Source: Paraspadella gotoi (Eukaryota > Animalia > Chaetognatha). From it: a DNA stretch of 64,000 bases. Shown here piece by piece: positions 1 to 64,000 of the stretch (position 1 is its first letter; each line of letters begins with the position of its first letter). Both the position numbers and the translations under genes were made by a program. The notes under the pieces are model-generated. The model had not been told where the DNA came from, searched no databases, and saw only the letters and a list, made by a program, of their open reading frames with translations. The stretch is from assembly GCA_051294375.1 (NCBI GenBank), contig CM119269.1, forward strand, positions 7,359,446 to 7,423,445. The letters are read 5' to 3'.

Positions 1-1027
1 TCTTTTTCTTTCCTTTCGTCTTCCTTTCTTTTTTCTCCTCCTTTTTTCCCCCTTTTCCTTACTTTTTTTCCTTTTTTCCCTTTTTCGTCTTCCTTTCTTT
101 TTCTCTATCTCCTTTTTCCTCGCTAAAGCCTAAACTTTCGTTCTCACAATCTTATCCGGAAATATTCATCCCATTTGCATCTTTCCAAGAAAAAAAAAAT
201 TTTTCTCCTTCAGTTTCTTGTTTTTTTGTTCGCTAAATTCGCGGTTTTCTCTTCCTCCTCCTCCTCCTCCTCCTCCTCCTTTGCCTGACGCCGGTTTCCA
301 AATTGCCAAAAATACCGGATGAAATATGCAGAATAGGTTTTTGGGGCTTTTTTGGCTCCTGGTTCCGCATTCCGCGTTTCTTCTCTGTTTCTTCTTTGTC
401 TTCACTCGTGGCAACTCTCCCCCCNNNNNNNNNNNNNNNNNNNNNNNNNNNNNNNNNNNNNNNNNNNNNNNNNNNNNNNNNNNNNNNNNNNNNNNNNNNN
501 NNNNNNNNNNNNNNNNNNNNNNNNNNNNNNNNNNNNNNNNNNNNNNNNNNNNNNNNNNNNNNNNNNNNNNNNNNNNNNNNNNNNNNNNNNNNNNNNNNNN
601 NNNNNNNNNNNNNNNNNNNNNNNNNNNNNNNNNNNNNNNNNNNNNNNNNNNNNNNNNNNNNNNNNNNNNNNNNNNNNNNNNNNNNNNNNTTGTCTTTCTT
701 TGCTAGCATGAGGAATATTTAGGTTACGTTATTTAAATACGATAATTGATAGAAGGATAGTTTGTTCAATAGAAAACGTTCATCTAATATACATTGTCCA
801 AGCTTTTACTAATATCTTTCCCGCCAAGAATCTCTCTTCTCGTCGTTCGTTTCAATTTCCCTTTAAACTCTTCTTCGTTTCTCATCGCGAAATCGGAAAT
901 CGATGAGCGACGAACTCGACTCTCGAGCTGATGTACNNNNNNNNNNCTGGTTCCAAGTCCAGAACCCGTTCCATGGCTTCTTTTTTTTCCTTCGTTCAAG
1001 TTTCTCTGTTCATCCGCTCGATCGTTC

Positions 1028-11938
<10,911 letters not shown>

Positions 11939-13418
11939 TATATCTATCCTGTATCTCCTCCTGTGTNNNNNNNNNNNNNNNNNNNNNNNNNAGAGAGAGA
12001 GAGTTAGGGATTTCTCGTCGATCACCTCATTCGTTAAACTATTTCTTTATAACGTGTCTTAGCTAATTTAATAAATATGGAGATTTATGAATTAATTCTC
12101 AACAGAGATTGAGTCCTTTTTTGTCGGAGACTCACTTTGACCTAAAGGAAGAAACACAAAATGGAAAACAATTTTAACAATAATCCGTCTGTGAATAAAT
12201 GCGTCTTTTTAATTTATAAACGATCATTATTTATTTTTGGGGGGGGCGTTATATTCGCCTTGTGGGATTTATAAACTAATTAATAAATCAATCACTCAAA
12301 CTTTTTTGCGACGGAAATTTCATAAATTTTTTCTTGTATTTTTTCTTGTATTTTTTCTTGTATTTTTTCTTGTATTTTATTGACCGCAATTAATTGATTA
12401 ATGTTGCGTCGTTGCTTTTTATACACGTTTATTCAACAAGAAAAATGTTTAAAAAAGCAGAAAAATAGGTCTTTGTTTTGGCTTCCGCCGATTTCGACTC
12501 CGAGATTCCTCCCATAACTTTGAGGGGCAGAGGATGCAGTAAAAACGAGGGAAGGATCTGTTTGTGCCTCACCATCCCTCACCTTGAGAGACGTTTAACG
12601 AGCGCATCAAGGAAAGGTGAGGGGTTGTGTAAATACAAGATGATGGGATGAGGGGAAAAGTTGAGAAGTTGAGAAAGCGGTTGAGAAGTTGAGATCAGGG
12701 GACGTGTAGAGAGGTGGACCGGACTCCCTCCACAAAGCCGAGGGGCCTGGGATCTCAGGAGGGAATATTAAAAGTTCATAGGACTGAAAAAATTTATATG
12801 AGAAAAATATAGGAGAAATAATAGCTTATAATTTTGTAAATTATTCTTGCATCAGTAGGAAATCTTAACATATATACATAATACATAATGCAGAAAATGT
12901 TTGACTATTTTCTATGCATCTTGGGTAGCGCGTTCGAGGCGTCGCCCGTCCGAAAGGTTCGACGACAGTTTTGGATAATTATTATTATATTTTCTTTATC
13001 AAAACTCTTTGAAATTTTATTTCACACGGGCAGACGCTTACATGATTCGATATTTTGATATTGAATGACACAAAAAGGCGGTGAATATCATGAATACAAA
13101 GTGGTAATAGGTGATTGATTACAATGACCAGACAGAGAGAGAGAGGCGAGGCATAACATTTTCTTCACATAATATGCCAATCCTGATTCTGAAACTTTAT
13201 CCAAAACCTCCACACAAACCTCATTCTTGTTAATTTAATTGTGTACGGCTTTTTTGGGGGCCCAGGGCCTGCAATAAAATGGTAGAGGGGCCCTGGGGCC
13301 CGCCGTTTCTCTACGAGCCACTGGTTGAAGTAACAGAAGTGGATTGACGTTGAAGAAAAAAAAATGTATGATTGAGAAAAGAAGGTGACTGACGCAAAGA
13401 GAGAGAGAAAGAGAGAGA

Positions 13419-13519
<101 letters not shown>

Positions 13520-14689
13520 TAGAAAGAGAAGAGAGACAGAAGGGGAAGAAGGAAACGGAGTAATTGAGTCGAAATCACAGACAAAGACGACGACGACGAC
13601 GACGAAGTAAGAAGGAGACGAAAGCGGTATTTAAAAGGAAGCACTTCCGGATTCCGGTCTCGAGTGACTTCGAAGTCTCTTTAGAAGGAAAAGGAAACGT
13701 TTTTGGACGCTGATGGTCGTTGCTTTCGTCGGTGTCTTTGCCGTCGTTGCTTCTGACGCCAGGATCATTGATGCCGTTTTCATTGCTGTCGTGGAACTAT
13801 TTCCCGAAAGCGTCCAAGTTCTTCATATTATTCTATTACTTGCAACAGTCATTTTTGAGCTTAATTTTATGCCGAATCCCTAACCTCTGCTCTGTAACCT
13901 AATCCATAACCAAATTTCTCTTCCAGATTAAAAATTTTTTTAAGAATAAAAACGATATTAACAAGCATTGGCAAAAGAGACTAGAAAACGACTAAACTGA
14001 TACAGGATTATGACGAAAACAAAAGACACTAACATAAAAAATAGAAACATTATTAATTTTTTTTAAAACTAATTCGAAAAGAAAAATGAATAATTTGATA
14101 TCATTATATATTGATTAATGTCAATACAATAAACAATATAAAAAAAATATTGGTCTTACTACCTTAGACTAGATTTCGCCGAAAAAAAATTATAAATAGG
14201 TAAATATATTTTATAAATATTAAAATTTAAGTGGATTTTTATTTAACATAGTAAGAATATGATAAACAGAGGGATGTAAATGTAATTTTCTGGAAAAGAA
14301 AATTAATAAAAACGGAGTTAAATGAAACGTAACATCGAGCGATGATTCAAACAAACGTAAATCAGCGTCTAAATAAACAAGTTTGAGCTAACAATGCCGG
14401 ATATGCCCACGATCATTTAGCGGTAAGCATCTAATCAGATGATAAGTTATGATTAATCATACAATTTTTTTTATTAAATACAATTTACTATATATAGTTG
14501 TAATAAATTTTTTTCAATCTTAATTGCCTCCGTCTCAAATGAAAAGAAGAACCAAATTTAATAGTGTAACGTAATTTTTTTTTAATTCCATCGAAATTGG
14601 ATTTCCAGCTTAATCACATACTTTTTTACCCACATCCAATCAATCATAAAGCTAAGGGGGCTCAGACAGATCTAGACGAATTGACAGAC

Positions 14690-14853
14690 AAACAGTGAGA
14701 CGGACGGAGGGACATAATTTTTTAAATAATTTATCATAATTAGCTGATTTTACATGATCTTAGTGACTTTCCGACAAGATTTTTGGGTAGGACCGACGAA
14801 CCGACAACGTAAATTAAAGAGCCGGAATCTGCTGTAAACAGAACCGGCTAAAA
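14690..14853 (+). mobile_element. Degenerate 3' part of HINE/DINE-1-like (Helentron-type non-autonomous) repeat
   Basis: gacggacggagggacata...ataatttatcataatt...gaccgacgaaccgacaac...ggaatctgctg...ctaaaaa aligns by eye with the 3' half of the element at 51351-51756. Confidence 0.55.
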
Positions 14854-14918
14854 ATGATGGTGGCGAGCAACAAAAGCAGATGTTTTCATTAATGGAAAAG
14901 GAATTAATCGTTGTCTTT

Positions 14919-14968
<50 letters not shown>

Positions 14969-15059
14969 GTCGTCGTCGTCGTCGTCTAGATGTCGTTGTT
15001 AATAAAGTGAATAAAGCGTCAGACAAACATCCTTCTTCGACGCGTTGTTGACAAACGCA

Positions 15060-15136
<77 letters not shown>

Positions 15137-15253
15137 GCTTGGCGCTGCCAGCGATGACAACAACAACAACAATCAACGATGTCGATGACGATGACAGAGA
15201 GGATTGAGGACGGAGATGAAGTGAGGGATAAATTCATCTCTCTCTCTCTCTCT

Positions 15254-15308
<55 letters not shown>

Positions 15309-16103
15309 TCAAACTTTTTACCTGTTTCCCATTCACTCATCGCTTTCCTCCTTTTCCTCCCTTTGTTTTTTTTTCAGTTTCTTCCCATTCCTCTCTCTTT
15401 CCTTCTTTTTTTCTCTTTCCTCCGTTTACTCTCTTTCCTCTCTTCCCTCTTCTTTCCTCTCTTTTTCCCTTTTTCTCTCTCCTTTCGCTCCTTTCTTTCC
15501 TCCTTTTCTTACCTTTCCTCCCTTCACTCTCTTTGCTCTCCTTTTATCTCTTTCCTCCTTTTTCTCTCTCTTCTTTCCTTTCCTCCCTTCACTCTCTTTC
15601 CTCCCTTTCTTCTCTATCTTCCTTTTCCTCTCTCTCTTTTCTTTTCTCCTTTCATTTCCTCCACTCTCTTTGCTCTCTTTCCTCCCTTTCCTCTCATTTC
15701 CCGTCATCATTGCCGTTCTCCATCTTTTTATGGTCTAACCCTTGCTCCATCATACTTCCCTATCCCCCTAAACTACATCACTCTTCTCCTTTCTCCATCA
15801 TTCCTTCTTTCCTCTATCCACTTCCTTTACTACATTATCTAACCAATTCTCCCCATCACAACCCTCTACTCTCCATCACCAATCTTTACCCCATCACTCC
15901 CCTCTCTTCTCGATAACCCTCCTTTACCCCATCACTCCCTTATCCTCCCCATCACCCTCCTTTACTACATCACATTCCACCGTGGATCTTCAAACTCATT
16001 AACTCGAGATAAACGTCTTCTTCTCCCGTCAACAGCTCAAAAGTCGGCGACTGAAAAGAAGCAAAAGATTAAAAAGAAACTCTCGGCTCCTCTAAACTCT
16101 ACT

Positions 16104-16148
<45 letters not shown>

Positions 16149-17318
16149 GCTCCTCTCTCCTTCCTCTTCTTCTCTCTCTCTCTTCCTCCTCTCTCTCCTC
16201 TCTCCTCTCAAATGACGATTTTGCCCTGAAAAAGACTAGCGTCGCTGGAGTTGAATAAGGAAAACACTTGGAGTCTCGCTAAAGCATCGAGTGAGGAATA
16301 AGAAAAGGTGAGGTTTTGTGTACTTTAATGATGTTGTCACAAGGGTTTTGTTGTGACCTTCACTCATTGGTAAGCTTTCTCATTGGTATTACCGCTTGCT
16401 ACAACCAAGGAGTATGAGTATTAGCAGTGTTTGTTAAGTTGTTTGTTAAGTTAGGTTAATAGTTTGTTTATTTGCAAAATACGGTTGATTACGAATGGAT
16501 AAAACTTGAACTCCTTCGCTCTAAGCGTCGAAAGATGGTAGGGCTCTTTTGCCTCTTGACTTGACCTCACTCACCTCAGTCCCTGACCCTAACCTCAACT
16601 CATCTCTGATCTGACCCGAACTCACTCTTACCAAATTTACTTTAAGACGTCACGTGGCCAAAGAAAAATCGAAGCTTCACTCGGCTATAACTTAATAATT
16701 TCTGGGTAGTTTACTTCTTCTAAAAACGACTGGTCTCTGTTCTCAGTAATGTCTAAAGAAAGCCTTAACTTTTCAAATCTTTGCCCAATCCCGCCTGCCT
16801 TTAAAACACACTGTCACTCCCCTGTGAGCCCGTGATTCATTCTTCACAAATCACACTATCACGTGACCCCCAAATCCTCGATAAATATTTCCATGAAAAT
16901 ATCGATGGACTCCAAATGCGTGAAGAATTTGGAAGATTTACGGAATTTAAATTTAAATTTAAAAGGGAAAGATTTTTGGACTAGAAAAAATTTAATCGTG
17001 TAGATTCGACGCTGAAAATATTATAGATTTTTAAAAATATAAAGTTTTAAAAAGAGAAAAAAAATGTTTTTAACACCGAAAAAAAGACTTGCAGTAAATT
17101 TGGTTTCTTCTTTTATTTTTTTTTCTCAAAATTTTCTCCCATTTTTTTTTTCTCGAACACAACAGCTGATCTCTTTTTCGAAAATCCCACCTTCTCTATT
17201 TTGAATCGACGGAAAGGGGGGGGAGAGGCTGAGGGAAGCAAAAGACCGGATAAATTCTTAGAAAGGAATTGAATTGAATGAAAGAAAAAGTGGGGAAAAA
17301 TTTGGAAAAAAAGAGAAA

Positions 17319-17480
17319 GAATTCTTAGAGGATCTGAATGAACTAATGGATTCTTAGAGGATATGAATGAATTTATGAATTCTTAGAGGATATGAATGAA
17401 CTAGTGGATTCTTAGAGGATATGAATGAATTTATGAATTCTTAAAGGATATGAATGAATTTGTGGATTCTTAGAGGATAT
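17319..17480 (+). repeat. Minisatellite, ~29-bp unit (attcttagaggatatgaatgaa...), about 5-6 copies
   Basis: Directly visible tandem repetition of ttcttagaggatatgaatgaa with alternating variants. Confidence 0.85.
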
Positions 17481-17481
17481 T

Positions 17482-17533
17482 ATTTAACACCAATCTCTTC
17501 GAGACGTGGGTTCGAATCCCACCGTTGCCACCA
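17482..17533 (+). pseudogene. 5'-truncated tRNA-Leu fragment ending in CCA
   Basis: ccaatctcttcgagacgtgggttcgaatcccaccgttgcca-cca resembles the variable arm, T-arm (B-box GGTTCGAATCCC) and acceptor 3' strand of eukaryotic tRNA-Leu; D-arm and 5' acceptor strand are absent. Confidence 0.7.
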
Positions 17534-18583
17534 CATTTATGTAAGTAGACAGGGATTATTTCAACATGAAACCAAAGTGGATTTTATTTCAATTTATGAA
17601 CAAGCGCAAGACGGTGTCAGGAATTTTATTGTAATAAGTTTTTGTTATAATCACGTCGTAATCGAATCATAAATGTGAAAAATAATCGTGAAGATAATCG
17701 CAATAGGATGACCCAATGATCTTTTCATATAATCGCAACACGATGGTCCCATAATCGCGCCATTCGTCCTTTATTCGCACCGCGATCGAAAAAATTGTTC
17801 CGATTCTCAGATTCTTGAGAGAAAAAAAAAATTGTTTTTTCCTTTTTCTTTTTTTTTTTTCAAACTCAAGACTCAAGATCATTTCATTTCGCTCCTTTTC
17901 ATTTCTTCTCTTTATGATTTCATTTTCCCGTCTTATCGCTACTTTCAAAGAAAAATTCGCCATCGTCGTCGTCGTCGTAATCCTCGTCATCATCATCATC
18001 ATCATCATCATCATCGTCGTCGTCCGCTTGCCCATTTCACACAGACGAAGTGACATTCAATGTGAGAAAAGAAAAAAAAAAGAGAAAAAAATCCATCAAA
18101 ACATTTTTTTCTTATTTTTACGACTTATGATTTCAGTCATCACATGTCCTCGCAATTTATATTTTTTCTTTCTCATTCGGGCATTTTCTTTTTAAGACAT
18201 CAATTTTTTTTTCTTTCTTTTACATTTTTTTTTTATCTTTTCAACATTTTTTTCTTCAGTAATTTAATTTTTCTTTTCTCTAATTTTTTTCTTTTACATT
18301 TTTTTTTCCTCCACTTTTTTTTTTCATCTTTGCCCAATTTCGTCAAAAGTTAACGACCTTAACGCGACTTTGACACGAAATTGACGAGCGACATCTTTTT
18401 TCGGTTCCGTCGTCGTCGTTATCGTCGTCGTTATCGACGTCGTCGTCGTCGTCGTGGGCGGTTTTTTAAATGCAGAAAATGGGGAAGGAAATTAGGAGAA
18501 ATTGAGTTGATCAGGTAACGAGTCGATTTCTGACTTTTTCTTCGCAGAAGGAAAGGCGAATACAATTTATTCATTACCCTTTA

Positions 18584-18641
<58 letters not shown>

Positions 18642-19239
18642 TTTCTCGCTCTCTCTCTCTCTCTCTATATTGGTTGCACCAATTTCATTTATTAATCAAA
18701 ACTTGAGAAATTTCAATAATAATACCGTACAGACATACTTATAGACTTACAGACTTATAGTTATAGACTAGTAAGAGTCGTAACTAACTCTTTTTCGTTA
18801 TTTTACCACTCAATTCATTTTATAGTCATATTTTCACGAGAGATTTTTCGATCGTTTTTAGTTTCGCTTGAAATCTAACTAATACTGTTTCGCCCGGAAG
18901 AAACTCCGACCGTATTTACGAGTTTCTGAAGGAATATATTACTGATCTGTTCGGCCGAGTGAAATCTCGAACGTTCGTCTCCGAGGAAATCAAGACAAAC
19001 AAAGTTCCACACAAGAAGTAAAAAGAAAGGAAAGAGAAATGAAAAAAAGAAAAGGAAAAGAGAAAAGGAAAGAAAAAGAGGGAAAAGGAAAGAAAGAAAG
19101 AAAAGAAGAGGGAAAGAAAAGAAGAAGGAAAGAGACGATGATCGAGTAAATGATCTGCGGTTGGAAGAAGAGAACAAAAGAGAAACATCAAGTAATGGTA
19201 AGAAAAGATTTGGATGGAGGGGAAGGAGTGGAGAGGGAC

Positions 19240-19295
<56 letters not shown>

Positions 19296-21008
19296 CAAAG
19301 AAGGGGGGCGGGCAATTTCAGTGACTTTTATGATCTCACGGATGAAGAAACGACTTTTTCGTGAAACTTTTTTTTCTGGTGAGAAAATTCTTTCTTTTTT
19401 TTCCTTTTTTTGTGCGATCAGGATTTACGGTGAAAATGCAAATCGTAACTCGAGTTTGTAACCACAAAAAAGTTTTTCCTAAATTTCTTTTTTTTTTCGT
19501 TCTCAGATATTTTCATCATCTTTATTTTGTTTTTTCTATCCTATTACATGGTACACTGCTTCCCCATTGTTTTTCTCAATCATCTATATATATAATTATC
19601 TATATCTATCTAATTATCTGTATATCTATATCTATTTCCAGGGCACACTTTTTTGCTTGATATACTTCGATATTTTTGCATTAAATATGCATTGAGTATA
19701 TTAAAGATATATAACAAAATATATTCTCGACCAGGTGCTCTTTTGGCAAAAAAGGATATTGAGATTTTTCCGTCGGAGGAAAGATTAAATTATTAATATT
19801 TTTGCAAGTGGGCGGCGACTCAGTTCTTTCTTTAACTTTTCTCTTTCTTTCACTTTTCTCTTGCTTTCTTTCTCTTTCCACTTCTCTTTTTTTCTTTCCT
19901 TTTTCTTTCCCTTTCTCTTTTACTTTTTTCTTTTTCTTTCCATTTCTCTTTCTTTCGTTGTTTCCTTTCTCTTTCCATTTTTCTTTTCTTTTTCTTTCCA
20001 TTTCTTTTTTCTTTTACTTTTTTCTTTATCTTTCCATTTCTTTCCTTTCATCATTCTCTTTCCATTTCTCATTTCTCTTCTGTTTTCTTTCTCATTCAAT
20101 TTCTCTTTACATATCTCATTTATTTTACTTTTTTCTTTATCTTCCCCTTGTAGGCTGGAACCCCGTTTTTCCCAGACACGATCATCTTTCTCTTTTTCTT
20201 TTCTTTTTTCCTCTTTCTCTCTTTTCTTTTTCTACTTCATATTCTTTTTCTTTCATTCCATTATTTCTGTTGTCTAGAATTTAGAGTATTCTTTACTGTT
20301 TTTAACTCATCCACTCGTCTTAATTTTCTTCACATATTTTTTTGTATTTTCCATTTTTCCCAACTATTTCGCCGTTTCTTATATTTTTTTCCCTTTTTTC
20401 CATCCAACCGCGAATCAGCATCGCTTTCGTTTCTCCTTCCCGCTCACTCCGACAAATTCGCGGCCATTTTTGTTTTCTGATTTGCTTAGCCGAAATTCAA
20501 TTAAAACGGAAAAATATTCAATTTGCATTTTTTATTAACCTTCAGAACAAAAAAGTGTGGAAAACTCAATTAGTTAAATCTGGGTTTAAATTTCCGCCTT
20601 TTTTTTTTCTTACCGGCGTCTGCAGTTTTTCCCCGATTTGTAAATTTTTTTATTTCCTCTCGTTAAATTGGTTACGAAGAAAGAGAGAGACGGATAGTTC
20701 GAGATTCTTCACGATTCTTCTCGCTCTGAGCTTGGATCGTCCGATTTTTTCTTTAAGAACCCTAGAAGGTAGCACAGGTTATTTCGAAGTTAGTTGCTTA
20801 GTAAGCAGTGCTTGGTTCCGCGATTGGATCAATGAACCATAGAAAAGTTGCCTCTCTTCCCGAACAGATTTTGTCAGTTAGATAACAAGTTTTTACCCTT
20901 CCCTCTTAAACCTCCCCCCCCCCAAATCAACTTCCACCCTCTCCCTCCACACCTCACCCGCCTCTCACTCACCCACCCCCGCTTCTCCCTCCCCCTTTTC
21001 GATTCCAG

Positions 21009-21644
21009 CAGCGAAATCGCGCGAGTGACGGCGACGGACGTCGACGCAGGGATGAACGCCCAAGTTGTATACAGCATCGTGGAGATCACGTCGAAGAAGC
21101 CCGGGATCGACGTGTCGGGGACATTCGGGTGGGCCTGGCTCTGATTTTGTTTGTTTTACTTTGATTTATTTGTTTTGTTTATTTATCGATTCGTGAGTTT
21201 TTGATTTAATTTTATTATTCGATTTGGTTTTTGGTTCGGGTTATTGGTTATTGGTTAATCTTTTTTATTATTTTTTTTATTAGTTATATCATTAGTTTAT
21301 TTATAAATTTACTTAAAAATTATACATATATTATAAATTTATTTATACATTTTTTATATCAATTTTTATTAGTTTGTATATTTATCTATTTATTTATCTT
21401 TTTTTTTTTTAATTATTTCTTTTTTTATTTTACGTTTATTTTTTATGTAGCAGTTGATTTATTATCTATCAATTCATCTTTTTAATGTTAACTGTTTATA
21501 TATTTGCTTACTTTGTAGCCTGGATCTCTGGATTGTTCGCCACAACTTTATATATTTTCTTTCTTTTCGTTTGGGTGGTTTTTTCTTAATGTTTACAAAC
21601 AACGAATTTTATTTTATTTTTTTTAAACGGGCCTATTTCGGCTT

Positions 21645-21733
<89 letters not shown>

Positions 21734-23131
21734 TAATAATAATAATAATAATACGATCCTTATTTGTTTACATATTTACTCCTAATTCTCATCTCCCGTC
21801 GCTAGAATCGACGACGAGACGGGCGTCATCCGATCCCTCGTTCCGCTCGACCGAGAGGAGGTCGATGAATACGAAGTCCAGCTCATGGCGACCGACAAAG
21901 GGAAGCCGCACACTAGATCCGGTGAGTAAATTAGGAAATGGTAAGTTAGTCAGCAATGTACTGGATAAATTTGGGTTGAAAAAAAGTTTATGCAATCGTC
22001 AAAATATAAACAACTACGTATTACCATTTTAGCCTATAAAAAAGATATTTCAATAACGTAAAATATCCAATTCAAGTTTCCGCTCGCCCTTCGCTTACCC
22101 GTCCAATTTTCCCTCAATTTCCATCATCGCTACTTACCCGAAATCCCACCTTTTCTTTCCAGCGTCGACGACGATCGTAGTGAGGATCCTCGACCGCAAC
22201 GACTACGCCCCAATGTTTCCCCTCCGCAACTTTGATTTCCACGTCTCCGAGGACACGCCCGCCAATTCCGTCATCGGATCCGTCAAGGCGCTCGATTTTG
22301 ACTCTGAGCCCTACGCGCAGACCAGGTTTGGGGCGTGGATGGAATGGGGTGGGATTGGTAGGGGGGTGGTTTGGCGTGGCATTATTTTCAGAAAAACTCC
22401 CCCTATTCGTTTTAATTAGTTTTTTTTTTCGGGTTAAAGATTAGGGTTGGTGGCTAGGTATTAGGGTCAGGGATTATCTTAGTCAGGGTCAGATTACGGT
22501 CAGGGATTAGATTAGTGACTATGGTTAGGGACTAGAAGTTGGGGTTAAAAATTACAGTTTAGGTTGAGGGCTTAGGATTAAGTCTCTGGATTAGGTTGAG
22601 GGTTTAAGATTAGTAATTGGGTTACGGGTTTCGTAATTAATTAGGGTTAAATATTAGGATTAAAATAAAGTTCGGAGATTAAGGATGAGAGATAGGGCGC
22701 TTTCTGGAGAAAGAAACCCGTTTGTCGATTTGGGTAAGGTTCGTTGAAAGTAGGGGGGAGGCATTTGATGTTATGATTGAAATGTTTTAGTTGAAATGTG
22801 TGAGAGCGAGTGATTTTGACCGATCGTTAAACGTCGTCATATTTCTTTTTTGCCCCGTCGCAATTAAAGGGTGGCGCGACTGGCGTCATTCGCGTTTGTT
22901 TTCGTCGGAAAATCGTTCGTTTCTTTTTTTTGGTCATTTGCATGTTTCTCCTGTTTTTGTTTTGGGTCTAGAAAATAGATAGTAGAAAGTAAAAAAATAT
23001 TTTCCGCCAAACTTGTTTTAAATTTAAGAAAGAGCCTCGTGTATAGATTTTCGGAAAAAAACACAAAAAGTATCTCCTGCTGTTTTCTTATTCCCTTTGA
23101 TGTTATTTTGTTGTTGACTCAATTTTTCTTT

Positions 23132-23170
<39 letters not shown>

Positions 23171-26100
23171 ATCGTTTGTGAACCGTCTTCCCTTAAAGCT
23201 TACTTAAAGCGTCTCTTACTCTCTCATCGCAACATTAACTAGTACATACGTTAATATACTATTTTTTTCAACTTTCTACCTATGTATTCTTCTTTCCATG
23301 GGTAGAAAATAGCAACTTTAAAAATATTTTTTTCTCTCAGGGTTTGACAGCAATTTAGGATCCGCTACGTCTGCTTTTGATGGCATCTGAGAAAAGTAAT
23401 TTACGTTTTAGAGAAGCTTACCCGTTGTCTGCCACCGAGAGCATCGTAAAAAAGCCTTCTGCCACTAGGGTGACGGCATTTTTGACGCCAATTTTCAAAT
23501 GCATTAATGGTATTTTTGAAAACCGTGCAGTCTGCCAATAATGGTAGTATTTTTGAAAAGCGCCCTGTCTTCCGACGTGCCATTGATGCCATTTTTGATG
23601 GCATTATGATCGCTGGAGATGAGAAAATCGATAAATCTTTCTCTTCCGCTTCCTGACATTGAGGTCTTTATAAATTTATTTTTTCGCAAATGATATAAAC
23701 TACAGTAGATAAAAAACTATGTTTTAAAAGCAAAGGAATTAAGTAAAAAACAACACTTTTGGATCGATGCGACTTTTACCCAAAAAAATTATATTCTTAG
23801 AAACACTACTTTTAAATATCCAAAAGAATATTTATTGGTAAAATAACTAAGATATTATTTTTTAGAAAATCGCTTCAGTCTGATATCATTGTACATGGTA
23901 AACGTGTTCCATTTTCTCTTCCGCCCCCTCCAACTTAATTTCTCTTTCCCCTAATCTTTTTTTGTGCCAAAACCATGTATATTTGAGTTTGTTTTGTTTT
24001 CCTTCGTTTTTGGTCGTCGCCTTTACCCCCTCCCCATCCCTCCCCCCGAACTCTGCTCCCTCTCCCCCATTCTCTGCTCCACTCTACATCGCTACCATAA
24101 CTCCTCTCGTTTTCTCCTTTCCTTCCCCAACATGCTCCTTCTACTGCTCCTCCTCCTCCCAAATTTGCTCCTGCAATCCTCGATTAACTCATCCTTAACA
24201 AAAATTGGCTCCTATACTTATTTTCGCTCCTACAGCTATAAACTGGAGCCGTCGACCCTTCCCTTCTTCGTGGACCACGACGGAAACGTCGGCATCAAGA
24301 AACAACTGGACAGAGAAACGAGGACAAAGTACCACCTGAGGGTCTATTCTCACGACAAAGGTGAGGCGATAATTTTATGACAAACGTGAGTCGATCTCAC
24401 AATAAGGTTTATCAAGTCTCGAAACGAAGTTGAGGCGATGACAAAATCATTAGGGGTTTTAGGACAAGGGTATAACAAAATACAATAAAAACATATTAAA
24501 TTAATCTTACGACAAAGACTAAAGATTTTTTATTCATAGGTGGAAGAAGCGAGTGGTACTTACTTGTATTGTATTGATCAATGACAAAAGTCTTTAAAGA
24601 ACAGTCCGTGAAGAACAGTCTATAAAAAAGTAAACAGAGGAAGCCTTAGTATGACTTCCAAATTACGTCATTTGCCTAATTCCTAAAATATATATATATC
24701 ATTAAATACATTTAAAATCGTGCAAATTAACGAACTGAATCGAGCTCTCTTTGTTCAGAACGACCGAGTCTGAAGGACAAAGCAACGATCTCGATTGAAG
24801 TCTCGGACATCAACGACAACGCGCCAACCTTCCTTGAGGGAACGCACTACAAGGTGAGGCTAAGGAAATCCGAGAAAGAAATATACAAGGCGAGGAAATG
24901 TACATTTTTTGACATGATGCAAAGTTTGAAAATGCAGTCAAGCAACTTGAGGAAGACAATGTTAAAAAAAAAATACTAGAAACGCATATCGATAATCAAT
25001 CTAACTTTATTTTCGATTGAAAAAGAGATGAGAGACCAAAAAACCCCAAGATTAGAGGCCAGAAAAGTCAAAGTTTTAGGGGCCAAACCCGCGAAAGATT
25101 AAAGGCCAAAAAACTAATAAGCGAAACAAAAGACTTTGAACTCAACTTCGCAAAGTTTGGTCCTGAAAATGTCGAAGCCAAAATGAAAGGCGCTGGCACA
25201 CGCGGTTCAACTCGTCGGGAAAACATCATTTTTTTATTTTAAAAGATTAAATTAGATTTAAATTTTTTTTTTATGATTAAATCAAATCAACAATTGGGTT
25301 AACATCAAATTATCAAAGTAACGAGGTAAAAAAAGAAAAAAAATTAAATAGCTTTTTTTAAATGATTAAAATTGCAATGAAAAAAAATTAAATAGCTTTT
25401 TTTTAAATGATTAAAATTGCAATTTACCCAGAGTGAAAACGGACGGACGAAGTCTGAGAAAAAATCGTAAAAAAAATCAGGAAAATTGGAAAAACATTTT
25501 TTTTTAAATCTCGAAAAATCGGAGAAAAAAAATCTAGTAAATCGTTGAAAATCACTGGCGCGTTTCCATCACTCACTCACCCAGTGATTCTCACCCCGTT
25601 CCCATTTTCATCACCCGATTTCCTCACCCGATCGTTCTCCCCAAAATTAAATGTTATTTACCCTGCCCAGGACTATAAAAATAGTCCGAGGTTTAATTTC
25701 GGTTTTATTTGTTCTTTTTTCAGTTTTGAATATACATTTTTCACGTCATTCCATTCTCGAAAGGTTTCAGTTTAATTCCACCCGCGGATCACCCACTTTC
25801 GCCTCGTTTTCGCTACCCACTTTCCTGACCCCCTTTGCAGCCACCCACTTTTCATCCTCTCAGTTTCCAACGCCCTATTTTTTTTTCATCACACAGATTT
25901 CACCACCTCAATTTCAACGAGACACTTTACACCAATTTTCATTCCCAATTTTAGTCACCCATTTTCCACTCCTCATATCATTAATCCTTTTACCACACAC
26001 CATCTCTGTCACCAAGTTTCCACAACTTCTCCTTTTTCCGCCCATAATTTTCATCATCAAAGTTCCACCTTCGTTTCCATATCCAATTTTCCACATTTCA

Positions 26101-26573
26101 GCTCCGTCATCGGAATCCCCAACATGCCACGCCCAATTCCATCACCCACTTTCCACTCTTCACCTCATTTCCCATCACTCCACCCTCCATTTCCACCCCC
26201 ATTTCCATTCCCCATTTCACTTTCCACTTCCCGTTCCAACTCGTCACCCCGTTTCAAACTAAGGTTGGTTTTCCAGAATCTGCCAGTCATCGAGAGAGAT
26301 TCGCCGCACTCTGGTTCTCTCAGTATTTCTGTCAGTTTTCCTGTCCGTGGAAGAGCAACAGGAACTATCTGTCATTCGACATGTTCGTTGTTTTATACTT
26401 AGTTTTGCGAAAGTATTTTTGCACCGAGGAAGATTCTTCTCGAGGATTACTGACAACATGGCGAATTCTGACAGCCAGAGAGAGAGAGAGAGAGAGAGAG
26501 AAAAACGAGCCAATGGATTGGCCGAGTTTCCTCGAGGATCTATGTAAGCAAAGAAGAGAAAAAGAAGAGAGAG

Positions 26574-26627
<54 letters not shown>

Positions 26628-29600
26628 CGCCCTTCCTCGTGGCTCTGAGCAGAAACCGTCGCGTAAAAATCAATCAAGTTTTTTTCACTGAACTCTTGAA
26701 CCTCAACGATTCTTTGTCGTACAGTCAGCCGGAGTTCGAGAAAAAGAAAATTTGGGAAAAAAAGGAAATTTCGGGACTTCTTTTATTTTATGTCGCGGGG
26801 TTGCAAGAGGCCGGGAACCAATACTAATCTTTATGGGTCGATATTTAATTTTTTATGATATATTAATTCTTCTTCGAAATAAACTCATTATTCAACTCTA
26901 ATTTTGATAAGAAGATATAAAATGTAAAAAAATTGACCAAAAAAAAAAGATCAATAATTATAATATGAATTTTGATTAAAAATTTTAAAAATTCTAACCC
27001 AAAATCTGGCGGCGACAGGAAACCCCATTAGCCCCCTTTTTTTTTTTAATTTCCTTTTTTTTTCTGGTCCTTTTTTTTTCTGGTCCTTTTTTTTTCTGCG
27101 ATTTGACCCAGGGTTTATTGATAATGGATATTGGATACAGGCGGCGTTTGAATCTTTTATATTGAAAAGGTTTTTTTTTCCTTTCCAATTCGTAAAGGCA
27201 AAGAGTTTTTTTTCTTTTTCTCTTCTTTACCTTTTTCTTAATTTTTTTGTATGTTTCTGGTTAAAAATTTGGCCTTATTTTTCCAGAACGCCCCTTTTCA
27301 TCTTAAATTCGGAATTAAGTTATTTAAGTTATATATACATATATAAATAGGTTAGGGATTAAGGTTAGGGATTTGGTTAGTAATGTTGCTTTAGGTTTAG
27401 GATTAGAGGTTAGGATTAGAAATTAGGGATAATAGTTTAAAGTTAGGGTGTAAGATTGGATTAGGGGTAAGGATTAGGGTTAGGGATTAGATTATAGGTT
27501 TAAATATATTTTTAGTTTAAATATTAAGGTTAGTAAAAGTTAATTATGGGATTAACCAACAGAACCTGGGGACCCTCGGAAAGGAGAACCAAAATCCGGA
27601 ATCACTTTTTTTTGTCAAATAGCAAATTTTTTACAACGGTTTCACACAAAATGCAAACAACTTTTAGCGAAAGACTTCCTTTTAAAGAACCGAAAAACAA
27701 CCTTAATCTGTGTATCTACACAAAGCATTAAAATAAATATGTTGAAATTGTGAAATAATGATAAACAAAGACAGACGGGCCTAAATTCTATCGAGACGAC
27801 TGAGAAGTCGAACTGAAAAATTTTAAAACGAGAATCGAGATTAAACCGGCCAATAAAATAAAACCCACAAGGTCCGTCCCTCGGACAACGTGGCCAACTA
27901 CACCGTGGCCCGCGTGACGGTCGAGGACCGCGACACGGCGCTCGTCAATGGCGGCGACATCAGCGCCGAAATCCTCGCCGGCGACGACGACGACGACGAC
28001 GCCGGAAAATTTTTCGATTTCCGGTTCAAGCCGGGTGAGTTGGAAATGAGGATCGAGATGAGGTGCAGAGGATCAGGCGAGGGTGAGGTTTGGATTTGTA
28101 AGTGAGATAAATGGATGGTAATTACCTCGATAATTTAAACTTAAAGTTTGAATTTAACTGAAAAAAAAATTGTTTTATAAGTACTAATTAATTACTGTAT
28201 AAACAAATATATTTTAAATTAACTTTATCGATTATGTAATTCAACTTTTTATGCTTACTTATATTTATTCATACGATACGGAAACAAATAGTTCATGAAA
28301 TTAAATTATATTTTTATCTTTCGTAATTTTTTAAGTTTAACATTTAATCCTGACGTGAGAAAAAATTTAAGATAGAATTGCGGTTGGATCAAAAAGCTAA
28401 AAAGAGACGCCTGACCGCTTCGTTCCATCCGCAGACGTCTTCGACGCGCCGTCCGTGGAACCGGCGTTCTCAGCCTGCGGCGTCGCGCCAGGGCGCCGCG
28501 AGACTACACCGTTGACGTCAGACTCTGCGACGGAAGGTCCATCTGCAAGACGCAATCCCTGTTGGTGTCGGTGCAAGCCAAGGGTAAGGATGAGGAAAGG
28601 GTGAATATTTATCATAAATTATTACAAATTATTAAATATTTATTTGCTAACAATTCCAAGGAGGTCGAGCGACTTTTCGACGGTCCGAGCGAAGGAAAGA
28701 TGAAGGACTACGAAAGAAACGGAAGAATCTTGGATTCCCGAAGTTTTCTCGCTTTCTGGAAATCTAAATTTCCCAGACTTGACAGTGAGTCTTCTCGATG
28801 TCCCTTTTTGGGGCCCCGATTCTATCAGTTTAATATTAATTTTATAAAACTATTTTTGAATTTAAATTTTTTTTTTTTCCATTTCAATTCTAGAAATTTT
28901 TACCATTCTAATTTTCTGTTTCTGTTTTTAATTAAACGTAATAAAACGTGTTCTCTCTTTCCCAGTGTTCCTCATCTTGCTCGGGTGCGGTCTGCTCATT
29001 TTCCTGCTTCTCGTGACCATTTGTGGAATCACACTTCAAAAACGGTGAGTAGCCCAGCACCCGTCCAAACGTCGTAAACAAAGCAGAAGGCCGCCAATAA
29101 CAAACCCTGGGATTTCTCTTCTCTCGTTTCTTTTTTTTTTTTAAATTCTCATCGACTCGCTCACCTTACCTTTTTTTCCCCTGTACTTACCTTCCTAGTA
29201 ACGCCCACTTTCCCCAAGTTCGAAGAGGGTTTCCGAATTCTCCAGCCCCACCGGCATTTAACCCATTTTTAGTGAGAGACAACAAACGAGATATCGATCT
29301 GCCTTCGCGGCCTTAGTTGTTTGTCCAAATCCTCGCCACCCCTTTAATTCGCCCCCCCCCCCTCCCCCCTCCGTATGTTAAGTTGCCTTTTCAAAGAGAA
29401 ATCTCCGACGCAATCGAAATCGACGTCGTCGTCTTCGGCCAATGGGAGCGCGCCCCGGGCCGAGGTTAAATTCAAGCCAGCCAATCACAACGCGTCTAAC
29501 GGTACGGACGCCAAATTCCAATCAGCCAATCATCCGGCGCCTTTGCCGCCAAACGGCGCGGGATCGAGAATCGGGACGCTCAACAAAGGTGAGAACGGAA

Positions 29601-30808
29601 AAAATGATCGTTGTAGTTAGAGGAAGATCATCAAAGCAAAGAAAAGCGGAATAGAAAGGAGGAGGCGAGAATCTATGCCGGCATCGCCCACAACAATCCC
29701 CCTCTAACAGATCGAGGTCGAAAAGTGATGAATAGGGAATGTGGTAATGTAATATAATAATAATATAATAATGTAATGTAATGTAGTAAATTCGTCTGGA
29801 CACTTGACAGTTTTGGGGTTTTTTTTTCATTTATAAAAAAACAGAGAGAAAAGGGATAGAAAGAGAGGATAGAAAAGGGATAGAAAGAAAAAGGGAAACA
29901 GAGGAAAAAGCAAGGGGGAGAAAAAAGAGCGATAAAAAATTGGGAGAGACAAGGAGGGAGAAACGGGGAGAGGAAAGAGAAGAAGAAGAAAAGAAGACGA
30001 AATGAGAGAGGATATTGGAGAGAGAAAGAGAATTACAAAACTAAACAAAAATAAATATCAAAACCAATCTGTCTTTACCAGGAACTTCCATCTCCGACAT
30101 TCTCGACGAGGTCGGCGCTCTCCCGCCGGAACCCGCGCGAGGGACGCCGCCGATGACCACTTTCGGCGGCGTCAACGCCCCTGGCTCCTTCAGCGCCGCC
30201 GGCCACCCTTACGGCGCCGTCAATGGGAACGGATACGGCGTTGCCGGCGTCGTGGGAAATGGAACTCTCAACCCTCTTTACCACGTCACAAACGGAGGTA
30301 CTGTGTTGACGCAACTTTTGTTTTAAGTTTAATAGCTTCCAGTTTATAATAATACAATAATATTTAATTTTTAGAAACAATAATTCGCCATGTTTAATAA
30401 TTAAACTAAAGGTTTTTTAAAAAGCAGATTAAGCGACACCTTATTACTTCATCCAAAATGTATAATTAGTTTAGTAAAAGGATTTTAAAATAATAATTAT
30501 ATCCTATCCTAAAAACTCTAACGCTATCCTCGACAGGTCTCATCCCTTCCCCGCGCGGGACTCCCGTTCGAACAAAAGCCACTCCCGAACCCGAGACTCG
30601 GCCGCATTACGAGGAGACGAGTAGCGCGCTCTCGCGGTGCGGCGACAAAGAGACTTTTATCGGGAGCAACGACTCTCTCGACACAAAAGAGCAATCGAGG
30701 GAAGTTTACTTCGCTTCCACGCTGATGAGGCACGGGACTCTCTCGCGAAACGCCGACGACATCGACGGCTACAAACGATATTCGGCCTGCGATTCCGATA
30801 TTATATGA
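21009..30808 (+). CDS. Protocadherin-like (non-classical) cadherin, 5'-partial, 11 exons in window
   Basis: Exons 21009-21128, 21806-21921, 22163-22325, 24236-24360, 24759-24853, 27872-28034, 28435-28583, 28966-29044, 29383-29588, 30082-30297, 30537-30808 with GT-AG ends. Cadherin motifs ATDVDAGMNA, LDREE, ATDKG, ILDRNDYAPMF, VSED, LDRE, DINDNAPTF; TM VFLILLGCGLLIFLLLVTICGITL; tail with NPLY, ending DSDII-TGA. Phases agree except one 1-nt discrepancy near 28457. Upstream exons not found. Confidence 0.9.
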
Positions 30809-31879
30809 GAGGAGTGGAAAAAGGAATGGAAAGTGGTAAAAGAAAATTGAAATGGAGTGGAATTTAGTGGAAGAGGAATCGGGAGGAGACGGAGAAACTA
30901 ATTTATTACACTGACGATTCTCCAATACAAAAATTAAATCTTATAAGCTGTTTTTGGTGCTTATTACTAGGTAGAGTGGGGAAGGCTTAAGATTTACTTA
31001 TTTTTAGGTTCCCGGTTTAATTTTAAAAACGATTTTTTTGGCGTGTTTTTTTTAATAAATCTTATATATAATTTTTTTTATCTAACTAGATTCGATATTT
31101 GAATTCTGATCGAATCGATTAAACCGATTTATCTGCCCTAGTTAAGTCTTAAAATACGAAAAACATTTTCAGTTTGAACTTAAGTTGTAATCAGTCGTAA
31201 TTTTTCGTTGCCTAATATAAACTAAACCTGATTTTGAGATTAATTTCATGTACATACAAGAGATTATTATCGAAAAAAAATTAAATCGAAATTACTTTTA
31301 TAGAAACTGTCGTAATGAATTTTACATTTGAATGCCTTATTATGAAAACAAAAATTTAATGTTCACGATTAGTGGCGGTCGAGCATTATTTGGTGACAAC
31401 GTGACGAAACATTTTGTAAAATAATCTCAGTAAATTGATTTGTCTCGTTCCGGACTTAACTGTCTCTCTCATGACTTTTGTAAAACCGTTGCATAAACGC
31501 TAAAATCAAACTAGTCACTTTCTAATACGAATCTTTATCTTTTCTCCCACGTCGGAGAGTTTCTGTAATAGATAGTTGGTTAAAGGGTACTTTCTAGATG
31601 CGTATACTTAAATTTGAATTTTTATTTATGTTTAATAAACGCTTTCAAAAACAAAATAACCATTAGACGAAAAAAAAAAAGTGAGTTCTGTTACCACTTG
31701 TATTTATCTTTATTATTCTAGACTATATACGTACAACATGTAAAAAACTTTTTAAAAAATCAAAAATTCGGCAAAACAAATCACAAGACCTAAATTATTC
31801 CATAGTTTTCGCCCTAATTTTTTTTACAAAATTTAACTCGAGCCCAATAATTTCGAGGATATTAATTATTAATAGTTCG

Positions 31880-33990
31880 TCACTGTCGACAGAATCTCCT
31901 GACGGGCTCTTCCAAATGCGGAAAGAGTTCCAACATGTCGAGCAAACTCCCGTAGACGACGTTTTCGTAGCTGAAGGACGGAACGACGACCAGATTGATG
32001 AGAGTGTAGTTCTCCCTGGCGTCGCTACCGTTGTGCTCGGGCGTGCCCGGCTGCGGGAGTCGATAGGGAGTCTCCAGCTCGGCCGCCATCCAACACGAAG
32101 CGGGCACTTTGTGAGTGTACAGCGTCTGAGATTTTAAAAAAAGGGCAAAAGGGTTCAAGTTTCAAACGGGCAACGGAAAATTAATCCCGATTGACAAAAT
32201 CTAATCTCTGGCGAACGTAGTCGGGGTATTTGAAAATTATCGTCCATGTTTATTTACGTAAATGAATAATCGAATGAGTTTAAATTGACAAGGGCGACTT
32301 AGTTTACGACGTCAATTCAAAACAATCGCCCTTACCCGAAAATTAGCGAGCAACAGCCGTCGACTTACCCTTGGATCCTCCATGGTGTTTCCTATGAGAC
32401 GTTGAGAGTAATGGCCCTGGTTGGTGATCTGATGAAGAACGAGATTCGTTCCGCGGAGAAAAGTCCAATGTTCTTCCATGTCAATAATTTTGTGCCAACA
32501 GCTGAACTCTCGACCTTTGAGGAGATACTTGACAGAACTGGAGAGGTCCTGGCCGAGATATTAATATAAATATATATTGGTTGTACCAATTTCATAAATA
32601 TTAGCATAAAATAAATATCGAGCATAATTTTATTCTCGCCGATTGGAATTAGGAGGAGGGGTTAAGGATAGTTTAATGGTGATTTAAGGGTATTTAAGGT
32701 TTATGGAGTTTAAAGTTAATATAGTTAACTATTAATTCATTTTTAATAAAGCCTAATTTGAGTTAATTTTACTTTCGCCGATCGGGGTAAAGGGTAAGGG
32801 TTAAGGGTAATTTAGGGGCGGTTTAAGGTTAAAAGGGTTTTAAGGTTAGAGTAATTAAATATTAATTTTTTTTTTTTTAAATAAATATTTTTAGTTTTTC
32901 AAAAGACGACAACACCTTGGTTGGCGAAAATAAAATTTAACCCAATTTTGTTTACATTATTATGCAAAAAAAGCCAAAAGCTAACTTGGAAAAAATCAAA
33001 TTTTAACTAAATATTAATACAAATATAACTTAATTCAAACAATTTATAATGCTTTGTGAAATTATTAAGTGTAATTACCAGGAAATTAAAATTAATAAGA
33101 AAGCCGTTTTCAATGCTATTAGTGCATCCCTAAAATTAAATATAATCATATACAATTAAAAACCATTAGTGGCCCCACTTATTCTTGAATACTGTGGCGA
33201 ATCCTAAATTCGCCTCCCGTATAGCTTGGTGAAACTCAGCTCATCCCATTCACCAACCTTGAGTTCCGGGTTCAATCCCCTCAGGGTCACGCTGGTTAAA
33301 GTGTGATGGTGTCGGCATAAACAAGCCAGTGGTCACTGCAGGTACAAAGCCCTGAGCGCTAGCTGTAAGGAGATGCCTCACACCCCGGGCATCACACGTC
33401 TCCCCATTTCTATAATACTTCCTTTTATTACCTTAACTTTTGATTGAGGCTGCAAAATCAATTCCGGCTAGGATTGGGTAAAAAAAATTTATCAATTAGA
33501 TTCAAGATTTAGGTTTAATAATTTTTTTTTTATATTTTGATCAACAAAACAATAATATTATTAATAAATTTTTACTTTTATATGTTTTACATTATACAAG
33601 GATTTTAACCTATTTTCTAAATATTTTCCCTTTTTCTTATATCATAAACCATTTTTTAAGTTAATCCCATGGGAGCTAGACCTCCCTGTATTAAATGCTT
33701 AAAATTTTAAACGATACAAAAATACCACTGCTTTTTTACTCTTTTAATTCAGAAATAAAATCCGGTCAGGTAAAATAAGATTAATATTTTGTGTCATAAC
33801 GACATACCAAAATACCAACTCCTAACATGTGACATACCGACTCTCCATGGGCAACGTTGGGTTCCGGATCCGGCTCCATCCATCCGCCTTCCAAAGGGTA
33901 GTATTCCATCTTGAACTTTTGGATAACCACTCCAGCAGGACTATTGTTTTGTATCGACTGAGCCGGGATTTGGGGCTCCAACAAATCCAT
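31880..33990 (-). CDS. Cupin_5 / DUF985 (YML079W/Cff1-like) cupin protein, 3 exons, 192 aa
   Basis: Exons 33990-33838, 32548-32369, 32125-31880, all phase 0 GT-AG. Motifs YPLEGGW (cf. HPEGG), SSSVKYLL, FSCWHKI..EEHWTFLRG, VPASCWMAAE, YTLINLVVVPSFSY, LELFPHL follow the DUF985 pattern. Confidence 0.85.
33193..33410 (+). mobile_element. SINE-like repeat family A, copy 1 (5' hairpin, tRNA-like B-box, twister-like core)
   Basis: Clearly homologous to 36808-37031. Hairpin ggcgaat-cctaa-attcgcc; B-box gggttcaatccc 33268-33279; lies in Cupin_5 intron 1. Confidence 0.8.
33314..33377 (+). ncRNA. Twister ribozyme-like motif (type-P1 order), degenerate
   Basis: P1 GGCA/UGCC, L1 UAA, P2 ACA/UGU, L2 GC, P3 CAGU/ACUG, P4 CAGG/CCUG with loop UACAAAGC followed by A, L1-3' AAGGAGA. 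Deviations: expected general-base G reads A; L4 has AC where CC would pair with GG. Confidence 0.6.
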
Positions 33991-34426
33991 CGTTAATATT
34001 TTTTATTCTGAATTAAAAAATAAATAATACTTACGTTTTAGTTTATACCTTTTTATTATATATATTAAGTATTTTTAAATTTACCCCTTAACTGCTTAAG
34101 CAGTAATTTTTATAATTTAATTTATATTGTGGAATGTCCGCAAATAAGATTAATTTTTTTTTTTCAAAAAAAAAAATTGTCACAATAAATTTCAAAAAGT
34201 AACGCTAATTTTTAACTAAGAGTCGAAGTTTTTAGTCGCAAGAAAGAAACATTTCGGGACTCGACCAACTCGAGAAGAGCAATTAGAGAAAAATAAAAAA
34301 ACCGGTCGAGAGTTAATTACAAAATTTACTATAACGAAATTTTCATCTTTTTTTTTTTATTCCTGCCTTGATTGAGACGCCTAGAGTGAAAAGCTAATTT
34401 AAACAAGAGAGCAACAGATAGAGAGA

Positions 34427-34464
<38 letters not shown>

Positions 34465-34892
34465 TGGACGTATACTAAAACCAGTGGCTGCGCAATATAT
34501 GTAAATCACTTTCAAGGGCTTAAACTGAATTGTTANNNNNNNNNNCTAATCAAAAACACAACAAACTGTAATAAAATTACACAATGTCTACCAATTAAAA
34601 CAAAATTTTTAAAAAAATTTAAAAGATTTAGAATAATAAAATTGGTGGATATACTAAATTAAATTTTATTGCTATTTTATTTTTAAAAATGCTCCTTTGT
34701 TTGTACCGTCCTCCGGTTTATTAAGACTAAAACATGTAAAAATTTGCTATTTGGTGTAAAGCAATGAAAGTGAAGATCTAGCAAATTTCAATAGAAAATA
34801 AAGGGAAAATATGTAAGTATTACTGTTTTTATTAGCAATAAATATTCATATCACTTATCAATCCCAACAGCAACATCAATTAAAACAACAAC

Positions 34893-37438
34893 TCAAAATG
34901 TCGCGGAGGATTTCTCCTCCTTCCAAACGGGATGTCTCGCCCCAAAGACTTGAGAGACGCTTTCGAAGTCGCTCTCTTCTTCGATTCCGTCGTCGATGGA
35001 GTCGTCAACTTCGAGTGGCTCGTCCAGTGGCGTCGAGTCTTGGCCACCGCCGACACCGTCCACTCCACCTCGACCGCCTTCCCCACTTCTCTGCTCAACT
35101 CCATTTCCCGTTTATCTCCATTCTTCTGCTCGTCGTCCGTCTCTTCTCCGCAGCCGCCATTCTCGCTGCTTCGCCGAATCGTGCCGCGGCTGCACCTGCT
35201 GCTTTTCTTTCCGCTGATCTTTTTTTCCAGGAGTCGATGATGTTTCTTGCCTCAGTCGAGTCTTTGGTGATTCTTTGTAATTCTTTCTCATTTGTTCATT
35301 GTTCTGATTTAGGGCCGCTTGCACCAGTTCCTGCCTAAACTGCTTCTCGCCGGAGGCTGACTGCAGTTCTGACTTTTTCTGCAACTCGGACGCTTGCTGC
35401 ATCTCAGACGCTTGCTGCACCTCAGTATCTTGCTGCAAATCCGATCCTTGCTGCGCTCTGGCGACGACCTTTATGGCCAAGGCGAGTCTCTCCTGCCAGG
35501 ACGCCGACGAAGAGACAAACGACGCCGAGACTCGGGGTGCCGACTGAATAAATGACGCCGATTCCCGGGACGCCGAGAATTGTCTAGGGGGCGTCGATTC
35601 ATGAGGTGGGGCCGATTGACGAACCGAAGACAAACCATTCGGCGCCACTGAGGATTGCGGCGTCACTGACGTGAAATCATCCAACGTCGATGCAAAGGCG
35701 CCGCTGGTTGGTGAATCTCTCGACGCCGATGCGACTTCACCGGTTGATGCCGCTTTGGCAGCGCCGGTTGACGCCGCTTCCCTCGTTTTCGGAACGAGAG
35801 TCACGAGACTAGGAAATCCTGGTTTCGCGATGACGCGTTTCGTCTTGACGACGAAATCGGGAGAATCGCTGCGAGGGACGAAGGCGATCTGAATAATTTG
35901 ATTAATTGAATTAAATCATTGATCGATTTATTAATTTCCTTTGATTCATTTGATGAAATGATTGAATGATCCATTGATTATGATTATGATTATGATTATG
36001 TTGGTTTAAATAATTAATGACCTAGGGTTTCAATACGTAGAAAGACACGCCGATTTATTCCTTGATAAATATTATTCCCACCTTCGAGTCTATCTTTCCG
36101 GAGACTTTGAGCTGAGTCTCGTACGACGCAGCTTTCTGTCTTTCGTCATCGTCGACGCTGCGTCGCTGCCGCTGCCGCCGCTTCCCCGGCGTTGGCTCCC
36201 GTCGGTGCAGCTCCGCCTCGGCGCTGCTGTCGAGAGAAGCGGACCGGGTCACGGAACGGAGAGAGACGACGGGCGAGGACGACGCGAGAGAAATTATCGG
36301 CGCTTTGGACAAGCCGGCGTCCTTGATCGGAGTGGACGTTACGATCGAAGCGTCCTCGACGTCGTGTGTCGCAAACGGCGCCGGTCGTTCGTCGGCGTCT
36401 GCTTTGGGCTCCGCTCCGATGGGCGTGGCCTCGTCCTCGATGGGAGCGAAATTCGGCGTCAGGTTTTCCACGAATTCCGAAGAATTTTGCTCTCGATTCG
36501 GCGGCGAGGAGCGCTCCGCCGAGGTCGACGACCCTTTCCGGGATACGAGCGCTTCTCTCGGCGGCGACGAGCGGCTGCGGGAGCTTCTCCGCTCTGTCGG
36601 AAACGCCGTCGTCGACGCTTTGGTTTCGATTTCGGAGCCTAAATGTTTTTCCTGAAAGTTGGGGTTTTGAAATGTCTTTTAAAACAACTTATTATTTCCG
36701 ATCATATTTAACATCGCTATGAGTGTGACATTCGTTCAACCATTATAAAAATTATTCACTCATTCAACAAATTAGCTGTCTAGAAGTAAAAGTATTAAAA
36801 GTAGTAGTGTGGCGAATCCTTAATTTGCCTCCCGTATAGCTTAGTGAAACTCAGCTCGTCCGATTGGCTTGGACAATCCCATCACGGTCACGCTGGTTAA
36901 AATGTGATGGTATCGGCATAAACACGCCACTAACATGAGGTGGTCACTGCAGGTCCAAAGCCCTAAGCACCAGCTGTCGCAATGATGCCTCACACCCCGG
37001 GCATCACACATGCCACTTGCCACTTGCCATTGTAGCACTTTAATCAAACTTCCTTCGCAAGCAATTCCTTTTTTTTTCTTAAATCGTAATTACCCTTTCA
37101 TTTCGCTTCATCCCTAACCCTAAACACAAACTTAGTCTCTACCCTTACACTATCCTAAACTCCGACCTAATCCCTAACCTAATCTAACCTAATCTTTAAC
37201 TCATAAATTGACCATATTTCAAATTTAAGATGGAATGGGCCGTTCTCGGAAAATAAGGCCACCCTTTCCTTACCCTAGCTGCCTTCCCGCTCTGCTCTTC
37301 GATCTTCCCCCGCAGCAGGCGCAGTAGAAACTGCAGCGGATCGTCCGGCGCTGCCTTCAAAAGTTTACACATCATCTCTTCGAAAAGTTGGGTGATGCGG
37401 TGGCGTCGGATGTAGACGGTCGCGTCCTCAACGCCCAT
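34893..37438 (-). CDS. C8orf34/VEST1-like protein with N-terminal RIIa/Dpy-30-type dimerisation-docking domain
   Basis: Exons 37438-37274 (YIRRHRITQLFEEMMCKLLKAAPDDPLQFLLRLL, D/D domain), 36651-36082 and 35888 onward, all phase 0. The frame stops at TAA 35114-35112 but resumes in frame to EEESDFESVSQVFGARHPVW and TGA at 34893, a motif I recall from C8orf34-like proteins. 3' end uncertain. Confidence 0.65.
36808..37031 (+). mobile_element. SINE-like repeat family A, copy 2, with (TGCCACT)n tail
   Basis: Same 5' hairpin and body as 33193-33410; twister-like segment 36915-36989 (ggca taa acac gc ... cagg tccaaagc ccta ... tgt ... tgcc); ends tgccact-tgccact-tgccatt; lies in intron 1 of the C8orf34-like gene. 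Confidence 0.8.
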
Positions 37439-38033
37439 TATCTTTTTTTTTCAAGTTTGTTAATTATGTTTAGTTTTTAAATCTATATGAAAGTGAGTAA
37501 AAAAATAAACAAAATGATACTATGAGAAGCGACTTGTATGGAACTTAAATTTTTTTTAGATTGATGTCATTTTTACTTTTATTTTTTCTTTTAATTAAAA
37601 ATCAGTTAATATTTCTCGTTAGTGTAGTTAGTATAAAAAGTCGCTACTGAGAGATTCTTTCGTTAAATTTAAAAATTTATTCCTCAAAAAAAAAAAAAAA
37701 AATTCAAAAAAGAAATTCCAATGAAATCTCAGAAGGAGCTTATTGCATCGACATCATTGTATCGTCTGAAAAATGTAATAATGAATTTTTTTTTTTCCAA
37801 AACTTAAAAAAATGCAGTAGTACTGTTACGGAACAAACTGTTTGAGAGTTTAAAAGTGGGTGAGCTATTAAAAGCCAAAAATGTAGACTGCCTGTTGACG
37901 GTAAACATCTCCAAATTTTTTTAATAAAATAAATATTTTTTTAAAAAATATATTAGTTTTAATAAAATGATATAATATTAAAACCCTGATGCTGTTGCTG
38001 TTGCTGTTGCTAGGCAGTGGTAGCGCTGAATAC

Positions 38034-38560
38034 TCAGTATCTGTAAGGGTAAAAGTCCGGCCGAGGAGGATTAGTCGCTTGTCCGTTTTTTCTCATTGCT
38101 GCCCACAAACTCCGCATGAGGACGTCCTGTTGCCGGTGTCCAGACTCGACTGGAAAAACAAAAGAACAGCCTCCTCAAAAAAGTAATGTATGAAGAAACT
38201 GGATGAATCATTGAGTTATTAAAATTATTTATTTATTTATTCATTTATTCATTTATTCACCTCTTGACTTTTTATCTCTGTCTCGTGATTTGGTTTTAGA
38301 TGCTCGTGACTCTGCGGCCTTTCGACGCAGCCAACTGAAGTCAATCAATTTTATTGTTTATTACTTTAATTTTATTTTCGATTACTTAATAATAATTTTA
38401 ATTATTTTAATTTTAATAATCGATCTTACTCTCGAAAGGCTCTGTCGCAATCGTCTCTCGAATGAACGATTTGCGAATCTTTTTCTTCTTTTTGACGATA
38501 GCGTTCGATCTCACGTTCGTGGAGCTCCTGTGAGAGAGAGAAAAGAAAGTGAGAGGAGAG

Positions 38561-38635
<75 letters not shown>

Positions 38636-41600
38636 ATTTTGGAAAGTATTATTTCTTTCTAATTCTACTCAATGAATGGAGACAAGAAAAAAAAAACAAA
38701 AAACAACTTGATAACAACAGACCTGTTGTTTCTTCTGCGTCCGCCAGGCGTCGATGAGGGCGCGGGGTCGGGCATCGGGATGGAACAGGGAGACACGTCG
38801 TCCGTCGTCTCGCTGTTGTCAGTTTTTGTCGACGGAGTTTCACTGAATAGAAAATAATTAGATTTTCATAATATTATTAGATTAACAGATTTTTAAATGA
38901 TTAGATGTCATATATTTTCACCCTCCTTTTGGCTCTCTTTTCTGTTCCTTAATTCTACTTAATTTTGACCTTTATTTTAATTTTAATTCTTAATCTCATA
39001 ACATAATTCTTAACATTAATCCGTAATCCGAATGCTTAATCTCAACCTATTCCTAATCTCTAAACTTTAACCCTATCAGTAACTATTAACCCTAACCCCT
39101 AACCTTTATCCTTATTTCTTAATCTTTGTCGCTAATCCTAATCACTAATCAAATTTTTAACCCTAATCTTAATATATTTTTGAGGTAATCTTTATCCTAA
39201 TTCTTAAACTAAAGCTCTAAACTAAACTTTCAACTTAATAATAGCTTAATTGCGATATTAAAATGAAATAATAATAATAATAATAATTAATTATTTATTA
39301 ATTAATTAATATTTTTTATTATTAATTAATTAATAATTTTTTATTCCTGTCCCAATTAAATTTCAGCAAAAATGACCCGCTCACCTCTTTATGAAACATG
39401 GTTTAATCATTTCTAAGTTAAGGTTAGGTTAGTTCATTGTTACTCTATTGAGGGTAAGTTGATTTTAAGTGACTCTAAGCTTCAACGCGACCCGCAAATA
39501 TTATAGTTTTTGAAGATAAACGCATACATATTTTTTAGTTTGATAGGCTAAAAAACAATAATACAATACGAGGTTTGTTAAAGCCTTATGTTTTATAAGC
39601 GCGCTAGTGGCTGACTACTACTCTTTTATATAGCAACCCAGAATTTTTGGTACTTACCATAAATGTTAATGATTTGATAAACAAAGGAAATTACTTGAAT
39701 ATTTTTTTAAGAATATTTACATTTATTACAAGTCCATGAGTCGATTGTCTAAAATTTTCAGTATTAGTAAGTATTTATAACCTTACCCAAACCAGCCAAA
39801 TGACTTTTTGACACATGAGCCTCTACCCCCATGATCCCTCGTGACCCCTGACCTTTTATATCCCCTCTTTGTCTGCCTCTTCTTCTCCAGCCATGACCTC
39901 CACGCGGCTTCGCCCAAATCTCTTCTTTGCTTTTCCGTCGCTCGTCGCTCTTCCTCCTCTTGTTGTCTGCAAGCAGGATACCGGGTGGAAGGGAAATAGT
40001 ATTACTTTTAAAATATAAGGATATAGAGCTTTGAGCTGCTATGTAGTTAGTAAAACATACCTGGTTTAAATCGTTGATACTAAATTAAAAAATCATTATA
40101 ATTAAATAAACAAAAGAGCAAAATTTTAAAAAAAGATTCAGCCATATTTTTTAAAAATACCCATTTTCATCATAAATTTGGATTTAAAATAGTTTGAAAA
40201 GATTAGATTAAGGATTAGGTTTAGGGTAAACAATTAAGATAGGAATTAGAGTTAAGAGTTAGACGGGTTAGGGTTTAGAGTTAGAGATGATAAGATTGGG
40301 TAGGGAGTAGATAAAGGTGAGGGATTAGAGTTAGGATATTACCGGTCAAAACTAAAAGTAGATGGATGGACGAATACACATATATGGAAGGACGGAGTGA
40401 CTTAATTTCTTAGCAAAAAATTTCTATAATTTGGTATTATAACATGAACCAAATAATTTACTTACAAGTTACAACACATGAGGGGTTGACAAGCAAACTA
40501 ATAAAATAGTTTATATACCCGGACTATTGTAAGAAAAAAAATTTTATATATGAATTATGACTCATTATCCTGTATTTAGTCATATCTTAATTGACAGATA
40601 TTATTTTTTTTTCATGAATGAAGAAAACCATGTTTTACCTAACTCGTTTAGAAATGATGATTTCAATCTCCAATATTTTTTTCTGGTTGCACACACGACG
40701 CTTTGTTAATTTTTATCGTGTCATATAGGTTATGGGTTAACCATTAAGTTAAAAATTGATAAAGGAACAGAAATGGGGCGCCTTTGGAAAAGAGAGCAAA
40801 GGTTGGATAGGATACTGTCGTTGATTCACGGCAAAACATTAAATTTACCTTTCATTTTGTTTCTCCCTTTTCTATTTTTGGTAGCACGACTATTGACCCT
40901 ATTTTATCATAAATTTTATCTAGTAATTTTAATATATCCAGTTCAGGCAGACTGGCCGACCAAAAAATCCTATTCATTTGAGTCGCTTTTTTATCCGCGA
41001 GAGACGGACAGAGAGACAGACGGACTGACCTCTTGAGTTCGTTCCTTTCGATTCGCTTCTGAATTCTTTCCTTCTCGTCGGCCGACAAAGCGTAGGCCGA
41101 CCGAACGGGCGACATCTCTGACTCAGCGATCGACTTGCGGCGAGCGTAGCCTTGGGAGGAGGGGGAAAGGCAGCCAACGATTTAAATATTTGAAACATCT
41201 TGTAATATAACATCTTTATAATTTTATTTTAAACTGTCTTTTTTTTTTTTATCTAAATTTATGAATTTAACAATTTCCTAGTGAATATACAAGTAATATT
41301 TTATTCATGACGGATTTGTCTTAAAAAGGCCGAACTCAACCTGGAGATGTTTGACTCACCCGAGTGAGGTCGAGACGAACGGACAGAGTTGGAGCGATGA
41401 TTCGTTTCCCGGCTGCGGAGGAGAGGGTGAGTTGTGCAGGGTGATAAGTAAATTTAATTTCAAAGATACCAAAATCTGATTTGCATTTTGTAGATTAAAC
41501 TTAGAAAACCTGAACGTCCTAACCCTCATGATTCCCAACACGCCCACTTACCCTTCCCCAGCCGCGGCAGAAGTCCAAGGTCTGTTCGACGGATTCGTTG

Positions 41601-42722
41601 TCGACGCCTGCCACTGACGCCGCCCGCTCCACCGCAGCGGCGCCGCGTTGTAAGCGAGCCTGACGTTGACGACGCCGCCGCCGCCGCTTCCGACGCTTCC
41701 GCCGCCGCTGCTGCTGCTACTGCTGCTGTTGGCTGAGGAGTTGAGAGATTGAACCGGAGGATGAGAGTGAGAGATGGCTGCTGCGGGTTGGTGAGGAGGG
41801 GGGGGTTTGTGATCGATTGGTTTGGAGTACGACGACGACGACGGCGACGACGACGATGGCGACGACGAAGACACCGCCAGCGAATTTCTTGGTTCCTTTG
41901 AGTTTTTGACTGAAGTTGAGGAAGGATCGTCGAGCGTCGATTCTGGCGGGAAAGATATTGAATAAGAATAGAATATCTCTCTCTCTATCTCTCTATATCT
42001 CTCTATATCTCTCTATATATCTCTATACTCTTCTCTATATATCTCTCTATCTCTCTATATATCTCTCTATCTCTCTATATATCTCTCTATCTCTCTATAT
42101 ATCTCTCTATCTCTCTATATATCTCTCTATCTCTCTATATATCTCTCTATCTCTCTATATATCTCATCTATCTCTCTATATATCTCTCTATCTCTCTATA
42201 TATCTCTCTATCTCTCTATATATCTCTCTATCTCTCTATATATCTCTCTATCTCTCTATTATACTCTCTCTATCTCTCTATATCTCTCTATATCTCTCTA
42301 TATATCTCTCTATCTCTCTATATACTCTCTCTATATCTCTCTATATATCTCTCTTATCTCTCTATATATCTCTCTTATTCTTTATATATCTCTCTATATT
42401 CTCTCTATATATCTCTACTATCTCTCTATATATCTCTCTATCTCTCTATATATCTCTCTATCTCTCATATATATCTCTCTATCTCTCTATATATCTCTCT
42501 TATCTCTCTATATATCTCTCTATCTCTCTATAATATCTCTCTATCTCTCTATACTCTATCTCTCTATCTCTCTATATATCTCTCTATCTCTCTATATATC
42601 TCTCTATCTCTCTATATCTCTCTCTAATCTCTCTATATCTCTCTCTCTCTCTATATATATGTCCTCTCTCTCTAATCTCTCTCTTCTCTCTCTATATCTC
42701 TCTCTCTCTATATATTCTCTCA

Positions 42723-42787
<65 letters not shown>

Positions 42788-44885
42788 TTCGCTGCTTTCC
42801 AACGCCAGGAGATCGGGATGCAGCCCCTGATTCGTTGTATTCGTTAACATCAACTGTCAAAAATATTAACATTACAACAAAAGACTGATGGACGAACGAA
42901 CATACATACGGAGAGCGAAATCAGATGGAAAACTAGATAAACAGACAGGTCATGATTGCAGCATCTTAAAAACTAAACGAACTCACCTATCTCGAACTTT
43001 CCTTCTCTTTCAATCACGAACTGATTGTTGCTGTCTTTGGTCGTCGTCTTCGTCGTCTTCATCGTCGTCGCCGTCGTCGCCGTCTCTCCCAATTTTTCCT
43101 CCTTTTTCTTTTCCTCCTTTTCGCTCCGTTCCGTTCCTTGTCCTTGACTTTGTCCCCATCCTTGTCCTTCGCTCTGTCCCGTTCCTGGTCCCTTTCGTAG
43201 TGATTTTCTCGTTCCATCGTCGCTCATTTTCCGTCTCAAGTTTCTCGTAGTGACTCTCTCCTCCCCGCGATCCGTCTGTCCGTCTCTGTGTCCAACTTGT
43301 CCGTTTCTCTGTCCAATTTCTTGTCCTTCTCTCTTTCCTCTTTGATTTTTCTGCGATTTTTCCGTTTTTTTCTCTTTCGCTTCGACGAGATGAGCTTTTT
43401 CCTCCTTCCTCCCTTTTTCCTCCTTCCTTCCTCTCTCCTCTTCCTCCGTTCTACCTATCTCCTCCACCCCTCTCTCTCCTCTCTCCTTCGAGCCTCTCTT
43501 TTCTCCCTCTCTTCTTCTCTCCTCCTCCTCCTCCTCTCTCCTCTCCTTCTCCTTCCTTTCCTCCCTCTCCGCCTCCTCGTCCTCTCTCGCAATCTCCGCC
43601 AAATATTCCCTCATGTTTTCGGAGTCTTCTCGATCCATCGCTTCCTGCAGAGCCTGAAGAGATTTTTTTTTAAAAAAGGTAAATAAATATATTAAATTAT
43701 TAATTAATAAATAAATAAAAGGATCAAAAAAATCAATCGTTCAATCGAATCATAAGTCAATCAATTTTAAACAGTCAATATTTAATATCAAAATCAATCA
43801 ATCACAAAATTAAAATTTAAAAAAAAAATCGAAAATTAAAAAAGTAATATAATTTATCAATCAATTCATCAAAAAAATCAAATCATTTATTCGATTATTT
43901 AAATAAATCAATCAAACAATCAGTCATTTTTTCAAAAAAATCAACCAATCAATCAAATCCCCCCCTCCCCTCTAACCATTATTCTCTCCTCCTCTGCCTT
44001 CATCTCTTCCTCCGTTTTCTCCTCTTTCTCTTCTCCCGCGTCTCCCCATCGATCTCCCTCCCCCCACCCTCTCTCCTCCCATCTCTCCTCCTCCTCCTCC
44101 TCTTCCTCCTCCGGCTCAACTTCAACTGCGACGCTGACGAGGTTTTCCTTGAAGGTCACGTGTCGCCTTCGATCCGATTCGACGGGCGTCTCGTCCTCAT
44201 CGTGGCGTCGGTTCACCTCGCGGAGTCGGGCGACCAGAGCGTCCTCTTCGTCCGAGTCTTTTCGTCGTTTTTTTGTTTTGTTTTTTTGTTTGTTTTTTTG
44301 TTTTGTTTTTAATTAGTTTGGGTATTTATTTTGATTTTATTTTACAGCGTTTCGTTTTGTTGTTGGAGAGGGAGAGGGTAATTGATAGGGATTAAAATCA
44401 ATGATTAATTATCAACCAGGTCGAAATTATTAAACCTTTTTTCAACAACAAAAAAATGCTATTGTGGATGATTTTGAACGTTTTGGTTGAATATGAAGAC
44501 ATTTTCTTAATCAATTTGGCCCTAGTGACTTTTGCAAACCTTCCACTTAAGTTTTAAAGGGAAAAAAATAAATAGTAATATATTTTTGCACAACAAAACC
44601 AAAGCACAACTTTTTTAAAAAAAATATTATTTGGTATTTTATGTTTTGTATCAACCATTTATCTTTTTACAGTAACAAACATCAACGAAAAAGCTAATCA
44701 AACTAATTACAAATTACAATCAAGTTAAACAATATACACTATATTTGTATACTACTCGACAAGAACGCCAGCATATATTGATCAATGGATTAATTAAACT
44801 TACAGGTGAGGCCTTCCAGCATTTGTTGCCTCATCGCTCGAAGTTCCGCTTCCAAATGTTTGTTCATTTGTTCTTCCGAACTCAT
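38034..44885 (-). CDS. CCDC181: Coiled-coil domain-containing protein 181 homologue, 12 coding exons
   Basis: Exons 44885-44804, 44257-43977, 43653-42987, 42853-42787, 41942-41552, 41412-41360, 41150-41030, 39966-39787, 38842-38723, 38527-38430, 38334-38261, 38149-38034. Ordered motifs RLREVNRR..RRRHVTFKENLV, FVIEREGKFEI, SAYALSADEKE, AWRSWLEKKR, LIDAWRTQKKQ, RAFRDWLRRK match CCDC181 as I recall it. Two 1-nt frame discrepancies (exon 4; G-run 38764-38767). Start codon tentative. Confidence 0.8.
41973..42785. repeat. Complex (TC)/(TA) microsatellite-minisatellite array filling a CCDC181 intron
   Basis: About 800 bp of tctctctatatatctctcta-type units ending in a (TC)n run. Confidence 0.92.
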
Positions 44886-47165
44886 CGTATCAAACTGAAT
44901 ATATTCAGAAAGGTTGTTATTGTATTTTTGTTTTTATTAAGTTGCATTTCTAAAGTTATACAGTTATACAGTTCTACAGTTCTACCTACAGGTATGTTAT
45001 ATCAAAAGTCTTAGATCCTGACCACAAATAAAAAAAAATCATAATAATAATAATAATAATACTAAGTAAAATAATAGTAAAAAAAAAATAAGTATCTCGA
45101 CTATGATTTTTGTTTTATATTAAATGTTATAGCTTGCAATTTGTGTTACCTGTTAGTTCAAATCCATAGAAAGATTTTTTTTAATGTTCTTCCATTGTTT
45201 CTTTCGACATTAATAAAAATTAAAAATTAAAATAAAATAGGTTGGAAAAGAAACACGTTCAGTAAAATTTATTTTATTCTTTGAAAGATCGACTTTGTTA
45301 TTTAAAATATGATCAATAAAAAATTTGAATGTCAACTTATTCTAAAATCTCTTCGAAATTGTGTTACTAACATGAAGATAAGTTTATGTTTTGCACTGTC
45401 AAAAGACAGGAAAAAATACCCCCCCAAAAAATGGACAAACTGCAGCAAAGAAGGCGGTAACTTAGCGACGAAGTCAACAAGATGATCATTTGTTGATGTT
45501 CGGGAACGGAGCGACCTCTGTCGTCGTGCTCATCGTCGTCGTCGTCGTCGTCGTCGTCGTCCACTCCTCGGCCACGAAACAACTCTGATTCCCGCCTCTC
45601 CCTGGGCAGCACTGGGCCTCCGTTGGTCACATGTTCGACTCACAAACTTTTAGCTCTGTGAAATTCGCGACTGTGAACATTTTGATGAGACGACGACGGC
45701 GACGACAACGAAGACTGAAAAATTGATTAAAACCCAAAACGGAATCGACGTCCGCTTTACATAAATAAATCTTTTTGGATAAAAATAAATTTGATCTCGA
45801 GAAAGATTTCTTCGTTGTCTTCCCCCAGTGTGATGAAAACGTCGATAAAGTTTAACTAAGAAGAACGAAACTTTAAAAAAATACACTATGTTTTCAGAGA
45901 GTATTGAGAGCTAAAACGTAAGAATCATGTTACAATATATTAGTTCATTACATTCTGACTCAGTAACTCAATTTTTCAACTTGTTCTCTCGGTTTTTGCT
46001 AAACTAACTTTTTTTTTTCAAATAGCCATACTTATATCATGTAACATTGTGTAATCTTCAAATTCGAGTGACGATCTTAACTTTTGACACGTTTCAATCA
46101 ATGTTTTCACGCGAAAAAAAAAGTTGGACTCTCGATCTGGAAAAGTTTACATATATACTTATATAGTTATTTTTCTCGTGAATTCGTAGATCGAAATTAG
46201 GACTTTGAAAAGGTCACATACGTAACAAATTAAACAACCGTGAAAACCAGGAGTATCACGATTCTACGAATTCGTTTATTTCTTTTATTTTCTCCCATAG
46301 TTTAATAATTTATTAATTTATCCGATGATTGTTGTTATTTTTAGAAATTCAAGTTTGCAATGATCAACTATTACCTATTAAATTAAATTTACCTCTCTTT
46401 CTCTCGCAAGTATTTCTTCATCCTTCGATCTGTCCCTATTTCCTCGCTCCCCCTCCTCTTCCTTCCTTCTCTCCCTCTCATTTTCCTCTCTTTCTCCCTT
46501 CCCCGTTTCCCTCTCGCTCTTCCTCTTCCCTCCCCTTCCTCCACTCTTTCCCCTTTCCTCTCCCAATTCCTCTCTCCGCCCACAGATGTCGCTTTCAACA
46601 AAAGACATCGCTCGCGTCGCGACTCCTCGTCAACGCGAACCGAATTTCGGCGCCAAATTTGATTTTCACTTTGACGGAATCGACTGAGCAGACGGCAAAT
46701 CGGGCGGAAATCGGGCGAATGGCAAAAAGAATGGCACCGGCGAATGAGAGTACTGACGGGATGCTTCACGGGCTTTAGCGAATGGTATACTGAAGGGTTT
46801 TATCGTATCGATGGCAATTGCGAATGACAAACTTAAGGGAATTATCGACTTCGGAAAATGGAAAACTAACGGGCTTCGAAAATAAATTTACGCCACTCAA
46901 TAACTCAAACAAAAGAGCAACGCAATCCTCACCCCACTCCCAATTATATATATATATTGTATATTATTTGTACGCTATCTTTTATGACATATATTACGTA
47001 ATATATATTATTCAAAGAAAAAAAAAACATTCCTTGCTTCCCACCGACGATCATAGAAACGCGTTTTTTCTCAAAACCACCCAAACCGATATATTCCTCA
47101 TTCTTCCCGAGCGCCGCCTTTTGCAAGAAAAGAAAACATAAAAATAAAACAAACAAAGCGAAACC

Positions 47166-50100
47166 ATGGAAACGATCTTCGATCTCGACGACTTTCTCCC
47201 GAATCTGGAAGAAAATCCTTTCGGTTTTGATGTTGAGGTCAACGTGGGTTTCGAGGCGACGAGAGGTCTGTCTGTCAGTCTGTCCCAATTAAAAATGTTT
47301 AAAACTCGGTATGAAGGTGAGGTCATTATGTGTACCCTACTTGTAAAGTCTCTGATCACCTTAAGAAGGTATCACATTACCAAAATTTAATGCAGCTTAA
47401 ATTTGGTTGCTTTTTTTATTTTTGCTGTCACGAATGTAAGAGACTACTAGCGCTACCTTTAGTTTTTTAAAAAAATTGTATGAAGAATAAATTACGATTT
47501 CCAATGCAGTGCGTGTCGAACACGGCGCAACTCAATTCAAAATTCAATCATTGAATAAGAACTTTCGTTTATTAATTATATGTTCTTTCGTTAATTATTA
47601 ATCTATTTAATCTTCTACTCTTTTAAATTATATCCCACCAGATTCTGAGCCCTCTCCGTCCGAAGCCATCAATTCCCCTCATCCTCCTTGAGTCCTCAAC
47701 CTCGATCCCGCTGCAACACCTGGCCGCTGCTGTTGCGGGTCGGCGCGACGGCGGCGGCGGCGGCGGCGGCGGCGCGGAAGACGACAACGGATCCGCGGCG
47801 TCGAAAAGGCGCCGGTTTGGAGCCGGCGTCGTCGTCATCGCGGAGGAAGGAAGCGACGCCGAAGGAGGAAGCAGGGAGGAAGAGGAGGAGGAGGAAGGGT
47901 GGAGGAGAAGAGGGGAGGAAGTCAACGGATTCGGGAGAGGTAAGGAGTTAAGGGTAGAGGGTGGACGAGGTTGGTAGAGGTGGGGGCCTCGGGTTAGAAT
48001 GGAAATAGCCCTAGTGAAAAGTGGTTATGAACAAATTTTGAAAAATGTATTTTTTAGCCTTTTTTACATCTACTGACGAAAATGTCTGGACGACTACTAA
48101 TTTTGATAATCACTTTGTAGACATATGATCACTTTGAATTTACAGGGAGGTCTAGCTCTTTTGAGACGAGTAAATAAAATAATTATTGAATGAAAATTGG
48201 TACACTGAAAAAACGTGTAATGACAACACAATCAATTAAAAAGATTCAAGACCATTGACCATGACCAGAGAAGACTGCACATGCTTTTGGGACTGCGCCC
48301 GATGGGAATGCTATCATTTCTGTCACTATTATTGCTGTCAGAAGGTCGATAGTTCTAGAGGGGATGCGCGACATTGTGCTTCTGTATCCTTAAATTTTCA
48401 TCAATCTGGGGGATTGCAGTCAGAAAAACTACGAGGACAAAAGTCAGGAGTCACCATTAAAGCGTAGTAAAAATTCTACATTTAACTTTAATCAAAATTC
48501 TAAAAGTGTGGAACGAACAACATTATACTAATGAAATTTATGTATAACAAAATATATAATATATATATAAATATATATAATTTTATACTAGTAATAATCC
48601 AATAAATGTTAAAATTTCCATATAGTTTTTTTTTAAGATTTTTTTTTGCAGATTTGGTTTCGTCATGAAAAGTTGTTATAAAGAAATATAACTCTTTTTT
48701 AAAAATTATTTCATTAAGTTTATCAAATATAAAAAAAAACCCTATATTTCAAGCTGAAAATTATATTTTATATATTAAATAAAGTTTTTCTTCATTTTTA
48801 ACCCACTTAATTAAAAAAATTTTAAAAATGATTTATATTTTCTTTTATCAACTTTTGACGAGAAATTCAAATCATTTTGTTGCTGTAAGATCTGGACCTG
48901 CCTGTATTTTGTTTTTAACGCGTTTAATTTTTTTAATAATAAAAATTTCGGTGATTGATAAATTCGCGGCCAAATTAATTTTTATGAAAAAAATATAAGA
49001 AAAGAAAAAGAAAAAGAAAAACCGAAACTGGAAAAGAAAAGAAAAAAAAACAGATTTTGTAAGAAAAGAAGTTGAAAGGTGAAGAAGAAACATGACAGTT
49101 TGAGGAAAAGAAAGAATAGAAATGAAAGGAAACGGGGGAAAAAGTGGCGCGGAAGGATAAAAAAAAAAGAATGAGAATGTTGCATCTGATATTCTATCGA
49201 TTCACTTTTATGCGGACAAAAACGACACAAAAAAATGTAATTTGATCATTTTTTGTGTACGGAGGAAAGAATAAGAAGTCGATTTTGGATTAGATAACTC
49301 TAACTAGTTACGCCGCCAGTACTCGCTATGCAACTCGATTAGTCACTTTTCGGTCGGTCGGTCAGTCGGTAGGTCTTTCTATCCATCGGTCTATTTTAGG
49401 TCTTAAGTCATACTTCATCAATTTAGTTCATATTTGGTAGAAAGGTAAGGTACCATAATACCTTTAATGTGTATAACTATCATACTTGTGATTACCTTAC
49501 AAATCTATCACATGAAATACTGAATATTTTTAATTAATTTGGGGTAGACTCGTAAGGTATCTGAAAATGATTGTTTCATACATGAAACCACGTAAAACTG
49601 TGGTCACGTGACAACAGAGCAAATGAGGCATAATTTGCGTAATATTTGGTAGTTTTAGTGAAAACATTCATATAACGTTTGTTTCACATAACTTTTATAG
49701 TTATGTCTAGTCTCATAATAAGTCGGAAATACACGTGAAAATAAAGTTACTGTGGTGCAACACATTAGAAGGACCATTTATTTTTCCTTTTTTGAAAAAC
49801 GATAGTTTAAAGCGAAATGCTTATTAAGCATTGCTTAATACTTGAGTTAAGAAAAAGGTTTTAGGACTTCCGATACTCGAGGCGACATCTTTTATCTTAT
49901 ATTCGCGAAATTCGCGGGAAAAAAGAGAGAGTTGCTTCGATGCCTTAGAGTGGCGACGATGACGACGACGACAACGGCGACGACGACGAGCCGCTCAGAG
50001 CGACGAAACGTGTCACGAGTCTCTTCTCAAAGCCTTCACTTCTATCACAAGGAGTAAAAACTCACAATTTATTTTCATGAAGGAACCATTTTTTATTTTA

Positions 50101-53100
50101 ATTTCTCTCATTCAATCATATCTGGTTTTCTTTTTTCTTTTTTTTTTATGTAAAATTGTGAAAAATATCCTAACAAAGCTTTTTAGAATTAATTGATTAC
50201 ACGTTAATAGTAATAATAATAATGATAATAATAATAAATAATAATAATAATAATAATAATGTTTGAAAAAAAATCTGATTTTTCTATAGCTTTTTTAACT
50301 TAGTTCTTAGTCAAAATTAATTACAGGATTCCGATTTTTTCCGTCTTTTGTTTCCATTTTTTTATCTCTTGATCTTATCTGCTTCTTGCTTCTGACTTTC
50401 TTATCTTTTTCATATTTTTTTTCTACGTTGTCCAATCATTTCTATCAACCCTTAAAAGTTTTTGTTTTCTTTTTCTTTTTTTAACATTTTTCTTTGTTAT
50501 TTTCTTTCCTCCTTTAGCCTTTAATTTCCTTTCCTCCTTTACACAATTGTTTCCCTTTTCCTTGTCCTTTTCCTTTCTCTCTAATTCCTTTCCTTTCCTT
50601 TCCTTTCTAACCATTTCTCCCGCGGTTATAATCAGATTTGTTGCTTTGAATTTTTTTCCCTTAGACGAATTCACGAGTCAATTCATCATCTTCAATTGTT
50701 ACCGCGCGAAACTGAAAATAAATAAATTTAACTACGTACATTCGTTCGCAGTGTTAAATACAAATGAATCTACATAGGTTTATGTAAATCGAAACACCTT
50801 TGTCCATTGTCGGCATACACCTGTATTAAAAATCAAATCTCATCGCCCTCAAGGTCATTTCGAAATCGAAAAGGAAAAAGACGACGACGACGACGACGAT
50901 TATTTCGTCAAAAAAGGCGACGACGACGAAGAAGAAGAATACGACGATTTCGACGAGGAGTTGGCCGCCTCCATCTTGAGGGAACTGGGCACCGCGCGAA
51001 AGTGAGCGGGGGGGGGCAGGTAAAAAAAGGAGGAACCGTAGGAAGAAGGAAAGGGGAAAGATGGAGAGGGAAGGGGGAGGGTAAGGAGAAAGGAGAAAGG
51101 GAGGAGAAAAGGGTAAGGTAGGATAAAGTTAAAGGATGGTAGGAGGAATGAAAGAAAGGGTAAACACTAAGTGAAAAATGAATGTTCTGTAGTCGGGCAT
51201 TGCTTTAAGTTCACCCGGCCGATAACCATTATGTACCGGGATCGACGAACTTATATACCAAAACTTGACAAAAACTTTCCCAGCTATCAAAGAGAAATTT
51301 ATATAAAAAACTGTCTTATGCCATAAGGTTAGAACGTTATGGTTAGACTTTTTTTAGTCGGATCTGCAAGTAAAAATAAGTTTAAATAGAAAAAACATTT
51401 CCGTAAATCAGATCATATAGTGATTTTTTTCCATTTCAACTCATTTCCACTTGGACCATTCCATCAAAACTTTATATCCAGCTCAATCACACACTTCCCT
51501 AACCACACACAAAATTTCATTCCTATCCATTCATCCAATCATGAGTAAATGGTGTTTTTCGCTAAGGTGGGACGGACAGACAGATAGACGGACGATCGGA
51601 CGGACGTACGGACATCTTTTTTTTGCATAATTTATCATAATTTGATGTTCTGACATGATATAAGTGAATGCCCGATAAGATTTAGGGGGCGGACCGACGG
51701 ACCGACAAAGTGAATTATAGAGTAGGGATCTGCTGATAATCAGATCCGACTAAAAACTTTGAGATAATTTATCAAATAATTTTGATAGAGCTTTCTACTC
51801 AATGAGCTTTTTTGCATTTAACATGAGTAAAACAATTATTGTGAAATATACCCCATGAGCCAAATCAAATGATATAAAATAAACCACTGCCATACTTTAC
51901 TGTATTGAGATAAACTCAATTATATTTTTTTAATTGATAGATAAATCCTTGATGTTTTTATGTATAAATTAGAAAAGTTAGAAATTGAATTCAACGAGAT
52001 TTTTATTTCAATAGATAAACCGACATGTTTCAGCTTTATTCAAGTCTTCATCAGCGTTAACAGTTGATGAATTCAATTTCAAACTTTTCTAATAACATCA
52101 ACACAACGAAAAAGAAAGCAATACGTCACTATGTATAAATTTTATTTTAATTTATAATCATTAACAACTTTACATCTATCGACGTAGAACTGACAAAGAG
52201 CTGACAAATAAACGTAAACTTAGATCGTTACTGGGTAAAAAGGAACGTTTCTGCTTGCGGAATCTTGCCCATCTAAAGTTAAGCATGCAGAAGCAACATT
52301 ACGCTAGGAGCGATTAAGAAAACCATGCAAGATTCTGTTAACAAATATTTGCCATAAAAAAATGATGGTTTTGAATCGCTTGGATTTGCTTTTGATTTAT
52401 GATTGACATAATCGGCATAAGCTGTTAGTAATTTAGATAGACATAAATAAAAAATTAAAATTAGTAAAAACCAATTAGTTTTTGAAAAAAATCTAAAATA
52501 TATGGATTTCCCTTTTAATATAAACATCTGATTAAAGATTGGAAAAAACGAAATGCACAAAAAAAAGAAAAAGTTTTTATTAAAATTAAAACACCCTTCT
52601 GAATCTTTTGGGGATTGTATTATAGCCAGGGCTTCCTTTGTTAACCGTTCAAAACTTTTTTGTCCCCTTATTGCAGTCGCAAAATCTGATTCTAATTTTG
52701 TTGCAGCATATTGAAAAAACCAAAAAACTATGACTGGTATAAAACAGGATATCGCTAAAAGCAAAATTGCAAAGATAGTCTGCTTTCGTTTGTTTAAGAC
52801 TGTTAAAAATATTTTTTTCTGGGCTACTAAGAAAATTAACAAAATTGTCAATGGATAAAAAAAGATCATTAAAGCTTTAGAGGGTTTATTTTCTTGAGAA
52901 TGTAAAAAGGGCATGGCTCCTAGATATAATAAAGATTCTATAGCTAAAATATATTGAAAAAATATTTTTTTCGATATCATTAAAAAGCTCATATCGATAA
53001 CAAAATAACAATATTTCAATAGTAAATATCATAAAAATAGTTTTATCTTGAATGAAAAAAATTGAACTATTTCCCAATACAATATAAATTTTGTTATTAA

Positions 53101-55158
53101 TAAAACAAAAAATGCTTTTTGAAATACAACCTTGAAAATAAGGAATAGTAAATGAAGTTTCCCACGATTTAAAGGAATTATCGCCATTTTTTGTTATGTA
53201 TACATAAGGTAAATATTTATGTTCCCTTTGTTTAGGTTTGTCTTCAGTTTCTCTAATATGATTAAAAACTATATCGTAAGAACTATCATAAGACAAAGTC
53301 ACAGCAAAAATTAACAAATTACAAAAAATCATCAAAAAGTTTTGAATCCAATAACAACTGTTTGCCTTTGGAACATGGTCATTAAATTTGAGAAAAGCTG
53401 AGTTTATGATAAATTTTAATTGGGTTATTGTAAAAACTCTTAGATCAAAATTGGAGTAATAGCGACGATCCAAAATGATATCTTCAATGCGTAAGAAGAA
53501 ATCAAATACAAACACAGAGAAATACCAACCATTCCTTGCAAACAACCAAAGAAGAAGCTGACCCTTTTTTTTTTACCATTCAAATCGGAGGACCTTAGGT
53601 TTGATGATGTCGTGATTAGGGTTATATTTGATAGTAAAAGAGACACAATTGGAAAATATTCCTTAATTCTCCATTCACAGACAAACTTTGACGTATTTAG
53701 AGAGTACCCAATTTTATGACACCAACAGTTTAAGCTTGTATTTTGTAAAGTCTCATTTTCTGCCTGATAATATACCACTCCTTTCACGGGTCTCCGCAAA
53801 TACGTTTGGGATAAAACCTTATCATCAACAAAACATTGCTCATCATTGATAAAAATCATGTTGTACAGAAGTGATGCTGTTTGCAAAAGCATTTGAAGAA
53901 ATGACTCCATCACAACATGAATGATATTTAAAACAAATAAAATGTTTTCTTTATAAATTATCAATTTTTTTGGTACAGTTTCTTTTGTCAATTTTAAATC
54001 ATATAATATCGGCACTGATCCGAGTCCAACACAAAAAAATAACCCGGTTACCAGTTTTTGAAATTGTGTTTTCCATATTTTGAAAAAATGATTTTCATAA
54101 TTTTTCAAAATAACCAATCCATAAAGCAATGATACAAAGTTATGAATTAGCATAACAGCGCAAAATGCTAACCCAAACAAGATTAAAGTGTAATCTTTTG
54201 ATGTTAAATGATCAATTATCGTCTTGAAGTCTGTAACCAAATCTGCAACTCCAAGAATAATCATGAAAACAACATCCTTTGATCCCGAATTCACCATTTT
54301 TGTCAATTAGAGATTTGTAATTCTTTGTATTTTTGTCTTTTATCATTTAATTATTTTTCTCCTTTTACTGTTTCTCTTCTACTTCTTGGTTTATTTTCTA
54401 CTTCTCATTCCCCATAAGAACCGAAATTAAAATGTTGTGTTGCGCCGCAGTGATTTTGTCAGCCCATGTATTTCCGTGTATTTTCGACACCGGACACGTA
54501 CTGCATTGAAATAATATCATTTATTTTTTCTTTTCCTTCCTCCCCTTCTCCTTTTTCTTTATTTTCTTATTAACCTTTTCTTTTTTTTTTCCTTTCCTCC
54601 TACCTCTTTCCAGACGGTAAATGTCAAATCAAAGCCCAAAAGCGACACCTGCGAATAATATGTTAAATGTGATGGCAGAAAATGTTTCAACATACAAAAA
54701 AAAATGACAAAAAAATTAAATATTGTATTATCCCATTTAATCAATTTCACAAATATAGTGTAAAAAGATATAAAATTAATTAAAATAATAAAGAAATTAA
54801 GATTGAGTCAAAAATATTTGATCTGCCCATTGCAGATTCCGGCTTTAGTATTCATTATGTCGGTCTGACGGTCACCTCCCATAGTTTGATCCGTCATTCA
54901 CATCGAAAATTTTACGCAAAAAAAAAACGGTGTCCTTCCGTCAGTCCACTTATCCATATCTCCGTCCGTATGTCCGTCCGTATGTCCGTCCGTCCGTATG
55001 TCCGTCCGTCCGTATGTCCGTCCGACCGTCATATATTATTATGTAGGGCAATTTCGATTACGAAATCGCATCTGGCAAAACGTCGTTGCAGTTTCTGCGC
55101 AAAATGTCAGGTGAATATGTGCGGAGAGTTCGGTGACTGGGCCTTCGTTTAATTAGCT

Positions 55159-55199
<41 letters not shown>

Positions 55200-58100
55200 A
55201 CATGTAGAGTGTAGACTAGTAGAGTGGCAATAAAAGTTAATAATGAGAACAGAGAGACATCAAATTCAAAAGAGCAACAGAGGGCTAAGCCTTGGACCCT
55301 TTCCCCCAAAATGAACTTCAAACGAGTTTTTTTCATATTTTTAGTAGGGGGTTCTCGGAAGCTCACAGCCAGGAGTGATCCAGCTCTGTGATCAGCCAAT
55401 TGAATAGTGAATTAGAATATACAGTTTTTATACACTCCTGTGCAAAAAAACGAGCCACTTTATAACTTTAAATTCCAGACACTTTTTAAAAATAATATTA
55501 AAAATTATATAAAAAAAATGAATGTTTAAATTTTATTATAATCGGTCAAGTGGTTTAAGAGATATGATTTTTTTAATGTGTATTCCAAAATCAGATGGGA
55601 AAACCGTTTTTTATCTAAAAGCTTTAAAATCATAGACCTATCTTTTATTGTATATTTCAATAAGCTTATGATTATTATTTAGGGATCTGGGGCAATCCAG
55701 TTATCCAGCTATCCCTCCGGATGTCCAGTATAATTTTTTTTCATTTTTAATCAACCATAAGGAATATAAAATATTACAAAAAAAGTTAGTCTTAAATCTG
55801 TGGTAGAGTACTTTATTTAAAAAATCGCTGCTCCTAAATAGATGACCCAATTTTAATAAAATTTATGCTAAACTTATTATTCTTCAATAAACTTTAATTT
55901 ACTTTGTTTTTTAAATTTAAGTATATATGATCATTTTTAAAGTCTGAAATAAAGTGGCGCGATTTTTTTGCACATGACTGTATATTTAAGGGAAGATAGC
56001 TCATATATTAAATAAATGGATGATTTTTATATTGGTTGTACCAATTTCATAAAATTCAGCTTCTTATATTAGCGGTGGCCGACCAAATTAAAATTTTAAT
56101 GGGAACAGCATTAAACTAATCCATTATTGGTATTAATTATTTAGTTAAAATATTTTTTTCAAAACTGTTCCGAACCATGAGTAATTCGCTAATTAAAATA
56201 TTTTACATTTTTTTAATAGATTCTGATAGAGCCCAAAAAGTTAAGCAAAAAAATGTAATATAACTTTTTTAAAATTTTAATGTTTTTTTACTGAAAATTA
56301 GTAAAAACTATGAAAATCATCGGATGATAACGATGATGATCTTTTAAGGTTTTTCCCAATTATCATCAAAATATTGAAAAAAGAATTATACTTTGTGTAG
56401 ACAACTTTTCATAAGCTATCTGAATCTGCTTTTAAAAATACAAAATTCAAAAAAATGTTTTGATATTTCCTATCTATAAATAAATAATAAGAAAATAATT
56501 ACTAGCGCTTCTTGCCATTTTAGAAAATTTTGGACCATTGTAATTTTTTTCAGAAATGTCTGGAGTTTCATTTGGGAAGGTTCACAAATCAAACTTCTGA
56601 CCCACCCCAATGACAAAGATTGGCCCTAATTATATTTTGATGCCGCTACGGAGTACAATATAGTATTCCCCGATCTAATACTTAAGGTACATACAATTTC
56701 ATACAATTGAAACATTCTTTGAAATATTATGCTACTTCAATGATTGGGAAGCCAAGCACTCTGGGAGTGAATAAAGGACACAGTGATAGAGTCTCGATTG
56801 AAAGCTTGAAGGGACCTGATATGTCATTACCCTGTAAGACTGATGGAGGCCGATCTGTTCGACGCTGTCATACCCACTCCACCGTCAACATCGGTTCGTC
56901 GCCATATTGCTGAGAAGCCCTTTGGTTTCCCGAAAAATCTCCGCAGCGCCAGAGCCAAAGCTTCGATCGAGAATAGGTGGGAATGAGAGGATCGAAGTCT
57001 GGATAGTTGGGCGTTGCAACGGTCGACGAAGATCGAGAGCATTCGACGTCTGGCGATGTCAATGTTACGTTGCTGCATTTGACCGAATGTAGATGGAGTC
57101 GGGAATGATTTATTTATCGTAATTCCGAGAAAAAAAAAAGGGAAAAATGAAGGTGTTATGGTGAACTAAAATCCACCAACCGTTCATCAGCGGCTATTGG
57201 TGCAGGAAGCAAGTCATTCGCCGGGGTTCTAGCACGGCGGCCGCATAACAGTTGAAGAGGGACCGGGACCGCTTATCCCGTCTGTGACATCCAAAGCTCA
57301 TGAACTGATTGTATTGAACCCTTCTGTCACTAACTCAAAACAAGGATTTCTGTCTCTTTAGTGGTTTGATAGATCACGTGACTTCTAAGAACAATTTTTC
57401 TGGGTCACGACTAAAGGAACTTTAGTAAAGGAGTCTTGCTTAACTATATATAGCCAGGAATATTTTATAATTTTATGTAAACACAAATTAATCAAAACCC
57501 TTCTTGCCCCCCCCCTCCACACTCTTGCCCCCCAAAACAAAGCGCCCGCAAGAATCCGTGGGGTTCCCTTTCCTACGCGGACCTCATCACACGCGCCATC
57601 TCATCCTCAACCGAGCGACGACTTACCCTCGCGCAGATCTACAAGTGGGTCGTCAGATACGTCCCTTTCTTCCGGGACAAGGCCGGGGCCAACGAGTCCG
57701 CCGGCTGGAAGGTGAGTTGCGGAAAATATTTAGTTGGGAAGAGGGTAAAGTTGGAGAGCTGAAAGTGAGTTACGTGAAAGAGAGAACCTACATTTTTTCT
57801 CTGACTTACATGGTGACAATTTTACAAGCGCCGGTAAAAAAAAGGCTGTCATTTGCAAACCAGTGGTTAGTTCATTGATTCATTTTCTTACTCACTTTTT
57901 TATATTTAATTTTTTTTCTTACTTTCAGTAAGTTTTCTGAAGAAATTTGAAATAGAATAATATTAATTATATTATCTTCTGAAAGCCCTTTCAAATCTAA
58001 AGAGAATAACATACTTGCAAATACTGTAGTATAAAATTTAACCGGCCCAGCTTAAATTTAATTAGGATACTCAAAAATAATACATCTTTCCAAAAATCAA

Positions 58101-61100
58101 TAGCTGGAGGGTAAATTTAAGATTTTTATCAAATTGTGATTAGCTATCTTAAATCTATTTTTTCAGGCTCTTTCATGATACTTATATAAATAATAATATT
58201 TTATGTTATAATAATTTAAACAGGTCATATATTTTAAAAAAGATTTGAAATTTTAGATAATTAACTTTTGACTCTCTTAATTGAACCAAGGCTGGGCCGC
58301 TTAATTTTTATGTTGGAACAAAAAATATAGATCGCCCTTTTGAGCTGGTAGTTAGGCCTCATACTCTAAGTAATCATGCATCCTCATTTCAATCAGCTCT
58401 CTCACAGTCTCGTTATTCATCAGGTACTGCTTCCTATCGAGGAAATATTAAGATTTAGAGTTTGTAAGTATATGCTTTAATTCTAGATATTAATATTAAT
58501 ACTTAATAAATACTTTGTTTAAAAAAGAGCTAAAAGTTGAAAAAAAAATCTAATTTAAAAACAGTGAGTTGGAAAATGAAACCCGATTTTACAAGCCAAC
58601 TTTCTCCACTCATTGCCAAGGCATATCTTAACTGATCAATATAAAATTTGAACACATAAATGACTTTAATATATTCTACTAAACTAATTTTTAAAATCAA
58701 TTAAATAACCACTGGTTTGCAAATGACAGCGTATTTCTACCGGCGCTTGTAAAATTGTCACCATGTGTATTGGATAGTCATTTCCAGCTTTTTAAAGCTT
58801 TCAAAAATAGGAAGGAAAATAATAAAATCGGATTTGCATCATTATTACTGATGTTTCTTAATACCATTTTCTCCCTATTTTTATATGTGTATGTTTCGAA
58901 GCCTTTAAAGGCCTTTCTATAACCTTTATCTCATTCAATCTCGATTCTACCGTAATACAAACGTTTTGAATAGCTTCAAATTTATCAAAAAAATCACGAT
59001 TTAAAATTGTCATTCAGCGGTCATTGCACTTAAACAACTTCCAACACCGCACTATGCAAATTAAATTAAAGAGAAAACAATCTCTCTCGACTCAGAATTC
59101 TATCCGGCACAACCTCTCACTCCACTCCCGCTTCGTTCGCTGCCCGAGCGAGGGCGCTGGGAAATCCTCCTGGTGGACGATCGATCCGACGGCACCGACG
59201 ACGAAGACGCCGCGCCGCCGCGCCGCCACGGCAGATGCCGATTCCATCGCCGAGAAGAGGGCGAAAGTGAAAAGGAAGGTAAGGTCAAGGAACGATTTAA
59301 TGATAAATGAATTAATGAATGAATAAATGAATTAATGAATAAATGAATGAATGAAGAATAGAGAAATGAATTTATGAATGACCGAATAAATGAAAATAAG
59401 CGCATGAACTAATAAATGAATGGATGAATTAACGAATAAACTGAGCAGTGGAAAAAATGAATATAACCGAATGAAAATATTTTGATCGATTAATTATTTT
59501 AATAAAAGAGTGGATGAATAAAATGAGTAAACAAATAAATAAAATTTTCTCACGCCAGGTGGACGCGCTTCGTCGACGAAACGCTTCCGGCTCCAACCCC
59601 TCCCCTGACCCTTCCGGACCGCGTTGGCACCCTCCGCCCCATCCGCCCCCTCCCTCTCTTAACTTGACGATGAACTCTTCCCCTCCTCGCGGCGCCGAAA
59701 CTGAACCGCGCCGCGATTCCGATTCCGTAGTAACGGCGCCGAAACTAGAAAATCCGGCGCCGGATGATATTTCCTTCCTCGCGTCCTCGGTCTTCGAATC
59801 CGCGTCTGCTCGGCCGGCGTCGGAAATCGGCGTTCGGCCACGCCCACTCACGCTGTCCCTCGATCGTCCCGCGATCGACCGTCATCGGACCTTGATCGCT
59901 TCCTCCGACCTACGCTGCCCGACACGAACGTCCTCTGCCCGAACTTCCAGCCCGCCCTCCGACCGACGAAACCTCGCCGACGCCGCGTTCGATCCTCTTA
60001 CCGACATTTCCATGGCCGACACGCCGACGACGTCGATCGCGTGGCCCCGCCTCCTCTCCTCCAACGTTAGACTTATTCCTTTGAGTCACGAAGGGAATTT
60101 TCAAAATCTCTCTTCCGCGGGTGAAATTAAGATGGGGGCCGGCTGGGGGAGGGGGGGTTTAAGTTTAGTTTGTAAATTAATCTATTAGTTTTTAAAGAGA
60201 TCGTATGGTGGACTAAAATCCACCAACCGTTCGTCAGCGGCCATTGGTGCCGGAGGCAAGTCATTCGCCTCCCAACCCAAAGGTCCGGGGTTCTCGCCCG
60301 GTGGTCGTCTGGCAGTTAAGAGGTACGGGGCGCTTAATCCGCCTGTAACACGGTGTTACAGCCTGATCCGAAGCTCAGGGACTGTCATTAACCATATGAA
60401 TAGTTACTGTCTCTTCAATCGTTTTGTCTCTGTTTTCTATTCTTTCTAAAACGCTTTAGAAAAATGTAACAACAATTCAAGGTGAGACAAAACAATAATA
60501 AACGACTCAAGGTCAGTTGAGTTGGGTCAAATAAGTTGACCCACGGAACGGTAAAGTGTTGAGTTTTCGTCGCCGTCGTCGTTGTTGTTGTAGTTGCCAT
60601 GTTCAGCTACAATTCTTTTAGATTCCTGATACATTTACATAATACAACCTGTATGCATAGAGTTTTGTGTTTACATACAGATATTGATCTGGCGCTTTCA
60701 CATCTTGAGGCCTCTCTAGCAGCCATTGAACGTGTTCTGAGCTTAGGGGATGGTCGCTACAGCCCCTAGGCGGTTTACTGCCCTCGTATTGAACCCGGTA
60801 ACCAGTGGTCAGGAGCCTCAAGAAGCCACCAGATAACGATAAGGGATCTGTTGGCATTGTGAATTCCCGCTAGATATTGTACAATACAAATGTCTAATAT
60901 TATACTGTTACTATCTCAGCCAAAACCTCCAGCGAGACCAGACCCAGTACTTCCAACACGCCGTCCGAAGGAGAAAGAAGAGAACACGGACCTCCACCTG
61001 ACCATTCGAATTTCCATGACAACGAGAAAAAGGTTGTTTCTTCGTCTATTATACAATCATAATTTTTTTTATTATTATTTTTTTATCATTATTTTTTATT

Positions 61101-64000
61101 ATTTTTTTTTATTTCAAACTAATCTTACTACAGATTATTTCGAACACGGTTGAGCCGAGTTCATTACCCGCAACTTCGAAATCTCACGAAGTCATTGTCG
61201 GTGAGTCAAATGTCTGCCAAGTAAATCATTTGGTAATCACTGATCACTATCTCTCACTAAAATTTTTTTTTCAAATGTTGACGAAAGCAAAAACAGAAGA
61301 AAAAAATCTTTGAGAAAAGTGAGAAAGAGAGATTTTAATCGTAACAACAGAGTTTTCTGGAAATAAACTTGGCAATATAACAATTGGTATCGATCGATAA
61401 TAGTGATTATTAGTAATAGATAGTAATACGGTATATGTTTCTTCCAGGAGGCATCGATCAGTTGATGTTAGGCGAGAGTCTGGCCGAGCTTATGGAAGTC
61501 GACTCGTCTGCTGAGAACGAGAATTTCGGGTAAAAAACAGGGATGTGGAGCTGGGGTCGGAGCAGCCGGAGCTGGCATATTTGGCTGAAGCTGGAGCTAA
61601 ATTTATTTTCTGACTGGACCGGGAACCGGAGCTGGAGCTGAGACTTTATCATGGCTGGAGCTGGAGTGCTGGAAAAACTGCCACTCAAAAAAAAATTTGT
61701 GAAATAATAAAATTTTATAAAAATTAAAAATGATATTATTTTTTTTAATTATCATCAATTAAGAAATGCTATTCGATGACAATGATCATCAATTAAGAAA
61801 TGCTATTTGATGACAATGATCATCAATTAAGAAATGCTATTCGATGACAATGATCATCAATTAAGAAATGCTATTCGATGACAATGATCATCAATTAAGA
61901 AATGCTATTCGATGACAATGATCATCAATTAAGAAATGCTATTCGATGACAATGATCATCAATTAAGAAATGCTATTCGATGACAATGATCATCAATTAA
62001 GAAATGCTATTCGATGACAATGATCATCAATTAAGAAATGCTATTCGATGACAATGATCATCAATTAAGATAGTTTTACTTACGATTTTCATTCATGATG
62101 AAATATAAAACTTTAACGTTTAACGCGATTTGATTCAAAGCGTTATTAAAAAAGACATAATAAATTAATTCAACTTTATTATAACTTGATCAACAGCTAG
62201 AACACCTTAGTAGTGACAATTTTTTTAATGTATTTTTTATTCTTAAAATATCTAATATTGAAGAGACAGTAATTATTGTTGTGTTAGTGACAGAACCGTT
62301 CAATATAAGCAGTACCTGAGCTTCGTTTCAATTATAAATTTGAAGAGCAAAAACAAAGTTTTGAAAACAAAGTTTTGTCAAAAAAAGGGTTCGTTATTTT
62401 CCGTTTAATTTTGTTTTGTTTTTTTCTCGCCAGAACAAAGAAGACCAGCAACGCCTCTTTCGGCACAATTCCCAATGAAACGTCTGATGAGATTCGTGAG
62501 AAAACAGAAGGCGAGAGCCTTCTTAGTAAGTACAAAGTAGAGCGTGGTAAGCCATTGTATATTAAGTGTAAATTTTTGTTTTTAGTTGCTCCGCGACTAC
62601 TATAAGTAACTTTTCGGTCCGAGACAAGTCTTTATTTTATATGTATATTTCCATTTATTTATTAAACTTTATTCAGGTCTGCTATTCCGACCGACCGGAT
62701 CCAAATCTGTCGGCGTTGTCGGTGACGGCGACTCCAACCACGCCGTCCACTCTGGCGGAGTCGTGGACAACGCCGTTTCGCCGACATCCTCGTCAACGTC
62801 GTCATCGTCGGATCCTGTTCTCCGCCCTCGATCCTGCAGTCACAGTCTCGTACTTCGTTCGACGCCGGCCACGACGCCCCCAAAACGCGGCGCCACTTCC
62901 GATTCCTTTCTTCTTCGTTGCGGCGATCTGCGTCCGCCCGGCGTCATTTTCGGATCGGCGTCGCCTCAAAAAAAGTCGGCGCCAATTATCGTCACGCGAG
63001 CGACGGTGGAGGGCGTTGATTCTCGCGGCGTCGAAGCTGTCGGCGCCATCTTGATCGACTCTGGCGTCGCGGCGACGACCGATGTTGAAAAGAAAGGTAA
63101 CTAACTACATTAGTCAAATTGAATGTATTTATTCTTTTACTTTTTATAAAAAAAATTATAGGCTTATTATTAGATTCATATTACAAATTCAATTTGTAAA
63201 AACTAATAACAAAAAATTATTAAAGAATAAAAATAAATGAAAAACTCATTTAAAAATATGAACATTTGACGTCTTTTGTTTTCGTCAGCGCCTTCTCTCC
63301 TCGAGGTTTTGCTGCTGAACTCGAATTCGAATCATTTGCAACCCACCTGCGATTCTTCGTCGACGGCGGCGGCGACGTCGTCAGCAGCGGCGGCGTCTGT
63401 AAATTCCTCTGCAGCGGCGTCACCGTCGTCGTCGGTTTTGCCTCCCTCCCTTCCCAGCGCCGCCGCTTACCCGATGCTGCCGCCGGCGCTGCATCCGTCG
63501 ACGCAGGACGACGCCGCCTCGCGTTTAGCAAAAATCAGAATGATCCAGCAAAAGTTGATGTCCGAACATTCCGTGCTGCAACAGCAACATCAAGAACAAC
63601 AGATTTCCCCGCAACGACCGAAGAATCAGCTCGTGCAGCTGTTAAAGCAGAGGAGTCCGGCAAAAAATATCGATGTCCCCTTTGGCGGAACGCAGCATCG
63701 CGCGCCGGCGCCGCAATCCGCGCCGCATTTCATTCCAGCCCCGCAACACTCGCCGACTACTCTTGCTATCCAGACTCCTTACCCTCTGACGCTGCACAAT
63801 CAGCAGCATCCTCGGGAATGGACGAAACGAACTCACGAAACTTCACATAGAACTTACACTCAACGTCAGCTTCATCAACAGCAAACTCCGCAGCAAGGTC
63901 AACTGTTACAACAGCATGAGCAGCTGCAGGAGCTTTCGATAAAGACCGAAGATGGGTTAGCTTTCGCTTTTGGATCCCCTGAATCTTTTCCGACGCTTTT
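47166..64000 (+). CDS. FoxO: Forkhead box O transcription factor, 3'-partial, at least 13 exons
   Basis: Forkhead domain [55 protein letters not shown] (57543-57711) | [31 protein letters not shown] (59096-59278), including the FoxO-specific insert. Akt-type sites RSRCNTWP (~47703), RRRAAT, RPRPLT; LxxLL motifs LEVLL and LVQLL. Other exons 47166-47265, 47642-47939, (49949-50009?), 50854-51001, 56839-56976, 59559-60120, 60920-61032, 61134-61200, 61448-61529, 62434-62525, 62677-63096, 63289 onward. Phases agree from 50854 on; the 5' junctions need a 1-nt fix or weak splice sites. Confidence 0.93.
51351..51756 (+). mobile_element. HINE/DINE-1-like non-autonomous Helentron-type element
   Basis: Perfect 16-bp inverted repeat tttttagtcggatctg (51351) / cagatccgactaaaaa (51741), internal (GGAC/AGAC)n microsatellite, 3' hairpin ggatctg-ctgataat-cagatcc, T-run insertion context. 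Confidence 0.7.
52279..54297 (-). CDS. XK-related multi-pass membrane protein, intronless, frameshifted (gene or pseudogene), nested in a FoxO intron
   Basis: Three overlapping hydrophobic ORFs (53440-54306, 52886-53545, 52279-53019). XK-family hallmarks [23 protein letters not shown] (cf. ESAPQLxLQ) and FPIVSLLLS. Frame changes near 53442 and ~52960. Confidence 0.65.
54820..55030 (-). mobile_element. Degenerate HINE-like copy, opposite orientation to 51351-51756
   Basis: (GTCC)n microsatellite; the reverse complement reads ...gaccgtcagaccgacata...gccggaatctgcaatgggcagat, similar to the 3' ends at ~14800 and ~51700. Confidence 0.5.
55431..55982. mobile_element. Tc1/mariner-type MITE with ~31-bp imperfect TIRs and TA flanks
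   Basis: Left ta-cactcctgtgcaaaaaaacgagccacttta vs reverse complement of right end ta-cagtcatgtgcaaaaaaatcgcgccacttta; AT-rich non-coding interior. Confidence 0.75.
57157..57359 (+). mobile_element. SINE-like repeat family B, copy 1 (internally deleted)
   Basis: Homologous to 60204-60415: tatggtg.actaaaatccaccaaccgttc.tcagcggc.attggtgc.gga.gcaagtcattcgcc ... cagtt.aagagg ... aagctca ... ctgtctctt. Confidence 0.8.
57809..58765. mobile_element. MITE with ~60-bp TIRs and a second nested inverted-repeat pair (~58030/~58310)
   Basis: catggtgacaattttacaagcgccggta...gctgtcatttgcaaaccagtggtta (57809-57869) vs taaccactggtttgcaaatgacagc...taccggcgcttgtaaaattgtcaccatg (58706-58765); inner pair cggcccagc / gctgggccg. 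Confidence 0.85.
60204..60415 (+). mobile_element. SINE-like repeat family B, copy 2 (5' hairpin, tRNA-Gly-like head, twister-like core)
   Basis: Hairpin ggtgga-ctaaaa-tccacc; tRNA-like 60237-60308 with acceptor stem gcggcca/tggtcgt, anticodon-loop-like ctcccaa and T-loop ggggttctcgccc; structured 3' domain 60311-60386. Confidence 0.8.
60311..60386 (+). ncRNA. Twister ribozyme-like motif in circularly permuted (type-P5) order, degenerate
   Basis: Closing stem GGCAGUU/GACUGUC; then GAGG; UAA-UCC-GC; P3 CUGUAACA/UGUUACAG; P4 CCUGA/UCAGG with loop UCCGAAGC whose CC can pair with the GG of GAGG. P1 and P2 pair poorly. Confidence 0.5.
61538..61686 (+). mobile_element. Truncated non-autonomous DNA-transposon end with GGAGCT/GGAGCC hexamer repeats
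   Basis: Starts cagggatgtggagctggggtcggagcagccggagct with repeated ggagct units, a layout common in invertebrate hAT-like MITEs; the other end was not found. Confidence 0.45.
61751..62070 (+). repeat. Minisatellite, 34-bp unit atcatcaattaagaaatgctattcgatgacaatg, ~9.4 near-identical copies
   Basis: Directly visible; one C>T variant in copy 2; no spacers. Confidence 0.95.

What the first reader, a model, noticed from the sequence alone, without database searches (positions are those of the whole stretch)
33193..33410. tRNA-headed SINE carrying a type-P1 twister ribozyme-like core (family A)
Seen: a ~220-bp dispersed repeat (second copy 36808-37031) with a 5' hairpin, Pol III B-box (gggttcaatccc) and then, in order, GGCA-UAA-ACAA-GC-[P3]-CAGG-UACAAAGC-CCUG-A...UGU-AAGGAGA-UGCC. 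P1 extends through gtgt/acac and gtgtgatg/catcacac. Copy 2 has loop UCCAAAGC. Known: this is the twister order P1-L1(U^AA)-P2-L2(GC)-P3-P4/L4(UNNNAAGC)-P2'-L1'-P1', and twisters occur in 5' UTRs of non-LTR retrotransposons. Inference: a SINE or retrozyme-like element with an internal twister downstream of a tRNA head. Caveat: both copies are decayed (general-base G reads A in copy 1; P4 mismatch and altered L1' in copy 2).
Basis: partly seen in the sequence, partly recalled or inferred. Interest (0 to 1): 0.85.

Follow-up and report, generated by a model that had tools for sequence, protein, structure and literature searches.

The report
Twister ribozyme inside animal solo LTRs
These two 220-base repeats are decayed copies of an abundant family, each flanked by a 4-base duplication, and are likely leftover terminal repeats of a small LTR retrotransposon rather than a SINE; they carry a tRNA-type promoter box and a predicted self-cutting twister RNA in its rare P5 arrangement, which would cut the element's transcript into a unit that likely closes into a circle, a design I found in print only for plant elements with a different ribozyme.

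Summary
The repeat and a twister core are real, but both labels need changing. (2) Element class: both copies start TGTGGCG, end in a short imperfect inverted repeat and have exact 4-bp flank duplications; 1,098-2,052 contigs per DNA run share the same sharp edges. That fits solo LTRs of a Helenus-like TRIM, not a SINE. A second family in this window has the same P5 layout with swapped base pairs. Not shown: cleavage, Pol III transcription, circles, or an internal region with PBS/PPT. Rfam scores are far below cut-off and energy models prefer other folds in these copies. The scan has noted this kind before on other DNA of this genome (four unreviewed notes, three with two-LTR elements). Closest known: plant LTR retrozymes and Helenus. 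New variant of a known kind.

The parts
33193..33414 (+). Copy 1, inferred solo LTR (222 bp; lacks about 24, 10 and 2 bases that other copies have)
   Evidence: (edges and loose ends)
33189..33192 (+). Left 4-bp target-site duplication of copy 1 (ATAC), repeated at 33415-33418
   Evidence: the only duplication length of 2-20 that fits these edges is 4
33415..33418 (+). Right 4-bp target-site duplication of copy 1
33196..33214 (+). 5' hairpin, 7 bp
33214..33225 (+). 5' strand of a predicted outer helix that pairs with 33362-33372 and closes over the promoter and ribozyme domains
   Evidence: 9 of 11 pairs in copy 1; the two broken pairs are kept in copy 2
33222..33231 (+). A-box candidate 1 (TRGCY followed by YGG); a second candidate lies in the segment copy 1 has lost and survives in copy 2 at 36865-36872
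   Evidence: sequence; box definition from PMC10886601 section 3.5; function untested
33256..33287 (+). tRNA-like top half: 8-bp stem enclosing a T arm with the Pol III B box (33268-33279)
33291..33363 (+). Predicted type-P5 twister of copy 1; P5 = 33291-33295 with 33359-33363
33301..33309 (+). Catalytic strand: P2' (33301-33304), general-base G33305, A33306, T1 strand (33307-33309)
   Evidence: roles from twister structures as reviewed in PMC6154101
33310..33317 (+). Minimal P1 hairpin (2 bp, 4-base loop)
33318..33319 (+). Predicted scissile bond U^A
   Evidence: untested
33321..33354 (+). P2 (33321-33324), T2 (33325-33326 with 33349-33350), P3 (33327-33338), P4 (33339-33342 with 33351-33354), L4 (33343-33350)
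   Evidence: copy 1 is broken at 33324 (P2) and 33344 (T1)
33372..33397 (+). 3' segment: folds on itself (7-bp hairpin 33372-33393) or pairs with 33301-33317 (16 pairs), which would block the ribozyme
   Evidence: 8-base complement in 413 of 200,000 shuffles of the downstream stretch
36808..37031 (+). Copy 2, inferred solo LTR (224 bp; B box deleted; slipped repeats at the 3' end)
36804..36807 (+). Left 4-bp target-site duplication of copy 2 (GTAG), repeated at 37032-37035
37032..37035 (+). Right 4-bp target-site duplication of copy 2
36892..36974 (+). Predicted type-P5 twister of copy 2: general-base G36906, scissile bond 36919/36920, T1 3 of 3, T2 2 of 2, P5 5 of 5; one broken pair each in P1, P2 and P4
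32548..33836 (-). Host-gene intron that holds copy 1 in antisense orientation (context, not part of the element)
   Evidence: one contig in X7 and X8 joins 32547 to 33837 across CT..AC ends

Best explanation
The two repeats are likely solo LTRs of a small non-coding LTR retrotransposon (Helenus-like TRIM) whose LTR carries a tRNA-type promoter box followed by a predicted type-P5 twister ribozyme, and which likely works as an animal LTR retrozyme. Shown: high-copy dispersed family with sharp shared edges, 4-bp flank duplications, B box, and a sequence that fits the P5 twister fold far better than chance. Inferred cycle: RNA polymerase III (or read-through) transcribes a two-LTR element; the twister in each LTR cuts at U^A as it is made; the released unit has a 5'-OH and a 2',3'-cyclic phosphate and no terminal repeat; in the P5 arrangement the two new ends stay paired to each other through P2, T1, P5 and the outer helix, which would present them for ligation by a host ligase; the 3' segment of the LTR then pairs with the catalytic strand and would stop the circle from cutting again; a Gypsy-type helper would reverse-transcribe past one turn of the circle to rebuild both LTRs and integrate the DNA with a 4-bp duplication. 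The LTR has no T4 terminator, so the ribozyme, not the polymerase, would set both RNA ends. The two copies here are decayed and probably cut poorly or not at all.
For: P5 descriptor: total mismatches 2 (copy 1) and 3 (copy 2); 0 of 4000 shuffles of each copy reached 3 or fewer, and these are the only two sites with 3 or fewer on both strands of 64 kb. Every pair of P1, P2, P4, P5, T1 and T2 is intact in at least one of the two natural copies except the outermost P2 pair, which each copy breaks on a different side. At the 8 sites where copy 1 differs from nearly all laid DNA contigs (94-99% of depth in X1, X5, X9) the common letter makes a Watson-Crick pair in this model in 8 of 8 (read by eye); no such row appears at the catalytic G, UAA, GC or AAGC positions. 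A second family in the window (60204-60417) has the same order with different letters that keep the pairs: T1 3 of 3 with one pair swapped, P4 5 of 5 with the closing pair swapped, P5 8 of 8, P3 7 of 7, T2 2 of 2, and an exact 4-bp duplication. LTR signs: exact 4-bp duplications in 2 of 2 copies (joint chance 7e-6, or 6e-5 with one base of slack), 7 of 8 end-to-end pairs counting G-U, a mixed flank (agreement 0.41-0.45) directly before 33193 in all four runs. Precedent: animal Helenus have tRNA-like LTRs and 4-bp duplications; plant LTR retrozymes have a ribozyme in each LTR, 4-bp duplications, many solo LTRs and a blocked fold; P1 is dispensable for twister cleavage; two published wasp Helenus LTRs show a hammerhead at the same place, by eye.
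Against: No internal region, primer-binding site or polypurine tract was seen for this family; LTR status rests on ends and duplications. The ends read TA and TT, not the usual CA. Rfam scores are far below cut-off (18.3 vs 67.2; 10.6 vs 37.6), and the P5 model does not report copy 1 at all or the second family. ViennaRNA prefers other folds in both natural copies: ribozyme domain -21.1 vs -11.3 (copy 1) and -24.7 vs -9.2 kcal/mol (copy 2), pseudoknots unscored; whole copy 1 -72.7 vs -54.2. No covariation is seen within family A, only mismatches; the fold model was partly drawn after seeing the variant table, so the 8-of-8 count is not a blind test. In the second family the better copy lacks the catalytic G and has a short P2. 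No tRNA is called and the A box is weak. Cleavage, Pol III use and circles are untested.
Confidence: 0.65

Rival explanations
1. Solo LTRs with an active P5 twister, but no circle: the element (TRIM or a coding Gypsy element) uses the cut only to trim or end a linear RNA, or to destroy read-through transcripts.
For: All LTR and twister evidence above applies equally; no circle was observed; the internal region is unknown, so a coding element is not excluded.
Against: Cuts at the same place in both LTRs leave no terminal repeat for strand transfer, the problem that circularisation solves in plant retrozymes (PMC4918200); the blocking segment is expected for a stable circle. Unreviewed notes report short non-coding two-LTR elements in this genome.
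Confidence: 0.14
2. The LTR carries a twister-derived fold that no longer cuts; it is kept for RNA structure, packaging or promoter spacing.
For: Low Rfam scores; competing folds are more stable in both copies; P1 has only 2 pairs.
Against: All catalytic letters and both pseudoknots are shared by nearly all laid contigs, and a second family keeps the pairs with other letters.
Confidence: 0.1
3. A tRNA-headed SINE with an internal twister, working like the schistosome SM-alpha repeats that need tandem copies.
For: B box and T arm upstream of a ribozyme is the SM-alpha order (PMC6765202); copy 2 has short tandem repeats at its 3' end; twisters are linked to non-LTR elements (PMC8501958; PMC7761336).
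Against: Fixed 4-bp duplications in 2 of 2 copies (3 of 3 with the family-B copy at 60204; the fourth, at 57157, matches at 3 of 4 bases); TG start well upstream of the boxes; inverted ends; the tandem tail is not shared by the family; copies do not start at the cut.
Confidence: 0.06
4. A non-autonomous DNA transposon of the integrase (Ginger-like) type, which also leaves 4-bp duplications and TG ends (recalled, no call), carrying a passenger RNA fold.
For: Short inverted ends and 4-bp duplications; no internal region seen here.
Against: The inverted ends are only about 8 imperfect bases; a DNA transposon gives no reason to conserve an RNA fold and a Pol III box.
Confidence: 0.05

Closest known systems
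Plant LTR retrozymes (Cervera, Urbina, de la Pena 2016, PMC4918200; review PMC7761336)
   Same: Self-cleaving ribozyme inside an LTR of about 250-400 bp, 4-bp target duplications, many solo LTRs, a complementary segment that blocks the ribozyme fold.
   Different: Plant elements use a type III hammerhead and are described without a Pol III promoter; the review states metazoan retrozymes lack LTRs, PBS and PPT. Here: animal host, twister type P5, tRNA-type B box. Circles are shown for plants, not here.
Helenus TRIMs / TRIMp3 (Kojima 2024, PMC10886601)
   Same: Animal LTRs starting TGT with A- and B-box motifs, 4-bp duplications, inferred Gypsy helper, solo LTRs.
   Different: In the LTRs I read (supplement parts 1 and 7 of 11) the tRNA-like part lies near the 3' end before a T run; here it lies in the 5' half, no T4 run follows, and a twister fills the 3' half. 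The paper's text has 'twister' 0 times and 'ribozyme' once, in a reference. Helenus-2_SyJa and -2_SyUm LTRs show, by eye, a type III hammerhead after the tRNA-like part, the same layout with another ribozyme.
Type-P5 twister ribozyme (Rfam RF02684)
   Same: Order P2'-GA-T1-P1 hairpin-UAA-P2-GC-P3-P4/L4, both pseudoknots, catalytic G.
   Different: P1 is only 2 bp plus a 4-base loop where the Rfam model has about 20 positions, and a full P3 is present; score far below cut-off. A P5 stem occurs in 1% of annotated twisters (PMC6154101).
Schistosome SM-alpha SINE-like repeats and S. mansoni twister T-variants (PMC6765202, PMC8501958)
   Same: Pol III-type boxes followed by a ribozyme (SM-alpha); twister in an animal retroelement (T-variants).
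   Different: SM-alpha uses a hammerhead and tandem copies; T-variants sit at the 5' end of non-LTR elements. Neither has LTR-type ends.

Membership tests
Twister ribozyme | Conserved core letters: UAA at the cut, GC of T2, U...AAGC of L4, GA with the general-base G | tested here: met
   All present in both copies in the P5 register
Twister ribozyme | Pseudoknots T1 and T2 and stems P2, P4 paired | tested here: met
   T2 2 of 2 in both; T1 3 of 3 in copy 2, 2 of 3 in copy 1; P2 3 of 4 in each; P4 4 of 4 and 3 of 4; broken sites of copy 1 are private to it
Twister ribozyme | Rfam gathering score | tested here: not met
   18.3 vs 67.2 (P1); 10.6 vs 37.6 (P5); both copies are decayed and the minimal P1 differs from the model
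Twister ribozyme | Covariation of the paired regions | tested here: inconclusive
   None within family A (two copies); pair swaps in T1 and P4 between families A and B
Twister ribozyme | Site-specific self-cleavage at U^A | not testable with these tools
   Needs transcription in vitro
Twister type P1 | P2', GA and T1 strand lie downstream of P4, closed by terminal P1 | tested here: not met
   6 and 5 extra mismatches against 2 and 2 for the upstream register
tRNA-derived SINE | tRNA head at the element's 5' end | tested here: not met
   Element starts 29 bases before the first A-box candidate; no tRNA call
tRNA-derived SINE | Variable-length target duplication and A-rich or tandem tail (recalled) | tested here: not met
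   Exactly 4 bp in both copies; shared tail ends in an inverted repeat of the 5' end
Helenus TRIM | LTR with TRGCY/YGG A box and GGTTC B box | tested here: met
   B box 33269-33273; A-box candidates 33222 and 36865; A box weak
Helenus TRIM | 4-bp target duplication (animal lineages) | tested here: met
   2 of 2 copies
Helenus TRIM | TG...CA-type LTR ends | tested here: inconclusive
   TGT start; ends read TA and TT; one published Helenus LTR also ends in TA
Helenus TRIM | Two LTRs around a short non-coding internal region with PBS and PPT | not testable with these tools
   No genome held; laid contigs did not show an internal region; reported for look-alike elements of this genome only in unreviewed notes
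LTR retrozyme | Type III hammerhead in each LTR | tested here: not met
   The ribozyme is a predicted twister; no hammerhead hit
LTR retrozyme | Ribozyme-blocking complementary segment in the LTR | tested here: met
   33374-33397 pairs with 33301-33317, 16 of 16 in three helices; role inferred
LTR retrozyme | Circular unit-length RNA in cells | not testable with these tools
   Only contigs were available

The most novel reading that the evidence does not exclude
Animals have their own LTR retrozymes: Pol III-driven TRIMs in which a swappable ribozyme (a minimal type-P5 twister here, in at least two families; a hammerhead in wasp Helenus) replaces start and stop signals, cuts out a unit RNA, holds its ends for ligation and is then switched off by a built-in antisense strand, so that thousands of genomic copies spread through viroid-like circles.
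Probability: 0.5. Interest if true: 0.8.

Novelty: new variant of a known kind. Interest (0 to 1): 0.68.

Why it matters
Twister ribozymes have few assigned biological roles, and LTR retrozymes are described as a plant, hammerhead-only design. A high-copy animal LTR family with a twister in the rare P5 arrangement would extend that design to animals and to a second ribozyme class, join it to the Pol III TRIMs (Helenus), and give a direct test of why ribozymes sit in LTRs: the cut site, the circle junction and the blocking strand are all predicted to the base. It also shows that Rfam models miss this minimal-P1 form, so similar elements may be unannotated elsewhere.

Tried and rejected
Type-P1 reading: rejected. 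tRNA gene: none. Whole-window Rfam scan at E<=1: no ribozyme among 27 hits, mostly microsatellite-driven miRNA matches. No genome held, so no genome-wide alignment. One exact 26-base pattern in metagenome contigs: 0 hits. Sequencing-run search: no RNA holder listed on record; X7 and X8 hold a spliced contig of the host gene and give near-identical numbers, so they may be one data set. Family-like contigs are present in X7/X8, and X7's depth relative to DNA runs falls to 0.035-0.042 in the two bins around the predicted cut against 0.10-0.13 in the bins on either side, while X5/X9 stays at 0.74-1.14; the ratio is also low (0.06) at the 5' end, contigs cannot show RNA ends, and I do not count this as evidence. 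Empty-site allele for copy 1: no contig bridges the site in X5, X6, X7 or X8, so the duplication was not confirmed that way. Summed depth (1-4 x 10^5 against about 80-110 on unique flank in X1) suggests many copies but is not a copy number. Host identification by an XK-like protein: no hits among longer proteins; Pfam gave only weak XK-related and cadherin matches in 2 of 9 frames. Twister L4 words in the Helenus consensus file: 14 + 9 places, none in a GGU-NNN-AAGCC context; line breaks can hide matches and other P4 closing pairs were not searched. Sequence look-ups among earlier findings: 0 look-alikes for either copy, so I cannot say whether the reported two-LTR elements belong to this family. 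Literature: eight searches showed no paper describing a twister in an LTR or an animal LTR retrozyme; most subscription journals, Repbase and bioRxiv supplements were not searched.
Full report
What is in the sequence. The window is AT-rich, microsatellite-rich eukaryotic DNA with intron-split genes (weak cadherin and XK-related matches in 2 of 9 frames). No genome is held. The repeat occurs twice, at 33193-33414 and 36808-37031, 78% identical. Copy 1 lies antisense in an intron: a contig in runs X7 and X8 joins 32547 to 33837 across CT..AC ends. Copy 2 lies between minus-strand splice signals near 37273 and 36654 (sequence only). Copy 1 keeps the B box and T arm; copy 2 has lost them but keeps a longer P3 and part of a segment copy 1 lacks.

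It is an abundant dispersed family. At 80% likeness 2,052, 1,147, 182 and 1,098 contigs were laid on copy 1 in X1, X5, X7 and X9. Cover starts sharply at 33193, where 73, 67, 16 and 65 contigs continue into unrelated AT-rich flanks (agreement 0.41-0.45), and the three DNA runs share a tail of 19 bases after 33397 before flanks diverge. Counting the segments copy 1 lacks, the usual unit is about 258 bases (read from loose ends, approximate). Summed depth is not a copy number, but it is three orders of magnitude above the unique flank.

The twister is type P5, not P1. Rfam points to twister but weakly: P1 at 18.3 bits on copy 1 (13.5 on a cut stretch), nothing on copy 2 in the wide stretch, P5 at 10.6 bits on a narrow one. 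A descriptor run on the two natural copies finds the shared core with 0 and 1 mismatches. No shuffle of 4000 per copy reached 3 or fewer in either register (best 4), and no other site in 64 kb on both strands does (two P1-type sites reach 4). In this register the order is P5 (33291-33295), P2' (33301-33304), G33305, A33306, T1 strand (33307-33309), a 2-bp P1 with a 4-base loop, U33318^A33319, P2, GC, P3, P4, L4, P4', P5'. Copy 1 is broken at 33324 and 33344; copy 2 at one pair each of P1, P2 and P4. Table 3 has 15 rows: 8 sites where 94-99% of depth in the three DNA runs differs from copy 1, 3 low-depth rows at the edge of copy 1's deletion, and 4 rows driven by one X7 contig. At all 8 main sites the common letter pairs in my model (P2, T1, P5, outer helix twice, the stem under the T arm twice, and a stem seen in copy 2); I read this by eye and drew part of the model after seeing the table. 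No row falls on a catalytic letter. The review PMC6154101 (passages) gives the roles of T1, T2 and the general-base G, states that P1 is dispensable, and that a P5 stem occurs in 1% of annotated twisters.

A second family supports the fold. The pair at 57157 and 60204 (74% alike; alignment) has a 5' hairpin, a B-box-like word and, in the 60204 copy, the same P5 order: P5 8 of 8, T1 3 of 3, P1 2 of 2, T2 2 of 2, P3 7 of 7, P4 5 of 5, with a T1 pair and the P4 closing pair changed on both sides relative to family A. Its P2 is short, the general-base position reads T in that copy and G in the other (57261), and Rfam finds no ribozyme there.

Against the fold. Energy models favour other structures in both decayed copies by 10-18 kcal/mol when pseudoknots are not scored; copy 1 folds better than shuffles (z -2.9), copy 2 does not (z -0.7). 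There is no covariation inside family A. Cleavage is untested.

The element is LTR-like, not SINE-like. Both copies start TGTGGCG, and their last 8 bases pair with the first 8 at 7 positions counting G-U. With the 3' edge set by the shared tail, both have an exact flank duplication, and 4 is the only length from 2 to 20 that fits; the joint chance from local word frequencies is 7e-6, or 6e-5 with one base of slack. The family-B copy at 60204-60417 also has an exact 4-bp duplication and ends in CA; the one at 57157-57360 matches at 3 of 4. The element begins 29 bases before the first A-box candidate; a second candidate, seen in copy 2, would lie about 43 bases before the B box in complete copies, close to tRNA spacing. 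There is no T4 run on the + strand inside either copy. ARAGORN and Rfam call no tRNA. A ribozyme in the middle of a lone SINE RNA would cut the promoter from the tail and give copies that start at the cut; they do not. In a two-LTR element the same cut in each LTR yields a unit that holds every base of one LTR once.

The segment 33374-33397 pairs with 33301-33317 in three perfect helices (8, 4 and 4 bp), or folds on itself as a 7-bp hairpin. The 8-base match arises in 413 of 200,000 shuffles of the downstream stretch. It covers the catalytic G, so it would inhibit. Because it is transcribed after the ribozyme, cutting could happen first. Plant retrozyme LTRs are predicted to hold their hammerhead in such a blocked fold (PMC4918200, passages).

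Mechanism. Shown: family, edges, duplications, B box, sequence fit to a P5 twister, blocking complementarity. Inferred: two-LTR parent, Pol III transcription, co-transcriptional cleavage, ligation to a circle, Gypsy-type helper. The model follows the plant retrozyme cycle (PMC4918200, passages). Both family-A copies being antisense in introns fits selection against cutting host pre-mRNA, but two cases prove nothing.

Comparison with print. Kojima 2024 (PMC10886601; text parts 1-4 of 6; supplement parts 1 and 7 of 11 and three searches) defines Helenus: TRIMs with tRNA-like LTRs and 4-bp duplications in animals; the text never mentions twister and names ribozymes only in a reference. The review PMC7761336 (passages) and a 2026 preprint (10.64898/2026.07.22.740005, passages; supplements closed) treat LTR retrozymes as plant, hammerhead-bearing elements and metazoan ones as non-LTR. 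Twisters are tied to non-LTR elements in PMC8501958 (passages) and PMC7761336; SM-alpha is described in PMC6765202 (passages and section 11 part 1 of 2). PMC10085705 and PMC12542633, passages only, add no LTR link. Eight searches listed no paper on a twister in an LTR; the original twister paper (Roth 2014) was not read. I therefore file it as working like an LTR retrozyme and resembling Helenus, without claiming membership in either: the hammerhead criterion fails and the PBS/PPT criterion could not be tested.

Earlier notes of this scan. My reading (solo LTR, Helenus-like, type P5) was on record before the first look-up. Four unreviewed notes on other pieces of this genome describe twister-bearing LTR elements, three of them with two LTRs (647, 663 and 742 bases); one note suggests an arrow-worm host. 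Sequence look-ups found no look-alike of either copy, so these are leads, not support, and may be other families.

Verdict. Observation partly confirmed; interpretation partly supported. Best reading: solo LTRs of an animal LTR-retrozyme-like TRIM with a type-P5 twister, confidence 0.65. New variant of a known kind; interest 0.68.

Noticed in passing
window 57157-57360 and 60204-60417 (fragment at about 62261-62323, minus strand): A second repeat family with a 5' hairpin, B-box-like word, the same type-P5 twister order with different paired letters, and a 4-bp flank duplication (exact at 60204); no Rfam ribozyme hit.
   Followed up: partly
PMC10886601 supplement DataS1, Helenus-2_SyJa-LTR and Helenus-2_SyUm-LTR: By eye these published wasp LTRs hold a type III hammerhead after the tRNA-like part; the paper does not mention it.
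   Followed up: partly
window 1029-6227 and 6329-11937: A large inverted duplication of about 5 kb at 85-89% identity, possibly a haplotype or assembly artefact.
   Followed up: no
window 17450-17535: A tRNA-like T arm and acceptor stem (B box at 17509; weak tmRNA match) after a short tandem array at 17321-17488; possibly a real SINE or tRNA remnant.
   Followed up: no
window 32369-32547, 33837-34007, 34085-34246 (minus strand): Three exons of the host gene around copy 1, joined in one contig of X7/X8; protein not identified.
   Followed up: partly
X7 record 23: A 1,374-base contig of unusually high depth (1,053) carries a divergent copy of the repeat near one end and runs on into AT-rich sequence.
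   Followed up: no
window 52279-54306 (minus strand): An intronless XK-related-like reading frame split over three frames (weak Pfam match; no homologues among longer proteins).
   Followed up: partly
window 14699-14854 and 51599-51756; 57808-57880 and 58695-58766; 61747-62070; 32568-32634: Other small repeats: a 79% dispersed pair, an inverted pair, a 34-base tandem array, and a short high-depth AT-rich stretch.
   Followed up: no

What the first reader, a model, noticed from the sequence alone, without database searches (positions are those of the whole stretch)
33193..60415. Shared modular layout across sequence-divergent repeats: 5' hairpin + CCGT, tRNA head, twister-like domain
Seen: families A and B are not alignable in their bodies, yet both begin with an equivalent hairpin upstream of the tRNA-like part (tg-GCGAAT-cctaa-ATTCGC-ctcCCGT vs tg-GTGGA-ctaaaa-TCCAC-caaCCGT; different stems, similar loop and CCGT) and both place a twister-like core after it. 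Typical SINEs start at the tRNA 5' end. Inference: a class of ribozyme-bearing short retroelements in which self-cleavage could process multimeric or read-through transcripts or yield circular RNAs, with the 5' hairpin as a recognition signal for an autonomous partner. I do not know of a description of this layout, but cannot search.
Basis: inference. Interest (0 to 1): 0.75.

Follow-up and report, generated by a model that had tools for sequence, protein, structure and literature searches.

The report
Twister ribozyme in tRNA-promoter solo LTRs
Two abundant short repeats in this animal genome share a left-end hairpin, a tRNA-like segment and a twister-type RNA fold, and sit in four-base target duplications, so they are likely leftover end-pieces (solo LTRs) of a tiny non-coding retrotransposon whose RNA is predicted to cut itself and would then be closed into a circle for copying.

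Summary
The shared layout is real. Families A (33193-33414, 36808-37031) and B (57157-57360, 60204-60417) are high-copy repeats with sharp left ends. The 7-bp left-end hairpin and CCGT are conserved within each family, and the stem covaries between families. Both carry a type-P5 twister fold: 3 descriptor hits, all in these copies, against 1 hit in 200 shuffled windows. Family-majority letters pair where window copies are broken.

They are probably not SINEs. Three of four copies have exact 4-bp target duplications and the fourth matches 3 of 4. The least-deleted A and B copies align end to end. This fits solo LTRs of Helenus-type mini-retrotransposons (tRNA-box LTRs, 4-bp duplications; PMC10886601), with the hairpin as the left end of U3. 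Similar hairpins open many published wasp Helenus LTRs (read by eye).

The new part is the twister, likely making this an animal LTR retrozyme; nine literature searches found no such report. I found no full-length copy, primer site or autonomous partner. Cleavage, transcription and circles are untested. Unreviewed notes from this scan already reported the same class, including full-length copies, on other pieces of this genome.

The parts
33193..33414 (+). Family A copy A1, likely solo LTR (222 bp); lacks about 24 nt of the tRNA-like part and 10 nt of P3 relative to most family copies
   Evidence: flanked by ATAC on both sides
33196..33220 (+). Left-end (U3) 7-bp hairpin plus CCGT box of A1
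   Evidence: no variant at 5% or more listed
33235..33290 (+). tRNA-like segment of A1: A-box-like CCATT at 33246-33250 (a second candidate A-box at 33222), canonical B-box at 33269; 5' limit inferred
   Evidence: not recognised by ARAGORN or Rfam
33291..33363 (+). Type-P5 twister fold of A1; predicted cut between 33318 and 33319; P1 region 33310-33317 is self-complementary
36808..37031 (+). Family A copy A2, likely solo LTR (224 bp); B-box region deleted, twister fold present (predicted cut 36919/36920)
   Evidence: flanked by GTAG on both sides
57157..57360 (+). Family B copy B1, likely solo LTR (204 bp); hairpin has one mismatch, twister broken by a deletion in P3/P4
   Evidence: flanks GTGT/GTGG
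60204..60417 (+). Family B copy B2, likely solo LTR (214 bp); lacks part of the 3' region after 60384
   Evidence: flanked by ATCG on both sides
60206..60230 (+). Left-end (U3) 7-bp hairpin plus CCGT box of B2
   Evidence: no variant at 15% or more listed
60230..60310 (+). tRNA-like segment of B2: CCATTGG at 60241, GGTTC B-box core at 60289; both boxes degenerate
60312..60385 (+). Type-P5 twister fold of B2; predicted cut 60335/60336; this copy departs from the family at the general-base position 60324; P1 region 60329-60334 is self-complementary
62259..62324 (-). 3' fragment of family B, right end followed by ATAT
   Evidence: nhmmer E=3.5e-08

Best explanation
A and B are high-copy repeats with a left-end hairpin, a tRNA-like segment, a type-P5 twister fold and 4-bp target duplications, and are likely solo LTRs of two related Helenus-type mini-retrotransposons whose twisters are predicted to cut the element RNA to unit length, which would be circularised and copied by a likely Gypsy-type helper. 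SHOWN: layout, abundance, fixed left ends, duplications, base-pairing pattern, no run of four T in any copy. INFERRED, step by step: (1) RNA polymerase III starts at the tRNA-derived boxes in the 5' LTR. (2) With no T-run terminator it reads through the internal region and the 3' LTR, and the twister replaces the terminator as the end-forming device. (3) Both twisters cut at U/A, leaving a monomer with no terminal repeat. (4) Because the permutation is P5, each end of the monomer carries half a ribozyme; the halves can re-pair through P5, P2 and T1 (13 pairs in A, 10 in B) and bring the 5'-OH and cyclic-phosphate ends together for an RtcB-type ligase. (5) A tRNA-primed helper reverse transcriptase copies the circle and rebuilds U3, hairpin included, and integrase inserts it with a 4-bp duplication. 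(6) Solo LTRs arise by LTR-LTR recombination or from short cDNAs. The hairpin is transcribed only in the 3' LTR, next to the expected polypurine tract, and likely serves the helper's machinery there (plus-strand priming boundary or packaging) rather than the ribozyme.
For: Target duplications 4/4, 4/4, 3/4, 4/4; chance about 3e-7 with fixed ends, 3e-4 with 2 nt slack. Left ends fall at one position in 73 and 81 contigs (A; runs X1, X4) and 138 and 149 contigs (B), with unrelated flanks (agreement about 0.4) ending in an ATAT-like consensus; AT-rich ATAT/ATTT also follows A's right end. Twister descriptor: 3 hits in the window, all in A1, A2, B2; 1 hit in 200 shuffled windows; 0 of 2000 shuffles per copy. 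With family-majority letters A pairs 6/6 (P5), 4/4 (P2), 3/3 (T1), 2/2 (T2), 4/4 (P4), and B 5/5, 2/3, 3/3, 2/2, 5/5; the UAA, GA and loop-4 residues are present in both. A versus B shows two-sided changes in T1 (1), P4 (2) and the hairpin (2). Chance matches to a similar sequence pattern reach at most 8 of 11 pairs (0 of 55 metagenome hits reach 9). P1 is dispensable and P2 flaws are tolerated in natural twisters (PMC5408937, PMC11662667, passages). Animal Helenus have tRNA-box LTRs, 4-bp duplications and Gypsy-like primer sites. Two published Helenus LTRs hold a hammerhead motif behind the tRNA part. Plant LTR retrozymes give the no-R-region, circular-template precedent; RtcB closes animal retrozyme RNAs. 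Weak hint of a polypurine tract: purine-rich consensus before 60203 in 50 contigs of X4, agreement 0.41.
Against: No two-LTR copy, primer-binding site or clear polypurine tract in my own calls; no whole genome was held. No reverse transcriptase or integrase family in 115 window ORFs scanned. Rfam does not call either twister at a meaningful score and lists no type-P5 match. The descriptor was written after seeing the copies, so its shuffle test overstates independence. B's P2 has only 2 standard pairs and its A- and B-boxes are degenerate. Termini are TG..TA and TA..CA, not TG..CA, though both variants occur among published Helenus LTRs. Only 1 of 4 A-B pairings aligns significantly. Covariation rests on two lineages. 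The hairpin's role has no direct evidence.
Confidence: 0.58

Rival explanations
1. Same solo-LTR identity and an active twister, but a linear route: only the 3' LTR ribozyme cuts efficiently, standing in for a terminator, so the RNA keeps a terminal repeat from the start site to the cut and is copied by ordinary strand transfer, with no circle.
For: No run of four T in any copy, whereas most published animal Helenus LTRs have a T-run after the tRNA part (by eye). A1 holds a perfect 8-nt complement (33390-33397) to the strand bearing the catalytic G (33301-33308), which could damp cutting.
Against: The two LTRs are identical in sequence, so selective cutting needs a context effect that I could not show; the 8-nt complement could be chance and has no clear counterpart in B.
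Confidence: 0.2
2. One reading: tRNA-headed SINE-like or non-LTR retrozyme, like the schistosome promoter-plus-hammerhead repeats, moved by target-primed reverse transcription from tandem or read-through transcripts.
For: All four window copies are single units; a promoter followed by a ribozyme is the schistosome layout (PMC6765202, passages); A2 ends in a short repeated motif.
Against: Uniform 4-bp duplications; animal non-LTR retrozymes have larger ones and occur in tandem (PMC7229834, PMC4918200). No head-to-tail joint among the joints shown (15 of 42 for A, 15 of 46 for B). About 25-40 nt lie upstream of the likely start site and need an LTR-type mechanism to be regenerated.
Confidence: 0.08
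3. Helenus-type solo LTRs whose twister is a captured relic that no longer cuts.
For: Every window copy has at least one defect in the fold; no activity data.
Against: Family-majority letters keep all catalytic residues and both pseudoknots in two lineages that barely align otherwise, with two-sided changes.
Confidence: 0.09
4. Non-autonomous DNA transposon with an integrase-like transposase giving 4-bp duplications (Ginger or Sola type; family features recalled, not tested).
For: 4-bp duplications; A has an imperfect 8-nt terminal inverted repeat.
Against: B has no terminal inverted repeat beyond 2 nt; a promoter and ribozyme imply an RNA stage.
Confidence: 0.05

Closest known systems
Helenus TRIMs (TRIMp3), Kojima 2024, PMC10886601 (main text parts 1-4 of 6; supplement parts 1 and 5-9 of 11; two motif searches of the whole supplement)
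   Same: Short non-coding LTR with U3 upstream of a tRNA-derived A/B-box segment; 4-bp duplications in animals; solo LTRs; by eye, many wasp Helenus LTRs open with a 5-7 bp hairpin near the left end, and TA-start and TA-end LTRs occur.
   Different: The paper reports no ribozyme ('twister' 0, 'ribozyme' once, in a reference title). Seven short twister loop-4 motifs gave 3 hits in the supplement, none in a twister context (line breaks can hide motifs). A and B have a twister after the tRNA part and no T-run. Primer site and polypurine tract not shown here.
Helenus-2_SyJa and Helenus-2_SyUm LTRs (gall wasps; same supplement, part 9)
   Same: Left-end hairpin, tRNA-like part, then a ribozyme motif, and no T4 run after it (by eye).
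   Different: The motif is a hammerhead, not a twister, and the text parts I read do not mention it.
Plant LTR retrozymes, PMC4918200 (passages)
   Same: Non-coding, ribozyme in each LTR, 4-bp duplications, solo LTRs, proposed circular template for a Gypsy helper.
   Different: Plants, type III hammerhead, LTRs of 300-400 bp, no tRNA-derived promoter described in the passages read.
Type-P5 twister ribozyme (PMC5408937, PMC11662667, passages)
   Same: P2, P4, T1, T2, optional P3 and P5, conserved loop residues, ends in P5.
   Different: P1 reduced to 2 bp or less and self-complementary; B's P2 shortened; not recognised by the Rfam P5 model in my scans.
Schistosome promoter-plus-hammerhead SINE-like repeats and animal non-LTR retrozymes (PMC6765202, PMC7229834, passages); twister variants in schistosome non-LTR elements (PMC8501958, abstract start and three passages)
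   Same: Ribozyme inside a short animal repeat; Pol III promoter before a ribozyme (schistosome repeats).
   Different: Tandem arrays or LINE 5' ends, hammerhead in the short repeats, no LTR features.

Membership tests
Helenus (TRIMp3) | tRNA-derived A- and B-box motifs inside the LTR | tested here: inconclusive
   GGTTC core in A1, B1, B2; canonical B-box in A1; A-box partial, weaker in B; no ARAGORN or Rfam tRNA call
Helenus (TRIMp3) | 4-bp target duplication (animal families) | tested here: met
   4/4, 4/4, 3/4, 4/4
Helenus (TRIMp3) | LTR-type termini at fixed positions | tested here: met
   fixed left ends; TG..TA and TA..CA, variants also seen in published Helenus
Helenus (TRIMp3) | Two LTRs flanking a primer-binding site and polypurine tract, under about 1.3 kb | tested here: inconclusive
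   only single units in the window; weak purine-rich consensus before a subset of B copies; no genome held; reported for this genome only in unreviewed notes
Helenus (TRIMp3) | Non-coding | tested here: met
   copies are 204-224 bp; no mobile-element Pfam family in 115 window ORFs
Twister ribozyme, type P5 | P2, P4, pseudoknots T1 and T2, conserved L1 and L4 residues, termini in P5 | tested here: met
   pair tables and descriptor test; B's P2 has 2 of 3 pairs
Twister ribozyme, type P5 | Score above the Rfam gathering threshold | tested here: not met
   best 18.3 bits to twister-P1 against 67.2; no P5 match listed; only decayed copies could be scanned
Twister ribozyme, type P5 | Site-specific self-cleavage | not testable with these tools
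   needs an in vitro assay
LTR retrozyme | Ribozyme fold inside an LTR with 4-bp duplications | tested here: met
   twister rather than hammerhead
LTR retrozyme | Circular unit-length RNA | not testable with these tools
   only assembled contigs were available
tRNA-derived SINE | Element starts at the tRNA-like head | tested here: not met
   fixed left end lies about 25-40 nt upstream of the inferred tRNA start
tRNA-derived SINE | Variable, usually longer target duplications and an A-rich or simple-repeat tail | tested here: not met
   uniform 4 bp and defined right ends; only A2 shows a short repeat

The most novel reading that the evidence does not exclude
An animal class of LTR retrozymes driven by RNA polymerase III, in which a P5-permuted twister with a vestigial, self-complementary P1 both ends the transcript and, split across the two ends of the monomer, holds them together for circularisation; the two LTR ribozymes may also swap P1 strands so that cutting is coupled. 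With the hammerhead-bearing gall-wasp Helenus, this would mean tRNA-promoter LTR elements recruited ribozymes at least twice, in place of a terminator.
Probability: 0.4. Interest if true: 0.78.

Novelty: new variant of a known kind. Interest (0 to 1): 0.6.

Why it matters
Twister ribozymes are abundant in animal genomes with few assigned roles, and LTR retrozymes are described from plants with hammerheads. A twister kept intact in the LTRs of two diverged, very abundant animal families gives a concrete, testable role: forming RNA ends and circles for retrotransposition. It also joins two designs described separately (Pol III-driven TRIMs and retrozymes) and warns that such solo LTRs are easily misfiled as tRNA SINEs. 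The 5' hairpin itself, the focus of this finding, is probably the least novel part.

Tried and rejected
No whole genome is held, so no genome-wide survey. Exact 25-nt family B motif: 0 hits in metagenome and viral contigs. B-box plus twister patterns: 10 viral hits, none with a twister core; 55 metagenome hits, 0 with 9 or more of 11 pairs; so no relatives found outside this organism in those collections. Sequencing runs: no RNA holder listed; run X9 is only guessed to be RNA and was not used as expression evidence. Summed contig depth (A 1.2-3.9e5 and B 0.65-2.3e6 against flanks of about 80-110 in X1) shows high abundance but is not a copy number. Rfam scans of tight twister regions added nothing. 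Homolog search of the XK-like ORF to place the organism: no hit. Splice-signal counts did not resolve gene orientation; an early idea that all copies lie antisense to host genes was dropped because Forkhead exons beside B1 and B2 are on the + strand. Pairing of B's CCGT box with the T1 strand was considered and dropped: by rough estimate such a match is expected by chance. The loop as a TATA-like site was dropped because its distance to the A-box-like motif differs by about 12 nt between A and B. Obligatory dimer cleavage was not adopted: P1 regions are fully self-complementary (14 of 836 8-mers and 38 of 844 6-mers in the copies are; duplex -9.5 and -8.3 kcal/mol), but P1 is dispensable in tested twisters. 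Look-ups of earlier findings by sequence, by hairpin words and near this place returned nothing.
Full report
Setting. The window is microsatellite-rich animal DNA with exons of cadherin, XK-related, cupin, DUF5586 and Forkhead genes. No whole genome is held. An unreviewed note suggests an arrow worm; I did not test this. Self-comparison finds two copies of family A (78% identical) and two of family B (74%), plus a 3' fragment of B on the minus strand.

Abundance and ends. Laying contigs of four public runs of the same organism on A1 and B2 gives summed depth three to four orders of magnitude above the flanks; the tool warns this is no copy number. Left ends are sharp: 33193 for A (73, 81, 38, 16 contigs in X1, X4, X5, X9) and 60204 for B (138, 149, 60, 26). 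What lies before is unrelated between contigs (agreement about 0.4) but tends to end in ATAT; a similar 4-mer follows A's right end. With right ends set from the family tail, the four copies have flanking 4-mers ATAC/ATAC, GTAG/GTAG, GTGT/GTGG and ATCG/ATCG (one search had A1's end one base short). Chance is about 3e-7 with fixed ends and 3e-4 allowing 2 nt of slack. Termini are TG..TA in A and TA..CA in B. This is what an integrase leaves, not target-primed insertion (established knowledge; PMC10886601).

The 5' hairpin and CCGT. Both hairpins have 7 bp and start 3-4 nt from the left end. They fold with high probability in A1 and B2, less in A2 and hardly in B1; z-scores for the first 44-53 nt are -2.5, -1.5, -1.4 and -2.7. 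No variant is listed in this region in the laid contigs (thresholds 5% and 15%). The two hairpins are alignable, and two of six shared pairs change on both sides, which favours selection on structure but rests on two lineages. In an LTR this stretch is U3: upstream of the start site in the 5' LTR, transcribed only in the 3' LTR beside the polypurine tract. Reading the Helenus supplement by eye, many wasp LTRs open with a similar short hairpin whether or not they carry a ribozyme (for example Helenus-2_NVit, 2_CeFu, 4_MusRap, 1_SyJa, 3_NVit); I could not count this by script. A review of LTR structure notes stem-loops around the polypurine tract and 5' U3 in other elements and calls for a systematic search (PMC3601003, passages). 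CCGT itself has no demonstrated role; it lies about 8 nt closer to the next conserved block in A than in B in one alignment and further away in another reading.

Are A and B unrelated? Probably not. A1 and B2 align colinearly from end to end (score reached by 1 of 500 shuffles; 3 of 500 without the first 30 nt). The other three pairings are not significant, which fits the large deletions in A2 and B1 but is also a limit on the claim.

tRNA-like segment. Neither ARAGORN nor Rfam calls a tRNA. A1 has a canonical B-box; B has the GGTTC core only. A CCATTGG motif sits 43-44 nt before the B-box T in both families once A's common insertion is counted and is the best A-box candidate; A has a second candidate at 33222. 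B2 folds into a cloverleaf-like domain. Promoter function is inferred.

Twister. Both families fit type P5: P5, a UAA(A/G) linker, the P2 3' strand, GA, the T1 strand, a tiny P1, UAA, P2, GC, P3, P4 with its conserved loop, and the P5 3' strand. Window copies are decayed: A1 departs from its family at 33324 (P2), 33344 (T1) and 33360 (P5), B2 at 60324 (general base) and 60338 (P2); at each of these the family-majority letter pairs or matches the conserved residue. A and B differ on both sides of one T1 pair and two P4 pairs. A descriptor finds 3 hits in the window, all in these copies, against 1 in 200 shuffles; it was written after seeing the copies. Rfam support is weak (18.3 bits against 67.2; nothing for A2 or B2). 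Short P1 and imperfect P2 do not argue against activity (PMC5408937 and PMC11662667, passages). The P1 regions differ between families yet both are fully self-complementary, recalling dimeric hammerheads of Penelope elements; dimer cleavage is possible but not required.

Mechanism. None of the four copies has a run of four T, unlike most animal Helenus LTRs seen in the supplement (by eye). The two gall-wasp Helenus LTRs that hold a hammerhead motif also lack it after the ribozyme. I infer that the ribozyme replaces the terminator. Cutting at the same site in both LTRs removes the terminal repeat, the situation for which a circular template was proposed in plant retrozymes (PMC4918200, passages). 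The P5 permutation leaves complementary halves on the two ends of the monomer, which would favour closure by an RtcB-type ligase as shown for animal hammerhead retrozymes (PMC7229834, passages). All of this is inference. I found no two-LTR copy, no primer site, only a weak purine-rich consensus before a subset of B copies, and no reverse transcriptase or integrase among 115 ORFs of 70 aa or more that passed a complexity filter.

Comparison with print. Helenus (PMC10886601) covers the tRNA-in-LTR layout and 4-bp duplications without a ribozyme. Nine searches returned no paper placing a twister in an LTR element; the library lacks most subscription journals, and I did not read supplement parts 2-4, 10 and 11 of the Helenus paper or the supplements of the twister surveys, where such sequences may lie unannotated. 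A review mentions truncated twisters at RTE 5' ends (PMC7761336, passages), and PMC8501958 describes twister variants in schistosome non-LTR elements (listing and three passages).

Earlier notes. I had written the solo-LTR reading before the first look-up. The notes then supplied the Helenus paper and the gall-wasp lead, both checked here, and report full-length elements of about 640-750 bp elsewhere in this genome, which I could not check and do not count as evidence.

Verdict. Real feature; likely solo LTRs of Helenus-type elements working like LTR retrozymes with a twister; new variant of a known kind; interest 0.6.

Noticed in passing
window 17490-17533 (+): 3' half of a tRNA-like sequence ending in CCA, after a short tandem array; either a tRNA retrocopy or an extended primer-binding site on the minus strand.
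   Followed up: no
window 33390-33397 and 33301-33308: Perfect 8-nt complement in A1's 3' region to the strand carrying the catalytic G; a possible off-switch, competing with a 7-bp hairpin; could be chance.
   Followed up: partly
window 57157-60417: B1 and B2 lie on the same strand as neighbouring Forkhead exons and both have broken catalytic cores, whereas A1 and A2 lie opposite minus-strand exons; fits selection against cutting host RNA but n=4.
   Followed up: no
PMC10886601 supplement part 9, Helenus-2_SyJa and Helenus-2_SyUm LTRs: Hammerhead motif behind the tRNA-like part, not mentioned in the text parts read.
   Followed up: partly
window 1029-6227 and 6329-11937: Large inverted duplication of about 5 kb at 85-89% identity; old duplication or assembly artefact.
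   Followed up: no
window 57808-57880 and 58695-58766; 48651-48873: 73-bp inverted repeat pair about 900 bp apart inside the Forkhead gene region, and a 220-bp palindrome; likely DNA-transposon remnants.
   Followed up: no
window 14699-14854 and 51599-51756: A further dispersed repeat family, 79% identical, without the twister descriptor.
   Followed up: no
window 52279-54306 (-): Long AT-rich, apparently intron-poor XK-related reading frames with no homolog at E 0.001.
   Followed up: partly
run X9, record 31 laid on window 33331-33415: A 1374-nt contig with depth 1053 holds a rearranged family A piece; the run type is only a guess.
   Followed up: no

Follow-up and report, generated by a model that had tools for sequence, protein, structure and literature searches.

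A probable solo LTR in the chaetognath Paraspadella gotoi combining a tRNA-like segment with a predicted type-P5 twister

Twister ribozymes have been assigned few roles. Among the mobile elements that come closest to the repeat described here, plant LTR retrozymes carry a hammerhead in each LTR, generate 4-bp duplications and give rise to circular RNA (excerpts of PMC4918200, PMC7761336 and PMC6765202), while the animal retrozymes treated in the accessible parts of the literature are non-LTR elements tied to Penelope elements (PMC7229834; bioRxiv 10.64898/2026.07.22.740005). The animal TRIMs known as Helenus have a tRNA-like part within the LTR, 4-bp duplications, a Gypsy-type PBS and solo LTRs, according to the available text of PMC10886601, and in the accessible part of its supplement the LTR of Helenus-3_MeDo starts with TA and ends with CA. 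No ribozyme is mentioned for Helenus in that portion of the paper's text. By eye, a motif resembling a hammerhead follows the tRNA-like part in the wasp LTRs of Helenus-2_SyJa and Helenus-2_SyUm, as given there. Searches for exact motifs in the same supplement, whose line breaks can hide matches, returned no twister-like context by eye.

The repeat under study lies in a window of 64,000 nucleotides of P. gotoi (contig CM119269.1), to which all positions below refer. Elsewhere in this window an intronless ORF gave an XK-related lead in an atlas search, and there is a forkhead/FoxO-like exon. We regard it as fairly probable that the repeat is a solo LTR belonging to a non-coding LTR retrotransposon of small size, that this LTR contains a tRNA-like, probably Pol III, promoter together with a predicted type-P5 twister, and that the element spreads via an RNA circle in the manner of a retrozyme. 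A search of the open-access literature found no paper describing an LTR element with a tRNA promoter and a twister.

The element, copy 1 of what we call family B, occupies 60204..60417 on the forward strand (214 nt; its 3' end had been placed at 60415 in the original prediction), begins with TA, ends with CA, and is bordered by ATCG at both 60200..60203 and 60418..60421, a target-site duplication matching at 4/4 positions (p ~0.003 by local composition). Evidence at the level of the family comes from contigs of public sequencing runs aligned on two of its copies, copy 1 and copy 3. Among the best 24 of the 577 loose-end rows on copy 1, breaks fall exactly at 60204 in 149, 138, 88 and 26 contigs and one base before it in 50, 39 and 23; among the best 12 of 98 such rows on copy 3, the break comes straight behind its terminal TCTTCA in 66 and 42 contigs and one base past it in 30 and 17. 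Beyond these ends, hints of an internal part of the element are weak: a purine-rich majority line precedes 60203 in run X4 (50 contigs of median length 56, against 255 in the main group; agreement 0.41) and recurs weakly in run X1, and a C-TGG line behind the 3' end appears in run X4 only (agreement 0.39) and is absent from X5. The ends resemble those of an LTR in being fixed and in closing with CA, but an LTR would typically open with TG and not, as here, with TA. No A-rich or simple-repeat tail follows the sharp CA of copy 1, and neither a two-LTR copy nor a PBS or PPT came to light in the 64-kb window. A DNA transposon or MITE was also considered and dropped, as the ends of copy 1, compared by eye, do not form a terminal inverted repeat.

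Family B is a multi-copy family: 10201, 8143, 1586 and 589 contigs from four runs match copy 1, and the ratio of summed contig depth to flank in run X4 comes to ~19,000, or ~620 once divided by 31 for word overlap, a quantity that is not taken as copy number; a cautious estimate is that copies number in the hundreds to thousands. Copy 1 itself is a decayed remnant, in which the general-base G of the ribozyme, the A of the B box and 19 nt of the tail are gone. The junction of this 19-nt deletion, which is private to copy 1 and lies between short direct repeats, is at 60384..60385 (forward strand); behind 60384, 104, 117, 49 and 32 contigs of the four runs read on differently, and the deleted segment is present in copy 3. 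Copies without the deletion are ~233 nt long.

The 5' part of copy 1 (forward strand throughout) opens with a hairpin of 7 bp and a 6-nt loop at 60206..60225, upstream of the tRNA-like part, followed at 60225..60232 by a leader stretch that can pair along 8 nt with the tail of the family, which is deleted in this copy. The copy 1 leader paired with the copy 3 tail yields -11.8 kcal/mol, and the same layout in the related family A yields -10.5; from such folding energies, a leader/tail duplex is predicted to enclose the tRNA-like part and the ribozyme in intact copies. The tRNA-like segment extends over 60237..60308 (closing stem 60237-43/60302-08) and so starts 33 nt inside the element's 5' end. 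Within it, 60245-56 is A-box-like and 60290-98, with GGTTC, is B-box-like; at 60295 copy 1 has C, while A, the conserved B-box letter, accounts for 90-99.6% of contig depth. The 'Gly' label given to this segment is an assumption that draws on the CCC at 60271-73 in the anticodon-like loop and on likeness to tRNA-Gly sequence, and no tool confirmed that identity. A cloverleaf likewise found no backing, ARAGORN reporting 0 tRNAs and Rfam no tRNA over 60150-60500 at E<=10. In the four copies tested there is no T4 run inside the element.

Behind the tRNA-like segment lies the predicted type-P5 twister fold, at 60311..60386 on the forward strand. Every motif quoted in the original prediction is found where it was placed: GGCAGTT (60311-17), GAGG (60320-23) and TAA (60335-37), then TCC and GC, an 8-bp P3 (60343-50/60354-61), CCTGA-TCCGAAGC-TCAGG (60362-79) and GACTGTC (60380-86). 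The P5 closure drawn from them (60311-17/60380-86) stands insofar as GACTGTC is present, but its last two letters come from beyond the deletion private to copy 1. What had to be altered is the register, by four bases. In the type-P5 order, the P2 strand sits directly 5' of G-A and three pseudoknot letters (Rfam consensus; S. mansoni table in the available part of PMC8501958). Since the P4 loop reads UCCGAAGC (60367-74), the pseudoknot strand must be CGG, which is located at 60326-28; the two letters at 60324-25 therefore correspond to the general base and the conserved A, and GAGG at 60320..60323, previously assigned as the catalytic strand, is the 3' strand of P2. The 3' strand of L1 accordingly comprises 60324..60328, with the general-base position at 60324, A60325 and the CGG. 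P2, described before as unpaired, and the L4 pseudoknot both pair in the corrected register: P2 with its partner 60338-40 through two pairs next to an A.C mismatch, or through three pairs round a bulged A60321; and CGG with CCG at 60368-70 in a fully Watson-Crick, 3-bp L1-L4 pseudoknot. A second pseudoknot of 2 bp, also fully Watson-Crick, joins GC 60341-42 to GC 60373-74. Next to the L1 strand lies a 6-nt P1 linker (60329..60334) that forms a single G.U pair in cis, and then UAA (60335..60337), where no variant at or above 5% is listed; the remainder (60341..60379) holds the GC, the 8-bp P3, a 5-bp P4 and L4, and its letters recur in contig loose-end lines at copy 3. After the shift, a type-P5 twister behind the tRNA-like segment is supported by its letters and pairings, and the predicted cut stays at the U-A site 60335/60336.

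The contigs of other copies bear on this register at two positions. At 60324, where copy 1 has T, G makes up 98.6, 99.3, 99.9 and 99.6% of contig depth in the four runs, and at 60338 C makes up 93-99.8%; these are both letters that the shifted register demands. No further core variant reaching 5% is listed, and variation of 5-31% is seen in the P3 loop and at CpGs of the head. In run X4, CpG transitions at or above 5% affect 0/4 core and 6/8 other CpGs (p 0.06), a contrast that may be a seeding bias, as contig depth falls off across the core. In the longer pseudoknot, the opening pair is C-G in family B, U-A in family A and G-C in S. mansoni. Absence of P2 and the pseudoknot from many copies had been named as an argument against a twister; most copies hold both pseudoknots and a P2, built from two G-C pairs with an A.C mismatch or from three pairs round a bulged A. 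To judge from these letters, family B retains the catalytic set and copy 1 is likely impaired.

How much deviation a twister can bear is indicated by natural variation. In the CHiTA data on natural twisters, as far as given in the excerpt of PMC11662667, imperfections of P1, P2 and P4 are tolerated and pseudoknot or catalytic changes are not, and with U in place of the general-base G the fraction cleaved averages 0.34 as against 0.76; single-mutant data for the rice twister agree (PMC5113685, in part), and P1 is reported as dispensable in twisters (PMC5408937, in part). Viral contigs were scanned by exact pattern with pairing scored afterwards; the counts are samples and the phage folds predictions. 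Among the matches listed, the same pseudoknot variant occurs with P2 at 4/4 and a P4 of at least 3 pairs in 17/120 phage loci, amounting to 7 distinct cores of about three unrelated types, and the common variant with P2 at 4/4 and a P4 of at least 4 in 20/121 viral loci; likewise among the matches listed, a 3-bp P2 is found in 24/124 phage loci and a 6-nt P1 linker in 2/81, the latter with one, non-palindromic sequence. A separate metagenome scan with an 18-nt core motif gave 29 loci with no match beyond 31 nt, which were taken as chance. From the letters and pairings of most copies and the tolerance of tested natural twisters, most family B copies are predicted to cut, and copy 1 to cut poorly.

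Further copies lie in the window. Family B copy 2 (57157..57360, forward strand; flanks GTGT/GTGG, 3/4 match) is decayed and is indeed the related copy that it was said to be (74% over 150 nt, E 1e-23, BLAST), lacking not just most of P3, as noted before, but also most of P4 and the anticodon arm; in it the CGGG/CCCG hairpin that rivals P2 is lengthened to 5 bp. Copy 3, on the reverse strand at 62325-62259 and found by BLAST, is a 5'-deleted 3' fragment with a family-like tail. Family A copy 1 (33193..33414, forward strand, right end approximate) begins with TG, has a candidate duplication ATAC/ATAC (4/4), and repeats the family B layout of 5' hairpin, tRNA-like part and P5 twister, here with a 4-nt P2 and an 8-nt self-complementary P1 linker. 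Family A copy 2 (36808..37031, forward strand, right end approximate) gives a weak Rfam Twister-P5 match at 36903-36965, of 10.6 bits and E 9.4 against a gathering score of 37.6.

Computed folding gives a mixed picture. Copy 1 has a fold z-score of -3.3, none of 200 shuffles being as stable, and in the whole copy the middle pairs of P3 reach a probability of 0.98 and P4 0.88. P5, at 0.88-1.0 in the isolated core, drops to 0 in whole copy 1, a loss that may follow from the deletion of the leader-complementary tail. P2 has probability 0 in nested folding, and the competing CGGG/CCCG hairpin about which the original prediction had cautioned is real there: with pseudoknots unscored, hairpin 60326-29/60338-41 stands at -24.2 kcal/mol and P2 at -16.0. 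Comparison with twister models, which had been suggested as a check, brought no significant match. Rfam lists neither a ribozyme nor a tRNA, at E<=1 for the full 64 kb and at E<=10 for 60150-60500 (RF02684 included). A covariance model of phage cores, built from 46 of 53 structure-complete ones after six near-duplicates and one doubtful AT-rich case were dropped, gives seven matches, the best three being copy 1 and the two copies of family A at a non-significant E of 0.28-0.79, and aligns copy 1 in a different register. Two other folds were tried and rejected: an HDV-like one, where the T-loop resembles HDV L3 but the neighbouring pairings it needs are absent and Rfam gives no HDV match, and twister-sister, whose motifs seen by eye (GCAAGU, GCUCA) lack the needed neighbouring pairings and have no Rfam match.

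A rival explanation keeps the Helenus-like solo LTR and denies its ribozyme a function, the twister being a relic in which the CGGG/CCCG hairpin or the weak P2 blocks cutting, and the element moving like any other TRIM via linear RNA. The lead of that hairpin by 8 kcal/mol speaks for it, albeit in nested terms, as does the third P2 pair, being a mismatch or a bulge; defects of just this kind in P1 and P2, however, are tolerated in tested twisters (PMC11662667 and PMC5113685, in part). Rfam is silent at copy 1, and the majority of Helenus LTRs, to go by the available text, are mobile although no ribozyme is known in them. Against this, most copies of family B retain every catalytic and pseudoknot letter while loop and head positions vary, and the diverged family A has the same core, with a compensatory change in one pseudoknot pair. 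We consider a relic twister unlikely.

Markedly less probable still is a SINE-like or SM-alpha-like non-LTR element with a LINE- or Penelope-derived 3' end that inserts by target-primed reverse transcription. A tRNA-like part followed by a ribozyme is the layout of SM-alpha (PMC6765202, in part), twisters occur at the 5' end of RTE LINEs (PMC8501958, in part), and P3 of copy 1 opens with letters similar to the S. mansoni P3 of the accessible table. Such an element would not, however, be expected to have a 5' end fixed 33 nt upstream of its tRNA-like part or a 3' end fixed at CA with the tail absent, although scattered 5' truncations could hide, the fixed ends coming from the best 24 of 577 and 12 of 98 rows. 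The 5' part missing from copy 3 could be read as a truncation of this sort, but no matching duplication surrounds the copy, which fits a later deletion instead. The duplication is of 4 bp in copy 1 (3/4 matching in copy 2), neither variable nor longer, and no tandem arrays occur among the three family B copies. Fixed TA...CA ends, a 4-bp duplication, the absent tail and the 33-nt offset are features of an LTR and not of the SINE originally proposed, and copy 1 likely fits the solo LTR of a Helenus-like TRIM.

That the twister match is coincidental and the structure of some other kind is very improbable: the covariance-model scores are not significant and the twister-P5 descriptor was set after the sequence had been seen, so that its 0.033 expected sites per window (mean of 60 dinucleotide shuffles) is an optimistic figure, and demanding G at the general base leaves 0 sites in the window, but the descriptor matches once, at copy 1, the contigs of other copies independently gave the letters required at 60324 and 60338, and the top three model matches are the three full repeat copies.

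On the preferred reading, of a solo LTR with a cutting twister, the element would multiply as follows. Pol III would start at the tRNA-like part and read through to the second LTR; two cuts, one per LTR, would release a unit-length RNA, which would ligate to a circle and be copied by Gypsy enzymes. Because the circle would restore both LTRs, such an element could survive a cutter placed downstream of its promoter, a position that would end a SINE lineage and would suit a two-LTR element. The P1 linker of family B is self-complementary in trans at 6/6 positions (4 Watson-Crick and 2 G.U pairs, -8.3 kcal/mol) and that of family A copy 1 at 8/8, where self-complementary words make up 4.6% (6-nt length) and 1.7% (8-nt length) in these repeats. 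Such palindromes hint that two ribozymes cut as a domain-swapped pair; the phage fold with its non-palindromic 6-nt linker means that cutting in cis is possible too. A more specific model, which we offer as tentative and on balance doubtful, is a Pol III-driven animal LTR retrozyme in which the P1-palindrome twisters of the two LTRs swap halves and cut only when paired. Were this so, solo LTRs such as copy 1 would stay silent, release of the circle being left to full elements; no natural dimeric twister would precede this one, which would have a built-in check that both LTRs had been transcribed. Taken with the hammerhead-like motif of the wasp Helenus-2, this model would also mean that tRNA-promoter TRIMs gained unrelated ribozymes at least two times.

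A high-copy animal LTR element with a tRNA-type promoter and a twister would carry cutting followed by circularisation over to a new class of ribozyme and a new group of hosts, and it would tie Helenus TRIMs to retrozymes, whose LTR type is described from plants with hammerheads. Twisters with a short P1 escape detection by Rfam, and elements of this kind may therefore be widespread but catalogued as SINEs.

Compared with the type-P5 twister (RF02684; PMC5408937 and PMC11662667, in part), family B shares the strand order P5-P2-GA-pseudoknot strand-P1-UAA-P2-GC-P3-P4-L4-P4-P5, complementarity in both pseudoknots and the general-acid A, with the general base G present in most copies and missing from copy 1. 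It differs in having a 6-nt self-complementary linker for P1, a P4 of 5 bp and a P2 in which two pairs are joined by a mismatch or a bulge, and in lying below Rfam detection. Among retroelements of Schistosoma, as far as the available text goes, Perere-3 (PMC8501958) likewise has a twister in an animal retroelement, but there the twister is of type P1 and stands at the extreme 5' end of a coding RTE LINE, whose duplications are variable; SM-alpha (PMC6765202) has a tRNA-type promoter with a ribozyme behind it, as in family B, but the ribozyme is a hammerhead and the repeats are in tandem. Plant LTR retrozymes (Cervera, Urbina and de la Pena, 2016; PMC4918200, in part) are, like family B, non-coding, with a ribozyme inside the LTR, 4-bp duplications and solo LTRs, and they have in common with our proposal a Gypsy helper and circular RNA (PMC4918200, PMC7761336, excerpts). 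They differ, in the same sources, by type III hammerheads and LTRs of 300-400 bp, against a twister, an LTR of ~233 nt, a tRNA-like promoter and an animal host; their circles are demonstrated, whereas those of family B are proposed. In Helenus TRIMs (TRIMp3; Kojima, 2024), to go by the accessible portion, the tRNA-like part lies mostly near the 3' end of the LTR and is followed by a T-rich run, whereas in family B it lies near the 5' end without a T4 run; common to both are a short non-coding LTR, an internal tRNA-like part with A- and B-box motifs, the 4-bp duplication seen in animals, and TA...CA ends, which occur in Helenus as well.

Two copies of family B, the repeat under study, which is probably a solo LTR, likely lie in sense orientation within introns of a FoxO-like gene (57540-61530), so assigned on the basis of a putative exon at 57541-57712 that we take to encode a forkhead domain. 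Both sense copies (copy 1, 60204-60417; copy 2, 57157-57360) carry damaged ribozyme cores, a pattern that comprises two cases only, and copy 3 (62259-62325) is antisense. On the minus strand, long open frames (52279-54306) have an XK-related lead in the Atlas, with a score of 0.90 and low recognition.

The second family, A (33193-33414 and 36808-37031), shares with family B its layout of a 5' hairpin, a leader pairing with the tail, a tRNA-like part and a type-P5 twister. Its P1 linker, or shortened P1 stem, is 8 nt long and self-complementary, and its 3' end also has a stretch complementary to the P2/L1 strand, which could serve as an off-switch for the predicted ribozyme. Other repeats in the window include a large duplication, some 5 kb long and in inverted orientation (1029-6227/6329-11937; 85-89% identity), three two-copy families (14699-14854/51599-51756, 27270-27381/37149-37261 and 57808-57880/58695-58766), and a tandem array with a unit of about 34 bases (61747-62070).

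Among animal TRIM elements with a tRNA-like part inside the LTR, Helenus-2_SyJa-LTR and Helenus-2_SyUm-LTR, whose sequences are given in supplement DataS1 of PMC10886601, read by eye as having a complete type III hammerhead 3' of that part, with core motifs, three stems and complementary loops; the portions of the article text consulted do not mention it. Among the phage matches listed, eight contigs (L289, L290, L322, L329, L330, L337, L348, L349) each carry several predicted type-P5 twister-like folds at intervals of between a few hundred and two thousand bases, all with a 3-bp P2. Two listed matches of one sequence, L435:27-71 and L461, have a predicted fold of this type with a 6-nt P1 linker that forms no palindrome in register, and this fold is a natural comparison for cutting in cis.
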